Shown here: positions 1 to 64,000 of the stretch, one piece after another
How positions within the stretch are numbered: the first letter of the stretch is position 1
Layout of the letters: each line of letters begins with the position of its first letter
DNA from: Haliotis cracherodii
Taxonomy: Eukaryota
Assembly: GCF_022045235.1 (NCBI RefSeq)
Contig: NW_027266275.1
Location: forward strand, 80,166,001 to 80,230,000
Direction: 5' to 3'
DNA: 64,000 bases
Translations under genes and position numbers: made by a program
The notes under the pieces: model-generated
Told to the model about the DNA's origin: nothing
Database searches by the model: none
The model's input: the letters and a program-made list of their open reading frames with translations, nothing else

Positions 1-216
1 AACCTCTGTAGCTGTCTTTTCCTTAATTACTTACCACCAATTGAAAGCGGACTATGATTAAGGATTCCAAATCAAAGACAAAAGAATCTTATTCAGAATA
101 TTATGGTATGTTCAAGGAACCCTCTTTTTATTTCATTATAATATATATTTCAGCAATGAAGGCAATGTTTATTTTTTCTCGGGTTCGTGATTAGCTGATA
201 GTTTTAATCCATTTTT

Positions 217-600
217 GAATTCCAATAACACCAATAAGTAAGTAATAATTTGTAAAACATTCAGGGATGTGCCAATTATTTATTTAACAAAGAAGTCAAT
301 AATGTCCTTTCAGTGTTAACAATTTCATGTTGTTTCAAGATCACAGGGCCACAGAGCAATGATAATAATAATAAGGCAGGAGACATGCTAACATACTGAG
401 ACTGAGTGTGTTGTCTGACATGGCGACGTCTACATCGACGTTGTTGCACCAAGGCATGGCGGGACACTGATACACACTTAGTTGAGGAGGATTAAAAATA
501 CTTGATCTTTATGATGTTTTGATGATAGATAATCTCTTATCACGACATGTGTCATTACATTCTTTATCCTCATAAAACGGGAGAAAATGTTGCTGTGTTG
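217..600. promoter_or_regulatory. Distal moderately conserved non-coding region (about -1.6 to -1.2 kb from the ATG); present in every array unit
   Basis: Colinear short blocks shared with ~60195-60580: CAGGAGACATGCTAAC, TGTCTGACATG, CGGGACA.TGATA.ACACT, TTGATCTTT...TGTTTTGATGATAGA.AATCTC. Confidence 0.5.
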
Positions 601-902
601 ATCACTTTGGTTTCTTAACAATCTTGGTGAACTTAACTACTTGAAATGCATCCTTCAATTCCTCTTATGAATAGCTTTGGTGAGGAACTAACACATACAG
701 TGTATTACAGAAGGTAGCAACATGTAAACAGAGAGATAGCAATAATGGAACATTGTAGTTCAGAAATATGAAACTAATATCTTATATTTGGGTACTTTCT
801 ATATGCTTAACTTGATTGTTACATACTATGCGAATATGTGCTCCCAATAACAGCAGTGCAATGAAACCTTGCAATCAGCATTTAAGAATCGCTTTGATGA
901 AT

Positions 903-1092
903 ATTCACTGAGGCGTGTAATCGTTCACTCTAAAAGCTGACGAGGTGTTTTCTTAAAGGAAACTAGGAACTAGCTGAGATTAACGGGATGAGTGTGATCC
1001 GGGAGACAGGATCAGACAGTGATTGTTCGACAGTCAGATGAGACAGGGAGACGGGCTTGTTACTGTGGAGGAGCATGATAGCCGCTGTCTGG
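903..1092. promoter_or_regulatory. Conserved candidate enhancer with clustered Smad-type (AGAC/GTCT), Sox-type (ATTGTT) and bZIP half-site (TGACG) motifs; present in every array unit
   Basis: 1004-1069 matches 61124-61189 at 65/66 nt; AGAC at 1004, 1014, 1041, 1049; GTCT at 1087; ATTGTT at 1022; CTGACGAG at 937 also conserved. Confidence 0.7.
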
Positions 1093-1616
1093 GAACTGAA
1101 TAGTGAAAAGAGTATGTACCTGTAAAGATGAAGGCCATCTTACACTGACGAATTGTGAATATGCATACGCCGTGATTTAAAGAAGCATATACAGTTTCTG
1201 GGACTTGGCACCAATATATAAATATACCGAATATACATGTAAGATCAGAATTAGTTGTGCAATTTCATTGAATCAAGAAAGCGTAATTCAATCTGACAAC
1301 ATCGGATTCCTGTATATAGCTTATGCGTATATTAAAATAACAATGTTTAATGTCAGAGAATCTATATTTCATGCCTTAAGAAGATAACTTCCACATGTAC
1401 AGTAGTATATTACAGAATATTTTCATAAACACCTTGCTTGAAACATATGGTAATAAGATCTATGTAATTATTTTTTTCAAATTATTCGTTTGCAAAATAT
1501 ATTATCTGTCAAATCACAGCAACGCTTAAAATTATATCAATGTAGCAGATACGTGTTTATTTTACATACGATGCGTACAATTACACATAATACACGCGAC
1601 TACCATTTCTCTAAAG

Positions 1617-1745
1617 CAGATTATAAGCATTGCCTGAAGGAATATGAACACCTCGCCAACACCCGGCCATTGAATGACCACTCGTCTTGTATACACAAGT
1701 AGTTGGGTCTGGTATATAACGCTACACGGGAGCTATCACATGATC
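1617..1745 (+). promoter_or_regulatory. Core/proximal promoter with TATA box (TATATAA 1713-1719); present in every array unit
   Basis: GGTCTGGTATATAACGC and the upstream block CATTGCCTGAAGGAATATG.ACACCTCGCCAACACCCG.CCATT are conserved in the diverged paralog (61607-61735), with TATA exactly 90 bp before the ATG in both. Confidence 0.8.
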
Positions 1746-1802
1746 ACTTGCATTGCCACATCCTACACTTGCACACCAAAATATCTATCCAACTGTCTGA
1801 AA

Positions 1803-3236
1803 ATGTCGCAGTTTAAAATGGCAATTTTCTTTCTGATATGTGTCGGAAATGTTGGAGGACGAGGTATTGCTTTTCCCAAACAATTGCTAACCCAAGATGT
1901 TCGAGTCCTAACTGATACTTATGGGAATGGTGCACGACCTCTTGCAGATCTGTCCCCTATTGTTGGAAGGTTGAGTCATCCAGTTGATTATCAAAAGCCT
2001 TCAACACAATTCATGGTACAATTGTTTAACATTCTTCAAAAAGGGGCACCACTTGCAAGAGCGGCAGGCAGAAAGCTGAACACAGCTGATTTCAAGAAAG
2101 CAGACACCATCAGGAGCTTCACGGCTAAAGGTAATCTTTAACCTGGAGTCAGATCACATACGATTTTAATCATTAACAAACAAATATGAAAAAAGTAAGA
2201 AATTCAATATATCAAGGCCAGGGAATAAGCAGTCTCGATTGTCTGCCGAAACAATTGCAATGCGCATAAAATGCCAAATAGTGATGAAAATTAGATGAAT
2301 GGCTCGCAGACGTTAAGCATTCACTGCAAGAATATTCTTGATGTAAATGTTTTATTTGTACAACTTTGGTTTTCATGCAATGTATGTTTAATTCCAGACA
2401 TGACACAAAAGAATGTAAGAAAGAGAGTTGAGCTATCGTTCAAGATTCCTAGTCTACCTGAAAACGAACGTCTCCGATTAGCTGAGTTCCGGTGCAGACG
2501 CTCTGTATCTCCTTTAAAGAAGTACAGGGTCAAGGTCATCATTCTCAAGGGAGAGAATATCGCACGAAAAGCTAACATCAGGGTCAAACCTATTACACAG
2601 GGTGAATATTATGTATTTGACATCAGTCGAGCCATCAAAGCCTTCATCAACGGTTACCACGGTGACGCCACCATTCATGTGGAAATACCACGGACATTCT
2701 CCAGAATTCTTTTGAAAACAGCATCCGAAACTTATGGATACTTACTTGTATTTTATTTGGAAAATCGCCACTTTCTTCAAAACGTTTTGGAAACCTACAA
2801 AGTGGAAGAGCATTCCACTTTTGATGGATTAGGTAATATAGCATCACGCGCTAAAAGATCGGCACATGCCACAAGCAGACGTCGAGAACGCAAGAACAGA
2901 CGATGGAAGAAGTCCGGGAAGAAACAAGGCTGTCGTCTGTACGACTTTAACGTGGACTTCAAGACGATCGGCTGGGGACAGTGGATCATCCACCCTACAC
3001 GCTTCAACTCCAAATTCTGCCACGGAAACTGTCCCTCCCCCATCGACATCCGATTCAAACCCACCAATCACGCCATGTTGCAGTCACTCATGAGAAGCAA
3101 GCGCTCCAACGCTGCTCCCGACCTTTGTTGTGTCCCAACCAAACTGGAACCTCTCAGCATGATGTACGTGGAGGATGGCGAAGTTGTTGTACGTCATCAC
3201 GAGGACATGATCGCCTCTGAATGTGGATGTCGATGA
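1803..3236 (+). CDS. nodal: Nodal-like TGF-beta ligand precursor, array copy 1; join(1803..2130,2398..3236), 388 aa
   Basis: ATG 90 bp downstream of TATATAA; hydrophobic N-terminus MSQFKMAIFFLICVGNVGG; prodomain motif ADTIRSF; phase-1 intron AAAG|GTAATC...TTCCAG|AC (267 bp) keeps the frame; RAKR furin site at 2847-2858; 7-Cys mature domain with Nodal-type motifs VDF..IGWGQWII.P, PTNHA..QSL, CCVPTKL.PLSM.Y.E.GE.VVRHHEDMI..ECGCR. TGF-beta family membership is near certain; the Nodal subfamily call is by motif recognition. Confidence 0.88.
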
Positions 3237-3419
3237 CGTTGACGTCTCCCATGAACACCAATGGACTATGTCATGAATTCTGATCGTAATCAGCTGCCAA
3301 ACAACCAATCTGTGTCATGACACCTTGGCACGGCCAATTGTAACTGTGATATATAGATATACAATGGTGCTATTTTGTAGATACTGATTTGCTTCATGTA
3401 AAAGAAATGGATCGTTTGT

Positions 3420-3425
3420 AATAAA
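3420..3425 (+). terminator. Polyadenylation signal AATAAA of the array gene (repeated in each unit)
   Basis: First AATAAA after the stop (184 nt downstream), followed by T-rich sequence. Confidence 0.6.
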
Positions 3426-5991
3426 TGTTACACTGTACCAAACTCTCTTTCTTGAATCATCGTAATATTATTTCTTTAGCGCTACACAGAACAATTTATA
3501 TTCCAATATGACACATCCAACTAGTCAGTCCAAGGAGGTTACTCTTTTATAAACAATTAGAAAATACATACTCGTACAACTTTCGATTGCACTTCACCTT
3601 CCATCGGTCATACGTTACCAAGGATAGTTAGTTTGTGCTTGCATGTCACCTGAAATTACCTTTTCAATGCAATACATGGAATGCATACGAATTCTCTTAT
3701 TGACACTTAAAATAGGTGTGATAAATAGGAAGAGCGCACTCCTCATTTTTATCATGAGAAAACACTCTTGAAGTGTATCATGATAACCTGATTAGCACAA
3801 ATAGTTGCATGCCTTTGACACAAAGGAGATTAACAAAGAGGCCACCAGTGAAAGTGACATGGCTGCAGCAAGCGAAATAAAAAACCTTAACGTATGTTGA
3901 CAAGCATAAATTGATTTTCACACGCCATATCCTAACCATGTTTTCTATATGCGTCAACGAATGTGGTGTCAGCGACATTCGGCAGAATTAATCAACGATC
4001 AATCATTGTTGGCAGTAAAATTGTGAAGAGTGAAACCCTTTCTTTCCGGATGGTGCCATTCCTTGTAAAAAACGTCCGGAAAGACGAAATATATATGGAT
4101 ACGGCGAAAACTTTGTGTTTTCATATATACATTCCAAACAAGACTGCATTATTTAACTGGAGTGGCTACAAGTCATACAATGTTTTCGAAACCTCTGTAG
4201 CTGTCTGTTCCTTAATTACTTACCACCAATTGAAAGCGGACTATGATTAAGGATTCCAAATCAAAGACAAAAGAATCTTATTCAGAAAATTATGGTATGT
4301 TCAAGGAACCCTCTTTTTATTTCATTATAATATATATTTCGGCAATGAAGGCAATGTTTATTTTTTCTCGGGTTCGTGATTAGCTGATAGTTTTAATCCA
4401 TTTTTGAATTCCAATAACGCCAATAAGTAAGTAATAATTTGTAAAACATTCAGGGATGTACCAATTATTTATTTAACAAAGAAGTCAATAATGTCCTTTC
4501 AGTGTTAACAATTTCATGTTGTTTCAAGATCACAGGGCCACAGAGCAATGATAATAATAATAAGGCAGGAGACATGCTAACATACTGAGACTGAGTGTGT
4601 TGTCTGACATGGCGACGTCTACATCGACGTTGTTGCACCAAGGCATGGCGGGACACTGATACACACTTAGTTGAGGAGGATTAAAAATACTTGATCTTTA
4701 TGATGTTTTGATGATAGATAATCTCTTATCACGACATGTGTCATTACATTCTTTATCCTCATAAAACGGGAGAAAATGTTGCTGTGTTGATCACTTTGGT
4801 TTCTTAACAATCTTGGTGAACTTAACTACTTGAAATGCATCCTTCAATTCCTCTTATGAATAGCTTTGGTGAGGAACTAACACATACAGTGTATTACAGA
4901 AGGTAGCAACATGTAAACAGAGAGATAGCAATAATGGAACATTGTAGTTCAGAAATATGAAACTAATATCTTATATTTGGGTACTTTCTATATGCTTAAC
5001 TTGATTGTTACATACTATGCGAATATGTGCTCCCAATAACAGCAGTGCAATGAAACCTTGCAATCAGCATTTAAGAATCGCTTTGATGAATATTCACTGA
5101 GGCGTGTAATCGTTCACTCTAAAAGCTGACGAGGTGTTTTCTTAAAGGAAACTAGGAACTAGCTGAGATTAACGGGATGAGTGTGATCCGGGAGACAGGA
5201 TCAGACAGTGATTGTTCGACAGTCAGATGAGACAGGGAGACGGGCTTGTTACTGTGGAGGAGCATGATAGCCGCTGTCTGGGAACTGAATAGTGAAAAGA
5301 GTATGTACCTGTAAAGATGAAGGCCATCTTACACTGACGAATTGTGAATATGCATACGCCGTGATTTAAAGAAGCATATACAGTTTCTGGGACTTGGCAC
5401 CAATATATAAATATACCGAATATACATGTAAGATCAGAATTAGTTGTGCAATTTCATTGAATCAAGAAAGCGTAATTCAATCTGACAACATCGGATTCCT
5501 GTATATAGCTTATGCGTATATTAAAATAACAATGTTTAATGTCAGAGAATCTATATTTCATGCCTTAAGAAGATAACTTCCACATGTACAGTAGTATATT
5601 ACAGAATATTTTCATAAACACCTTGCTTGAAACATATGGTAATAAGATCTATGTAATTATTTTTTTCAAATTATTCGTTTGCAAAATATATTATCTGTCA
5701 AATCACAGCAGCGCTTAAAATTATATCAATGTAGCAGATACGTGTTTATTTTACATACGATGCGTACAATTACACATAATACACGCGACTACCATTTCTC
5801 TAAAGCAGATTATAAGCATTGCCTGAAGGAATATGAACACCTCGCCAACACCCGGCCATTGAATGACCACTCGTCTTGTATACACAAGTAGTTGGGTCTG
5901 GTATATAACGCTACACGGGAGCTATCACATGATCACTTGCATTGCCACATCCTACACTTGCACACCAAAATATCTATCCAACTGTCTGAAA

Positions 5992-7425
5992 ATGTCGCAG
6001 TTTAAAATGGCAATTTTCTTTCTGATATGTGTCGGAAATGTTGGAGGACGAGGTATTGCTTTTCCCAAACAATTGCTAACCCAAGATGTTCGAGTCCTAA
6101 CTGATACTTATGGGAATGGTGCACGACCTCTTGCAGATCTGTCCCCTATTGTTGGAAGGTTGAGTCATCCAGTTGATTATCAAAAGCCTTCAACACAATT
6201 CATGGTACAATTGTTTAACATTCTTCAAAAAGGGGCACCACTTGCAAGAGCGGCAGGCAGAAAGCTGAACACAGCTGATTTCAAGAAAGCAGACACCATC
6301 AGGAGCTTCACGGCTAAAGGTAATCTTTAACCTGGAGTCAGATCACATACGATTTTAATCATTAACAAACAAATATGAAAAAAGTAAGAAATTCAATATA
6401 TCAAGGCCAGGGAATAAGCAGTCTCGATTGTCTGCCGAAACAATTGCAATGCGCATAAAATGCCAAATAGTGATGAAAATTAGATGAATGGCTCGCAGAC
6501 GTTAAGCATTCACTGCAAGAATATTCTTGATGTAAATGTTTTATTTGTACAACTTTGGTTTTCATGCAATGTATGTTTAATTCCAGACATGACACAAAAG
6601 AATGTAAGAAAGAGAGTTGAGCTATCGTTCAAGATTCCTAGTCTACCTGAAAACGAACGTCTCCGATTAGCTGAGTTCCGGTGCAGACGCTCTGTATCTC
6701 CTTTAAAGAAGTACAGGGTCAAGGTCATCATTCTCAAGGGAGAGAATATCGCACGAAAAGCTAACATCAGGGTCAAACCTATTACACAGGGTGAATATTA
6801 TGTATTTGACATCAGTCGAGCCATCAAAGCCTTCATCAACGGTTACCACGGTGACGCCACCATTCATGTGGAAATACCACGGACATTCTCCAGAATTCTT
6901 TTGAAAACAGCATCCGAAACTTATGGATACTTACTTGTATTTTATTTGGAAAATCGCCACTTTCTTCAAAACGTTTTGGAAACCTACAAAGTGGAAGAGC
7001 ATTCCACTTTTGATGGATTAGGTAATATAGCATCACGCGCTAAAAGATCGGCACATGCCACAAGCAGACGTCGAGAACGCAAGAACAGACGATGGAAGAA
7101 GTCAGGGAAGAAACAAGGCTGTCGTCTGTACGACTTTAACGTGGACTTCAAGACGATCGGCTGGGGACAGTGGATCATCCACCCTACACGCTTCAACTCC
7201 AAATTCTGCCACGGAAACTGTCCCTCCCCCATCGACATCCGATTCAAACCCACCAATCACGCCATGTTGCAGTCACTCATGAGAAGCAAGCGCTCCAACG
7301 CTGCTCCCGACCTTTGTTGTGTCCCAACCAAACTGGAACCTCTCAGCATGATGTACGTGGAGGATGGCGAAGTTGTTGTACGTCATCACGAGGACATGAT
7401 CGCCTCTGAATGTGGATGTCGATGA
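5992..7425 (+). CDS. nodal: Nodal-like precursor, array copy 2; join(5992..6319,6587..7425)
   Basis: Same exon/intron structure; protein identical to copy 1 (silent TCC>TCA). Confidence 0.88.
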
Positions 7426-10180
7426 CGTTGACGTCTCCCATGAACACCAATGGACTATGTCATGAATTCTGATCGTAATCAGCTGCCAAACAACCAATCT
7501 GTGTCATGACACCTTGGCACGGCCAATTGTAACTGTGATATATAGATATACAATGGTGCTATTTTGTAGATACTGATTTGCTTCATGTAAAAGAAATGGA
7601 TCGTTTGTAATAAATGTTACACTGTACCAAACTCTCTTTCTTGAATCATCGTAATATTATTTCTTTAGCGCTACACAGAACAATTTATATTCCAATATGA
7701 CACATCCAACTAGTCAGTCCAAGGAGGTTACTCTTTTATAAACAATTAGAAAATACATACTCGTACAACTTTCGATTGCACTTCACCTTCCATCGGTCAT
7801 TCGTTACCAAGGATAGTTAGTTTGTGCTTGCATGTCACCTGAAATTACCTTTTCAATGCAATACATGGAATGCATACGAATTCTCTTATTGACACTTAAA
7901 ATAGGTGTGATAAATAGGAAGAGCGCACTCCTCATTTTTATCATGAGAAAACACTCTTGAAGTGTATCATGATAACCTGATTAGCACAAGTAGTTGCATG
8001 CCTTTGACACAAAGGAGATTAACAAAGAGGCCACCAGTGAAAGTGACATGGCTGCAGCAAGCGAAATAAAAAACCTTAACGTATGTTGACAAGCATAAAT
8101 TGATTTTCACACGCCATATCCTAACCATGTTTTCTATATGCGTCAACGAATGTGGTGTCAGCGACATTCGGCAGAATTAATCAACGATCAATCATTGTTG
8201 GCAGTAAAATTGTGAAGAGTGAAACCCTTTCTTTCCGGATGGTGCCATTCCTTGTAAAAAACGTCCGGAAAGACGAAATATATATGGATACGGCGAAAAC
8301 TTTGTGTTTTCATATAAACATTCCAAACAAGACTGCATTATTTAACTGGAGTGGCTACAAGTCATACAATGTTTTCGAAACCTCTGTAGCTGTCTGTTCC
8401 TTAATTACTTACCACCAATTGAAAGCGGACTATGATTAAGGATTCCAAATCAAAGACAAAAGAATCTTATTCAGAATATTATGGTATGTTCAAGGAACCC
8501 TCTTTTTATTTCATTATAATATATATTTCGGCAATGAAGGCAATGTTTATTTTTTCTCGGGTTCGTGATTAGCTGATAGTTTTAATCCATTTTTGAATTC
8601 CAATAACGCCAATAAGTAAGTAATAATTTGTAAAACATTCAGGGATGTACCAATTATTTATTTAACAAAGAAGTCAATAATGTCCTTTCAGTGTTAACAA
8701 TTTCATGTTGTTTCAAGATCACAGGGCCACAGAGCAATGATAATAATAATAAGGCAGGAGACATGCTAACATACTGAGACTGAGTGTGTTGTCTGACATG
8801 GCGACGTCTACATCGACGTTGTTGCACCAAGGCATGGCGGGACACTGATACACACTTAGTTGAGGAGGATTAAAAATACTTGATCTTTATGATGTTTTGA
8901 TGATAGATAATCTCTTATCACGACATGTGTCATTACATTCTTTATCCTCATAAAACGGGAGAAAATGTTGCTGTGTTGATCACTTTGGTTTCTTAACAAT
9001 CTTGGTGAACTTAACTACTTGAAATGCATCCTTCAATTCCTCTTATGAATAGCTTTGGTGAGGAACTAACACATACAGTGTATTACAGAAGGTAGCAACA
9101 TGTAAACAGAGAGATAGCAATAATGGAACATTGTAGTTCAGAAATATGAAACTAATATCTTATATTTGGGTACTTTCTATATGCTTAACTTGATTGTTAC
9201 ATACTATGCGAATATGTGCTCCCAATAACAGCAGTGCAATGAAACCTTGCAATCAGCATTTAAGAATCGCTTTGATGAATATTCACTGAGGCGTGTAATC
9301 GTTCACTCTAAAAGCTGACGAGGTGTTTTCTTAAAGGAAACTAGGAACTAGCTGAGATTAACGGGATGAGTGTGATCCGGGAGACAGGATCAGACAGTGA
9401 TTGTTCGACAGTCAGATGAGACAGGGAGACGGGCTTGTTACTGTGGAGGAGCATGATAGCCGCTGTCTGGGAACTGAATAGTGAAAAGAGTATGTACCTG
9501 TAAAGATGAAGGCCATCTTACACTGACGAATTGTGAATATGCATACGCCGTGATTTAAAGAAGCATATACAGTTTCTGGGACTTGGCACCAATATATAAA
9601 TATACCGAATATACATGTAAGATCAGAATTAGTTGTGCAATTTCATTGAATCAAGAAAGCGTAATTCAATCTGACAACATCGGATTCCTGTATATAGCTT
9701 ATGCGTATATTAAAATAACAATGTTTAATGTCAGAGAATCTATATTTCATGCCTTAAGAAGATAACTTCCACATGTACAGTAGTATATTACAGAATATTT
9801 TCATAAACACCTTGCTTGAAACATATGGTAATAAGATCTATGTAATTATTTTTTTCAAATTATTCGTTTGCAAAATATATTATCTGTCAAATCACAGCAG
9901 CGCTTAAAATTATATCAATGTAGCAGATACGTGTTTATTTTACATACGATGCGTACAATTACACATAATACACGCGACTACCATTTCTCTAAAGCAGATT
10001 ATAAGCATTGCCTGAAGGAATATGAACACCTCGCCAACACCCGGCCATTGAATGACCACTCGTCTTGTATACACAAGTAGTTGGGTCTGGTATATAACGC
10101 TACACGGGAGCTATCACATGATCACTTGCATTGCCACATCCTACACTTGCACACCAAAATATCTATCCAACTGTCTGAAA

Positions 10181-11614
10181 ATGTCGCAGTTTAAAATGGC
10201 AATTTTCTTTCTGATATGTGTCGGAAATGTTGGAGGACGAGGTATTGCTTTTCCCAAACAATTGCTAACCCAAGATGTTCGAGTCCTAACTGATACTTAT
10301 GGGAATGGTGCACGACCTCTTGCAGATCTGTCCCCTATTGTTGGAAGGTTGAGTCATCCAGTTGATTATCAAAAGCCTTCAACACAATTCATGGTACAAT
10401 TGTTTAACATTCTTCAAAAAGGGGCACCACTTGCAAGAGCGGCAGGCAGAAAGCTGAACACAGCTGATTTCAAGAAAGCAGACACCATCAGGAGCTTCAC
10501 GGCTAAAGGTAATCTTTAACCTGGAGTCAGATCACATACGATTTTAATCATTAACAAACAAATATGAAAAAAGTAAGAAATTCAATATATCAAGGCCAGG
10601 GAATAAGCAGTCTCGATTGTCTGCCGAAACAATTGCAATGCGCATAAAATGCCAAATAGTGATGAAAATTAGATGAATGGCTCGCAGACGTTAAGCATTC
10701 ACTGCAAGAATATTCTTGATGTAAATGTTTTATTTGTACAACTTTGGTTTTCATGCAATGTATGTTTAATTCCAGACATGACACAAAAGAATGTAAGAAA
10801 GAGAGTTGAGCTATCGTTCAAGATTCCTAGTCTACCTGAAAACGAACGTCTCCGATTAGCTGAGTTCCGGTGCAGATGCTCTGTATCTCCTTTAAAGAAG
10901 TACAGGGTCAAGGTCATCATTCTCAAGGGAGAGAATATCGCACGAAAAGCTAACATCAGGGTCAAACCTATTACACAGGGTGAATATTATGTATTTGACA
11001 TCAGTCGAGCCATCAAAGCCTTCATCAACGGTTACCACGGTGACGCCACCATTCATGTGGAAATACCACGGACATTCTCCAGAATTCTTTTGAAAACAGC
11101 ATCCGAAACTTATGGATACTTACTTGTATTTTATTTGGAAAATCGCCACTTTCTTCAAAACGTTTTGGAAACCTACAAAGTGGAAGAGCATTCCACTTTT
11201 GATGGATTAGGTAATATAGCATCACGCGCTAAAAGATCGGCACATGCCACAAGCAGACGTCGAGAACGCAAGAACAGACGATGGAAGAAGTCCGGGAAGA
11301 AACAAGGCTGTCGTCTGTACGACTTTAACGTGGACTTCAAGACGATCGGCTGGGGACAGTGGATCATCCACCCTACACGCTTCAACTCCAAATTCTGCCA
11401 CGGAAACTGTCCCTCCCCCATCGACATCCGATTCAAACCCACCAATCACGCCATGTTGCAGTCACTCATGAGAAGCAAGCGCTCCAACGCTGCTCCCGAC
11501 CTTTGTTGTGTCCCAACCAAACTGGAACCTCTCAGCATGATGTACGTGGAGGATGGCGAAGTTGTTGTACGTCATCACGAGGACATGATCGCCTCTGAAT
11601 GTGGATGTCGATGA
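10181..11614 (+). CDS. nodal: Nodal-like precursor, array copy 3; join(10181..10508,10776..11614)
   Basis: Intact; one prodomain change RCRRS>RCRCS. Confidence 0.88.
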
Positions 11615-14369
11615 CGTTGACGTCTCCCATGAACACCAATGGACTATGTCATGAATTCTGATCGTAATCAGCTGCCAAACAACCAATCTGTGTCATGACA
11701 CCTTGGCACGGCCAATTGTAACTGTGATATATAGATATACAATGGTGCTATTTTGTAGATACTGATTTGCTTCATGTAAAAGAAATGGATCGTTTGTAAT
11801 AAATGTTACACTGTACCAAACTCTCTTTCTTGAATCATCGTAATATTATTTCTTTAGCGCTACACAGAACAATTTATATTCCAATATGACACATCCAACT
11901 AGTCAGTCCAAGGAGGTTACTCTTTTATAAACAATTAGAAAATACATACTCGTACAACTTTCGATTGCACTTCACCTTCCATCGGTCATTCGTTACCAAG
12001 GATAGTTAGTTTGTGCTTGCATGTCACCTGAAATTACCTTTTCAATGCAATACATGGAATGCATACGAATTCTCTTATTGACACTTAAAATAGGTGTGAT
12101 AAATAGGAAGAGCGCACTCCTCATTTTTATCATGAGAAAACACTCTTGAAGTGTATCATGATAACCTGATTAGCACAAGTAGTTGCATGCCTTTGACACA
12201 AAGGAGATTAACAAAGAGGCCACCAGTGAAAGTGACATGGCTGCAGCAAGCGAAATAAAAAACCTTAACGTATGTTGACAAGCATAAATTGATTTTCACA
12301 CGCCATATCCTAACCATGTTTTCTATATGCGTCAACGAATGTGGTGTCAGCGACATTCGGCAGAATTAATCAACGATCAATCATTGTTGGCAGTAAAATT
12401 GTGAAGAGTGAAACCCTTTCTTTCCGGATGGTGCCATTCCTTGTAAAAAACGTCCGGAAAGACGAAATATATATGGATACGGCGAAAACTTTGTGTTTTC
12501 ATATAAACATTCCAAACAAGACTGCATTATTTAACTGGAGTGGCTACAAGTCATACAATGTTTTCGAAACCTCTGTAGCTGTCTGTTCCTTAATTACTTA
12601 CCACCAATTGAAAGCGGACTATGATTAAGGATTCCAAATCAAAGACAAAAGAATCTTATTCAGAATATTATGGTATGTTCAAGGAACCCTCTTTTTATTT
12701 CATTATAATATATATTTCGGCAATGAAGGCAATGTTTATTTTTTCTCGGGTTCGTGATTAGCTGATAGTTTTAATCCATTTTTGAATTCCAATAACGCCA
12801 ATAAGTAAGTAATAATTTGTAAAACATTCAGGGATGTACCAATTATTTATTTAACAAAGAAGTCAATAATGTCCTTTCAGTGTTAACAATTTCATGTTGT
12901 TTCAAGATCACAGGGCCACAGAGCAATGATAATAATAATAAGGCAGGAGACATGCTAACATACTGAGACTGAGTGTGTTGTCTGACATGGCGACGTCTAC
13001 ATCGACGTTGTTGCACCAAGGCATGGCGGGACACTGATACACACTTAGTTGAGGAGGATTAAAAATACTTGATCTTTATGATGTTTTGATGATAGATAAT
13101 CTCTTATCACGACATGTGTCATTACATTCTTTATCCTCATAAAACGGGAGAAAATGTTGCTGTGTTGATCACTTTGGTTTCTTAACAATCTTGGTGAACC
13201 TAACTACTTGAAATGCATCCTTCAATTCCTCTTATGAATAGCTTTGGTGAGGAACTAACACATACAGTGTATTACAGAAGGTAGCAACATGTAAACAGAG
13301 AGATAGCAATAATGGAACATTGTAGTTCAGAAATATGAAACTAATATCTTATATTTGGGTACTTTCTATATGCTTAACTTGATTGTTACATACTATGCGA
13401 ATATGTGCTCCCAATAACAGCAGTGCAATGAAACCTTGCAATCAGCATTTAAGAATCGCTTTGATGAATATTCACTGAGGCGTGTAATCGTTCACTCTAA
13501 AAGCTGACGAGGTGTTTTCTTAAAGGAAACTAGGAACTAGCTGAGATTAACGGGATGAGTGTGATCCGGGAGACAGGATCAGACAGTGATTGTTCGACAG
13601 TCAGATGAGACAGGGAGACGGGCTTGTTACTGTGGAGGAGCATGATAGCCGCTGTCTGGGAACTGAATAGTGAAAAGAGTATGTACCTGTAAAGATGAAG
13701 GCCATCTTACACTGACGAATTGTGAATATGCATACGCCGTGATTTAAAGAAGCATATACAGTTTCTGGGACTTGGCACCAATATATAAATATACCGAATA
13801 TACATGTAAGATCAGAATTAGTTGTGCAATTTCATTGAATCAAGAAAGCGTAATTCAATCTGACAACATCGGATTCCTGTATATAGCTTATGCGTATATT
13901 AAAATAACAATGTTTAATGTCAGAGAATCTATATTTCATGCCTTAAGAAGATAACTTCCACATGTACAGTAGTATATTACAGAATATTTTCATAAACACC
14001 TTGCTTGAAACATATGGTAATAAGATCTATGTAATTATTTTTTTCAAATTATTCGTTTGCAAAATATATTATCTGTCAAATCACAGCAGCGCTTAAAATT
14101 ATATCAATGTAGCAGATACGTGTTTATTTTACATACGATGCGTACAATTACACATAATACACGCGACTACCATTTCTCTAAAGCAGATTATAAGCATTGC
14201 CTGAAGGAATATGAACACCTCGCCAACACCCGGCCATTGAATGACCACTCGTCTTGTATACACAAGTAGTTGGGTCTGGTATATAACGCTACACGGGAGC
14301 TATCACATGATCACTTGCATTGCCACATCCTACACTTGCACACCAAAATATCTATCCAACTGTCTGAAA

Positions 14370-15803
14370 ATGTCGCAGTTTAAAATGGCAATTTTCTTTC
14401 TGATATGTGTCGGAAATGTTGGAGGACGAGGTATTGCTTTTCCCAAACAATTGCTAACCCAAGATGTTCGAGTCCTAACTGATACTTATGGGAATGGTGC
14501 ACGACCTCTTGCAGATCTGTCCCCTATTGTTGGAAGGTTGAGTCATCCAGTTGATTATCAAAAGCCTTCAACACAATTCATGGTACAATTGTTTAACATT
14601 CTTCAAAAAGGGGCACCACTTGCAAGAGCGGCAGGCAGAAAGCTGAACACAGCTGATTTCAAGAAAGCAGACACCATCAGGAGCTTCACGGCTAAAGGTA
14701 ATCTTTAACCTGGAGTCAGATCACATACGATTTTAATCATTAACAAACAAATATGAAAAAAGTAAGAAATTCAATATATCAAGGCCAGGGAATAAGCAGT
14801 CTCGATTGTCTGCCGAAACAATTGCAATGCGCATAAAATGCCAAATAGTGATGAAAATTAGATGAATGGCTCGCAGACGTTAAGCATTCACTGCAAGAAT
14901 ATTCTTGATGTAAATGTTTTATTTGTACAACTTTGGTTTTCATGCAATGTATGTTTAATTCCAGACATGACACAAAAGAATGTAAGAAAGAGAGTTGAGC
15001 TATCGTTCAAGATTCCTAGTCTACCTGAAAACGAACGTCTCCGATTAGCTGAGTTCCGGTGCAGACGCTCTGTATCTCCTTTAAAGAAGTACAGGGTCAA
15101 GGTCATCATTCTCAAGGGAGAGAATATCGCACGAAAAGCTAACATCAGGGTCAAACCTATTACACAGGGTGAATATTATGTATTTGACATCAGTCGAGCC
15201 ATCAAAGCCTTCATCAACGGTTACCACGGTGACGCCACCATTCATGTGGAAATACCACGGACATTCTCCAGAATTCTTTTGAAAACAGCATCCGAAACTT
15301 ATGGATACTTACTTGTATTTTATTTGGAAAATCGCCACTTTCTTCAAAACGTTTTGGAAACCTACAAAGTGGAAGAGCATTCCACTTTTGATGGATTAGG
15401 TAATATAGCATCACGCGCTAAAAGATCGGCACATGCCACAAGCAGACGTCGAGAACGCAAGAACAGACGATGGAAGAAGTCCGGGAAGAAACAAGGCTGT
15501 CGTCTGTACGACTTTAACGTGGACTTCAAGACGATCGGCTGGGGACAGTGGATCATCCACCCTACACGCTTCAACTCCAAATTCTGCCACGGAAACTGTC
15601 CCTCCCCCATCGACATCCGATTCAAACCCACCAATCACGCCATGTTGCAGTCACTCATGAGAAGCAAGCGCTCCAACGCTGCTCCCGACCTTTGTTGTGT
15701 CCCAACCAAACTGGAACCTCTCAGCATGATGTACGTGGAGGATGGCGAAGTTGTTGTACGTCATCACGAGGACATGATCGCCTCTGAATGTGGATGTCGA
15801 TGA
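14370..15803 (+). CDS. nodal: Nodal-like precursor, array copy 4; join(14370..14697,14965..15803)
   Basis: Intact; protein identical to copy 1. Confidence 0.88.
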
Positions 15804-18558
15804 CGTTGACGTCTCCCATGAACACCAATGGACTATGTCATGAATTCTGATCGTAATCAGCTGCCAAACAACCAATCTGTGTCATGACACCTTGGCACGG
15901 CCAATTGTAACTGTGATATATAGATATACAATGGTGCTATTTTGTAGATACTGATTTGCTTCATGTAAAAGAAATGGATCGTTTGTAATAAATGTTACAC
16001 TGTACCAAACTCTCTTTCTTGAATCATCGTAATATTATTTCTTTAGCGCTACACAGAACAATTTATATTCCAATATGACACATCCAACTAGTCAGTCCAA
16101 GGAGGTTACTCTTTTATAAACAATTAGAAAATACATACTCGTACAACTTTCGATTGCACTTCACCTTCCATCGGTCATTCGTTACCAAGGATAGTTAGTT
16201 TGTGCTTGCATGTCACCTGAAATTACCTTTTCAATGCAATACATGGAATGCATACGAATTCTCTTATTGACACTTAAAATAGGTGTGATAAATAGGAAGA
16301 GCGCACTCCTCATTTTTATCATGAGAAAACACTCTTGAAGTGTATCATGATAACCTGATTAGCACAAGTAGTTGCATGCCTTTGACACAAAGGAGATTAA
16401 CAAAGAGGCCACCAGTGAAAGTGACATGGCTGCAGCAAGCGAAATAAAAAACCTTAACGTATGTTGACAAGCATAAATTGATTTTCACACGCCATATCCT
16501 AACCATGTTTTCTATATGCGTCAACGAATGTGGTGTCAGCGACATTCGGCAGAATTAATCAACGATCAATCATTGTTGGCAGTAAAATTGTGAAGAGTGA
16601 AACCCTTTCTTTCCGGATGGTGCCATTCCTTGTAAAAAACGTCCGGAAAGACGAAATATATATGGATACGGCGAAAACTTTGTGTTTTCATATAAACATT
16701 CCAAACAAGACTGCATTATTTAACTGGAGTGGCTACAAGTCATACAATGTTTTCGAAACCTCTGTAGCTGTCTGTTCCTTAATTACTTACCACCAATTGA
16801 AAGCGGACTATGATTAAGGATTCCAAATCAAAGACAAAAGAATCTTATTCAGAATATTATGGTATGTTCAAGGAACCCTCTTTTTATTTCATTATAATAT
16901 ATATTTCGGCAATGAAGGCAATGTTTATTTTTTCTCGGGTTCGTGATTAGCTGATAGTTTTAATCCATTTTTGAATTCCAATAACGCCAATAAGTAAGTA
17001 ATAATTTGTAAAACATTCAGGGATGTACCAATTATTTATTTAACAAAGAAGTCAATAATGTCCTTTCAGTGTTAACAATTTCATGTTGTTTCAAGATCAC
17101 AGGGCCACAGAGCAATGATAATAATAATAAGGCAGGAGACATGCTAACATACTGAGACTGAGTGTGTTGTCTGACATGGCGACGTCTACATCGACGTTGT
17201 TGCACCAAGGCATGGCGGGACACTGATACACACTTAGTTGAGGAGGATTAAAAATACTTGATCTTTATGATGTTTTGATGATAGATAATCTCTTATCACG
17301 ACATGTGTCATTACATTCTTTATCCTCATAAAACGGGAGAAAATGTTGCTGTGTTGATCACTTTGGTTTCTTAACAATCTTGGTGAACCTAACTACTTGA
17401 AATGCATCCTTCAATTCCTCTTATGAATAGCTTTGGTGAGGAACTAACACATACAGTGTATTACAGAAGGTAGCAACATGTAAACAGAGAGATAGCAATA
17501 ATGGAACATTGTAGTTCAGAAATATGAAACTAATATCTTATATTTGGGTACTTTCTATATGCTTAACTTGATTGTTACATACTATGCGAATATGTGCTCC
17601 CAATAACAGCAGTGCAATGAAACCTTGCAATCAGCATTTAAGAATCGCTTTGATGAATATTCACTGAGGCGTGTAATCGTTCACTCTAAAAGCTGACGAG
17701 GTGTTTTCTTAAAGGAAACTAGGAACTAGCTGAGATTAACGGGATGAGTGTGATCCGGGAGACAGGATCAGACAGTGATTGTTCGACAGTCAGATGAGAC
17801 AGGGAGACGGGCTTGTTACTGTGGAGGAGCATGATAGCCGCTGTCTGGGAACTGAATAGTGAAAAGAGTATGTACCTGTAAAGATGAAGGCCATCTTACA
17901 CTGACGAATTGTGAATATGCATACGCCGTGATTTAAAGAAGCATATACAGTTTCTGGGACTTGGCACCAATATATAAATATACCGAATATACATGTAAGA
18001 TCAGAATTAGTTGTGCAATTTCATTGAATCAAGAAAGCGTAATTCAATCTGACAACATCGGATTCCTGTATATAGCTTATGCGTATATTAAAATAACAAT
18101 GTTTAATGTCAGAGAATCTATATTTCATGCCTTAAGAAGATAACTTCCACATGTACAGTAGTATATTACAGAATATTTTCATAAACACCTTGCTTGAAAC
18201 ATATGGTAATAAGATCTATGTAATTATTTTTTTCAAATTATTCGTTTGCAAAATATATTATCTGTCAAATCACAGCAACGCTTAAAATTATATCAATGTA
18301 GCAGATACGTGTTTATTTTACATACGATGCGTACAATTACACATAATACACGCGACTACCATTTCTCTAAAGCAGATTATAAGCATTGCCTGAAGGAATA
18401 TGAACACCTCGCCAACACCCGGCCATTGAATGACCACTCGTCTTGTATACACAAGTAGTTGGGTCTGGTATATAACGCTACACGGGAGCTATCACATGAT
18501 CACTTGCATTGCCACATCCTACACTTGCACACCAAAATATCTATCCAACTGTCTGAAA

Positions 18559-19992
18559 ATGTCGCAGTTTAAAATGGCAATTTTCTTTCTGATATGTGTC
18601 GGAAATGTTGGAGGACGAGGTATTGCTTTTCCCAAACAATTGCTAACCCAAGATGTTCGAGTCCTAACTGATACTTATGGGAATGGTGCACGACCTCTTG
18701 CAGATCTGTCCCCTATTGTTGGAAGGTTGAGTCATCCAGTTGATTATCAAAAGCCTTCAACACAATTCATGGTACAATTGTTTAACATTCTTCAAAAAGG
18801 GGCACCACTTGCAAGAGCGGCAGGCAGAAAGCTGAACACAGCTGATTTCAAGAAAGCAGACACCATCAGGAGCTTCACGGCTAAAGGTAATCTTTAACCT
18901 GGAGTCAGATCACATACGATTTTAATCATTAACAAACAAATATGAAAAAAGTAAGAAATTCAATATATCAAGGCCAGGGAATAAGCAGTCTCGATTGTCT
19001 GCCGAAACAATTGCAATGCGCATAAAATGCCAAATAGTGATGGAAATTAGATGAATGGCTCGCAGACGTTAAGCATTCACTGCAAGAATATTCTTGATGT
19101 AAATGTTTTATTTGTACAACTTTGGTTTTCATGCAATGTATGTTTAATTCCAGACATGACACAAAAGAATGTAAGAAAGAGAGTTGAGCTATCGTTCAAG
19201 ATTCCTAGTCTACCTGAGAACGAACGTCTCCGATTAGCTGAGTTCCGGTGCAGACGCTCTGTATCTCCTTTAAAGAAGTACAGGGTCAAGGTCATCATTC
19301 TCAAGGGAGAGAATATCGCACGAAAAGCTAACATCAGGGTCAAACCTATTACACAGGGTGAATATTATGTATTTGACATCAGTCGAGCCATCAAAGCCTT
19401 CATCAACGGTTACCACGGTGACGCCACCATTCATGTGGAAATACCACGGACATTCTCCAGAATTCTTTTGAAAACAGCATCCGAAACTTATGGATACTTA
19501 CTTGTATTTTATTTGGAAAATCGCCACTTTCTTCAAAACGTTTTGGAAACCTACAAAGTGGAAGAGCATTCCACTTTTGATGGATTAGGTAATATAGCAT
19601 CACGCGCTAAAAGATCGGCACATGCCACAAGCAGACGTCGAGAACGCAAGAACAGACGATGGAAGAAGTCCGGGAAGAAACAAGGCTGTCGTCTGTACGA
19701 CTTTAACGTGGACTTCAAGACGATCGGCTGGGGACAGTGGATCATCCACCCTACACGCTTCAACTCCAAATTCTGCCACGGAAACTGTCCCTCCCCCATC
19801 GACATCCGATTCAAACCCACCAATCACGCCATGTTGCAGTCACTCATGAGAAGCAAGCGCTCCAACGCTGCTCCCGACCTTTGTTGTGTCCCAACCAAAC
19901 TGGAACCTCTCAGCATGATGTACGTGGAGGATGGCGAAGTTGTTGTACGTCATCACGAGGACATGATCGCCTCAGAATGTGGATGTCAATGA
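18559..19992 (+). CDS. nodal: Nodal-like precursor, array copy 5; join(18559..18886,19154..19992)
   Basis: Intact; C-terminal ECGCR>ECGCQ. Confidence 0.88.
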
Positions 19993-22747
19993 CGTTGACG
20001 TCTCCCATGAACACCAATGGACTATGTCATGAATTCTGATCGTAATCAGCTGCCAAACAACCAATCTGTGTCATGACACCTTGGCACGGCCAATTGTAAC
20101 TGTGATATATAGATATACAATGGTGCTATTTTGTAGATACTGATTTGCTTCATGTAAAAGAAATGGATCGTTTGTAATAAATGTTACACTGTACCAAACT
20201 CTCTTTCTTGAATCATCGTAATATTATTTCTTTAGCGCTACACAGAACAATTTATATTCCAATATGACACATCCAACTAGTCAGTCCAAGGAGGTTACTC
20301 TTTTATAAACAATTAGAAAATACATACTCGTACAACTTTCGATTGCACTTCACCTTCCATCGGTCATTCGTTACCAAGGATAGTTAGTTTGTGCTTGCAT
20401 GTCACCTGAAATTACCTTTTCAATGCAATACATGGAATGCATACGAATTCTCTTATTGACACTTAAAATAGGTGTGATAAATAGGAAGAGCGCACTCCTC
20501 ATTTTTATCATGAGAAAACACTCTTGAAGTGTATCATGATAACCTGATTAGCACAAGTAGTTGCATGCCTTTGACACAAAGGAGATTAACAAAGAGGCCA
20601 CCAGTGAAAGTGACATGGCTGCAGCAAGCGAAATAAAAAACCTTAACGTATGTTGACAAGCATAAATTGATTTTCACACGCCATATCCTAACCATGTTTT
20701 CTATATGCGTCAACGAATGTGGTGTCAGCGACATTCGGCAGAATTAATCAACGATCAATCATTGTTGGCAGTAAAATTGTGAAGAGTGAAACCCTTTCTT
20801 TCCGGATGGTGCCATTCCTTGTAAAAAACGTCCGGAAAGACGAAATATATATGGATACGGCGAAAACTTTGTGTTTTCATATATACATTCCAAACAAGAC
20901 TGCATTATTTAACTGGAGTGGCTACAAGTCATACAATGTTTTCGAAACCTCTGTAGCTGTCTGTTCCTTAATTACTTACCACCATTTGAAAGCGGACTAT
21001 GATTAAGGATTCCAAATCAAAGACAAAAGAATCTTATTCAGAATATTATGGTATGTTCAAGGAACCCTCTTTTTATTTCATTATAATATATATTTCGGCA
21101 ATGAAGGCAATGTTTATTTTTTCTCGGGTTCGTGATTAGCTGATAGTTTTAATCCATTTTTGAATTCCAATAACGCCAATAAGTAAGTAATAATTTGTAA
21201 AACATTCAGGGATGTACCAATTATTTATTTAACAAAGAAGTCAATAATGTCCTTTCAGTGTTAACAATTTCATGTTGTTTCAAGATCACAGGGCCACAGA
21301 GCAATGATAATAATAATAAGGCAGGAGACATGCTAACATACTGAGACTGAGTGTGTTGTCTGACATGGCGACGTCTACATCGACGTTGTTGCACCAAGGC
21401 ATGGCGGGACACTGATACACACTTAGTTGAGGAGGATTAAAAATACTTGATCTTTATGATGTTTTGATGATAGATAATCTCTTATCACGACATGTGTCAT
21501 TACATTCTTTATCCTCATAAAACGGGAGAAAATGTTGCTGTGTTGATCACTTTGGTTTCTTAACAATCTTGGTGAACTTAACTACTTGAAATGCATCCTT
21601 CAATTCCTCTTATGAATAGCTTTGGTGAGGAACTAACACATACAGTGTATTACAGAAGGTAGCAACATGTAAACAGAGAGATAGCAATAATGGAACATTG
21701 TAGTTCAGAAATATGAAACTAATATCTTATATTTGGGTACTTTCTATATGCTTAACTTGATTGTTACATACTATGCGAATATGTGCTCCCAATAACAGCA
21801 GTGCAATGAAACCTTGCAATCAGCATTTAAGAATCGCTTTGATGAATATTCACTGAGGCGTGTAATCGTTCACTCTAAAAGCTGACGAGGTGTTTTCTTA
21901 AAGGAAACTAGGAACTAGCTGAGATTAACGGGATGAGTGTGATCCGGGAGACAGGATCAGACAGTGATTGTTCGACAGTCAGATGAGACAGGGAGACGGG
22001 CTTGTTACTGTGGAGGAGCATGATAGCCGCTGTCTGGGAACTGAATAGTGAAAAGAGTATGTACCTGTAAAGATGAAGGCCATCTTACACTGACGAATTG
22101 TGAATATGCATACGCCGTGATTTAAAGAAGCATATACAGTTTCTGGGACTTGGCACCAATATATAAATATACCGAATATACATGTAAGATCAGAATTAGT
22201 TGTGCAATTTCATTGAATCAAGAAAGCGTAATTCAATCTGACAACATCGGATTCCTGTATATAGCTTATGCGTATATTAAAATAACAATGTTTAATGTCA
22301 GAGAATCTATATTTCATGCCTTAAGAAGATAACTTCCACATGTACAGTAGTATATTACAGAATATTTTCATAAACACCTTGCTGGAAACATATGGTAATA
22401 AGATCTATGTAATTATTTTTTTCAAATTATTCGTTTGCAAAATATATTATCTGTCAAATCACAGCAACGCTTAAAATTATATCAATGTAGCAGATACGTG
22501 TTTATTTTACATACGATGCGTACAATTACACATAATACACGCGACTACCATTTCTCTAAAGCAGATTATAAGCATTGCCTGAAGGAATATGAACACCTCG
22601 CCAACACCCGGCCATTGAATGACCACTCGTCTTGTATACACAAGTAGTTGGGTCTGGTATATAACGCTACACGGGAGCTATCACATGATCACTTGCATTG
22701 CCACATCCTACACTTGCACACCAAAATATCTATCCAACTGTCTGAAA

Positions 22748-24181
22748 ATGTCGCAGTTTAAAATGGCAATTTTCTTTCTGATATGTGTCGGAAATGTTGG
22801 AGGACGAGGTATTGCTTTTCCCAAACAATTGCTAACCCAAGATGTTCGAGTCCTAACTGATACTTATGGGAATGGTGCACGACCTCTTGCAGATCTGTCC
22901 CCTATTGTTGGAAGGTTGAGTCATCCAGTTGATTATCAAAAGCCTTCAACACAATTCATGGTACAATTGTTTAACATTCTTCAAAAAGGGGCACCACTTG
23001 CAAGAGCGGCAGGCAGAAAGCTGAACACAGCTGATTTCAAGAAAGCAGACACCATCAGGAGCTTCACGGCTAAAGGTAATCTTTAACCTGGAGTCAGATC
23101 ACATACGATTTTAATCATTAACAAACAAATATGAAAAAAGTAAGAAATTCAATATATCAAGGCCAGGGAATAAGCAGTCTCGATTGTCTGCCGAAACAAT
23201 TGCAATGCGCATAAAATGCCAAATAGTGATGGAAATTAGATGAATGGCTCGCAGACGTTAAGCATTCACTGCAAGAATATTCTTGATGTAAATGTTTTAT
23301 TTGTACAACTTTGGTTTTCATGCAATGTATGTTTAATTCCAGACATGACACAAAAGAATGTAAGAAAGAGAGTTGAGCTATCGTTCAAGATTCCTAGTCT
23401 ACCTGAGAACGAACGTCTCCGATTAGCTGAGTTCCGGTGCAGACGCTCTGTATCTCCTTTAAAGAAGTACAGGGTCAAGGTCATCATTCTCAAGGGAGAG
23501 AATATCGCACGAAAAGCTAACATCAGGGTCAAACCTATTACACAGGGTGAATATTATGTATTTGACATCAGTCGAGCCATCAAAGCCTTCATCAACGGTT
23601 ACCACGGTGACGCCACCATTCATGTGGAAATACCACGGACATTCTCCAGAATTCTTTTGAAAACAGCATCCGAAACTTATGGATACTTACTTGTATTTTA
23701 TTTGGAAAATCGCCACTTTCTTCAAAACGTTTTGGAAACCTACAAAGTGGAAGAGCATTCCACTTTTGATGGATTAGGTAATATAGCATCACGCGCTAAA
23801 AGATCGGCACATGCCACAAGCAGACGTCGAGAACGCAAGAACAGACGATGGAAGAAGTCCGGGAAGAAACAAGGCTGTCGTCTGTACGACTTTAACGTGG
23901 ACTTCAAGACGATCGGCTGGGGACAGTGGATCATCCACCCTACACGCTTCAACTCCAAATTCTGCCACGGAAACTGTCCCTACCCCATCGACATCCGATT
24001 CAAACCCACCAATCACGCCATGTTGCAGTCACTCATGAGAAGCAAGCGCTCCAACGCTGCTCCCGACCTTTGTTGTGTCCCAACCAAACTGGAACCTCTC
24101 AGCATGATGTACGTGGAGGATGGCGAAGTTGTTGTACGTCATCACGAGGACATGATCGCCTCAGAATGTGGATGTCAATGA
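22748..24181 (+). CDS. nodal: Nodal-like precursor, array copy 6; join(22748..23075,23343..24181)
   Basis: Intact; CPSP>CPYP and ECGCR>ECGCQ. Confidence 0.88.
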
Positions 24182-26936
24182 CGTTGACGTCTCCCATGAA
24201 CACCAATGGACTATGTCATGAATTCTGATCGTAATCAGCTGCCAAACAACCAATCTGTGTCATGACACCTTGGCACGGCCAATTGTAACTGTGATATATA
24301 GATATACAATGGTGCTATTTTGTAGATACTGATTTGCTTCATGTAAAAGAAATGGATCGTTTGTAATAAATGTTACACTGTACCAAACTCTCTTTCTTGA
24401 ATCATCGTAATATTATTTCTTTAGCGCTACACAGAACAATTTATATTCCAATATGACACATCCAACTAGTCAGTCCAAGGAGGTTACTCTTTTATAAACA
24501 ATTAGAAAATACATACTCGTACAACTTTCGATTGCACTTCACCTTCCATCGGTCATTCGTTACCAAGGATAGTTAGTTTGTGCTTGCATGTCACCTGAAA
24601 TTACCTTTTCAATGCAATACATGGAATGCATACGAATTCTCTTATTGACACTTAAAATAGGTGTGATAAATAGGAAGAGCGCACTCCTCATTTTTATCAT
24701 GAGAAAACACTCTTGAAGTGTATCATGATAACCTGATTAGCACAAGTAGTTGCATGCCTTTGACACAAAGGAGATTAACAAAGAGGCCACCAGTGAAAGT
24801 GACATGGCTGCAGCAAGCGAAATAAAAAACCTTAACGTATGTTGACAAGCATAAATTGATTTTCACACGCCATATCCTAACCATGTTTTCTATATGCGTC
24901 AACGAATGTGGTGTCAGCGACATTCGGCAGAATTAATCAACGATCAATCATTGTTGGCAGTAAAATTGTGAAGAGTGAAACCCTTTCTTTCCGGATGGTG
25001 CCATTCCTTGTAAAAAACGTCCGGAAAGACGAAATATATATGGATACGGCGAAAACTTTGTGTTTTCATATATACATTCCAAACAAGACTGCATTATTTA
25101 ACTGGAGTGGCTACAAGTCATACAATGTTTTCGAAACCTCTGTAGCTGTCTGTTCCTTAATTACTTACCACCATTTGAAAGCGGACTATGATTAAGGATT
25201 CCAAATCAAAGACAAAAGAATCTTATTCAGAATATTATGGTATGTTCAAGGAACCCTCTTTTTATTTCATTATAATATATATTTCGGCAATGAAGGCAAT
25301 GTTTATTTTTTCTCGGGTTCGTGATTAGCTGATAGTTTTAATCCATTTTTGAATTCCAATAACGCCAATAAGTAAGTAATAATTTGTAAAACATTCAGGG
25401 ATGTACCAATTATTTATTTAACAAAGAAGTCAATAATGTCCTTTCAGTGTTAACAATTTCATGTTGTTTCAAGATCACAGGGCCACAGAGCAATGATAAT
25501 AATAATAAGGCAGGAGACATGCTAACATACTGAGACTGAGTGTGTTGTCTGACATGGCGACGTCTACATCGACGTTGTTGCACCAAGGCATGGCGGGACA
25601 CTGATACACACTTAGTTGAGGAGGATTAAAAATACTTGATCTTTATGATGTTTTGATGATAGATAATCTCTTATCACGACATGTGTCATTACATTCTTTA
25701 TCCTCATAAAACGGGAGAAAATGTTGCTGTGTTGATCACTTTGGTTTCTTAACAATCTTGGTGAACTTAACTACTTGAAATGCATCCTTCAATTCCTCTT
25801 ATGAATAGCTTTGGTGAGGAACTAACACATACAGTGTATTACAGAAGGTAGCAACATGTAAACAGAGAGATAGCAATAATGGAACATTGTAGTTCAGAAA
25901 TATGAAACTAATATCTTATATTTGGGTACTTTCTATATGCTTAACTTGATTGTTACATACTATGCGAATATGTGCTCCCAATAACAGCAGTGCAATGAAA
26001 CCTTGCAATCAGCATTTAAGAATCGCTTTGATGAATATTCACTGAGGCGTGTAATCGTTCACTCTAAAAGCTGACGAGGTGTTTTCTTAAAGGAAACTAG
26101 GAACTAGCTGAGATTAACGGGATGAGTGTGATCCGGGAGACAGGATCAGACAGTGATTGTTCGACAGTCAGATGAGACAGGGAGACGGGCTTGTTACTGT
26201 GGAGGAGCATGATAGCCGCTGTCTGGGAACTGAATAGTGAAAAGAGTATGTACCTGTAAAGATGAAGGCCATCTTACACTGACGAATTGTGAATATGCAT
26301 ACGCCGTGATTTAAAGAAGCATATACAGTTTCTGGGACTTGGCACCAATATATAAATATACCGAATATACATGTAAGATCAGAATTAGTTGTGCAATTTC
26401 ATTGAATCAAGAAAGCGTAATTCAATCTGACAACATCGGATTCCTGTATATAGCTTATGCGTATATTAAAATAACAATGTTTAATGTCAGAGAATCTATA
26501 TTTCATGCCTTAAGAAGATAACTTCCACATGTACAGTAGTATATTACAGAATATTTTCATAAACACCTTGCTGGAAACATATGGTAATAAGATCTATGTA
26601 ATTATTTTTTTCAAATTATTCGTTTGCAAAATATATTATCTGTCAAATCACAGCAACGCTTAAAATTATATCAATGTAGCAGATACGTGTTTATTTTACA
26701 TACGATGCGTACAATTACACATAATACACGCGACTACCATTTCTCTAAAGCAGATTATAAGCATTGCCTGAAGGAATATGAACACCTCGCCAACACCCGG
26801 CCATTGAATGACCACTCGTCTTGTATACACAAGTAGTTGGGTCTGGTATATAACGCTACACGGGAGCTATCACATGATCACTTGCATTGCCACATCCTAC
26901 ACTTGCACACCAAAATATCTATCCAACTGTCTGAAA

Positions 26937-28370
26937 ATGTCGCAGTTTAAAATGGCAATTTTCTTTCTGATATGTGTCGGAAATGTTGGAGGACGAGGTA
27001 TTGCTTTTCCCAAACAATTGCTAACCCAAGATGTTCGAGTCCTAACTGATACTTATGGGAATGGTGCACGACCTCTTGCAGATCAGTCCCCTATTGTTGG
27101 AAGGTTGAGTCATCCAGTTGATTATCAAAAGCCTTCAACACAATTCATGGTACAATTGTTTAACATTCTTCAAAAAGGGGCACCACTTGCAAGAGCGGCA
27201 GGCAGAAAGCTGAACACAGCTGATTTCAAGAAAGCAGACACCATCAGGAGCTTCACGGCTAAAGGTAATCTTTAACCTGGAGTCAGATCACATACGATTT
27301 TAATCATTAACAAACAAATATGAAAAAAGTAAGAAATTCAATATATCAAGGCCAGGGAATAAGCAGTCTCGATTGTCTGCCGAAACAATTGCAATGCGCA
27401 TAAAATGCCAAATAGTGATGGAAATTAGATGAATGGCTCGCAGACGTTAAGCATTCACTGCAAGAATATTCTTGATGTAAATGTTTTATTTGTACAACTT
27501 TGGTTTTCATGCAATGTATGTTTAATTCCAGACATGACACAAAAGAATGTAAGAAAGAGAGTTGAGCTATCGTTCAAGATTCCTAGTCTACCTGAGAACG
27601 AACGTCTCCGATTAGCTGAGTTCCGGTGCAGACGCTCTGTATCTCCTTTAAAGAAGTACAGGGTCAAGGTCATCATTCTCAAGGGAGAGAATATCGCACG
27701 AAAAGCTAACATCAGGGTCAAACCTATTACACAGGGTGAATATTATGTATTTGACATCAGTCGAGCCATCAAAGCCTTCATCAACGGTTACCACGGTGAC
27801 GCCACCATTCATGTGGAAATACCACGGACATTCTCCAGAATTCTTTTGAAAACAGCATCCGAAACTTATGGATACTTACTTGTATTTTATTTGGAAAATC
27901 GCCACTTTCTTCAAAACGTTTTGGAAACCTACAAAGTGGAAGAGCATTCCACTTTTGATGGATTAGGTAATATAGCATCACGCGCTAAAAGATCGGCACA
28001 TGCCACAAGCAGACGTCGAGAACGCAAGAACAGACGATGGAAGAAGTCCGGGAAGAAACAAGGCTGTCGTCTGTACGACTTTAACGTGGACTTCAAGACG
28101 ATCGGCTGGGGACAGTGGATCATCCACCCTACACGCTTCAACTCCAAATTCTGCCACGGAAACTGTCCCTCCCCCATCGACATCCGATTCAAACCCACCA
28201 ATCACGCCATGTTGCAGTCACTCATGAGAAGCAAGCGCTCCAACGCTGCTCCCGACCTTTGTTGTGTCCCAACCAAACTGGAACCTCTCAGCATGATGTA
28301 CGTGGAGGATGGCGAAGTTGTTGTACATCATCACGAGGACATGATCGCCTCTGAATGTGGATGTCGATGA
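26937..28370 (+). CDS. nodal: Nodal-like precursor, array copy 7; join(26937..27264,27532..28370)
   Basis: Intact; ADLS>ADQS (exon 1) and VVRHH>VVHHH. Confidence 0.88.
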
Positions 28371-31125
28371 CGTTGACGTCTCCCATGAACACCAATGGAC
28401 TATGTCATGAATTCTGATCGTAATCAGCTGCCAAACAACCAATCTGTGTCATGACACCTTGGCACGGCCAATTGTAACTGTGATATATAGATATACAATG
28501 GTGCTATTTTGTAGATACTGATTTGCTTCATGTAAAAGAAATGGATCGTTTGTAATAAATGTTACACTGTACCAAACTCTCTTTCTTGAATCATCGTAAT
28601 ATTATTTCTTTAGCGCTACACAGAACAATTTATATTCCAATATGACACATCCAACTAGTCAGTCCAAGGAGGTTACTCTTTTATAAACAATTAGAAAATA
28701 CATACTCGTACAACTTTCGATTGCACTTCACCTTCCATCGGTCATTCGTTACCAAGGATAGTTAGTTTGTGCTTGCATGTCACCTGAAATTACCTTTTCA
28801 ATGCAATACATGGAATGCATACGAATTCTCTTATTGACACTTAAAATAGGTGTGATAAATAGGAAGAGCGCACTCCTCATTTTTATCATGAGAAAACACT
28901 CTTGAAGTGTATCATGATAACCTGATTAGCACAAGTAGTTGCATGCCTTTGACACAAAGGAGATTAACAAAGAGGCCACCAGTGAAAGTGACATGGCTGC
29001 AGCAAGCGAAATAAAAAACCTTAACGTATGTTGACAAGCATAAATTGATTTTCACACGCCATATCCTAACCATGTTTTCTATATGCGTCAACGAATGTGG
29101 TGTCAGCGACATTCGGCAGAATTAATCAACGATCAATCATTGTTGGCAGTAAAATTGTGAAGAGTGAAACCCTTTCTTTCCGGATGGTGCCATTCCTTGT
29201 AAAAAACGTCCGGAAAGACGAAATATATATGGATACGGCGAAAACTTTGTGTTTTCATATATACATTCCAAACAAGACTGCATTATTTAACTGGAGTGGC
29301 TACAAGTCATACAATGTTTTCGAAACCTCTGTAGCTGTCTGTTCCTTAATTACTTACCACCATTTGAAAGCGGACTATGATTAAGGATTCCAAATCAAAG
29401 ACAAAAGAATCTTATTCAGAATATTATGGTATGTTCAAGGAACCCTCTTTTTATTTCATTATAATATATATTTCGGCAATGAAGGCAATGTTTATTTTTT
29501 CTCGGGTTCGTGATTAGCTGATAGTTTTAATCCATTTTTGAATTCCAATAACGCCAATAAGTAAGTAATAATTTGTAAAACATTCAGGGATGTACCAATT
29601 ATTTATTTAACAAAGAAGTCAATAATGTCCTTTCAGTGTTAACAATTTCATGTTGTTTCAAGATCACAGGGCCACAGAGCAATGATAATAATAATAAGGC
29701 AGGAGACATGCTAACATACTGAGACTGAGTGTGTTGTCTGACATGGCGACGTCTACATCGACGTTGTTGCACCAAGGCATGGCGGGACACTGATACACAC
29801 TTAGTTGAGGAGGATTAAAAATACTTGATCTTTATGATGTTTTGATGATAGATAATCTCTTATCACGACATGTGTCATTACATTCTTTATCCTCATAAAA
29901 CGGGAGAAAATGTTGCTGTGTTGATCACTTTGGTTTCTTAACAATCTTGGTGAACTTAACTACTTGAAATGCATCCTTCAATTCCTCTTATGAATAGCTT
30001 TGGTGAGGAACTAACACATACAGTGTATTACAGAAGGTAGCAACATGTAAACAGAGAGATAGCAATAATGGAACATTGTAGTTCAGAAATATGAAACTAA
30101 TATCTTATATTTGGGTACTTTCTATATGCTTAACTTGATTGTTACATACTATGCGAATATGTGCTCCCAATAACAGCAGTGCAATGAAACCTTGCAATCA
30201 GCATTTAAGAATCGCTTTGATGAATATTCACTGAGGCGTGTAATCGTTCACTCTAAAAGCTGACGAGGTGTTTTCTTAAAGGAAACTAGGAACTAGCTGA
30301 GATTAACGGGATGAGTGTGATCCGGGAGACAGGATCAGACAGTGATTGTTCGACAGTCAGATGAGACAGGGAGACGGGCTTGTTACTGTGGAGGAGCATG
30401 ATAGCCGCTGTCTGGGAACTGAATAGTGAAAAGAGTATGTACCTGTAAAGATGAAGGCCATCTTACACTGACGAATTGTGAATATGCATACGCCGTGATT
30501 TAAAGAAGCATATACAGTTTCTGGGACTTGGCACCAATATATAAATATACCGAATATACATGTAAGATCAGAATTAGTTGTGCAATTTCATTGAATCAAG
30601 AAAGCGTAATTCAATCTGACAACATCGGATTCCTGTATATAGCTTATGCGTATATTAAAATAACAATGTTTAATGTCAGAGAATCTATATTTCATGCCTT
30701 AAGAAGATAACTTCCACATGTACAGTAGTATATTACAGAATATTTTCATAAACACCTTGCTGGAAACATATGGTAATAAGATCTATGTAATTATTTTTTT
30801 CAAATTATTCGTTTGCAAAATATATTATCTGTCAAATCACAGCAACGCTTAAAATTATATCAATGTAGCAGATACGTGTTTATTTTACATACGATGCGTA
30901 CAATTACACATAATACACGCGACTACCATTTCTCTAAAGCAGATTATAAGCATTGCCTGAAGGAATATGAACACCTCGCCAACACCCGGCCATTGAATGA
31001 CCACTCGTCTTGTATACACAAGTAGTTGGGTCTGGTATATAACGCTACACGGGAGCTATCACATGATCACTTGCATTGCCACATCCTACACTTGCACACC
31101 AAAATATCTATCCAACTGTCTGAAA

Positions 31126-32559
31126 ATGTCGCAGTTTAAAATGGCAATTTTCTTTCTGATATGTGTCGGAAATGTTGGAGGACGAGGTATTGCTTTTCCC
31201 AAACAATTGCTAACCCAAGATGTTCGAGTCCTAACTGATACTTATGGGAATGGTGCACGACCTCTTGCAGATCAGTCCCCTATTGTTGGAAGGTTGAGTC
31301 ATCCAGTTGATTATCAAAAGCCTTCAACACAATTCATGGTACAATTGTTTAACATTCTTCAAAAAGGGGCACCACTTGCAAGAGCGGCAGGCAGAAAGCT
31401 GAACACAGCTGATTTCAAGAAAGCAGACACCATCAGGAGCTTCACGGCTAAAGGTAATCTTTAACCTGGAGTCAGATCACATACGATTTTAATCATTAAC
31501 AAACAAATATGAAAAAAGTAAGAAATTCAATATATCAAGGCCAGGGAATAAGCAGTCTCGATTGTCTGCCGAAACAATTGCAATGCGCATAAAATGCCAA
31601 ATAGTGATGGAAATTAGATGAATGGCTCGCAGACGTTAAGCATTCACTGCAAGAATATTCTTGATGTAAATGTTTTATTTGTACAACTTTGGTTTTCATG
31701 CAATTTATGTTTAATTCCAGACATGACACAAAAGAATGTAAGAAAGAGAGTTGAGCTATCGTTCAAGATTCCTAGTCTACCTGAGAACGAACGTCTCCGA
31801 TTAGCTGAGTTCCGGTGCAGACGCTCTGTATCTCCTTTAAAGAAGTACAGGGTCAAGGTCATCATTCTCAAGGGAGAGAATATCGCACGAAAAGCTAACA
31901 TCAGGGTCAAACCTATTACACAGGGTGAATATTATGTATTTGACATCAGTCGAGCCATCAAAGCCTTCATCAACGGTTACCACGGTGACGCCACCATTCA
32001 TGTGGAAATACCACGGACATTCTCCAGAATTCTTTTGAAAACAGCATCCGAAACTTATGGATACTTACTTGTATTTTATTTGGAAAATCGCCACTTTCTT
32101 CAAAACGTTTTGGAAACCTACAAAGTGGAAGAGCATTCCACTTTTGATGGATTAGGTAATATAGCATCACGCGCTAAAAGATCGGCACATGCCACAAGCA
32201 GACGTCGAGAACGCAAGAACAGACGATGGAAGAAGTCCGGGAAGAAACAAGGCTGTCGTCTGTACGACTTTAACGTGGACTTCAAGACGATCGGCTGGGG
32301 ACAGTGGATCATCCACCCTACACGCTTCAACTCCAAATTCTGCCACGGAAACTGTCCCTCCCCCATCGACATCCGATTCAAACCCACCAATCACGCCATG
32401 TTGCAGTCACTCATGAGAAGCAAGCGCTCCAACGCTGCTCCCGACCTTTGTTGTGTCCCAACCAAACTGGAACCTCTCAGCATGATGTACGTGGAGGATG
32501 GCGAAGTTGTTGTACATCATCACGAGGACATGATCGCCTCTGAATGTGGATGTCGATGA
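31126..32559 (+). CDS. nodal: Nodal-like precursor, array copy 8; join(31126..31453,31721..32559)
   Basis: Intact; same two changes as copy 7. Confidence 0.88.
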
Positions 32560-35314
32560 CGTTGACGTCTCCCATGAACACCAATGGACTATGTCATGAA
32601 TTCTGATCGTAATCAGCTGCCAAACAACCAATCTGTGTCATGACACCTTGGCACGGCCAATTGTAACTGTGATATATAGATATACAATGGTGCTATTTTG
32701 TAGATACTGATTTGCTTCATGTAAAAGAAATGGATCGTTTGTAATAAATGTTACACTGTACCAAACTCTCTTTCTTGAATCATCGTAATATTATTTCTTT
32801 AGCGCTACACAGAACAATTTATATTCCAATATGACACATCCAACTAGTCAGTCCAAGGAGGTTACTCTTTTATAAACAATTAGAAAATACATACTCGTAC
32901 AACTTTCGATTGCACTTCACCTTCCATCGGTCATACGTTACCAAGGATAGTTAGTTTGTGCTTGCATGTCACCTGAAATTACCTTTTCAATGCAATACAT
33001 GGAATGCATACGAATTCTCTTATTGACACTTAAAATAGGTGTGATAAATAGGAAGAGCGCACTCCTCATTTTTATCATGAGAAAACACTCTTGAAGTGTA
33101 TCATGATAACCTGATTAGCACAAGTAGTTGCATGCCTTTGACACAAAGGAGATTAACAAAGAGGCCACCAGTGAAAGTGACATGGCTGCAGCAAGCGAAA
33201 TAAAAAACCTTAACGTATGTTGACAAGCATAAATTGATTTTCACACGCCATATCCTAACCATGTTTTCTATATGCGTCAACGAATGTGGTGTCAGCGACA
33301 TTCGGCAGAATTAATCAACGATCAATCATTGTTGGCAGTAAAATTGTGAAGAGTGAAACCCTTTCTTTCCGGATGGTGCCATTCCTTGTAAAAAACGTCC
33401 GGAAAGACGAAATATATATGGATACGGCGAAAACTTTGTGTTTTCATATATACATTCCAAACAAGACTGCATTATTTAACTGGAGTGGCTACAAGTCATA
33501 CAATGTTTTCGAAACCTCTGTAGCTGTCTGTTCCTTAATTACTTACCACCATTTGAAAGCGGACTATGATTAAGGATTCCAAATCAAAGACAAAAGAATC
33601 TTATTCAGAATATTATGGTATGTTCAAGGAACCCTCTTTTTATTTCATTATAATATATATTTCGGCAATGAAGGCAATGTTTATTTTTTCTCGGGTTCGT
33701 GATTAGCTGATAGTTTTAATCCATTTTTGAATTCCAATAACGCCAATAAGTAAGTAATAATTTGTAAAACATTCAGGGATGTACCAATTATTTATTTAAC
33801 AAAGAAGTCAATAATGTCCTTTCAGTGTTAACAATTTCATGTTGTTTCAAGATCACAGGGCCACAGAGCAATGATAATAATAATAAGGCAGGAGACATGC
33901 TAACATACTGAGACTGAGTGTGTTGTCTGACATGGCGACGTCTACATCGACGTTGTTGCACCAAGGCATGGCCGGACACTGATACACACTTAGTTGAGGA
34001 GGATTAAAAATACTTGATCTTTATGATGTTTTGATGATAGATAATCTCTTATCACGACATGTGTCATTACATTCTTTATCCTCATAAAACGGGAGAAAAT
34101 GTTGCTGTGTTGATCACTTTGGTTTCTTAACAATCTTGGTGAACTTAACTACTTGAAATGCATCCTTCAATTCCTCTTATGAATAGCTTTGGTGAGGAAC
34201 TAACACATACAGTGTATTACAGAAGGTAGCAACATGTAAACAGAGAGATAGCAATAATGGAACATTGTAGTTCAGAAATATGAAACTAATATCTTATATT
34301 TGGGTACTTTCTATATGCTTAACTTGATTGTTACATACTATGCGAATATGTGCTCCCAATAACAGCAGTGCAATGAAACCTTGCAATCAGCATTTAAGAA
34401 TCGCTTTGATGAATATTCACTGAGGCGTGTAATCGTTCACTCTAAAAGCTGACGAGGTGTTTTCTTAAAGGAAACTAGGAACTAGCTGAGATTAACGGGA
34501 TGAGTGTGATCCGGGAGACAGGATCAGACAGTGATTGTTCGACAGTCAGATGAGACAGGGAGACGGGCTTGTTACTGTGGAGGAGCATGATAGCCGCTGT
34601 CTGGGAACTGAATAGTGAAAAGAGTATGTACCTGTAAAGATGAAGGCCATCTTACACTGACGAATTGTGAATATGCATACGCCGTGATTTAAAGAAGCAT
34701 ATACAGTTTCTGGGACTTGGCACCAATATATAAATATACCGAATATACATGTAAGATCAGAATTAGTTGTGCAATTTCATTGAATCAAGAAAGCGTAATT
34801 CAATCTGACAACATCGGATTCCTGTATATAGCTTATGCGTATATTAAAATAACAATGTTTAATGTCAGAGAATCTATATTTCATGCCTTAAGAAGATAAC
34901 TTCCACATGTACAGTAGTATATTACAGAATATTTTCATAAACACCTTGCTGGAAACATATGGTAATAAGATCTATGTAATTATTTTTTTCAAATTATTCG
35001 TTTGCAAAATATATTATCTGTCAAATCACAGCAACGCTTAAAATTATATCAATGTAGCAGATACGTGTTTATTTTACATACGATGCGTACAATTACACAT
35101 AATACACGCGACTACCATTTCTCTAAAGCAGATTATAAGCATTGCCTGAAGGAATATGAACACCTCGCCAACACCCGGCCATTGAATGACCACTCGTCTT
35201 GTATACACAAGTAGTTGGGTCTGGTATATAACGCTACACGGGAGCTATCACATGATCACTTGCATTGCTACATCCTACACTTGCACACCAAAATATCTAT
35301 CCAACTGTCTGAAA

Positions 35315-36748
35315 ATGTCGCAGTTTAAAATGGCAATTTTCTTTCTGATATGTGTCGGAAATGTTGGAGGACGAGGTATTGCTTTTCCCAAACAATTGCT
35401 AACCCAAGATGTTCGAGTCCTAACTGATACTTATGGGAATGGTGCACGACCTCTTGCAGATCTGTCCCCTATTGTTGGAAGGTTGAGTCATCCAGTTGAT
35501 TATCAAAAGCCTTCAACACAATTCATGGTACAATTGTTTAACATTCTTCAAAAAGGGGCACCACTTGCAAGAGCGGCAGGCAGAAAGCTGAACACAGCTG
35601 ATTTCAAGAAAGCAGACACCATCAGGAGCTTCACGGCTAAAGGTAATCTTTAACCTGGAGTCAGATCACATACGATTTTAATCATTAACAAACAAATATG
35701 AAAAAAGTAAGAAATTCAATATATCAAGGCCAGGGAATAAGCAGTCTCGATTGTCTGCCGAAACAATTGCAATGCGCATAAAATGCCAAATAGTGATGGA
35801 AATTAGATGAATGGCTCGCAGACGTTAAGCATTCACTGCAAGAATATTCTTGATGTAAATGTTTTATTTGTACAACTTTGGTTTTCATGCAATGTATGTT
35901 TAATTCCAGACATGACACAAAAGAATGTAAGAAAGAGAGTTGAGCTATCGTTCAAGATTCCTAGTCTACCTGAGAACGAACGTCTCCGATTAGCTGAGTT
36001 CCGGTGCAGACGCTCTGTATCTCCTTTAAAGAAGTACAGGGTCAAGGTCATCATTCTCAAGGGAGAGAATATCGCACGAAAAGCTAACATCAGGGTCAAA
36101 CCTATTACACAGGGTGAATATTATGTATTTGACATCAGTCGAGCCATCAAAGCCTTCATCAACGGTTACCACGGTGACGCCACCATTCATGTGGAAATAC
36201 CACGGACATTCTCCAGAATTCTTTTGAAAACAGCATCCGAAACTTATGGATACTTACTTGTATTTTATTTGGAAAATCGCCACTTTCTTCAAAACGTTTT
36301 GGAAACCTACAAAGTGGAAGAGCATTCCACTTTTGATGGATTAGGTAATATAGCATCACGCGCTAAAAGATCGGCACACGCCACAAGCAGACGTCGAGAA
36401 CGCAAGAACAGACGATGGAAGAAGTCCGGGAAGAAACAAGGCTGTCGTCTGTACGACTTTAACGTGGACTTCAAGACGATCGGCTGGGGACAGTGGATCA
36501 TCCACCCTACACGCTTCAACTCCAAATTCTGCCACGGAAACTGTCCCTCCCCCATCGACATCCGATTCAAACCCACCAATCACGCCATGTTGCAGTCACT
36601 CATGAGAAGCAAGCGCTCCAACGCTGCTCCCGACCTTTGTTGTGTCCCAACCAAACTGGAACCTCTCAGCATGATGTACGTGGAGGATGGCGAAATTGTT
36701 GTACGTCATCACGAGGACATGATCGCCTCTGAATGTGGATGTCGATGA
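35315..36748 (+). CDS. nodal: Nodal-like precursor, array copy 9; join(35315..35642,35910..36748)
   Basis: Intact; GEVVV>GEIVV. Confidence 0.88.
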
Positions 36749-39361
36749 CGTTGACGTCTCCCATGAACACCAATGGACTATGTCATGAATTCTGATCGTA
36801 ATCAGCTGCCAAACAACCAATCTGTGTCATGACACCTTGGCACGGCCAATTGTAACTGTGATATATAGATATACAATGGTGCTATTTTGTAGATACTGAT
36901 TTGCTTCATGTAAAAGAAATGGATCGTTTGTAATAAATGTTACACTGTACCAAACTCTCTTTCTTGAATCATCGTAATATTATTTCTTTAGCGCTACACA
37001 GAACAATTTATATTCCAATATGACACATCCACCTGTCAGTCCAAGGAGGTTACTCTTTTATAAACAATTAGAAAATACATACTCGTACAACTTTCGATTG
37101 CACTTCACCTTCCATCGGTCATACGTTACCAAGGATAGTTAGTTTGTGCTTGCATGTCACCTGAAATTACCTTTTCAATGCAATACATGGAATGCATACG
37201 AATTCTCTTATTGACACTTAAAATAGGTGTGATAAATAGGAAGAGCGCACTCCTCATTTTTATCATGAGAAAACACTCTTGAAGTGTATCATGATAACCT
37301 GATTAGCACAAGTAGTTGCATGCCTTTGACACAAAGGAGATTAACAAAGAGGCCACCAGTGAAAGTGACATGGCTGCAGCAAGCGAAATAAAAAACCTTA
37401 ACGTATGTTGACAAGCATAAATTGAAACCCTTTCTTTCCGGATGGTGCCATTCCTTGTAAAAAACGTCCGGAAAGACGAAATATATATGGATACGGCGAA
37501 AACTTTGTGTTTTCATATATACATTCCAAACAAGACTGCATTATTTAACTGGAGTGGCTACAAGTCATACAATGTTTTCGAAACCTCTGTAGCTGTCTGT
37601 TCCTTAATTACTTACCACCAATTGAAAGCGGACTATGATTAAGGATTCCAAATCAAAGACAAAAGAATCTTATTCAGAATATTATGGTATGTTCAAGGAA
37701 CCCTCTTTTTATTTCATTATAATATATATTTCGGCAATGATGGCAATGTTTATTTTTTAGTTTTAATCCATTTTTGAATTCCAATAACGCCAATAAGTAA
37801 GTAATAATTTGTAAAACATTCAGGGATGTACCAATTATTTATTTAACAAAGAAGTCAATAATGTCCTTTCAGTGTTAACAATTTCATGTTGTTTCAAGAT
37901 CACAGGGCCACAGAGCAATGATAATAATAATAAGGCAGGAGACATGCTAACATACTGAGACTGAGTGTGTTGTCTGACATGGCGACGTCTACATCGACGT
38001 TGTTGCACCAAGGCATGGCGGGACACTGATACACACTTAGTTGAGGAGGATTAAAAATACTTGATCTTTATGATGTTTTGATGATAGATAATCTCTTATC
38101 ACGACATGTGTCATTACATTCTTTATCCTCATAAAACGGGAGAAAATGTTGCTGTGTTGATCACTTTGGTTTCTTAACAATCTTGGTGAACTTAACTACT
38201 TGAAATGCATCCTTCAATTCCTCTTATGAATAGCTTTGGTGAGGAACTAACACATACAGTGTATTACAGAAGGTAGCAACATGTAAACAGAGAGATAGCA
38301 ATAATGGAACATTGTAGTTCAGAAATATGAAACTAATATCTTATATTTGGGTACTTTCTATATGCTTAACTTGATTGTTACATACTATGCGAATATGTGC
38401 ACCCAATAACAGCAGTGCAATGAAACCTTGCAATCAGCATTTAAGAATCGCTTTGATGAATATTCACTGAGGCGTGTAATCGTTCACTCTAAAAGCTGAC
38501 GAGGTGTTTTCTTAAAGGAAACTAGGAACTAGCTGAGATTAACGGGATGAGTGTGATCCGGGAGACAGGATCAGACAGTGATTGTTCGACAGTCAGATGA
38601 GACAGGGAGACGGGCTTGTTACTGTGGAGGAGCATGATAGCCGCTGTCTGGGAACTGAATAGTGAAAAGAGTATGTACCTGTAAAGATGAAGGCCATCTT
38701 ACACTGACGAATTGTGAATATGCATACGCCGTGATTTAAAGAAGCATATACAGTTTCTGGGACTTGGCACCAATATATAAATATACCGAATATACATGTA
38801 AGATCAGAATTAGTTGTGCAATTTCATTGAATCAAGAAAGCGTAATTCAATCTGACAACATCGGATTCCTGTATATAGCTTATGCGTATATTAAAATAAC
38901 AATGTTTAATGTCAGAGAATCTATATTTCATGCCTTAAGAAGATAACTTCCACATGTACAGTAGTATATTACAGAATATTTTCATAAACACCTTGCTTGA
39001 AACATATGGTAATAAGATCTATGTAATTATTTTTTTCAAATTATTCGTTTGCAAAATATATTATCTGTCAAATCACAGCAACGCTTAAAATTATATCAAT
39101 GTAGCAGATACGTGTTTATTTTACATACGATGCGTACAATTACACATAATACACGCGACTACCATTTCTCTAAAGCAGATTATAAGCATTGCCTGAAGGA
39201 ATATGAACACCTCGCCAACACCCGGCCATTGAATGACCACTCGTCTTGTATACACAAGTAGTTGGGTCTGGTATATAACGCTACACGGGAGCTATCACAT
39301 GATCACTTGCATTGCCACATCCTACACTTGCACACCAAAATATCTATCCAACTGTCTGAAA

Positions 39362-40797
39362 ATGTCGCAGTTTAAAATGGCAATTTTCTTTCTGATATGT
39401 GTCGGAAATGTTGGAGGACGAGGTATTGCTTTTCCCAAACAATTGCTAACCCAAGATGTTCGAGTCCTAACTGATACTTATGGGAATGGTGCACGACCTC
39501 TTGCAGATCTGTCCCCTATTGTTGGAAGGTTGAGTCATCCAGTTGATTATCAAAAGCCTTCAACACAATTCATGGTACAATTGTTTAACATTCTTCAAAA
39601 AGGGGCACCACTTGCAAGAGCGGCAGGCAGAAAGCTGAACACAGCTGATTTCAAGAAAGCAGACACCATCAGGAGCTTCACGGCTAAAGGTAATCTTTAA
39701 CCTGGAGTCAGATCACATACGATTTTAATCATTAACAAACAAATATGAAAAAAAAGTAAGAAATTCAATATATCAAGGCCAGGGAATAAGCAGTCTCGAT
39801 TGTCTGCCGAAACAATTGCAATGCGCATAAAATGCCAAATAGTGATGGAAATTAGATGAATGGCTCGCAGACGTTAAGCATTCACTGCAAGAATATTCTT
39901 GATGTAAATGTTTTATTTGTACAACTTTGGTTTTCATGCAATGTATGTTTAATTCCAGACATGACACAAAAGAATGTAAGAAAGAGAGTTGAGCTATCGT
40001 TCAAGATTCCTAGTCTACCTGAGAACGAACGTCTCCGATTAGCTGAGTTCCGGTGCAGACGCTTTGTATCTCCTTTAAAGAAGTACAGGGTCAAGGTCAT
40101 CATTCTCAAGGGAGAGAATATCGCACGAAAAGCTAACATCAGGGTCAAACCTATTACACAGGGTGAATATTATGTATTTGACATCAGTCGAGCCATCAAA
40201 GCCTTCATCAACGGTTACCACGGTGACGCCACCATTCATGTGGAAATACCACGGACATTCTCCAGAATTCTTTTGAAAACAGCATCCGAAACTTATGGAT
40301 ACTTACTTGTATTTTATTTGGAAAATCGCCACTTTCTTCAAAACGTTTTGGAAACCTACAAAGTGGAAGAGCATTCCACTTTTGATGGATTAGGTAATAT
40401 AGCATCACGCGCTAAAAGATCGGCACACGCCACAAGCAGACGTCGAGAACGCAAGAACAGACGATGGAAGAAGTCAGGGAAGAAACAAGGCTGTCGTCTG
40501 TACGACTTTAACGTGGACTTCAAGACGATCGGCTGGGGACAGTGGATCATCCACCCTACACGCTTCAACTCCAAATTCTGCCACGGAAACTGTCCCTCCC
40601 CCATCGACATCCGATTCAAACCCACCAATCACGCCATGTTGCAGTCACTCATGAGAAGCAAGCGCTCCAACGCTGCTCCCGACCTTTGTTGTGTCCCAAC
40701 CAAACTGGAACCTCTCAGCATGATGTACGTGGAGGATGGCGAAGTTGTTGTACGTCATCACGAGGACATGATCGCCTCTGAATGTGGATGTCGATGA
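39362..40797 (+). CDS. nodal: Nodal-like precursor, array copy 10; join(39362..39689,39959..40797)
   Basis: Intact; RRSVS>RRFVS; intron 2 bp longer (A-run expansion). Confidence 0.88.
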
Positions 40798-43529
40798 CGT
40801 TGACGTCTCCCATGAACACCAATGGACTATGTCATGAATTCTGATCGTAATCAGCTGCCAAACAACCAATCTGTGTCATGACACCTTGGCACGGCCAATT
40901 GTAACTGTGATATATAGATATACAATGGTGCTATTTTGTAGATACTGATTTGCTTCATGTAAAAGAAATGGATCGTTTGTAATAAATGTTACACTGTACC
41001 AAACTCTCTTTCTTGAATCATCGTAATATTATTTCTTTAGCGCTACACAGAACAATTTATATTCCAATATGACACATCCACCTGTCAGTCCAAGGAGGTT
41101 ACTCTTTTATAAACAATTAGAAAATACATACTCGTACAACTTTCGATTGCACTTCACCTTCCATCGGTCATACGTTACCAAGGATAGTTAGTTTGTGCTT
41201 GCATGTCACCTGAAATTACCTTTTCAATGCAATACATGGAATGCATACGAATTCTCTTATTGACACTTAAAATAGGTGTGATAAATAGGAAGAGCGCACT
41301 CCTCATTTTTATCATGAGAAAACACTCTTGAAGTGTATCATGATAACCTGATTAGCACAAGTAGTTGCATGCCTTTGACACAAAGGAGATTAACAAAGAG
41401 GCCACCAGTGAAAGTGACATGGCTGCAGCAAGCGAAATAAAAAACCTTAACGTATGTTGACAAGCATAAATTGATCTTCACACGCCATATCCTAACCATG
41501 TTTTTTATATGCGTCAACGAATGTGGTGTCAGCGACATTCGGCAGAATTAATCAACGATCAATCATTGTTGGCAGTAAAATTGTGAAGAGTGAAACCCTT
41601 TCTTTCCGGATGGTGCCATTCCTTGTAAAAAACGTCCGGAAAGACGAAATATATATGGATACGGCGAAAACTTTGTGTTTTCATATATACATTCCAAACA
41701 AGACTGCATTATTTAACTGGAGTGGCTACAAGTCATACAATGTTTTCGAAACCTCTGTAGCTGTCTTTTCCTTAATTACTTACCACCAATTGAAAGTGGA
41801 CTATGATTAAGGATTCCAAATCAAAGACAAAAGAATCTTATTCAGAATATTATGGTATGTTCAAGGAACCCTCTTTTTATTTCATTATAATATATATTTC
41901 GGCAATGATGGCAATGTTTATTTTTTAGTTTTAATCCATTTTTGAATTCCAATAACGCCAATAAGTAAGTAATAATTTGTAAAACATTCAGGGATGTACC
42001 AATTATTTATTTAACAAAGAAGTCAATAATGTCCTTTCAGTGTTAACAATTTCATGTTGTTTCAAGATCACAGGGCCACAGAGCAATGATAATAATAATA
42101 AGGCAGGAGACATGCTAACATACTGAGACTGAGTGTGTTGTCTGACATGGCGACGTCTACATCGACGTTGTTGCACCAAGGCATGGCGGGACACTGATAC
42201 ACACTTAGTTGAGGAGGATTAAAAATACTTGATCTTTATGATGTTTTGATGATAGATAATCTCTTATCACGACATGTGTCATTACATTCTTTATCCTCAT
42301 AAAACGGGAGAAAATGTTGCTGTGTTGATCACTTTGGTTTCTTAACAATCTTGGTGAACTTAACTACTTGAAATGCATCCTTCAATTCCTCTTATGAATA
42401 GCTTTGGTGAGGAACTAACACATACAGTGTATTACAGAAGGTAGCAACATGTAAACAGAGAGATAGCAATAATGGAACATTGTAGTTCAGAAATATGAAA
42501 CTAATATCTTATATTTGGGTACTTTCTATATGCTTAACTTGATTGTTACATACTATGCGAATATGTGCACCCAATAACAGCAGTGCAATGAAACCTTGCA
42601 ATCAGCATTTAAGAATCGCTTTGATGAATATTCACTGAGGCGTGTAATCGTTCACTCTAAAAGCTGACGAGGTGTTTTCTTAAAGGAAACTAGGAACTAG
42701 CTGAGATTAACGGGATGAGTGTGATCCGGGAGACAGGATCAGACAGTGATTGTTCGACAGTCAGATGAGACAGGGAGACGGGCTTGTTACTGTGGAGGAG
42801 CATGATAGCCGCTGTCTGGGAACTGAATAGTGAAAAGAGTATGTACCTGTAAAGATGAAGGCCATCTTACACTGACGAATTGTGAATATGCATACGCCGT
42901 GATTTAAAGAAGCATATACAGTTTCTGGGACTTGGCACCAATATATAAATATACCGAATATACATGTAAGATCAGAATTAGTTGTGCAATTTCATTGAAT
43001 CAAGAAAGCGTAATTCAATCTGACAACATCGGATTCCTGTATATAGCTTATGCGTATATTAAAATAACAATGTTTAATGTCAGAGAATCTATATTTCATG
43101 CCTTAAGAAGATAACTTCCACATGTACAGTAGTATATTACAGAATATTTTCATAAACACCTTGCTTGAAACATATGGTAATAAGATCTATGTAATTATTT
43201 TTTTCAAATTATTCGTTTGCAAAATATATTATCTGTCAAATCACAGCAACGCTTAAAATTATATCAATGTAGCAGATACGTGTTTATTTTACATACGATG
43301 CGTACAATTACACATAATACACGCGACTACCATTTCTCTAAAGCAGATTATAAGCATTGCCTGAAGGAATATGAACACCTCGCCAACACCCGGCCATTGA
43401 ATGACCACTCGTCTTGTATACACAAGTAGTTGGGTCTGGTATATAACGCTACACGGGAGCTATCACATGATCACTTGCATTGCCACATCCTACACTTGCA
43501 CACCAAAATATCTATCCAACTGTCTGAAA

Positions 43530-44963
43530 ATGTCGCAGTTTAAAATGGCAATTTTCTTTCTGATATGTGTCGGAAATGTTGGAGGACGAGGTATTGCTTT
43601 TCCCAAACAATTGCTAACCCAAGATGTTCGAGTCCTAACTGATACTTATGGGAATGGTGCACGACCTCTTGCAGATCTGTCCCCTATTGTTGGAAGGTTG
43701 AGTCATCCAGTTGATTATCAAAAGCCTTCAACACAATTCATGGTACAATTGTTTAACATTCTTCAAAAAGGGGCACCACTTGCAAGAGCGGCAGGCAGAA
43801 AGCTGAACACAGCTGATTTCAAGAAAGCAGACACCATCAGGAGCTTCACGGCTAAAGGTAATCTTTAACCTGGAGTCAGATCACATACGATTTTAATCAT
43901 TAACAAACAAATATGAAAAAAGTAAGAAATTCAATATATCAAGGCCAGGGAATAAGCAGTCTCGATTGTCTGCCGAAACAATTGCAATGCGCATAAAATG
44001 CCAAATAGTGATGGAAATTAGATGAATGGCTCGCAGACGTTAAGCATTCACTGCAAGAATATTCTTGATGTAAATGTTTTATTTGTACAACTTTGGTTTT
44101 CATGCAATGTATGTTTAATTCCAGACATGACACAAAAGAATGTAAGAAAGAGAGTTGAGCTATCGTTCAAGATTCCTAGTCTACCTGAAAACGAACGTCT
44201 CCGATTAGCTGAGTTCCGGTGCAGACGCTCTGTATCTCCTTTAAAGAAGTACAGGGTCAAGGTCATCATTCTCAAGGGAGAGAATATCGCACGAAAAGCT
44301 AACATCAGGGTCAAACCTATTACACAGGGTGAATATTATGTATTTGACATCAGTCGAGCCATCAAAGCCTTCATCAACGGTTACCACGGTGACGCCACCA
44401 TTCATGTGGAAATACCACGGACATTCTCCAGAATTCTTTTGAAAACAGCATCCGAAACTTATGGATACTTACTTGTATTTTATTTGGAAAATCGCCACTT
44501 TCTTCAAAACGTTTTGGAAACCTACAAAGTGGAAGAGCATTCCACTTTTGATGGATTAGGTAATATAGCATCACGCGCTAAAAGATCGGCACACGCCACA
44601 AGCAGACGTCGAGAACGCAAGAACAGACGATGGAAGAAGTCCGGGAAGAAACAAGGCTGTCGTCTGTACGACTTTAACGTGGACTTCAAGACGATCGGCT
44701 GGGGACAGTGGATCATCCACCCTACACGCTTCAACTCCAAATTCTGCCACGGAAACTGTCCCTCCCCCATCGACATCCGATTCAAACCCACCAATCACGC
44801 CATGTTGCAGTCACTCATGAGAAGCAAGCGCTCCAACGCTGCTCCCGACCTTTGTTGTGTCCCAACCAAACTGGAACCTCTCAGCATGATGTACGTGGAG
44901 GATGGCGAAGTTGTTGTACGTCATCACGAGGACATGATCGCCTCTGAATGTGGATGTCGATGA
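43530..44963 (+). CDS. nodal: Nodal-like precursor, array copy 11; join(43530..43857,44125..44963)
   Basis: Intact; protein identical to copy 1. Confidence 0.88.
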
Positions 44964-47695
44964 CGTTGACGTCTCCCATGAACACCAATGGACTATGTCA
45001 TGAATTCTGATCGTAATCAGCTGCCAAACAACCAATCTGTGTCATGACACCTTGGCACGGCCAATTGTAACTGTGATATATAGATATACAATGGTGCTAT
45101 TTTGTAGATACTGATTTGCTTCATGTAAAAGAAATGGATCGTTTGTAATAAATGTTACACTGTACCAAACTCTCTTTCTTGAATCATCGTAATATTATTT
45201 CTTTAGCGCTACACAGAACAATTTATATTCCAATATGACACATCCACTTGTCAGTCCAAGGAGGTTACTCTTTTATAAACAATTAGAAAATACATACTCG
45301 TACAACTTTCGATTGCACTTCACCTTCCATCGGTCATACGTTACCAAGGATAGTTAGTTTGTGCTTGCATGTCACCTGAAATTACCTTTTCAATGCAATA
45401 CATGGAATGCATACGAATTCTCTTATTGACACTTAAAATAGGTGTGATAAATAGGAAGAGCGCACTCCTCATTTTTATCATGAGAAAACACTCTTGAAGT
45501 GTATCATGATAACCTGATTAGCACAAGTAGTTGCATGCCTTTGACACAAAGGAGATTAACAAAGAGGCCACCAGTGAAAGTGACATGGCTGCAGCAAGCG
45601 AAATAAAAAACCTTAACGTATGTTGACAAGCATAAATTGATCTTCACACGCCATATCCTAACCATGTTTTTTATATGCGTCAACGAATGTGGTGTCAGCG
45701 ACATTCGGCAGAATTAATCAACGATCAATCATTGTTGGCAGTAAAATTGTGAAGAGTGAAACCCTTTCTTTCCGGATGGTGCCATTCCTTGTAAAAAACG
45801 TCCGGAAAGACGAAATATATATGGATACGGCGAAAACTTTGTGTTTTCATATATACATTCCAAACAAGACTGCATTATTTAACTGGAGTGGCTACAAGTC
45901 ATACAATGTTTTCGAAACCTCTGTAGCTGTCTTTTCCTTAATTACTTACCACCAATTGAAAGTGGACTATGATTAAGGATTCCAAATCAAAGACAAAAGA
46001 ATCTTATTCAGAATATTATGGTATGTTCAAGGAACCCTCTTTTTATTTCATTATAATATATATTTCGGCAATGATGGCAATGTTTATTTTTTAGTTTTAA
46101 TCCATTTTTGAATTCCAATAACGCCAATAAGTAAGTAATAATTTGTAAAACATTCAGGGATGTGCCAATTATTTATTTAACAAAGAAGTCAATAATGTCC
46201 TTTCAGTGTTAACAATTTCATGTTGTTTCAAGATCACAGGGCCACAGAGCAATGATAATAATAATAAGGCAGGAGACATGCTAACATACTGAGACTGAGT
46301 GTGTTGTCTGACATGGCGACGTCTACATCGACGTTGTTGCACCAAGGCATGGCGGGACACTGATACACACTTAGTTGAGGAGGATTAAAAATACTTGATC
46401 TTTATGATGTTTTGATGATAGATAATCTCTTATCACGACATGTGTCATTACATTCTTTATCCTCATAAAACGGGAGAAAATGTTGCTGTGTTGATCACTT
46501 TGGTTTCTTAACAATCTTGGTGAACTTAACTACTTGAAATGCATCCTTCAATTCCTCTTATGAATAGCTTTGGTGAGGAACTAACACATACAGTGTATTA
46601 CAGAAGGTAGCAACATGTAAACAGAGAGATAGCAATAATGGAACATTGTAGTTCAGAAATATGAAACTAATATCTTATATTTGGGTACTTTCTATATGCT
46701 TAACTTGATTGTTACATACTATGCGAATATGTGCACCCAATAACAGCAGTGCAATGAAACCTTGCAATCAGCATTTAAGAATCGCTTTGATGAATATTCA
46801 CTGAGGCGTGTAATCGTTCACTCTAAAAGCTGACGAGGTGTTTTCTTAAAGGAAACTAGGAACTAGCTGAGATTAACGGGATGAGTGTGATCCGGGAGAC
46901 AGGATCAGACAGTGATTGTTCGACAGTCAGATGAGACAGGGAGACGGGCTTGTTACTGTGGAGGAGCATGATAGCCGCTGTCTGGGAACTGAATAGTGAA
47001 AAGAGTATGTACCTGTAAAGATGAAGGCCATCTTACACTGACGAATTGTGAATATGCATACGCCGTGATTTAAAGAAGCATATACAGTTTCTGGGACTTG
47101 GCACCAATATATAAATATACCGAATATACATGTAAGATCAGAATTAGTTGTGCAATTTCATTGAATCAAGAAAGCGTAATTCAATCTGACAACATCGGAT
47201 TCCTGTATATAGCTTATGCGTATATTAAAATAACAATGTTTAATGTCAGAGAATCTATATTTCATGCCTTAAGAAGATAACTTCCACATGTACAGTAGTA
47301 TATTACAGAATATTTTCATAAACACCTTGCTTGAAACATATGGTAATAAGATCTATGTAATTATTTTTTTCAAATTATTCGTTTGCAAAATATATTATCT
47401 GTCAAATCACAGCAACGCTTAAAATTATATCAATGTAGCAGATACGTGTTTATTTTACATACGATGCGTACAATTACACATAATACACGCGACTACCATT
47501 TCTCTAAAGCAGATTATAAGCATTGCCTGAAGGAATATGAACACCTCGCCAACACCCGGCCATTGAATGACCACTCGTCTTGTATACACAAGTAGTTGGG
47601 TCTGGTATATAACGCTACACGGGAGCTATCACATGATCACTTGCATTGCCACATCCTACACTTGCACACCAAAATATCTATCCAACTGTCTGAAA

Positions 47696-49129
47696 ATGTC
47701 GCAGTTTAAAATGGCAATTTTCTTTCTGATATGTGTCGGAAATGTTGGAGGACGAGGTATTGCTTTTCCCAAACAATTGCTAACCCAAGATGTTCGAGTC
47801 CTAACTGATACTTATGGGAATGGTGCACGACCTCTTGCAGATCTGTCCCCTATTGTTGGAAGGTTGAGTCATCCAGTTGATTATCAAAAGCCTTCAACAC
47901 AATTCATGGTACAATTGTTTAACATTCTTCAAAAAGGGGCACCACTTGCAAGAGCGGCAGGCAGAAAGCTGAACACAGCTGATTTCAAGAAAGCAGACAC
48001 CATCAGGAGCTTCACGGCTAAAGGTAATCTTTAACCTGGAGTCAGATCACATACGATTTTAATCATTAACAAACAAATATGAAAAAAGTAAGAAATTCAA
48101 TATATCAAGGCCAGGGAATAAGCAGTCTCGATTGTCTGCCGAAACAATTGCAATGCGCATAAAATGCCAAATAGTGATGGAAATTAGATGAATGGCTCGC
48201 AGACGTTAAGCATTCACTGCAAGAATATTCTTGATGTAAATGTTTTATTTGTACAACTTTGGTTTTCATGCAATGTATGTTTAATTCCAGACATGACACA
48301 AAAGAATGTAAGAAAGAGAGTTGAGCTATCGTTCAAGATTCCTAGTCTACCTGAGAACGAACGTCTCCGATTAGCTGAGTTCCGGTGCAGACGCTCTGTA
48401 TCTCCTTTAAAGAAGTACAGGGTCAAGGTCATCATTCTCAAGGGAGAGAATATCGCACGAAAAGCTAACATCAGGGTCAAACCTATTACACAGGGTGAAT
48501 ATTATGTATTTGACATCAGTCGAGCCATCAAAGCCTTCATCAACGGTTACCACGGTGACGCCACCATTCATGTGGAAATACCACGGACATTCTCCAGAAT
48601 TCTTTTGAAAACAGCATCCGAAACTTATGGATACTTACTTGTATTTTATTTGGAAAATCGCCACTTTCTTCAAAACGTTTTGGAAACCTACAAAGTGGAA
48701 GAGCATTCCACTTTTGATGGATTAGGTAATATAGCATCACGCGCTAAAAGATCGGCACACGCCACAAGCAGACGTCGAGAACGCAAGAACAGACGATGGA
48801 AGAAGTCCGGGAAGAAACAAGGCTGTCGTCTGTACGACTTTAACGTGGACTTCAAGACGATCGGCTGGGGACAGTGGATCATCCACCCTACACGCTTCAA
48901 CTCCAAATTCTGCCACGGAAACTGTCCCTCCCCCATCGACATCCGATTCAAACCCACCAATCACGCCATGTTGCAGTCACTCATGAGAAGCAAGCGCTCC
49001 AACGCTGCTCCCGACCTTTGTTGTGTCCCAACCAAACTGGAACCTCTCAGCATGATGTACGTGGAGGATGGCGAAGTTGTTGTACGTCATCACGAGGACA
49101 TGATCGCCTCTGAATGTGGATGTCGATGA
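47696..49129 (+). CDS. nodal: Nodal-like precursor, array copy 12; join(47696..48023,48291..49129)
   Basis: Intact; protein identical to copy 1. Confidence 0.88.
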
Positions 49130-51861
49130 CGTTGACGTCTCCCATGAACACCAATGGACTATGTCATGAATTCTGATCGTAATCAGCTGCCAAACAACCA
49201 ATCTGTGTCATGACACCTTGGCACGGCCAATTGTAACTGTGATATATAGATATACAATGGTGCTATTTTGTAGATACTGATTTGCTTCATGTAAAAGAAA
49301 TGGATCGTTTGTAATAAATGTTACACTGTACCAAACTCTCTTTCTTGAATCATCGTAATATTATTTCTTTAGCGCTACACAGAACAATTTATATTCCAAT
49401 ATGACACATCCACCTGTCAGTCCAAGGAGGTTACTCTTTTATAAACAATTAGAAAATACATACTCGTACAACTTTCGATTGCACTTCACCTTCCATCGGT
49501 CATACGTTACCAAGGATAGTTAGTTTGTGCTTGCATGTCACCTGAAATTACCTTTTCAATGCAATACATGGAATGCATACGAATTCTCTTATTGACACTT
49601 AAAATAGGTGTGATAAATAGGAAGAGCGCACTCCTCATTTTTATCATGAGAAAACACTCTTGAAGTGTATCATGATAACCTGATTAGCACAAGTAGTTGC
49701 ATGCCTTTGACACAAAGGAGATTAACAAAGAGGCCACCAGTGAAAGTGACATGGCTGCAGCAAGCGAAATAAAAAACCTTAACGTATGTTGACAAGCATA
49801 AATTGATCTTCACACGCCATATCCTAACCATGTTTTTTATATGCGTCAACGAATGTGGTGTCAGCGACATTCGGCAGAATTAATCAACGATCAATCATTG
49901 TTGGCAGTAAAATTGTGAAGAGTGAAACCCTTTCTTTCCGGATGGTGCCATTCCTTGTAAAAAACGTCCGGAAAGACGAAATATATATGGATACGGCGAA
50001 AACTTTGTGTTTTCATATATACATTCCAAACAAGACTGCATTATTTAACTGGAGTGGCTACAAGTCATACAATGTTTTCGAAACCTCTGTAGCTGTCTTT
50101 TCCTTAATTACTTACCACCAATTGAAAGTGGACTATGATTAAGGATTCCAAATCAAAGACAAAAGAATCTTATTCAGAATATTATGGTATGTTCAAGGAA
50201 CCCTCTTTTTATTTCATTATAATATATATTTCGGCAATGATGGCAATGTTTATTTTTTAGTTTTAATCCATTTTTGAATTCCAATAACGCCAATAAGTAA
50301 GTAATAATTTGTAAAACATTCAGGGATGTACCAATTATTTATTTAACAAAGAAGTCAATAATGTCCTTTCAGTGTTAACAATTTCATGTTGTTTCAAGAT
50401 CACAGGGCCACAGAGCAATGATAATAATAATAAGGCAGGAGACATGCTAACATACTGAGACTGAGTGTGTTGTCTGACATGGCGACGTCTACATCGACGT
50501 TGTTGCACCAAGGCATGGCGGGACACTGATACACACTTAGTTGAGGAGGATTAAAAATACTTGATCTTTATGATGTTTTGATGATAGATAATCTCTTATC
50601 ACGACATGTGTCATTACATTCTTTATCCTCATAAAACGGGAGAAAATGTTGCTGTGTTGATCACTTTGGTTTCTTAACAATCTTGGTGAACTTAACTACT
50701 TGAAATGCATCCTTCAATTCCTCTTATGAATAGCTTTGGTGAGGAACTAACACATACAGTGTATTACAGAAGGTAGCAACATGTAAACAGAGAGATAGCA
50801 ATAATGGAACATTGTAGTTCAGAAATATGAAACTAATATCTTATATTTGGGTACTTTCTATATGCTTAACTTGATTGTTACATACTATGCGAATATGTGC
50901 ACCCAATAACAGCAGTGCAATGAAACCTTGCAATCAGCATTTAAGAATCGCTTTGATGAATATTCACTGAGGCGTGTAATCGTTCACTCTAAAAGCTGAC
51001 GAGGTGTTTTCTTAAAGGAAACTAGGAACTAGCTGAGATTAACGGGATGAGTGTGATCCGGGAGACAGGATCAGACAGTGATTGTTCGACAGTCAGATGA
51101 GACAGGGAGACGGGCTTGTTACTGTGGAGGAGCATGATAGCCGCTGTCTGGGAACTGAATAGTGAAAAGAGTATGTACCTGTAAAGATGAAGGCCATCTT
51201 ACACTGACGAATTGTGAATATGCATACGCCGTGATTTAAAGAAGCATATACAGTTTCTGGGACTTGGCACCAATATATAAATATACCGAATATACATGTA
51301 AGATCAGAATTAGTTGTGCAATTTCATTGAATCAAGAAAGCGTAATTCAATCTGACAACATCGGATTCCTGTATATAGCTTATGCGTATATTAAAATAAC
51401 AATGTTTAATGTCAGAGAATCTATATTTCATGCCTTAAGAAGATAACTTCCACATGTACAGTAGTATATTACAGAATATTTTCATAAACACCTTGCTTGA
51501 AACATATGGTAATAAGATCTATGTAATTATTTTTTTCAAATTATTCGTTTGCAAAATATATTATCTGTCAAATCACAGCAACGCTTAAAATTATATCAAT
51601 GTAGCAGATACGTGTTTATTTTACATACGATGCGTACAATTACACATAATACACGCGACTACCATTTCTCTAAAGCAGATTATAAGCATTGCCTGAAGGA
51701 ATATGAACACCTCGCCAACACCCGGCCATTGAATGACCACTCGTCTTGTATACACAAGTAGTTGGGTCTGGTATATAACGCTACACGGGAGCTATCACAT
51801 GATCACTTGCATTGCCACATCCTACACTTGCACACCAAAATATCTATCCAACTGTCTGAAA

Positions 51862-53295
51862 ATGTCGCAGTTTAAAATGGCAATTTTCTTTCTGATATGT
51901 GTCGGAAATGTTGGAGGACGAGGTATTGCTTTTCCCAAACAATTGCTAACCCAAGATGTTCGAGTCCTAACTGATACTTATGGGAATGGTGCACGACCTC
52001 TTGCAGATCTGTCCCCTATTGTTGGAAGGTTGAGTCATCCAGTTGATTATCAAAAGCCTTCAACACAATTCATGGTACAATTGTTTAACATTCTTCAAAA
52101 AGGGGCACCACTTGCAAGAGCGGCAGGCAGAAAGCTGAACACAGCTGATTTCAAGAAAGCAGACACCATCAGGAGCTTCACGGCTAAAGGTAATCTTTAA
52201 CCTGGAGTCAGATCACATACGATTTTAATCATTAACAAACAAATATGAAAAAAGTAAGAAATTCAATATATCAAGGCCAGGGAATAAGCAGTCTCGATTG
52301 TCTGCCGAAACAATTGCAATGCGCATAAAATGCCAAATAGTGATGGAAATTAGATGAATGGCTCGCAGACGTTAAGCATTCACTGCAAGAATATTCTTGA
52401 TGTAAATGTTTTATTTGTACAACTTTGGTTTTCATGCAATGTATGTTTAATTCCAGACATGACACAAAAGAATGTAAGAAAGAGAGTTGAGCTATCGTTC
52501 AAGATTCCTAGTCTACCTGAGAACGAACGTCTCCGATTAGCTGAGTTCCGGTGCAGACGCTCTGTATCTCCTTTAAAGAAGTACAGGGTCAAGGTCATCA
52601 TTCTCAAGGGAGAGAATATCGCACGAAAAGCTAACATCAGGGTCAAACCTATTACACAGGGTGAATATTATGTATTTGACATCAGTCGAGCCATCAAAGC
52701 CTTCATCAACGGTTACCACGGTGACGCCACCATTCATGTGGAAATACCACGGACATTCTCCAGAATTCTTTTGAAAACAGCATCCGAAACTTATGGATAC
52801 TTACTTGTATTTTATTTGGAAAATCGCCACTTTCTTCAAAACGTTTTGGAAACCTACAAAGTGGAAGAGCATTCCACTTTTGATGGATTAGGTAATATAG
52901 CATCACGCGCTAAAAGATCGGCACATGCCACAAGCAGACGTCGAGAACGCAAGAACAGACGATGGAAGAAGTCAGGGAAGAAACAAGGCTGTCGTCTGTA
53001 CGACTTTAACGTGGACTTCAAGACGATCGGCTGGGGACAGTGGATCATCCACCCTACACGCTTCAACTCCAAATTCTGCCACGGAAACTGTCCCTCCCCC
53101 ATCGACATCCGATTCAAACCCACCAATCACGCCATGTTGCAGTCACTCATGAGAAGCAAGCGCTCCAACGCTGCTCCCGACCTTTGTTGTGTCCCAACCA
53201 AACTGGAACCTCTCAGCATGATGTACGTGGAGGATGGCGAAGTTGTTGTACGTCATCACGAGGACATGATCGCCTCTGAATGTGGATGTCGATGA
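51862..53295 (+). CDS. nodal: Nodal-like precursor, array copy 13; join(51862..52189,52457..53295)
   Basis: Intact; protein identical to copy 1. Confidence 0.88.
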
Positions 53296-55908
53296 CGTTG
53301 ACGTCTCCCATGAACACCAATGGACTATGTCATGAATTCTGATCGTAATCAGCTGCCAAACAACCAATCTGTGTCATGACACCTTGGCACGGCCAATTGT
53401 AACTGTGATATATAGATATACAATGGTGCTATTTTGTAGATACTGATTTGCTTCATGTAAAAGAAATGGATCGTTTGTAATAAATGTTACACTGTACCAA
53501 ACTCTCTTTCTTGAATCATCGTAATATTATTTCTTTAGCGCTACACAGAACAATTTATATTCCAATATGACACATCCACCTGTCAGTCCAAGGAGGTTAC
53601 TCTTTTATAAACAATTAGAAAATACATACTCGTACAACTTTCGATTGCACTTCACCTTCCATCGGTCATACGTTACCAAGGATAGTTAGTTTGTGCTTGC
53701 ATGTCACCTGAAATTACCTTTTCAATGCAATACATGGAATGCATACGAATTCTCTTATTGACACTTAAAATAGGTGTGATAAATAGGAAGAGCGCACTCC
53801 TCATTTTTATCATGAGAAAACACTCTTGAAGTGTATCATGATAACCTGATTAGCACAAATAGTTGCATGCCTTTGACACAAAGGAGATTAACAAAGAGGC
53901 CACCAGTGAAAGTGACATGGCTGCAGCAAGCGAAATAAAAAACCTTAACGTATGTTGACAAGCATAAATTAAAACCCTTTCTTTCCGGATGGTGCCATTC
54001 CTTGTAAAAAACGTCCGGAAAGACGAAATATATATGGATACGGCGAAAACTTTGTGTTTTCATATATACATTCCAAACAAGACTGCATTATTTAACTGGA
54101 GTGGCTACAAGTCATACAATGTTTTCGAAACCTCTGTAGCTGTCTTTTCCTTAATTACTTACCACCAATTGAAAGTGGACTATGATTAAGGATTCCAAAT
54201 CAAAGACAAAAGAATCTTATTCAGAATATTATGGTATGTTCAAGGAACCCTCTTTTTATTTCATTATAATATATATTTCGGCAATGATGGCAATGTTTAT
54301 TTTTTAGTTTTAATCCATTTTTGAATTCCAATAACGCCAATAAGTAAGTAATAATTTGTAAAACATTCAGGGATGTACCAATTATTTATTTAACAAAGAA
54401 GTCAATAATGTCCTTTCAGTGTTAACAATTTCATGTTGTTTCAAGATCACAGGGCCACAGAGCAATGATAATAATAATAAGGCAGGAGACATGCTAACAT
54501 ACTGAGACTGAGTGTGTTGTCTGACATGGCGACGTCTACATCGACGTTGTTGCACCAAGGCATGGCGGGACACTGATACACACTTAGTTGAGGAGGATTA
54601 AAAATACTTGATCTTTATGATGTTTTGATGATAGATAATCTCTTATCACGACATGTGTCATTACATTCTTTATCCTCATAAAACGGGAGAAAATGTTGCT
54701 GTGTTGATCACTTTGGTTTCTTAACAATCTTGGTGAACTTAACTACTTGAAATGCATCCTTCAATTCCTCTTATGAATAGCTTTGGTGAGGAACTAACAC
54801 ATACAGTGTATTACAGAAGGTAGCAACATGTAAACAGAGAGATAGCAATAATGGAACATTGTAGTTCAGAAATATGAAACTAATATCTTATATTTGGGTA
54901 CTTTCTATATGCTTAACTTGATTGTTACATACTATGCGAATATGTGCACCCAATAACAGCAGTGCAATGAAACCTTGCAATCAGCATTTAAGAATCGCTT
55001 TGATGAATATTCACTGAGGCGTGTAATCGTTCACTCTAAAAGCTGACGAGGTGTTTTCTTAAAGGAAACTAGGAACTAGCTGAGATTAACGGGATGAGTG
55101 TGATCCGGGAGACAGGATCAGACAGTGATTGTTCGACAGTCAGATGAGACAGGGAGACGGGCTTGTTACTGTGGAGGAGCATGATAGCCGCTGTCTGGGA
55201 ACTGAATAGTGAAAAGAGTATGTACCTGTAAAGATGAAGGCCATCTTACACTGACGAATTGTGAATATGCATACGCCGTGATTTAAAGAAGCATATACAG
55301 TTTCTGGGACTTGGCACCAATATATAAATATACCGAATATACATGTAAGATCAGAATTAGTTGTGCAATTTCATTGAATCAAGAAAGCGTAATTCAATCT
55401 GACAACATCGGATTCCTGTATATAGCTTATGCGTATATTAAAATAACAATGTTTAATGTCAGAGAATCTATATTTCATGCCTTAAGAAGATAACTTCCAC
55501 ATGTACAGTAGTATATTACAGAATATTTTCATAAACACCTTGCTTGAAACATATGGTAATAAGATCTATGTAATTATTTTTTTCAAATTATTCGTTTGCA
55601 AAATATATTATCTGTCAAATCACAGCAAGGCTTAAAATTATATCAATGTAGCAGATACGTGTTTATTTTACATACGATGCGTACAATTACACATAATACA
55701 CGCGACTACCATTTCTCTAAAGCAGATTATAAGCATTGCCTGAAGGAATATGAACACCTCGCCAACACCCGGCCATTGAATGACCACTCGTCTTGTATAC
55801 ACAAGTAGTTGGGTCTGGTATATAACGCTACACGGGAGCTATCACATGATCACTTGCATTGCTACATCCTACGCTTGCACACCAAAATATTTATCCAACT
55901 GTCTGAAA

Positions 55909-57342
55909 ATGTCGCAGTTTAAAATGGCAATTTTCTTTCTGATATGTGTCGGAAATGTTGGAGGACGAGGTATTGCTTTTCCCAAACAATTGCTAACCCA
56001 AGATGTTCGAGTCCTAACTGATACTTATGGGAATGGTGCACGACCTCTTGCAGATCTGTCCCCTATTGTTGGAAGGTTGAGTCATCCAGTTGATTATCAA
56101 AAGCCTTCAACACAATTCATGGTACAATTGTTTAACATTCTTCAAAAAGGGGCACCACTTGCAAGAGCGGCAGGCAGAAAGCTGAACACAGCTGATTTCA
56201 AGAAAGCAGACACCATCAGGAGCTTCAAGGCTAAAGGTAATCTTTAACCTGGAGTCAGATCACATACGATTTTAATCATTAACAAACAAATATGAAAAAA
56301 GTAAGAAATTCAATATATCAAGGCCAGGGAATAAACAGTCTCGATTGTCTGCCGAAACAATTGCAATGCGCATAAAATGCCAAATAGTGATGGAAATTAG
56401 ATGAATGGCTCGCAGACGTTAAGCATTCACTGCAAGAATATTCTTGATGTAAATGTTTTATTTGTACAGCTTTGGTTTTCATGCAATGTATGTTTAATTC
56501 CAGACATGACACAAAAGAATGTAAGAAAGAGAGTTGAGCTATCGTTCAAGATTCCTAGTCTACCTGAGAAAGAACGTCTCCGATTAGCTGAGTTCCGGTG
56601 CAGACGCTCTGTATCTCCTTTAAAGAAGTACAGGGTCAAGGTCATCATTCTCAAGGGAGAGAATATCGCACGAAAAGCTAACATCAGGGTCAAACCTATT
56701 ACACAGGGTGAATATTATGTATTTGACATCAGTCGAGCCATCAAAGCCTTCATCAACGGTTACCACGGTGACGCCACCATTCATGTGGAAATACCACGGA
56801 CATTCTCCAGAATTCTTTTGAAAACAGCATCCGAAACTTATGGATACTTACTTGTATTTTATTTGGAAAATCGCCACTTTCTTCAAAACGTTTTGGAAAC
56901 CTACAAAGTGGAAGAGCATTCCACTTTTGATGGATTAGGTAATATAGCATCACGCGCTAAAAGATCGGCACATGCCACAAACAGACGTCGAGAACGCAAG
57001 AACAGACGATGGAAGAAGTCAGGGAAGAAACAAGGCTGTCGTCTGTACGACTTTAACGTGGACTTCAAGACGATCGGCTGGGGACAGTGGATCATCCACC
57101 CTACACGCTTCAACTCCAAATTCTGCCACGGAAACTGTCCCTCCCCCATCGACATCCGATTCAAACCCACCAATCACGCCATGTTGCAGTCACTCATGAG
57201 AAGCAAGCGCTCCAACGCTGCTCCCGACCTTTGTTGTGTCCCAACCAAACTGGAACCTCTCAGCATGATGTACGTGGAAGATGGCGAAGTTGTTGTACGT
57301 CATCACGAGGACATGATCGCCTCTGAATGTGGATGTCGTTGA
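55909..57342 (+). CDS. nodal: Nodal-like precursor, array copy 14 (edge copy); join(55909..56236,56504..57342)
   Basis: Intact; three private changes SFTA>SFKA, PENE>PEKE, ATSR>ATNR. Confidence 0.88.
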
Positions 57343-58466
57343 CGATGACGTCTCTCACGAACACCAATGGACTATGTCATGAATTCTGATCGTAATCAGC
57401 TGCCAAACAACCAATCTGTGTCATGACACCTTGGCACGGCCAATTGTAACTGTGATATATAGATATACAATGGTGCTATTTTGTAGATACTGATTTGCTT
57501 CATGTAAAAGAAATGGATCGTTTGTAATAAATGTTACACTGTACCAAACTCTCTTTCTTGAATCATCGTAATATTATTTATTTAGCGCTACACAGAACAA
57601 TTTATATTCCAATATGACACATCCAACTAGTCAGTCCAAGGAGGTTACTCTTTTATAAACAATTAGAAAATACATACTCGTACAACTTTCGATTGCACTT
57701 CACCTTCCATCGGTCATACGTTACCAAGGATAGTTAGTTTGTGCTTGCATGTCACCTGAAATTACCTTTTCAATGCAATACATGGAATGCATACGAATTC
57801 TCTTATTGACACTTAAAATAGGTGTGATAAATAGAAAGAGCGCACTCCTCATTTTTATCATGAGAAAACACTCTTGAAGTGTATCATGATAACCTGATTA
57901 GCACAAGTAGTTGCATGCCTTTGACACAAAGGAGATTAACAAAGAGGCCACCAGTGAAAGTGACATGGCTGCAGCAAGCGAAATAAAACCTTAACGTATG
58001 TTGACAAGCATAAATTGATTTTCACACGCCATATCCTAACCATGTTTTCTATATGCGTCAACGAATGTGGTGTCAGCGACATTCGGCAGAATTAATCAAC
58101 GATCAATCATTGTTGGCAGTAAAATTGTGAAGAGTGAAACCCTTTCTTTCCGGATGGTGCCATTCCTTGTAAAAAGCGTCCGGAAAGACGAATTATATAT
58201 GGATACGGCGAAAACTTTGCATTTGTACCCTCTTTTGTATTTCATTATAATATATATTTCGGCAATGAAGGCATTGTTTTTTCTTTCTTGGGTTAGTGAA
58301 TAGCTGATAGTTTTAATCCCTTTTGGAATTCCAATAACGCCAATAAGTAAGTAATAATTTGTAAAACATTCTTGGATGTGCCAATTATTTATTTAACAAA
58401 GAAGTCAATAAAGTCCTTTCAGTTTTAGCAAGTTTATATTCTTGAGGAGTATACATATACATGTAA

Positions 58467-58630
58467 GTGAGTGAGTGGATATACTTTTACACCGCCTTTA
58501 GCAGTATTTCAGCATCATCAAGGCGAGGAATACTAAAAATGAGATTTACATAGTTTACCCATGAAGGGAACCGAACATGGGTTTTCATTTTTGGGCAAAC
58601 GCTGAAAACACTAGACAGCCTCACCGCCCC
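58467..58630 (-). mobile_element. Degenerate, roughly full-length tRNA-derived SINE-like element with (CACT)n tail
   Basis: The minus strand starts GGGGCGGTGAGGCTGTCTAGTG (A-box-like), has GTTCGGTTCCC (B-box-like) and ends ...GCTGAAATACTGCTAAAGGCGGTGTAAAA...CACTCACTCAC, homologous to the tails at 59623 and 63935. Confidence 0.7.
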
Positions 58631-59298
58631 TTATACATTGAAGAAAATATTCAAACATTATCATGAACATCAAAATACTTTACTCTTTAAGTTATTTTAT
58701 AATCATTTGTCATCTTTATCCTATAGAATGTAACCCGTTTCATCCGAACGGCTTCGTTCCCAGCAAATTCGTGCGTTTTAACCAATTTCCGTGTAATGGG
58801 GAGTCACCGTATGGATAATTTTACCTGTTGCAGCAAATTCGTCAAATTATGAACGGAAATTATGAACTGCAACATGTTGATAGATGTAGAATGCAAAATG
58901 CGTGTACATGAAAACAATATGGAAACTACAGGAATGTTGAAGTGTTCATGTCTAATCAAGAGATGCATACAAGTACATGCATCTTCAAGAATAAAAAAGA
59001 CATGAATATGTAAGGGATTAGAATCAAATGAAGCTGTGATAGCATGTCTAAATATACAACGTGAAGGAACCTTTACACCACTAAACAGTAGTATTATTAA
59101 ATTGCAACTGCTTCGCCATCAACGTATGAACGTGCATGTAACATTGATTGCAACGTTTTGCGGTTCAAACGGGAGGATGTAACCTGGATAAGTTCCAAAA
59201 TATAAATTATTCATTCATTTTGTTTTCAAAAACATGTACGCGTATCATAAGGTGTATTATTATGGATAGCAGCTTCTTTATTTTACTTGCACAATGTC

Positions 59299-59707
59299 GT
59301 CAGGTAAAGGGACAAGAAGTAGCCCTGAATCCAACTTCGATATTCCAATGAACGCTCTCAAATAGCTGTACTGTCACTTTAATATTTTTCTTTCAGCCTC
59401 AAGCGACTAAGCCTAACCATAAAGATTTCGAAGGGCCTCAAAGTCAGTTCTGTAAATACCAATAAAAATGTCTTCAATCTCTGACAGAATAGTGTGATGA
59501 ACTGTTTTCATTTCACCAACAAGGACATCGATTGGAAAAGATTATTGGTGGAACAGTTTAGCAGTTTAATCATTAACAGGGTTAGACTATGAGTATTCCA
59601 GTTAGACGATTCTGGAAGACAGCATTTCTGGTGTGCCCCGCCGTGATATTGCTGGAATATTGCTAAAAGCGACGTAAAACAATACTCACTCACTCACTGG
59701 AAGACAG
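59299..59707 (+). repeat. ~400 bp direct repeat, copy A (partner at 63543-64000)
   Basis: Near-identical from CGAAGGGCCTCAAA (~59430 / ~63741) onward at offset 4312; more diverged, with a ~50 bp indel, in the 5' part. Confidence 0.9.
59623..59696 (+). mobile_element. 5'-truncated SINE-like insertion with 11-bp target-site duplication
   Basis: CCGCCGTGATATTGCTGGAATATTGCTAAAAGCGACGTAAAACAATA(CTCA)n flanked by CTGGAAGACAG at 59612-59622 and 59697-59707. Confidence 0.8.
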
Positions 59708-61018
59708 ACTTGTTACAAGTAATGATGGTTGTTGTTCGGCGTCTGACGTTGCCTTTATGTTGAACAGCAGAACGAATTAATGCAGTGTTTCTGATACAGT
59801 GTGTAGAGTTAAATCTAATAATAACCTTTTCGTAAATGTATCAACCTACTTCATTATAAATCGTAGAAATTAAAAGATACATCATTTAGGAATTAGTTTA
59901 AAGATAATTTATGGGGAAAATATTCTCATGCTTACACATAATACGCTAAAAACAATACTTCTTCATTCAAATGAGTGCATGTGTCTTCCATTCTTGTTGT
60001 TTTAAAGAGCATACTGCATCGGAAAATAGATAACGCAACATGATTTTACTGCTATTCAGCAAATGGTTTGGAAAAGATATGTTATTACATTGAACATATT
60101 TTATTTTCAAGGAGCAGTGATTTTAACAATTTATATAAAGTTTGTTTATTGAGATAGTTTAGTTACTCTCAGCATAACGACTAGCTGCAAATTGGAATTC
60201 TAATAGAGCCAATCAGAAAATAATGACTTTGGTTATATCCAGAGATGTACAAATTATTCATTCTTCGTAAATCAAGAAGTAAATAATGTCTTTTGATTCA
60301 CTTTCACCATATTGATTCAACAACAAGAGGCCAAATAGCAATGATGATAGCACAGGAGACATGCTAACTGTCTGACACTTCTGCATATGCTGACTGTGGT
60401 GTCTGACATGCATGGCGACTTCGTCATAAACATTGCTGCAATAACACATGTCGGGACATTGATAGACACTCAGCTGAGAAGGATTTAAAATAATTGATCT
60501 TTGTATTGTTTTGATGATAGACAATCTCGTTTTATGACATGTACCCATACACTTCCCTCTCCATTTAAAACGGAAGAAAGTGTGTGTGTTTGGATCAGAC
60601 AAAAACAATATTCTATATGTGATCGTCATATGCCATGTACACTTTCCTTAGGAGAAGATGTGTTCTGATATCTTGAAGTGAATCATTAGATTCCAACGTA
60701 AATGAACTTGGAGTGAAGGTAACACACATAACATAAATATAAGTATGTATACCGAAACATCGCCTTTCCAAGAAGTTGTTATTCATAAATTGTGTCTACT
60801 TTAACAAACACAATGTAGTTATATTACAGACGATACCAACGTGTAGATATCAATCTTGGAAATATTCCTGTTAGGGAAAAGAACAAATGATATGTAGGTA
60901 GTGATACTTTCTATGCTTATATTGATCTTACATACTGCGTAAATGTTTGCGAAAAGGATAGGAGTGAAGTAAAATCTCTGCAACCTAAAGAAACAAAGGT
61001 GTAATCCGTTCCATGAAC

Positions 61019-61213
61019 ATTCACTGTGGCGTGTAATGGGTTACTCTTTAACCTGACGAGTTGTTTTCTTAAACTAATGACAACAGTAATAAGCTTAGAT
61101 TAGCGCAATGAGAGTGATCCTGAAGACAGGATCAGACAGTGATTGTTCGACAGTCAGATGAGACAGGGAGACAGGCTTGTTACTGTGGAATGGGGATGAT
61201 CGCCCCTGTCTGG
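61019..61213. promoter_or_regulatory. Same candidate enhancer upstream of the diverged paralog
   Basis: Homolog of 903-1092, retaining all four AGAC motifs, ATTGTT, CTGACGAG and CTGTCTGG. Confidence 0.7.
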
Positions 61214-61606
61214 TGAACGGATATCGAAATCCTTGTTTATCTATGAATATTGAATATATTTTATATCTATGAGAAACAGCTTACTAGTACATATTTGAAG
61301 AGAAAAATCAAACAAATTGAAAACATACAAAATCCAAGAAGTCTCTCCACTGTCATAAGATTACCTTTTAAAGTAGACATTTCACGAAATGGTCATATAC
61401 ATTAGCAAAATTAATTACTAATTTAAAGAATCCGAGGTATCAGAATATGTATGGCTAATGTGTGTTTAATTGTTCATTTCACAAAATATTAGGTTATTTT
61501 CCTCAAAACCTTGCATTAAAGGTATGATGTAGTGATGTAACCAGAAGGTGTTATTTTACATGAAGAAGCTAAAACTAGATCTGATGCACGCGACATGTCC
61601 TTACGA

Positions 61607-61735
61607 CAGATTATAATCATTGCCTGAAGGAATATGGACACCTCGCCAACACCCGACCATTATGTTACCACTTGTCTTGTTTACACAAGTAGTAGGGTCT
61701 GGTATATAACGCCACACTGAAGCTATCACATCATC
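61607..61735 (+). promoter_or_regulatory. Core/proximal promoter of the diverged paralog (TATATAA 61703-61709)
   Basis: Aligns with 1617-1745, while the sequence just upstream aligns poorly. Confidence 0.8.
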
Positions 61736-61792
61736 GCTTGCATTGCTGCATCCTACACTGACAAACCAAAACATCAATCCAGGTATTAGAAA

Positions 61793-63091
61793 ATGTCGCA
61801 GTGTAAAATCGCCATTTTATTTCTGACATATCTCGCCAATGTTGGAGCACGTCGCTTAGCTTCACCCAAACAATGGCTAAACCAGGAGTTTCAAGTCAAA
61901 CCTCACACTTACCGGAATGAGGGAAAACATGTTGCAGACATATCCCCTTTTGTCAGCAAGCTGAGTCATACAGTTGATTATCAAAAGGATTCAACCAAAT
62001 TCCTGGTGCGATTGTTTAATATTCTTCAAAATGGGGCACCACTTGCATCAGCAGCAGGCAGAAAGCTCAAAACAGCTGATTTGATGAAAGTCGACACTAT
62101 CAGGAGCTTCGCAGCTAAAGGTAAGCTTAACACCAGACTGACTGGTGTGTAGATGTGCAATACAAACCCGGAAAATATCTTTCTGATTCCAAACAAGAAT
62201 CTATTTTGGAAAAATGCTTCACCTTTTTATTTACTTTTTATTATGATCCTGTTTCCTATTTCAGACATGAGTAAAATCAATGAAAGCAGCAGATTTGGCC
62301 TTTCGTTCAAGATACCTAGTCTGCCTCAGGACGAGAGTCTCCGATTAGCTGAGTTCCGGTGCCCACGCGCTCTCTCCCTTCTAAAGAAGTACAAGGTCAA
62401 GATCAGCATTTTCAAGGGAGAGAAGATCGCAAGAAAAGTTACCATCAGAGTCCAACCTACTACACACCGTGAAGATTTTGTTTTTGACATCAGTCGAGCC
62501 ATCACTGCCTGGGTCAACGGTTACCACGGTGACGTCACCATTCATGTGGAAATGCCGCGGACTTTTTTCCGACTTCTTTCGAAAACAACATCCGAAGCTT
62601 ATGAAAACTTACTTGTTTTGTATTTGGAAAATCAGGACTTTCTTCAAAACGTTTTGGTTAAAGAGCAGTCTACATACGATGGATTGATGAATAGCGCATC
62701 GCGTGGTAAGAGATCTACACCTGACATAATCAGACGTCGTCGACGCAAGAACAGAAGATGGAATAAGGCAGGAAAGAAACAAGGCTGTCGTCTGTACGAT
62801 TTTGACGTGGACTTCAACACAATCGGCTGGGGACAGTGGATCATCCACCCTACACGCTTCAACTCCAAATTCTGTCACGGAAACTGTCCCTCCCCGATCG
62901 ACGTCCGCCACAAACCCACCAACCACGCCATGTTGCAGTCACTCATGAGAAGCAAGCGTTCCAACATCGCTCCCTCCCCTTGTTGTGTCCCTACCAAACT
63001 GGAACCTCTCAGTATGATGTACGTGGAGGATGGCGAAGTCGTTGTACGTCATCACGAGGACATGATCGCCTCTGAATGTGGCTGTCGGTGA
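61793..63091 (+). CDS. nodal: Diverged Nodal-like paralog; join(61793..62120,62265..63091), 384 aa
   Basis: Same 328-nt first coding exon and same phase-1 intron position (AAAG|GTAAGC...TTTCAG|AC, 144 bp); signal-like N-terminus MSQCKIAILFLTYLANVGA; RGKR furin site; 7-Cys domain 94/101 identical to the array type. Confidence 0.88.
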
Positions 63092-63169
63092 CGTCCACCA
63101 AGCATAAAACGTTTGAGAGGTTTGAGAATGCCATGTGATAACCGTATCAGTGCTATTATTATTTATACT

Positions 63170-63175
63170 AATAAA
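63170..63175 (+). terminator. Polyadenylation signal AATAAA of the diverged paralog
   Basis: First AATAAA after the stop at 63091, followed by GT/T-rich sequence. Confidence 0.55.
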
Positions 63176-63542
63176 CTTGTATTGATAAAATGTCTTGATG
63201 CTTTGTCTTTCACTGGTTAATTATTCGATCTGTCTTGGATATGTTCTTATAATACACTATACAATGTGTACCTCTAGTGCTACAAAGAACATCTTTCACT
63301 CACAATGTGAAGATAAACCCTTCAGTCTATGTGGCTTACTCCATCATAAACGATTGTAAAGGACATATTCCTGCAACATTTGAATGCACCTCACAATCGG
63401 TAAATTAGTTGAACGCGTTCTTGTGACGGCATTTTAGTTCCTTACTATAAATGTTTGTTTGTGGGTTTTTTTCAAAAACATGATCTCGGTACAAGGAGTA
63501 TTATTATTGATAACAACTTCTTTATTATACATACACAACTTC

Positions 63543-64000
63543 ATCAGGTGAAGGTACAAGAAGTAGCCATGGAACGATGTACATGTATTTGAATAATAAA
63601 GAAGTTGTTGAACCTAATAATATTCCCTGTCATGTTTACATCCAACTTCGATATTCCTATAAACACTCTCAAATAGCTGTACTGTCACTTTGATATTTTT
63701 GCTTGCAACTACAAGCGACTGAGTCTACAAATGCAGATCGCGAAGGGCCTCAAATTCAGTTCTGTAAATACCAATAAAAATGTCTTCAATCTCTGACAGA
63801 ATAGTGTGATGAACTGTTTTCATTTCACCAACAAGGACATCGATGGGAAAAGATTATTGGTGGAACAGTTTAGCAGTTTAATCATTAACAGGGTTAGACT
63901 ATGAGTATTCTAGTTAGACGAGTCTGGAAGACAGCATTTCTGATGTCCCCCGCCGTGATATTGCTGGAATATGGCTAAAAGCGGCGTAAAACAATACTCA
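63543..64000 (+). repeat. ~400 bp direct repeat, copy B (partner at 59299-59707)
   Basis: AATAAAAATGTCTTCAATCTCTGACAG at 59461 and 63773; identity continues to the window end. Confidence 0.9.
63935..64000 (+). mobile_element. Duplicated copy of the same truncated SINE-like insertion (runs off the window end)
   Basis: Same left flank CTGGAAGACAG (63924-63934) and same truncation point as at 59623. Confidence 0.75.

What the first reader, a model, noticed from the sequence alone, without database searches (positions are those of the whole stretch)
1..58440. Mass tandem amplification (at least 14 intact, near-identical copies) of a Nodal-like morphogen gene with its full regulatory unit
Seen: 14 complete copies, each with upstream conserved elements, TATA, two exons, intact splice sites and polyA signal. 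None has a stop or frameshift, six copies (1, 2, 4, 11, 12, 13) encode the identical protein, and the array is already running at position 1. Established: Nodal is a dosage-sensitive, autoregulating TGF-beta ligand, usually present in one or a few copies, and the Nodal-Pitx pathway sets left-right asymmetry and shell chirality in gastropods. A comparable tandem expansion is known for Xenopus nodal3/nodal5, where it accompanies very early, strong zygotic expression. Inference: this is an rDNA/histone-like dosage array that could give a rapid burst of ligand from very few cells in an early embryo, a convergent invertebrate case I do not know to be described.
Basis: partly seen in the sequence, partly recalled or inferred. 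Interest (0 to 1): 0.95.

Follow-up and report, generated by a model that had tools for sequence, protein, structure and literature searches.

The report
Abalone array of fourteen Nodal genes
An abalone carries the left-right patterning gene Nodal, which most animals have in one or a few copies, as a head-to-tail row of 14 nearly identical intact genes beside four more distant copies, an arrangement that recalls frogs and may boost the signal in the early embryo, though that role is untested.

Summary
The window has 14 head-to-tail 4.05-4.19 kb units, each with an intact two-exon, 388-aa gene. The protein is Nodal (99/99 support). Two corrections: the array begins only about 350 bp before the window, so it has exactly 14 'A' copies. 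The tandem arrangement is real. No exact repeat exceeds 3.7 kb, and contigs of two related species show the head-to-tail junction. The number 14 is not confirmed by depth; relatives look like about 5-7. A-type copies group by species in four Haliotis species, which fits concerted evolution, and the A/B branch evolves faster than C. That all copies are intact is only weak evidence of selection. An early-embryo dosage role is plausible by analogy with Xenopus nodal3/5 but is not shown. Two nodal paralogs were known in other snails; I found no report of this array.

The parts
1..58226 (+). Array of 14 head-to-tail A units (4047-4189 bp); starts about 350 bp before base 1
189..604 (+). Conserved upstream block 1 of unit 1 (69% identical to the B genes; repeated in every unit)
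793..1108 (+). Conserved upstream block 2; its 49-bp core (1004-1052) is exactly the same in 14 of 14 A units and in B1; four AGAC motifs in 60 bp (p 0.046, uncorrected)
1557..1802 (+). Proximal promoter and 5' UTR; TATA at 1713; 81% to B, 74% over 170 bp to the inverted C gene
1803..3236 (+). nodal A1: exon 1 1803-2130, intron 2131-2397, exon 2 2398-3236; 388 aa; furin site at 260-263; 7 Cys; polyA signal at 3420
5992..7425 (+). nodal A2 (same protein as A1)
10181..11614 (+). nodal A3 (R144C)
14370..15803 (+). nodal A4 (same CDS as A1)
18559..19992 (+). nodal A5 (R388Q)
22748..24181 (+). nodal A6 (S323Y, R388Q)
26937..28370 (+). nodal A7 (L50Q, R375H)
31126..32559 (+). nodal A8 (same CDS as A7)
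35315..36748 (+). nodal A9 (V372I; unit has a 119-bp spacer deletion)
39362..40797 (+). nodal A10 (S145F; first unit with the 22-bp upstream deletion)
43530..44963 (+). nodal A11 (same protein as A1)
47696..49129 (+). nodal A12 (same protein as A1)
51862..53295 (+). nodal A13 (same protein as A1; 119-bp spacer deletion)
55909..57342 (+). nodal A14, edge copy, most diverged (26-34 substitutions from the others; T107K, N132K, S269N)
58227..58443 (+). Truncated, 91%-identical remnant of a further unit start (unit positions 119-334): right edge of the array
59329..63639 (+). B unit 1 (about 4.3 kb period, repeated three times in the genome)
61793..63091 (+). nodal B1: exon 1 61793-62120, 144-nt intron, exon 2 62265-63091; 384 aa, intact, 72% identical to A1
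63640..64000 (+). Start of B unit 2. Beyond the window, in window numbering: B2 66111-67409, B3 71306-72603, inverted C 84341-80524 with a 2645-nt intron

Best explanation
Shown or computed: this is the nodal locus of an abalone (Haliotis). Early in the genus nodal duplicated into a slowly changing single-copy gene (C, inverted, long intron) and a faster-changing, compact lineage (A and B, 1.3-1.4 kb genes). The compact lineage sits in head-to-tail arrays in which each unit carries its own promoter and two conserved upstream blocks. Copies are most alike between neighbours, least alike at the array edge, and group by species. Inferred: the array grows, shrinks and homogenises by unequal crossing-over and gene conversion, and it is kept multi-copy by selection for transcript dosage. 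Many short transcription units would let one or a few blastomeres make enough secreted Nodal (signal peptide, furin cleavage, disulfide-linked dimer, then Smad2/3 and Pitx by family knowledge) during fast cleavage or blastula stages, while C keeps a later or more conventional role. The structural part (a real, concertedly evolving Nodal array) I put at about 0.9; the confidence given is for the whole statement including the dosage role.
For: Nodal clade 99/99, Haliotis clade 97/94, A+B clade 100/99 sister to C. Multi-copy state in 4 of 4 Haliotis species with annotated proteins: this genome 14 A + 3 B; H. rufescens at least 3 A + 3 B; H. rubra 5 on one 94-kb contig; H. asinina 2; each also has one C. 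A-type copies cluster by species (H. rufescens 98, H. asinina 100, H. rubra 85 SH-aLRT). Difference between units rises with distance along the array (units 1-13, rho 0.78, p 1e-4), and unit 14 is the outlier. Long-term purifying selection on the cystine knot (A vs B dN/dS 0.18, A vs C 0.08) and a 49-bp identical non-coding core at dS 0.32. Introns of 267 and 144 nt in A and B against 2645 nt in C. Low-depth contigs from a probable RNA run of a related species cover A exon 2 and the 3' UTR, and one piece fits a spliced exon 1-exon 2 join (inferred, the joint itself was not listed). Context from papers: the earliest Xenopus zygotic genes are short, intron-poor and clustered, nodal5/6 among them (10.1101/488056); in Crepidula the asymmetric paralog starts in a single cell at 40-50 cells (PMC9907556); scallop nodal peaks at blastula and is about absent in adults (PMC10763453).
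Against: No staged expression data for A, B or C. Inside the array coding change is not significantly constrained (10 nonsynonymous and 6 synonymous variants, dN/dS about 0.48, p 0.13), and exon 2 has 16.7 variable sites per kb against 9.4 upstream and 16.2 downstream. The prodomain is relaxed between A and B (dN/dS 0.57). In Crepidula extra Nodal mRNA abolishes asymmetry in a dose-dependent way, and the authors allow that low endogenous levels may suffice (PMC9907556; the mRNA was injected into zygotes, so it was not confined to one side). Lottia, Aplysia, Biomphalaria and scallops appear to manage with one nodal. Copy number differs widely among Haliotis annotations (2 to 14). The co-receptor EGF-CFC is not amplified (1 match). 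Smad-motif enrichment is marginal and uncorrected.
Confidence: 0.5

Rival explanations
1. Neutral copy-number turnover. One or two A/B copies are needed; the rest come and go by unequal crossing-over in a recombination-prone region about 2.1 Mb from the end of the 82-Mb sequence. All copies look intact only because the array is young.
For: Mean divergence is only 0.26% among units 1-13; within-array dN/dS of about 0.5 is not different from neutral; the chance of no stop and no frameshift under neutrality is about 0.03-0.10. Copy numbers differ between species. Other molluscs appear to have one copy.
Against: The multi-copy state occurs in 4 of 4 Haliotis species examined, across deep splits. 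None of the 18 genes here is broken, including the older B set. Two separate arrays (A and B) exist side by side, and Patella and a chiton expanded nodal independently.
Confidence: 0.28
2. Compensation or new function. The A/B ligand changed its receptor-binding surface, and the extra copies make up for a weaker or longer-range ligand, or serve a new role (for example shell field or mantle), while C is the classical left-right Nodal.
For: A/B proteins accumulated 2-3 times more unique changes than C (for example 40 vs 17 against Lottia, p 0.002; p below 0.05 in 15 of 16 whole-protein comparisons). All Haliotis A/B proteins compared share K310T (K in 15 of 15 other mollusc nodals), L365M and Y369D. 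M365 aligns with BMP-2 Leu90, part of the type II receptor pocket (PMC1802081). In Crepidula two paralogs split into an asymmetric and a symmetric one.
Against: The rate excess lies mostly in the prodomain; in the knot it reaches p below 0.05 in only 2 of 16 comparisons. L365M is conservative and also occurs in single-copy Biomphalaria nodal (alignment). All 7 cysteines and the furin site are kept.
Confidence: 0.17
3. Assembly inflation. The array is real but the 14 copies join parts of two haplotypes, so a chromosome carries about 6-9. A wholly artefactual array (1-2 true copies) is a further, very unlikely case (below 0.03).
For: Contig depth in two relatives gives A:B of about 2, or about 5-7 A if B is 3, against 4.7 in this assembly. 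Sparse raw reads of the same species give A:B 2.5 (bin bootstrap 1.3-6.4). Units 1-9 and 10-14 differ by a 22-bp indel, and the change of type falls inside unit 9.
Against: No two units are identical, and the longest exact repeat is 3712 bp, shorter than one unit. Variant blocks overlap gradually along the array. The raw-read interval includes 4.7. Measured against the single-copy spacer, one relative gives 13-16. The tool warns that contig depth is not copy number.
Confidence: 0.22

Closest known systems
Xenopus nodal3 (Xnr3) and nodal5 (Xnr5) tandem clusters
   Same: Tandemly multiplied nodal genes in a cluster with single-copy paralogs, exact copy number uncertain (PMC12344233, passages); short, intron-poor, multicopy genes active very early (10.1101/488056, Discussion).
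   Different: Independent origin: the frog nodal in the tree lies outside the mollusc clade. The abalone proteins keep all 7 cysteines (Xnr3 is recalled to lack one; not checked). Early expression is shown in the frog and untested here.
Gastropod nodal paralog pairs (Crepidula nodalA/nodalB; Patella vulgata)
   Same: Lineage-specific nodal duplication in snails; in Crepidula one copy is asymmetric from a single cell and the other symmetric (PMC9907556).
   Different: Two divergent paralogs rather than a homogenised array of 14 + 3 + 1. The Patella copies form their own clade (100/99), so they are not orthologous to A/B.
Lottia gigantea nodal (ACB42423) and single-copy mollusc nodals
   Same: Same clade (mollusc nodal 99/92); 50% identity over exon 2; same prepro layout.
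   Different: One database entry per species (absence of more is not proven). The abalone C gene is the conservative counterpart; A/B are the derived ones.
rDNA- and histone-type concertedly evolving arrays (general concept, recalled)
   Same: Head-to-tail units homogenised with their spacers, an edge copy that escapes, clustering by species.
   Different: About 14 copies rather than tens to hundreds; the product is a signalling ligand; coding DNA is not more conserved than spacer within the array.

Membership tests
Nodal (TGF-beta family) | C-terminal cystine knot with seven conserved cysteines | tested here: met
   Cys 288, 317, 321, 353, 354, 385, 387; PF00019 over the cut-off for 18 of 18 genes at the locus
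Nodal (TGF-beta family) | Prepro-protein: signal peptide, prodomain, RXXR cleavage site | tested here: met
   Hydrophobic stretch from residue 6 (mean hydropathy 3.2; simple window, no dedicated predictor) and RAKR ending at 263
Nodal (TGF-beta family) | Mature domain groups with Nodal and apart from BMP2/4, BMP5-8, ADMP, GDF and activin-like ligands | tested here: met
   Clade with Lottia and four vertebrate nodals at 99/99, excluding 9 other TGF-beta ligands of the same genome. Three split-exon loci (L036, L038, L040; probably two genes) were left out, and the outgroups were not named by a tool. Best solved match: Nodal/BMP2 chimera.
Nodal (TGF-beta family) | Signals through type II and ALK4/5/7-type receptors and Smad2/3 to Pitx | not testable with these tools
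   Needs a cell or embryo assay. One EGF-CFC gene is present in the genome.
Nodal (TGF-beta family) | One-sided early expression in the snail embryo | not testable with these tools
   No staged or spatial data; only low-depth contigs from one probable RNA run of a relative.
Nodal (TGF-beta family) | Linkage to eif4ebp (recalled from vertebrates) | tested here: inconclusive
   eIF4E-BP lies on the same sequence C12 but 76 Mb away.
Xenopus nodal3/nodal5-type amplified nodal cluster | Tandem multi-copy nodal beside single-copy paralogs | tested here: met
   14 A + 3 B + 1 C within 85 kb
Xenopus nodal3/nodal5-type amplified nodal cluster | Short, intron-poor transcription unit | tested here: met
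   ATG to stop: A 1.43 kb, B 1.30 kb, C 3.82 kb
Xenopus nodal3/nodal5-type amplified nodal cluster | Common descent with the frog cluster | tested here: not met
   A/B nest within Haliotis nodals, apart from vertebrate nodals: it works like the frog cluster at most, and is not a member of it.
Xenopus nodal3/nodal5-type amplified nodal cluster | Very early, strong zygotic expression | not testable with these tools
   No embryo series was available.
Concertedly evolving dosage array (rDNA/histone-like) | Copies more alike within than between species, spacers included | tested here: met
   Species-wise clustering of proteins; whole 4.2-kb units 99.6-99.95% identical among units 1-13
Concertedly evolving dosage array (rDNA/histone-like) | Coding part more constrained than spacer among copies | tested here: inconclusive
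   dN/dS about 0.48, p 0.13; exon 2 is not depleted of variants; too few changes to decide
Concertedly evolving dosage array (rDNA/histone-like) | Most copies transcribed; output scales with copy number | not testable with these tools
   Needs copy-resolved RNA-seq.

The most novel reading that the evidence does not exclude
Abalones independently evolved the frog's solution: a compact, fast-evolving nodal paralog kept in a homogenised array so that a single early blastomere can fire a Nodal burst, with a slightly altered receptor-binding surface, while a conserved single-copy nodal does the later job. Copy number (2 to 14 among annotated species) would then be a natural dial on left-right signalling in a strongly asymmetric snail. 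The separate expansions in Patella and a chiton would be further cases of the same pressure in free-spawning, fast-cleaving molluscs (life-history link recalled, not tested).
Probability: 0.25. Interest if true: 0.82.

Novelty: new variant of a known kind. Interest (0 to 1): 0.62.

Why it matters
Nodal is a dose-sensitive signal that sets coiling and torsion in snails, and it is usually treated as a one- or two-copy gene outside frogs. An 18-gene locus with a homogenised 14-copy array shows that a core patterning ligand can be amplified in a protostome. It offers copy-diagnostic variants and likely natural copy-number variation in a farmed, spawnable animal, so one can test whether Nodal dose matters for asymmetry and which paralog carries it. 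It is also a practical warning. Probes, primers and knock-downs for abalone nodal will mix 17-18 genes, and the public models for A copies start in exon 2 (278 aa, no signal peptide) and are sometimes named GDF6-like.

Tried and rejected
Array continuing upstream: rejected; 40 kb upstream hold no copy, and genome-wide searches give 14 A copies. Another TGF-beta family (the GDF6, BMP4 or derriere labels of some database entries): rejected by the tree. Mobile-element origin of the unit: the 2.75-kb spacer matches only this locus (19 of 19 candidates scored); only a piece of about 100 bp in the intron is a dispersed repeat. Direct depth test in the same species: run X18 laid only 4 of 5387 reads whole, with depth about 1.0 on A, 0.39 on B and 0 on the spacer, too sparse to tell 7 from 14. 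No RNA holder was listed on record; X12 is only guessed to be RNA. Motif scans for FoxH1, TCF, Pitx and GC-rich Smad sites (motifs recalled): no enrichment in any of 5 upstream regions; AGAC/CAGAC counts reach only uncorrected p 0.02-0.05 in some. Co-amplification of pathway partners: EGF-CFC 1 match (150 of 195 candidates scored); DAN-family 4 dispersed matches. eif4ebp synteny uninformative. Grande and Patel 2009 could not be opened. The hemichordate genome paper says nothing on nodal duplication in the passages seen. No earlier findings of this scan matched. No structure or complex prediction was run: the fold is not in doubt, and a receptor model would pass by likeness to solved pairs.


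Full report
Observation. The window is almost wholly a tandem array: most 20-mers between 1 and about 58,200 occur 12-15 times, with a main period of 4189 bp. Fourteen units were delimited. All 14 of 14 carry a 1167-nt two-exon CDS with GT-AG splice sites, giving 388 aa with no internal stop. Copies 1, 2, 4, 11, 12 and 13 give the same protein, and there are 8 distinct proteins in all. TATA at -90 and AATAAA at +184 are present in 14 of 14. Two points need correction. The array does not run on upstream: only about 350 bp of unit-like DNA precede base 1, and the 40 kb before it hold no copy; genome-wide DNA and Pfam searches return these same 14 (only the best 40 candidates were scored in each). 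And the window holds a 15th intact nodal gene (B1, 61793-63091, 72% identical).

The locus. With 40 kb upstream and 60 kb downstream fetched, the locus reads 14 A, then 3 B in the same direction, then one inverted C: 18 genes in 85 kb, all 18 with open frames. All share the intron position and phase. The intron is 267 nt in A, about 144 in B and 2645 in C. The A spacer has no dispersed repeat. Three upstream blocks are conserved between A and B, and the proximal promoter is also shared with C (74% over 170 bp). One block has a 49-bp core identical in all A units and in B1 although synonymous divergence between A and B is 0.32. It holds four AGAC motifs, which would suit Smad feedback, but the enrichment is marginal (p 0.046, uncorrected, among many tests), and conversion between A and B could also explain the identity.

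Identity. The best database hits are Haliotis 'nodal-like' proteins and Lottia nodal; NCBI labels the B- and C-type proteins that match this locus as Haliotis cracherodii. In a mature-domain tree of 50 rows, A, B and C fall with mollusc and vertebrate Nodal (99/99), apart from 9 other TGF-beta ligands of the same genome; three split-exon loci were left out. Haliotis nodals form a clade (97/94) in which A+B (100/99) is sister to C. The protein has a hydrophobic N-terminus, a furin site and all seven cysteines. It is a Nodal by sequence; signalling and one-sided expression could not be tested.

Is the array real? Yes as a structure; the count is less sure. No two units are identical (2-16 substitutions among units 1-13, 26-34 to unit 14), and the longest exact repeat is 3712 bp. 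Difference rises with distance along the array (rho 0.78, p 1e-4). Contigs from 2 of 2 DNA-type runs of related species contain the head-to-tail junction of the A unit, and one also shows the B junction. Their contig depths, which the tool says are not copy numbers, give by my hand arithmetic A:spacer of about 5-7 (X10) and 13-16 (X11), and A:B of about 2 in both, that is about 5-7 A if B is 3. The one raw-read run of the same species was too sparse: A:B 2.5, interval 1.3-6.4, against 4.7 expected (one A bin and the B bins with dispersed repeats were left out). So 14 may be this species' or animal's true number, or it may include a join of two haplotypes (about 0.2).

Evolution. Annotated proteins show the multi-copy state in 4 of 4 Haliotis species found: H. 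rufescens at least 3 A and 3 B, H. rubra 5 on a 94-kb contig, H. asinina 2, each with one C (identical proteins collapse, so these are lower bounds). In a tree of the last 280 residues the A-type copies group by species (quick method, SH-aLRT only), as concerted evolution or repeated turnover predicts. C proteins of four species fall in one cluster at 90% identity, whereas A/B carry 2-3 times more unique changes than C (p below 0.05 in 15 of 16 whole-protein tests but only 2 of 16 for the knot alone). Between A and B, dN/dS is 0.18 in the knot and 0.57 in the prodomain. Within the array the evidence for selection is weak: 10 nonsynonymous and 6 synonymous variants (p 0.13), and a neutral chance of about 0.03-0.10 of seeing no stop and no frameshift. 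A/B share K310T, L365M and Y369D at positions otherwise conserved in molluscs. M365 aligns with BMP-2 Leu90, part of the type II receptor pocket (PMC1802081, passages), though Biomphalaria nodal has the same Met.

Expression. No run on record as RNA held the stretch. In X12, a probable RNA run of another species, contigs of depth 2.6-6 cover A exon 2 and the 3' UTR. One 151-letter contig starts at 56502, two letters before exon 2, and its 59 other letters account exactly for the depth in the exon 1 bin, which fits a spliced transcript; the joint was not among the rows shown, so this is inference. A contig on non-coding upstream DNA in the same run means DNA carry-over is possible.

How it most likely works. 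Shown: anatomy, ancestry and the homogenisation pattern. Inferred: unequal crossing-over and conversion turn the array over, and selection for transcript dose keeps it multi-copy. The reasoning rests on analogy. In Xenopus the earliest zygotic genes are short, intron-poor and clustered, nodal5/6 among them (10.1101/488056, passages and Discussion). In Crepidula the asymmetric nodal starts in one cell at the 40-50-cell stage (PMC9907556, section 6). Scallop nodal peaks at blastula (PMC10763453, passages). Against this, excess Nodal mRNA makes Crepidula symmetric, and low levels may suffice (section 7), and several molluscs seem to have a single gene. I give the dosage model 0.5, neutral turnover 0.28, and compensation or new function 0.17. 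Assembly inflation (0.22) concerns the count and is compatible with each.

What is known. Tandem multiplication of nodal3 and nodal5 is established in Xenopus (PMC12344233, passages). Two nodal paralogs are published for Crepidula and Patella (PMC9907556, passages). Databases hold three nodal-type proteins each for Patella vulgata, P. caerulea and the chiton Liolophura, and two each for Physella, Nucella and Babylonia; the Patella and chiton sets are independent clades. Seven searches aimed at a mollusc or abalone nodal array (mostly titles and abstract starts read, and searches listed only 20 of 23, 30 of 104 and 25 of 38 hits) turned up no description. The 2026 H. iris genome paper has 'nodal' twice in its text (the one shown is in a reference) and not at all in its 2 held supplements (PMC13544226). 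[quoted passage not shown] 2014 and Takahashi et al. 2006, were not read, and bioRxiv supplements are closed, so a prior mention cannot be excluded.

Verdict. A real, apparently undescribed, concertedly evolving Nodal array within an 18-gene locus: a new variant of a known kind, convergent in form with the frog clusters. The function is open but directly testable with existing embryo RNA-seq.

Noticed in passing
window 1803-2130 and the equivalent exon 1 of each A unit: Public models of the A genes (here and in H. rufescens) are 278 aa, starting in exon 2 without a signal peptide, and two are named GDF6-A-like. Exon 1 appears to have been missed, which may reflect little RNA support in adult tissues.
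   Followed up: partly
database proteins P0009, P0010, P0083-P0086 (Patella); P0026, P0111, P0112 (Liolophura); P0028, P0096 (Physella): Independent nodal expansions: three proteins each in two Patella species and in a chiton (the chiton's on a contig of one length), and two on a contig of one length in Physella. Their genomic arrangement was not examined.
   Followed up: partly
G000:C12:80236532-80236734 (L045): B3 has a second, diverged copy of conserved upstream block 2, and a retroelement-like (reverse transcriptase/GIY-YIG-like by eye, not tested) fragment lies just downstream of the gene.
   Followed up: no
window 59623-59698, 58460-58630, about 2200-2300 (intron) and about 63500: Short high-copy dispersed repeats (SINE- or MITE-like); the piece at 59623-59698 drew thousands of reads and contigs.
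   Followed up: no
G000:C12:80157921-80160884 (L041), minus strand: A 988-codon open frame of a LINE-like element about 5 kb upstream of the array, with 95-100% identical copies elsewhere in the genome, so probably recently active.
   Followed up: no
G000:C12:80150100-80155600 (L042): A block of about 5 kb of short-period minisatellite upstream of the array; another lies near 80265700-80268100.
   Followed up: no
window 37423 region (unit 9) and unit 13: The same 119-bp spacer deletion occurs in non-adjacent units 9 and 13, and unit 1 shares several variants with units 11-14: signs of exchange between distant units.
   Followed up: partly
A protein, whole length: A has no N-glycosylation sequon, B has one and C has two.
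   Followed up: no
G000:C12 at 53.8, 75.8 and 76.05 Mb: Three other TGF-beta ligand loci lie on the same sequence as the nodal locus, which is about 2.1 Mb from its end.
   Followed up: no

Follow-up and report, generated by a model that had tools for sequence, protein, structure and literature searches.

A conserved 66-bp block upstream of the tandemly amplified nodal genes of the abalone Haliotis cracherodii: a candidate enhancer with Smad- and Sox-type words

A 64,000-nucleotide stretch of the Haliotis cracherodii genome (the window; contig NW_027266275.1 of GCF_022045235.1, positions 80,166,001 to 80,230,000) carries a tandem array of genes for TGF-β-type ligands, each preceded by a 66-bp block that hardly differs between paralogs. 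The question raised by this locus is what has kept the block so similar, and whether it could act as an autoregulatory enhancer multiplied with every gene copy, as proposed in an earlier sequence-only reading. The features discussed are compiled in Table 1, in which window-equivalent positions continue the numbering of the window beyond its ends.

Table 1. Features of the nodal locus in and next to the window.
Feature	Position	Strand	Properties
A array	1..58219	+	14 units; identical element and intact 388-aa frame in each
A core starts	1004, 5193, 9382, 13571, 17760, 21949, 26138, 30327, 34516, 38563, 42731, 46897, 51063, 55110	+	
Second cluster, four AGAC/GTCT	381..431	.	in A unit; only partly kept in B1
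5′ shoulder	903..1003	+	GGCGTG, CTGACGAG; 72-84% to B1; 5′ edge is the unit C duplication breakpoint
Core	1004..1069	+	50% GC, 734-799 bp 5′ of ATG; four AGAC, four GACAG, one CAGAC (1013), ATTGTT (1022)
Sub-core	1009..1036	+	28 bp invariant in all 18 genomic copies; CAGAC, ATTGTT, CGACAG; imperfect inverted repeat
3′ shoulder	1070..1102	+	TGTCTGG (CAGA box) 1086-1092; mosaic: A states common to C1, against B1 and C2
Proximal promoter	1621..1760	+	TATATAA 1713-1719; 88% to B1; alignable to D (84518-84352)
nodal A1 exon 1	1803..2130	+	
nodal A1 exon 2	2398..3236	+	remaining prodomain, RAKR site, seven-cysteine mature domain
Truncated older A-type unit	58227..58443	+	91% to 119-334; without element, without gene
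Core in B1	61124..61189	+	
nodal B1	61793..63091	+	exons 61793-62120 and 62265-63091; 384 aa
B2 ATG	window-equivalent 66111		past window end
C ATG	window-equivalent 71306		past window end
nodal D	window-equivalent 84341-80524	minus	beyond window; inverted relative to array; 2,647-bp intron

The identity of the array genes as nodal was confirmed by their closest named relatives, which were Haliotis and Lottia nodal proteins including Lottia B6RSZ9, and by their placement in a tree (40 rows, quick method) with molluscan and vertebrate Nodal, apart from the BMP2/4- and ADMP-like genes of the same genome (SH-aLRT 92). The product of nodal A1 is a TGF-β precursor of 388 amino acids encoded by two exons. 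The whole locus comprises 18 nodal genes, namely 14 of A type, three of B type (B1, B2 and C) and one, D, beyond the window. A whole-genome search with the mature domain recovered 18 genes at 79-100% identity, the next match reaching 43% (27 matches/32 candidates). The A array consists of 14 head-to-tail units of 4047-4189 bp each that are ~99% identical or more, with 1-18 differences between copies among about 3,000 positions. The A frames are intact in 14/14 units and encode 8 distinct proteins, and intact precursors with a cleavage site and seven cysteines were deduced for all A copies (388 amino acids, 14/14) and for B1, B2 and C (384 amino acids). Because neighbouring A copies share substitutions (A5/A6, A7/A8 and A10-A14), unequal crossing-over appears to fit the pattern of the A copies better than assembly error.

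The protein models of A-type genes in databases start in exon 2 (278 amino acids, no signal peptide) despite an intact exon 1, which may be a sign of little transcript support, and some H. rufescens copies are misnamed GDF6-like. The cluster is bordered on both sides by retroelement-like reading frames and a long minisatellite (window-equivalent -15900 to -5100 and 73003-74266), and a short interspersed repeat ending in (ACTC)n occurs in the B-type spacers (59623-59696 and 63935-64000) and again in the flanks. The same contig carries a pitx-like gene at position 19287947, about 61 Mb from the nodal cluster, an ADMP-like gene (53.77 Mb) and two other TGF-β matches (75.8 and 76.05 Mb). No description of an abalone nodal array was found in the open-access literature, a scope that leaves most subscription journals outside. 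The word "nodal" occurs twice in the abalone genome paper, where the passages in question concern pitx and one mention stands in the references (PMC13544226). Thus, this striking nodal cluster has apparently not been described as an array, though single proteins are annotated in NCBI.

The match between the block of A1 and that of B1 was confirmed at 65/66 positions, with the single difference at 1053. Likewise, the motif positions given before proved correct, with AGAC starting at 1004, 1014, 1041 and 1049 (pairs 10 and 8 bp apart) and ATTGTT, which we take to be a Sox-type word, at 1022; further words were mapped at 1086 (TGTCTGG), 938 (TGACG) and 912-917 (GGCGTG). With the synonymous difference between A and B1 of 0.26 (31/121 four-fold sites) as neutral yardstick, the probability of finding at most one difference in 66 positions is 5.7e-8 at 26% divergence and 7e-6 at 20%, in agreement with the claim that the block is conserved far above neutral. 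The second-best non-coding window of 66 columns, located in the promoter, reached 59/66, and 12 of 1087 coding windows of 66 nt were also at 65/66. Poor alignability of the remaining non-coding sequence between the paralogs applies to the intron, which aligned no better than shuffles (145/200 as good), and to the spacer 1103-1550, which aligned only marginally, but it does not apply to 214-604, which aligns at 74% (neutral level), or to the promoter. The words CTGACGAG and GGCGTG, regarded before as conserved, lie in a flank that is not clearly above neutral identity. All 14 A copies agree fully over the 200 bp surrounding the element, which says little given the low divergence of these copies. 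As judged from the comparison with B1, the element is probably constrained.

Genome-wide blast analysis revealed 18 matches to the element, all of them at the nodal locus (14 A, B1, B2 and two, C1 and C2, before gene C), and the pattern of the 28-bp sub-core gave 18 exact matches with none further at ≤3 mismatches (control: 0). Thus, the element is real and locus-specific, and every amplified unit carries it, as had been proposed. A dispersed repeat or transposon was ruled out for the block and its flanks by genome searches, which skip common words. CAGAC and ATTGTT are invariant in 18/18 copies, and the CAGA box TGTCTGG is found in 16/18 copies, with GTCTGG in all. Sites have been lost outside the window, where C1 lacks the first and C2 the third AGAC; downstream, CCGTCTGG stands in both. 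C1 is what a deleted B-type gene left behind; C2 starts exactly at the equivalent of 903, the duplication breakpoint (region 67958-70734). C2, the copy proper to gene C, represents a decayed natural allele, with C1 about 0.9 kb upstream; it may have decayed because C1 sits upstream.

The element precedes 17 of the 18 nodal genes, the exception being D, and thus marks exactly the derived copies. Near D, no homologue of the element was detected by blastn (84300-120000) or by nhmmer over the flanking sequence (lowest E 0.89, from a hit to an unrelated locus), although the promoter of D can still be aligned to that of A (74% over 170 bp). This absence rules out an ancestral nodal enhancer; on the evidence of these searches, the element is therefore a feature of the fast nodal clade. 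Scans of metagenomes for DNA of other species found nothing.

This fast clade comprises A, B and C (support 100/100). D is 91% identical to its counterparts in H. rubra and H. asinina, and its synonymous sites are saturated versus A and B (dS about 2); judged by these divergences, D is the slowly evolving nodal copy, and it likely carries the ancestral function. Multiple fast nodal copies and one D were also found in three other Haliotis species, with distinct fast-clade proteins numbering three A-type and three B-type in H. rufescens, five in H. rubra and two in H. asinina. Annotated copies of these species are XP_048242869-874 (H. rufescens), XP_046565759-763 (H. rubra), and XP_067670770 and XP_067670772 (H. 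asinina). In the tree, fast copies of one species tend to fall together, a pattern indicative of repeated amplification or homogenisation. Between A and B, coding sequences differ by a dS of 0.32 and a dN of 0.15, and the A/B split may predate that of the sampled species (support 72/61, AU p 0.236). The introns of the derived copies are compact (267 bp in A and 144 bp in B1 versus 2,647 bp in D). The 3′ UTRs of A, B and D are distinct. In the mature domain (3150-3233), A and B read MMYVEDGEVVVRHHEDMI and D reads MLYFEYDEIVVRHHEDMI, with the same YFEYDEIVV in Aplysia; lying close to the C-terminal finger, this difference might shift the choice of receptor. Upstream of D (84342-92000), seven forkhead/FoxH1-like words were counted in 7.7 kb, two of them 100 bp apart (87033 and 87134).

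The TATA box of the A promoter lies about 650-710 bp downstream of the core. ACACCCGGCCATTG and the TATA region are common to the promoters of A and D across the saturated synonymous divergence, and as far as alignments tell, the case for an ancient element is stronger for the promoter than for the 66-bp block. Within the second AGAC/GTCT cluster of the A unit, CAGGAGACATGCTAAC and GTCTGA are kept in B1, in surroundings at neutral identity.

The sequence-only reading had described the block as packed with Smad-type sites. The four AGAC words are present, but their cluster is only modestly unusual, and the Smad reading is weaker than had been claimed. In 200 kb of random genome sequence, at least four AGAC/GTCT words per 66 bp occurred in 73 of 18,080 windows (61 of 5,635 if matched for GC content), 13/120 random stretches of 1,650 bp contained such a cluster, and comparison with dinucleotide shuffles gave a P value of 0.038. 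As 25 AGAC clusters were found in 200 kb of random DNA, a cluster at pitx would say little. GACAG is the better-repeated word, of which one copy (CGACAG) is not an AGAC; its fourfold occurrence is rarer (10/18,080 windows, shuffle P 0.0096). Some complex 5-mer was present four times in 341/6,040 windows. A search with the grammar AGACAG-AGACAG-ATTGTT yielded 183 matches and, among the 100 matches listed, mostly GACA microsatellites, which are common in this genome. The core contains no high-affinity Smad grammar in the form of palindromic GTCTAGAC or a 5-bp GC motif, and only one CAGAC. The FoxH1 motif, in its usual definition, is absent from 903-1102 and from the introns of A and D, and no AGAC cluster was found at D in 20 kb upstream or in its intron. 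According to the published passages, AGAC/GTCT is a weak Smad core, TGTCTGG corresponds to the CAGA motif and Smads depend on cofactors (PMC11607640); Smad2/3 reporter responses are described as requiring palindromic or triple GTCTG half-units (PMC11907993), which are absent from the core. The Smad reading is thus weakened by the modest enrichment, the single CAGAC, the missing palindrome, GC and FoxH1 motifs, and the lack of the element or a cluster at D.

Considering all evidence, the block is fairly probably a selectively constrained enhancer, and we tentatively favour a Smad-dependent one as the most likely single reading. Such a constrained enhancer would be peculiar to the fast, tandemly amplified nodal clade of abalones. 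A Sox-family factor at ATTGTT would provide tissue competence, and activated Smad complexes would occupy the weak AGAC/CAGAC sites on either side and, farther 3′, the TGTCTGG box; a TGF-β-family signal, most likely Nodal itself, would then sustain the transcription of the derived copies. Since the element sits inside the repeated unit, enhancer and gene multiply together, and unequal crossing-over would thereby give higher ligand output. In favour of this reading as a whole we counted that the duplication giving unit C began precisely at the block's 5′ edge, that all 18 copies retain CAGAC and ATTGTT, that AGAC clusters are found in 73 of 18,080 windows, and that Nodal dose is reported to matter in a snail (PMC9907556). 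Counted against it were the 7/66 differences between the cores of C2 and B1, which correspond to the neutral rate of the C2 flank, and the reported absence from scallops of Lefty, the brake on the feedback in deuterostomes (PMC10763453). Nodal autoregulation through the candidate element is accordingly rated as plausible, with the chances clearly against it.

The conservation would be explained equally well by a constrained enhancer that is independent of the signal, an alternative that is doubtful but nearly as likely as the Smad-dependent one, and in which maternal or blastomere-specific factors would switch on many compact copies for a brief early burst. The factors would be SoxB at ATTGTT and a reader of GACAG, possibly a TALE-class protein, comparable to the amplified Xenopus nodal5/6 cluster. 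The greater rarity of four GACAG than of four AGAC (10 versus 73 windows) and the short introns of the derived copies fit this alternative, but the exact TALE motif TGACAG is absent from the block, and the CAGA box and the second upstream AGAC/GTCT cluster fit Smads better. In the literature, support comes from the amplified xnr5, reported to be run by maternal VegT, Tcf3, FoxH1 and Sox3 (PMC5008007), from accounts of the earliest zygotic genes as short, clustered and multicopy (10.1101/488056), and from the reported onset of snail nodal at the 32-cell stage together with the expansion of spiralian TALE genes in abalone (PMC8524836). Co-amplification would raise output under either enhancer reading; extra gene copies would be expected to raise the loop gain and not by themselves the steepness, and the steeper switch envisaged before would require cooperativity.

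The identity between A and B1 could also have arisen without constraint, by a neutral conversion tract of about 66-100 bp between the A ancestor and a B-family copy that subsequently multiplied along with the A unit. The cluster is indeed a mosaic, in which B1 and C differ by 6-14% over 61017-61516 and mostly by 0-4% in promoter and exons, and the clustering of copies by species and the sharp end of identity at 1069 are in line with exchange. The divergence of the C2 core from B1 matches that of its flank (P 0.49), with spacer variation among B1, C1 and C2 amounting to 46/301 columns or about 10% per pair, and over 1070-1102 C1 is nearer to A (3 mismatches, 2 gaps) than to B1 (7 mismatches, 1 gap). 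The coding sequence, by contrast, showed no signal of conversion between A and B (longest identical run 19/269 silent codons, permutation P 0.64), and in A14, the A copy adjoining B1, only one of 14 private alleles matches B1. If A was the donor, as suggested by the 3′ flank, C2 should differ from A at ~17 of 66 positions, but only 6 differences were observed (P 5e-4 at 26%), so that C2 can be accounted for only if the core is constrained as well. A B-family donor would permit a neutral core but leave the flank of B1 and C1 unexpectedly divergent (P 0.014), and the tract would have had to hit a motif-dense, GC-rich window by chance. Neutral conversion is therefore considered unlikely, though far from negligible; the conserved core itself could seed exchange. 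A structured RNA, a non-coding first exon, a small ORF, a transposon fragment or a recombination-seeding site is very improbable. The fold of 985-1095 on the plus strand (z = -2.04) and the 5′ ends of the A-type genes, uncertain from the exon-2 starts of the database models, speak for this group. Against it, the core folds no better than shuffles (z -0.31 and 0.65), A and B have no common splice donor after the block, several residues of the overlapping 17-codon ORF differ between A and B, and the block is not dispersed in the genome. A known RNA family or stable fold was rejected, with no Rfam match to the block and no fold signal for the core.

For the favoured Smad-dependent enhancer, we infer the enhancer activity, the bound factors, the feedback and the expression of the copies, and these can be compared with known systems. 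The asymmetric enhancer (ASE) of vertebrate Nodal is intronic and needs FoxH1 sites. The abalone block would resemble it in positive feedback via Smad2/3, but unlike the ASE it lies upstream and has no FoxH1 motif, and the A and D introns are also without one. It is also like the proximal (R) module of sea urchin nodal, described as a short block 5′ of nodal with Sox-, bZIP- and Smad-type words (PMC6160229), the two being likened here by their position and word content. The sea urchin module is conserved between species and reporter-tested, whereas the abalone block is known only between the paralogs of one genome and is absent from D. The closest parallel to the array is provided by the Xenopus nodal5 (Xnr5) and nodal3 clusters, reported as tandem nodal genes beside single-copy paralogs with an uncertain copy number (PMC12344233). 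Sox input has been reported for xnr5 (PMC5008007) and is proposed for the abalone element. The abalone cluster differs in its independent gastropod origin, in its 14 near-identical and three older copies versus four xnr5, and in that its regulation is proposed from DNA sequence.

Among gastropods, a lineage-specific nodal duplication is likewise reported for Crepidula and Patella, with two paralogs of which only one is asymmetric, versus 18 genes in one abalone cluster (PMC9907556). Since one of the two Crepidula paralogs is asymmetric, the derived abalone copies need not be the left-right ones. The Activin treatment suggested before as a test could mislead, because human Activin A was reported to inhibit the pathway in Crepidula (PMC9907556). 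The same source describes the activation and maintenance of nodal expression in spiralians as little known, and no paper on nodal feedback in molluscs was found in the open-access literature; the relevant passages of PMC5104510 are silent on it. Overexpression of nodal in Crepidula is reported to remove torsion dose-dependently (11/20 and 23/25 embryos, PMC9907556), from which it follows that most of the 18 abalone nodal genes have to be kept in check or put to other use. For learning how abalone does so, the element offers the obvious point of entry, and as a 66-bp candidate with a defined invariant core of 28 bp it is directly testable in reporters. The full scenario, in which a second, fast nodal clade of abalones gained its own Smad/Sox feedback enhancer and underwent a separate new amplification in every species (here to 17 derived genes), is improbable as a whole. 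If true, a Nodal autoregulatory element would be present in a protostome, and gene copy number would serve to tune a left-right morphogen, in convergence with Xenopus nodal5.

What the first reader, a model, noticed from the sequence alone, without database searches (positions are those of the whole stretch)
59299..64000. Diverged paralog is bracketed by a 4,312-bp-spaced direct repeat: a second, older tier of the gene cluster probably continues to the right
Seen: the block at 59.3-59.7 kb recurs at 63.5-64.0 kb in the same orientation, enclosing exactly one gene with its upstream elements. The spacing is close to the 4.19 kb array period, and this block is absent from the array unit. Inference: the diverged gene is itself a unit of a tandem series (type B), so the locus is a two-tier cluster of a homogenised type A array next to type B copies.
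Basis: partly seen in the sequence, partly recalled or inferred. Interest (0 to 1): 0.7.

Follow-up and report, generated by a model that had tools for sequence, protein, structure and literature searches.

The report
Second tier of abalone Nodal cluster
In an abalone genome, a repeated stretch of non-coding DNA on both sides of a Nodal-like developmental gene most likely marks where a second, older run of tandem gene copies begins beside a run of at least 14 near-identical copies, an ordinary duplication process acting on a gene that other snails keep in one or two copies.

Summary
The repeat is real: 59,220-59,688 recurs at 63,466-64,000 and is cut off by the window edge. It encloses one intact two-exon Nodal-like gene (B, 384 aa), 73% identical to the 14 array genes (A). 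The block is composite: a foldback element, a 283-bp core found only in these two places, and a 5'-truncated SINE-like insert at the same site in both copies, so the copies come from one duplication. Their mismatch falls from 19% to 16% to 3% left to right, mirroring the A array's right edge (0.07% to 8%). That pattern is expected at the end of a tandem series. A named Haliotis cracherodii protein, 377/384 identical to B and not encoded in the window, lies on a contig of the same length as a window-encoded protein. A further B copy to the right is therefore likely (about 0.7) but unseen; an allele or a lost copy is not excluded. B split from A long ago (dS 0.31). The mechanism is ordinary and Xenopus has similar Nodal clusters; my searches found no report for abalone.

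The parts
59220..59707 (+). Block copy 1; proposed left edge of the first B-type unit
   Evidence: Matches 63,466-64,000 as far as 59,688
59220..59328 (.). Left half of a foldback element; the right arm is missing in this copy (68-bp gap)
   Evidence: 86 matches, 20 mismatches to 63,466-63,571; gap shown
59329..59611 (.). Non-coding core of the block; 15.7% mismatch to copy 2 over 59,329-59,443, 1.8% over 59,444-59,611
   Evidence: change point near 59,430, reached by 0 of 2000 permutations; stop codons in 6 of 6 frames
59612..59707 (+). 5'-truncated SINE-like insert with a short tetranucleotide tail, flanked by an 11-bp target-site duplication (59,612-59,622 and 59,697-59,707)
   Evidence: 59 of 76 identical to the 3' end of the longer copy at 58,466-58,631
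59910..61792 (+). 5' flank of gene B, homologous in order to the A unit's 5' flank; TATA-like box at 61,703
   Evidence: Segments at 70%, 76% and 80% identity; weak collinear match from 59,910, reached by 0 of 300 shuffles in a position-restricted test but only equal to the best shuffle in a wider one
61793..62120 (+). Nodal-like gene B, exon 1 (328 nt)
   Evidence: 98% identical to the H. cracherodii protein P0003
62121..62264 (+). Gene B intron (144 nt, GT-AG, same position as in A)
62265..63091 (+). Nodal-like gene B, exon 2: rest of the prodomain, furin-type site, seven-cysteine mature domain
   Evidence: Pfam TGF_beta E 6.8e-33
63272..63401 (+). 3' non-coding element shared with the A unit (53,533-53,666)
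   Evidence: Score 97, reached by 0 of 300 shuffles
63466..64000 (+). Block copy 2, cut by the window end; proposed start of the next B-type unit
63476..63637 (.). Complete ~160-bp foldback (imperfect palindrome)
   Evidence: Arms 63,491-63,545 and 63,576-63,630, 76% complementary; folding z -6.9, 0 of 200 shuffles as stable
63924..64000 (+). Same target-site sequence and same truncated SINE-like insert in copy 2
   Evidence: 73 of 77 identical to 59,612-59,688
58632..59219 (.). Unique spacer between the A array and the B unit
   Evidence: Hits only itself in the window; no significant match to the A or B units
58466..58631 (-). Apparently full-length, diverged SINE-like element at the end of the A array
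   Evidence: B-box match, tetranucleotide tail; the A-box pattern did not match
58227..58443 (+). Relic of a further A-type unit (upstream fragment only), 8.3% diverged
1..58219 (+). Type A array: 14 intact two-exon Nodal-like genes (388 aa), periods 4,189 x8, 4,047, 4,168, 4,166, 4,166, 4,047; runs off the left edge

Best explanation
The two blocks are the same spacer position in successive head-to-tail units of a B-type Nodal-like series, with copy 1 at the series' left end. SHOWN: the copies share three features in the same order (foldback, core, SINE-like insert at one target site), so they come from one duplication; gene B is intact; mismatch drops towards the right. INFERRED: an old tandem duplication beginning near 59,220 copied block plus gene. 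Later unequal crossing-over or gene conversion with a neighbouring unit overwrote everything right of about 59,430, while the outer 210 bp was left to diverge. A B-type gene about 97-98% identical should then start near 66,105, and P0003 may be that gene or a later one. The block itself is probably a passive spacer of mobile-element relics that supplies homology for exchange. INFERRED BY ANALOGY ONLY: the cluster (canonical nodal, A array, B series) raises or diversifies Nodal ligand output in the early embryo.
For: Shared insert with the same flank and truncation point. Mismatch 20/106, 18/115, 3/168 and 4/77 from left to right; change point reached by 0 of 2000 permutations. The presumably neutral insert is also young relative to the left part (4/66 against 38/220, Fisher p 0.028), so selection alone is an unlikely cause. 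The A array's right edge shows the mirror gradient: 0.07%, 0.63%, 1.0%, 2.4%, 8.3%, and unit 14 has 17 private substitutions against 0-3 in the other 13. Homogenised centres with variant ends are reported for Drosophila satellite arrays (PMC5411766). P0003 (H. cracherodii, 384 aa) differs from B at 7 of 384 residues and is not flagged as window-encoded. It is listed on one contig of 82,358,895 bp, the length also given for P0004, which equals exon 2 of window copies 7 and 8, including a variant found in only those 2 of 14. The B cluster has 7 member sequences.
Against: Nothing right of 64,000 was seen. The position of P0003 on its contig is unknown, and 'same contig' rests on equal lengths. 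Seven amino-acid differences are compatible with two alleles of one gene if diversity is about 1% and constraint is weak (P 0.17 at pi 0.0103 and omega 0.49; 0.025 at pi 0.0064). The 7 members may come from several species or isoforms: the apparently single-copy canonical nodal cluster has 5. Conversion between just two blocks 4.3 kb apart could give the same gradient with no second gene. Two further searches (B exon 1 against longer proteins, B exon 2 against shorter ones) found no additional B-type cluster. No expression data were seen.
Confidence: 0.72

Rival explanations
1. Relic duplication: the block was duplicated long ago, the second gene was lost or never copied, and local gene conversion between the two blocks made their right parts alike. 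B is a single diverged gene beside the A array, as single Xnr6 lies beside many Xnr5 in Xenopus; P0003 is an allele or lies elsewhere.
For: The A array itself ends in a gene-less relic (58,227-58,443). An allelic P0003 is not excluded. The Xenopus layout is described in PMC12344233.
Against: P0003 and the window-encoded P0004 are listed on contigs of identical length. The high-identity tract is at least 245 bp and still running at the window edge.
Confidence: 0.17
2. The block is a dispersed composite mobile element (for example a non-autonomous rolling-circle or DNA element carrying a SINE fragment) that landed twice near gene B.
For: Two of its three parts look like mobile elements, and a third SINE-like copy lies 1.1 kb away on the other strand. 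Genome-wide copy number could not be tested.
Against: The core occurs at 2 places in 64 kb, both in one orientation and one unit apart. Two insertions of one element should differ evenly, not by 19% at one end and 2% at the other. The left boundary fades out, with a further 15-of-17 match at 59,191 (3 of 300 shuffles as good), rather than ending sharply.
Confidence: 0.07
3. Assembly artefact: two haplotypes joined in tandem produce a false duplication at the edge of a difficult array.
For: Arrays of 99.7-99.9% identical 4-kb units are hard to assemble (general knowledge); no reads were seen.
Against: The left part differs at 38 of 220 sites, far above reported diversity of 0.0064-0.0103 (P below 1e-33), and even the right part (7 of 245) exceeds it (P 0.001-0.014). 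The flank left of copy 1 is unrelated to the flank left of copy 2.
Confidence: 0.04

Closest known systems
Xenopus Nodal2 clusters (single Xnr6 with multiple Xnr5; Xnr1 and Xnr2 with multiple Xnr3), as described in PMC12344233 (passages)
   Same: A Nodal paralogue multiplied in tandem next to diverged paralogues; copy number hard to resolve.
   Different: Independent origin in a mollusc: the A and B genes form an abalone-only clade sister to canonical abalone nodal. At least 14 A copies are visible. Expression and function here are unknown.
nodalA/nodalB paralogue pairs of Crepidula fornicata and Patella vulgata (PMC9907556, passages)
   Same: Lineage-specific Nodal duplication in gastropods; same seven-cysteine ligand.
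   Different: Two paralogues there, against three lineages and at least 15 copies in 64 kb here. No tandem array appears in the passages read.
Concerted evolution with variant ends and end-clustered transposons in the Drosophila Rsp satellite (PMC5411766, abstract and passages)
   Same: Homogeneous centre, more diverged and truncated units at the end, mobile elements at the edge.
   Different: Here the units are 4.2-4.3 kb protein-coding genes, and two series appear to meet back to back across a 0.8-kb spacer.
Haliotis SINEs (Hdi MESC SINE, PMC4758252; HalSINE1, PMC4824008; passages)
   Same: tRNA-like head with a B box, 3' short tandem repeat, target-site duplication.
   Different: Family not assigned: the consensus sequences are in figures and supplements that I did not see. 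Haliotis MESC SINEs are said to end in (CACCT)n and to carry a (CA)n microsatellite, whereas this 166-bp element ends in a CACT-type repeat.

Membership tests
Nodal subfamily of TGF-beta ligands (gene B) | TGF-beta mature domain with seven conserved cysteines | tested here: met
   Pfam PF00019 E 6.8e-33; 7 cysteines at the same positions as in Lottia nodal
Nodal subfamily of TGF-beta ligands (gene B) | Basic proprotein cleavage site before the mature domain | tested here: met
   RGKR and RRRR in B, RAKR in A; cleavage itself untested
Nodal subfamily of TGF-beta ligands (gene B) | Closer to Nodal than to BMP, GDF or activin ligands | tested here: met
   Nested among gastropod Nodal proteins, sister to H. 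cracherodii nodal P0007 at 98/99 (the tree held no designated BMP or activin outgroup). Best PDB hit is a Nodal/BMP2 chimera (E 9e-33), ahead of BMP2 (3e-28).
Nodal subfamily of TGF-beta ligands (gene B) | N-terminal signal peptide | tested here: inconclusive
   Only a hydropathy peak at residues 6-14 (2.6 in B, 3.2 in A)
Nodal subfamily of TGF-beta ligands (gene B) | Asymmetric embryonic expression and Smad2/3 signalling to Pitx | not testable with these tools
   No expression data
Tandem gene array under concerted evolution (B series) | Two or more complete head-to-tail units | tested here: inconclusive
   One full unit plus 535 bp of the next in the window; a second B-type protein of unknown position
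Tandem gene array under concerted evolution (B series) | Outer edge more diverged than the interior | tested here: met
   18.9%, 15.7%, 1.8% from left to right
Tandem gene array under concerted evolution (A series) | Copies within a species closer to each other than to another species' copies | tested here: met
   Window A copies group together (100/98) and the two H. rubra proteins group together (100/99); units differ by 2-29 substitutions in about 4.1 kb
tRNA-derived SINE (58,466-58,631 and the two inserts) | Internal polymerase III A and B boxes | tested here: inconclusive
   B-box pattern matched, A-box pattern did not (both patterns from recall)
tRNA-derived SINE (58,466-58,631 and the two inserts) | 3' simple-repeat tail and target-site duplication | tested here: met
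   Tetranucleotide tail; 11-bp direct repeat at 59,612 and 59,697
tRNA-derived SINE (58,466-58,631 and the two inserts) | Many dispersed copies; match to a named family consensus | not testable with these tools
   No eukaryotic DNA or repeat library could be searched
MITE (foldback at 63,476-63,637) | Terminal inverted repeats | tested here: met
MITE (foldback at 63,476-63,637) | Target-site duplication and high copy number | tested here: inconclusive
   No clear duplication by eye at the ends; copy number untestable

The most novel reading that the evidence does not exclude
Abalones carry a three-tier Nodal family (canonical gene, a B series, a high-copy A series) in which A and B split tens of millions of years ago, before the East-West Pacific abalone split. 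Each series has since been homogenised separately, and they keep different prodomains (dN about 0.2) on a near-constant mature ligand (dN 0.04). This would be a protostome parallel to the Xenopus Xnr3/Xnr5 amplification, with copy number used to set the dose or timing of Nodal in the embryo.
Probability: 0.3. Interest if true: 0.72.

Novelty: new variant of a known kind. Interest (0 to 1): 0.48.

Why it matters
Nodal sets left-right asymmetry in snails and is dose-sensitive: overexpressed nodalB gave symmetrical Crepidula larvae in proportion to dose (PMC9907556, passage). A cluster of at least 15 intact copies in two diverged series raises a testable question about how such a signal tolerates or uses amplification. 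The repeat itself is an ordinary duplication junction, but it preserves a clear record of two series' edges facing each other. Four searches (listings of 20 of 82, 25 of 51, 40 of 104 and 1 of 1 papers, open-licence library only) showed no report of an abalone Nodal array.

Tried and rejected
Listing the members of the protein clusters could not be done, so the species, accessions and positions of the 7 B-type and 11 A-type members stay unknown. Searches with B exon 1 (longer proteins, 184 candidates) and B exon 2 (shorter proteins, 11 candidates) returned only P0003 and a Lottia fragment. Block as an LTR pair: rejected, because it encloses an intron-bearing host gene and the copies differ unevenly. 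Block as coding sequence: stops in 6 of 6 frames of the core. Block as a known RNA: one Rfam match in 53,900-64,000, mir-5014 at 24 bits against a gathering score of 101 (E 0.21), read as a chance hairpin match; no tRNA. Shared spacer between A and B units: not found (176 and 181 of 300 shuffles scored as well). A lost B gene left of block 1: the spacer does not match B's 3' flank. A and B as a clade confined to this species: not rejected by the AU test (p 0.055), so the early split is favoured but not proven.
Full report
Observation. Self-comparison of the window confirms a same-strand repeat: 59,329-59,688 matches 63,640-64,000 at 92.8%, and 59,220-59,327 matches 63,466-63,571 at 79.6%. Copy 1 lacks 68 bp present in copy 2, so the offset is 4,244-4,246 on the left and 4,311-4,312 on the right. 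The match runs to the last base of the window. Between the copies lies one intact gene, B (exons 61,793-62,120 and 62,265-63,091; 384 aa). To its left are 14 intact A genes of 388 aa with the same intron position; the last of them matches B at 279 of 384 residues. The block is absent from the A unit.

What the genes are. B exon 2 carries a Pfam TGF_beta domain, seven cysteines and basic cleavage sites; its best PDB match is a Nodal/BMP2 chimera. The homologue search returned 56 proteins among 305 candidates, led by Haliotis proteins. I built a tree from 21 named hits plus 3 window proteins, leaving out hits from unnamed sources, P0004 and most bird and fish rows. Canonical H. cracherodii nodal (P0007) is sister to an abalone-only group. 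Within that group B and P0003 form one branch, and A groups with H. rubra and H. asinina proteins at 96/91; a 12-row tree gave 94/93. Forcing A and B together is not rejected (AU p 0.055), so a split before the East-West Pacific divergence (36.4 Ma in bioRxiv 2024.09.16.613283, passages) is favoured but unproven. A against B: dS 0.31, dN 0.15 overall and 0.043 in the mature domain. With that preprint's white abalone rate (8.6e-9 per 6-year generation) this is very roughly 100 Myr, the left part of the block about 70 Myr, its right part about 10 Myr, and differences among internal A units about 0.2-1.3 Myr. These are order-of-magnitude figures.

Anatomy of the block. It has three parts. First, a ~160-bp foldback, complete in copy 2 (63,476-63,637; z -6.9) and missing its right arm in copy 1. 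Second, a 283-bp non-coding core found at only these 2 places in the window. Third, a ~75-bp insert flanked in copy 1 by an 11-bp direct repeat; copy 2 has the same left flank and the same insert start. The insert matches the 3' end of a 166-bp minus-strand element at 58,466-58,631 with a B box and a tetranucleotide tail, which reads as a SINE. I did not assign it to a family: PMC4758252 and PMC4824008 were read as passages only, and their consensus sequences lie in figures and supplements I did not see. Independent insertion at the same site with the same truncation is very unlikely (established knowledge of retroposons), so the two blocks share one ancestor.

The gradient. Mismatch between the copies is 20/106, 18/115, 3/168 and 4/77 from left to right. 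A change point near 59,430 was reached by 0 of 2000 permutations. The insert, presumably neutral, is more alike than the left part (Fisher p 0.028), which points to recent exchange rather than selection. The A array gives an internal control. Going right from 54,109, divergence from internal units is 0.07%, 0.63%, 1.0%, 2.4% and then 8.3% in a gene-less relic at 58,227-58,443, against 0.05-0.07% between two pairs of internal neighbours. The two gradients face each other across a SINE-like element and 588 bp of unique spacer. Homogenised centres, variant ends and end-clustered transposons are described for the Drosophila Rsp array (PMC5411766, abstract and passages).

Outside evidence for a second B gene. 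P0003, named 'nodal homolog [Haliotis cracherodii]', has B's length and differs at 7 of 384 residues in both exons. It is not flagged as window-encoded. It is listed on one contig of 82,358,895 bp, as are P0007 and P0004; P0004 is identical to exon 2 of window copies 7 and 8, including their private variant. I infer that the window lies on that contig and that P0003 is a second B locus there. Against this: the position is unknown, the link is only an equal length, and 7 differences could be allelic (P 0.003-0.81 across the diversity and constraint values tried; diversity from PMC11518883 and the preprint, passages). The cluster's 7 members may span species, since canonical nodal has 5. Member lists could not be obtained, and two more searches added no B-type cluster.

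On the period. A and B are homologous from about 59,910 to 63,401, some 3.5 kb, and their remaining spacers are unrelated. Similar periods therefore mostly reflect the size of the gene with its flanks, not a common repeat unit. If the period holds, the next ATG is at 66,105.

How it works. Shown: common descent of the two blocks, an intact B gene, polar divergence at both edges. Inferred: tandem duplication from about 59,220, followed by unequal exchange or conversion that renewed the part right of about 59,430, with at least one more B unit downstream (0.72). Rivals are a relic duplication with local conversion and no second gene (0.17), a dispersed composite element (0.07) and an assembly artefact (0.04). 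A dosage or timing role for the copies is an analogy only; no expression data were seen.

Comparison and novelty. Tandem Nodal expansion beside single paralogues is known in Xenopus (PMC12344233, passages). Two-paralogue cases are known in Crepidula and Patella, where excess nodalB abolishes asymmetry dose-dependently (PMC9907556, passages). Gastropod nodal is expressed from about the 32-cell stage (PMC5104510, passages). An abalone genome paper on asymmetry names nodal twice, and the 12 of 27 passages shown mention no array (PMC13544226). Searches (listings only, open-licence library, no supplements opened) showed no report of an abalone Nodal array; subscription papers were not searchable. 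Verdict: a real feature with an ordinary mechanism, probably marking a second tier of an unusual and apparently unreported molluscan Nodal cluster. New variant of a known kind; interest 0.48.

Noticed in passing
window 61,124-61,188 and 55,110-55,174: A 65-bp upstream stretch is 64/65 identical between B and A despite dS 0.31, and four AGAC words lie within 61,124-61,172 (alignment). AGAC is the Smad-binding element from recall, so this may be an autoregulatory enhancer; recent A-B conversion is the alternative.
   Followed up: partly
window 1-58,219: The A array has two subtypes split by a 22-bp indel (units 1-9 and 10-14), and neighbouring units share variants. The same 119-bp deletion occurs in units 9 and 13, suggesting a multi-unit exchange.
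   Followed up: partly
window 58,220-58,443: The terminal A relic keeps the 22-bp segment of units 1-9 although it sits beside units 10-14, and it follows a deletion of about 190 bp replaced by 7 bp.
   Followed up: partly
A genes, window 1,803-57,342: All 14 A reading frames are intact; 10 non-synonymous and 6 synonymous variants segregate among them, giving 8 distinct proteins.
   Followed up: partly
P0005, P0008, P0006: Two H. rubra A-like proteins, 233/237 identical where aligned, are listed on contigs of the same length (93,838 bp), and P0005 has 4 members; the H. asinina protein has 2. Multiple A-like copies may be general in the genus.
   Followed up: partly
P0007: Canonical H. cracherodii nodal is listed on a contig of the same length as the A- and B-type proteins, so all three lineages may share a chromosome; its distance from the window is unknown.
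   Followed up: no
window 63,490-63,631: The foldback gives a weak Rfam match to mir-5014 (24 bits against 101, E 0.21), probably a chance hairpin match; whether it is transcribed is unknown.
   Followed up: partly
window 61,221-61,272: A 26-bp head-to-tail duplication at 73% identity lies upstream of gene B, just after a segment conserved with A.
   Followed up: no
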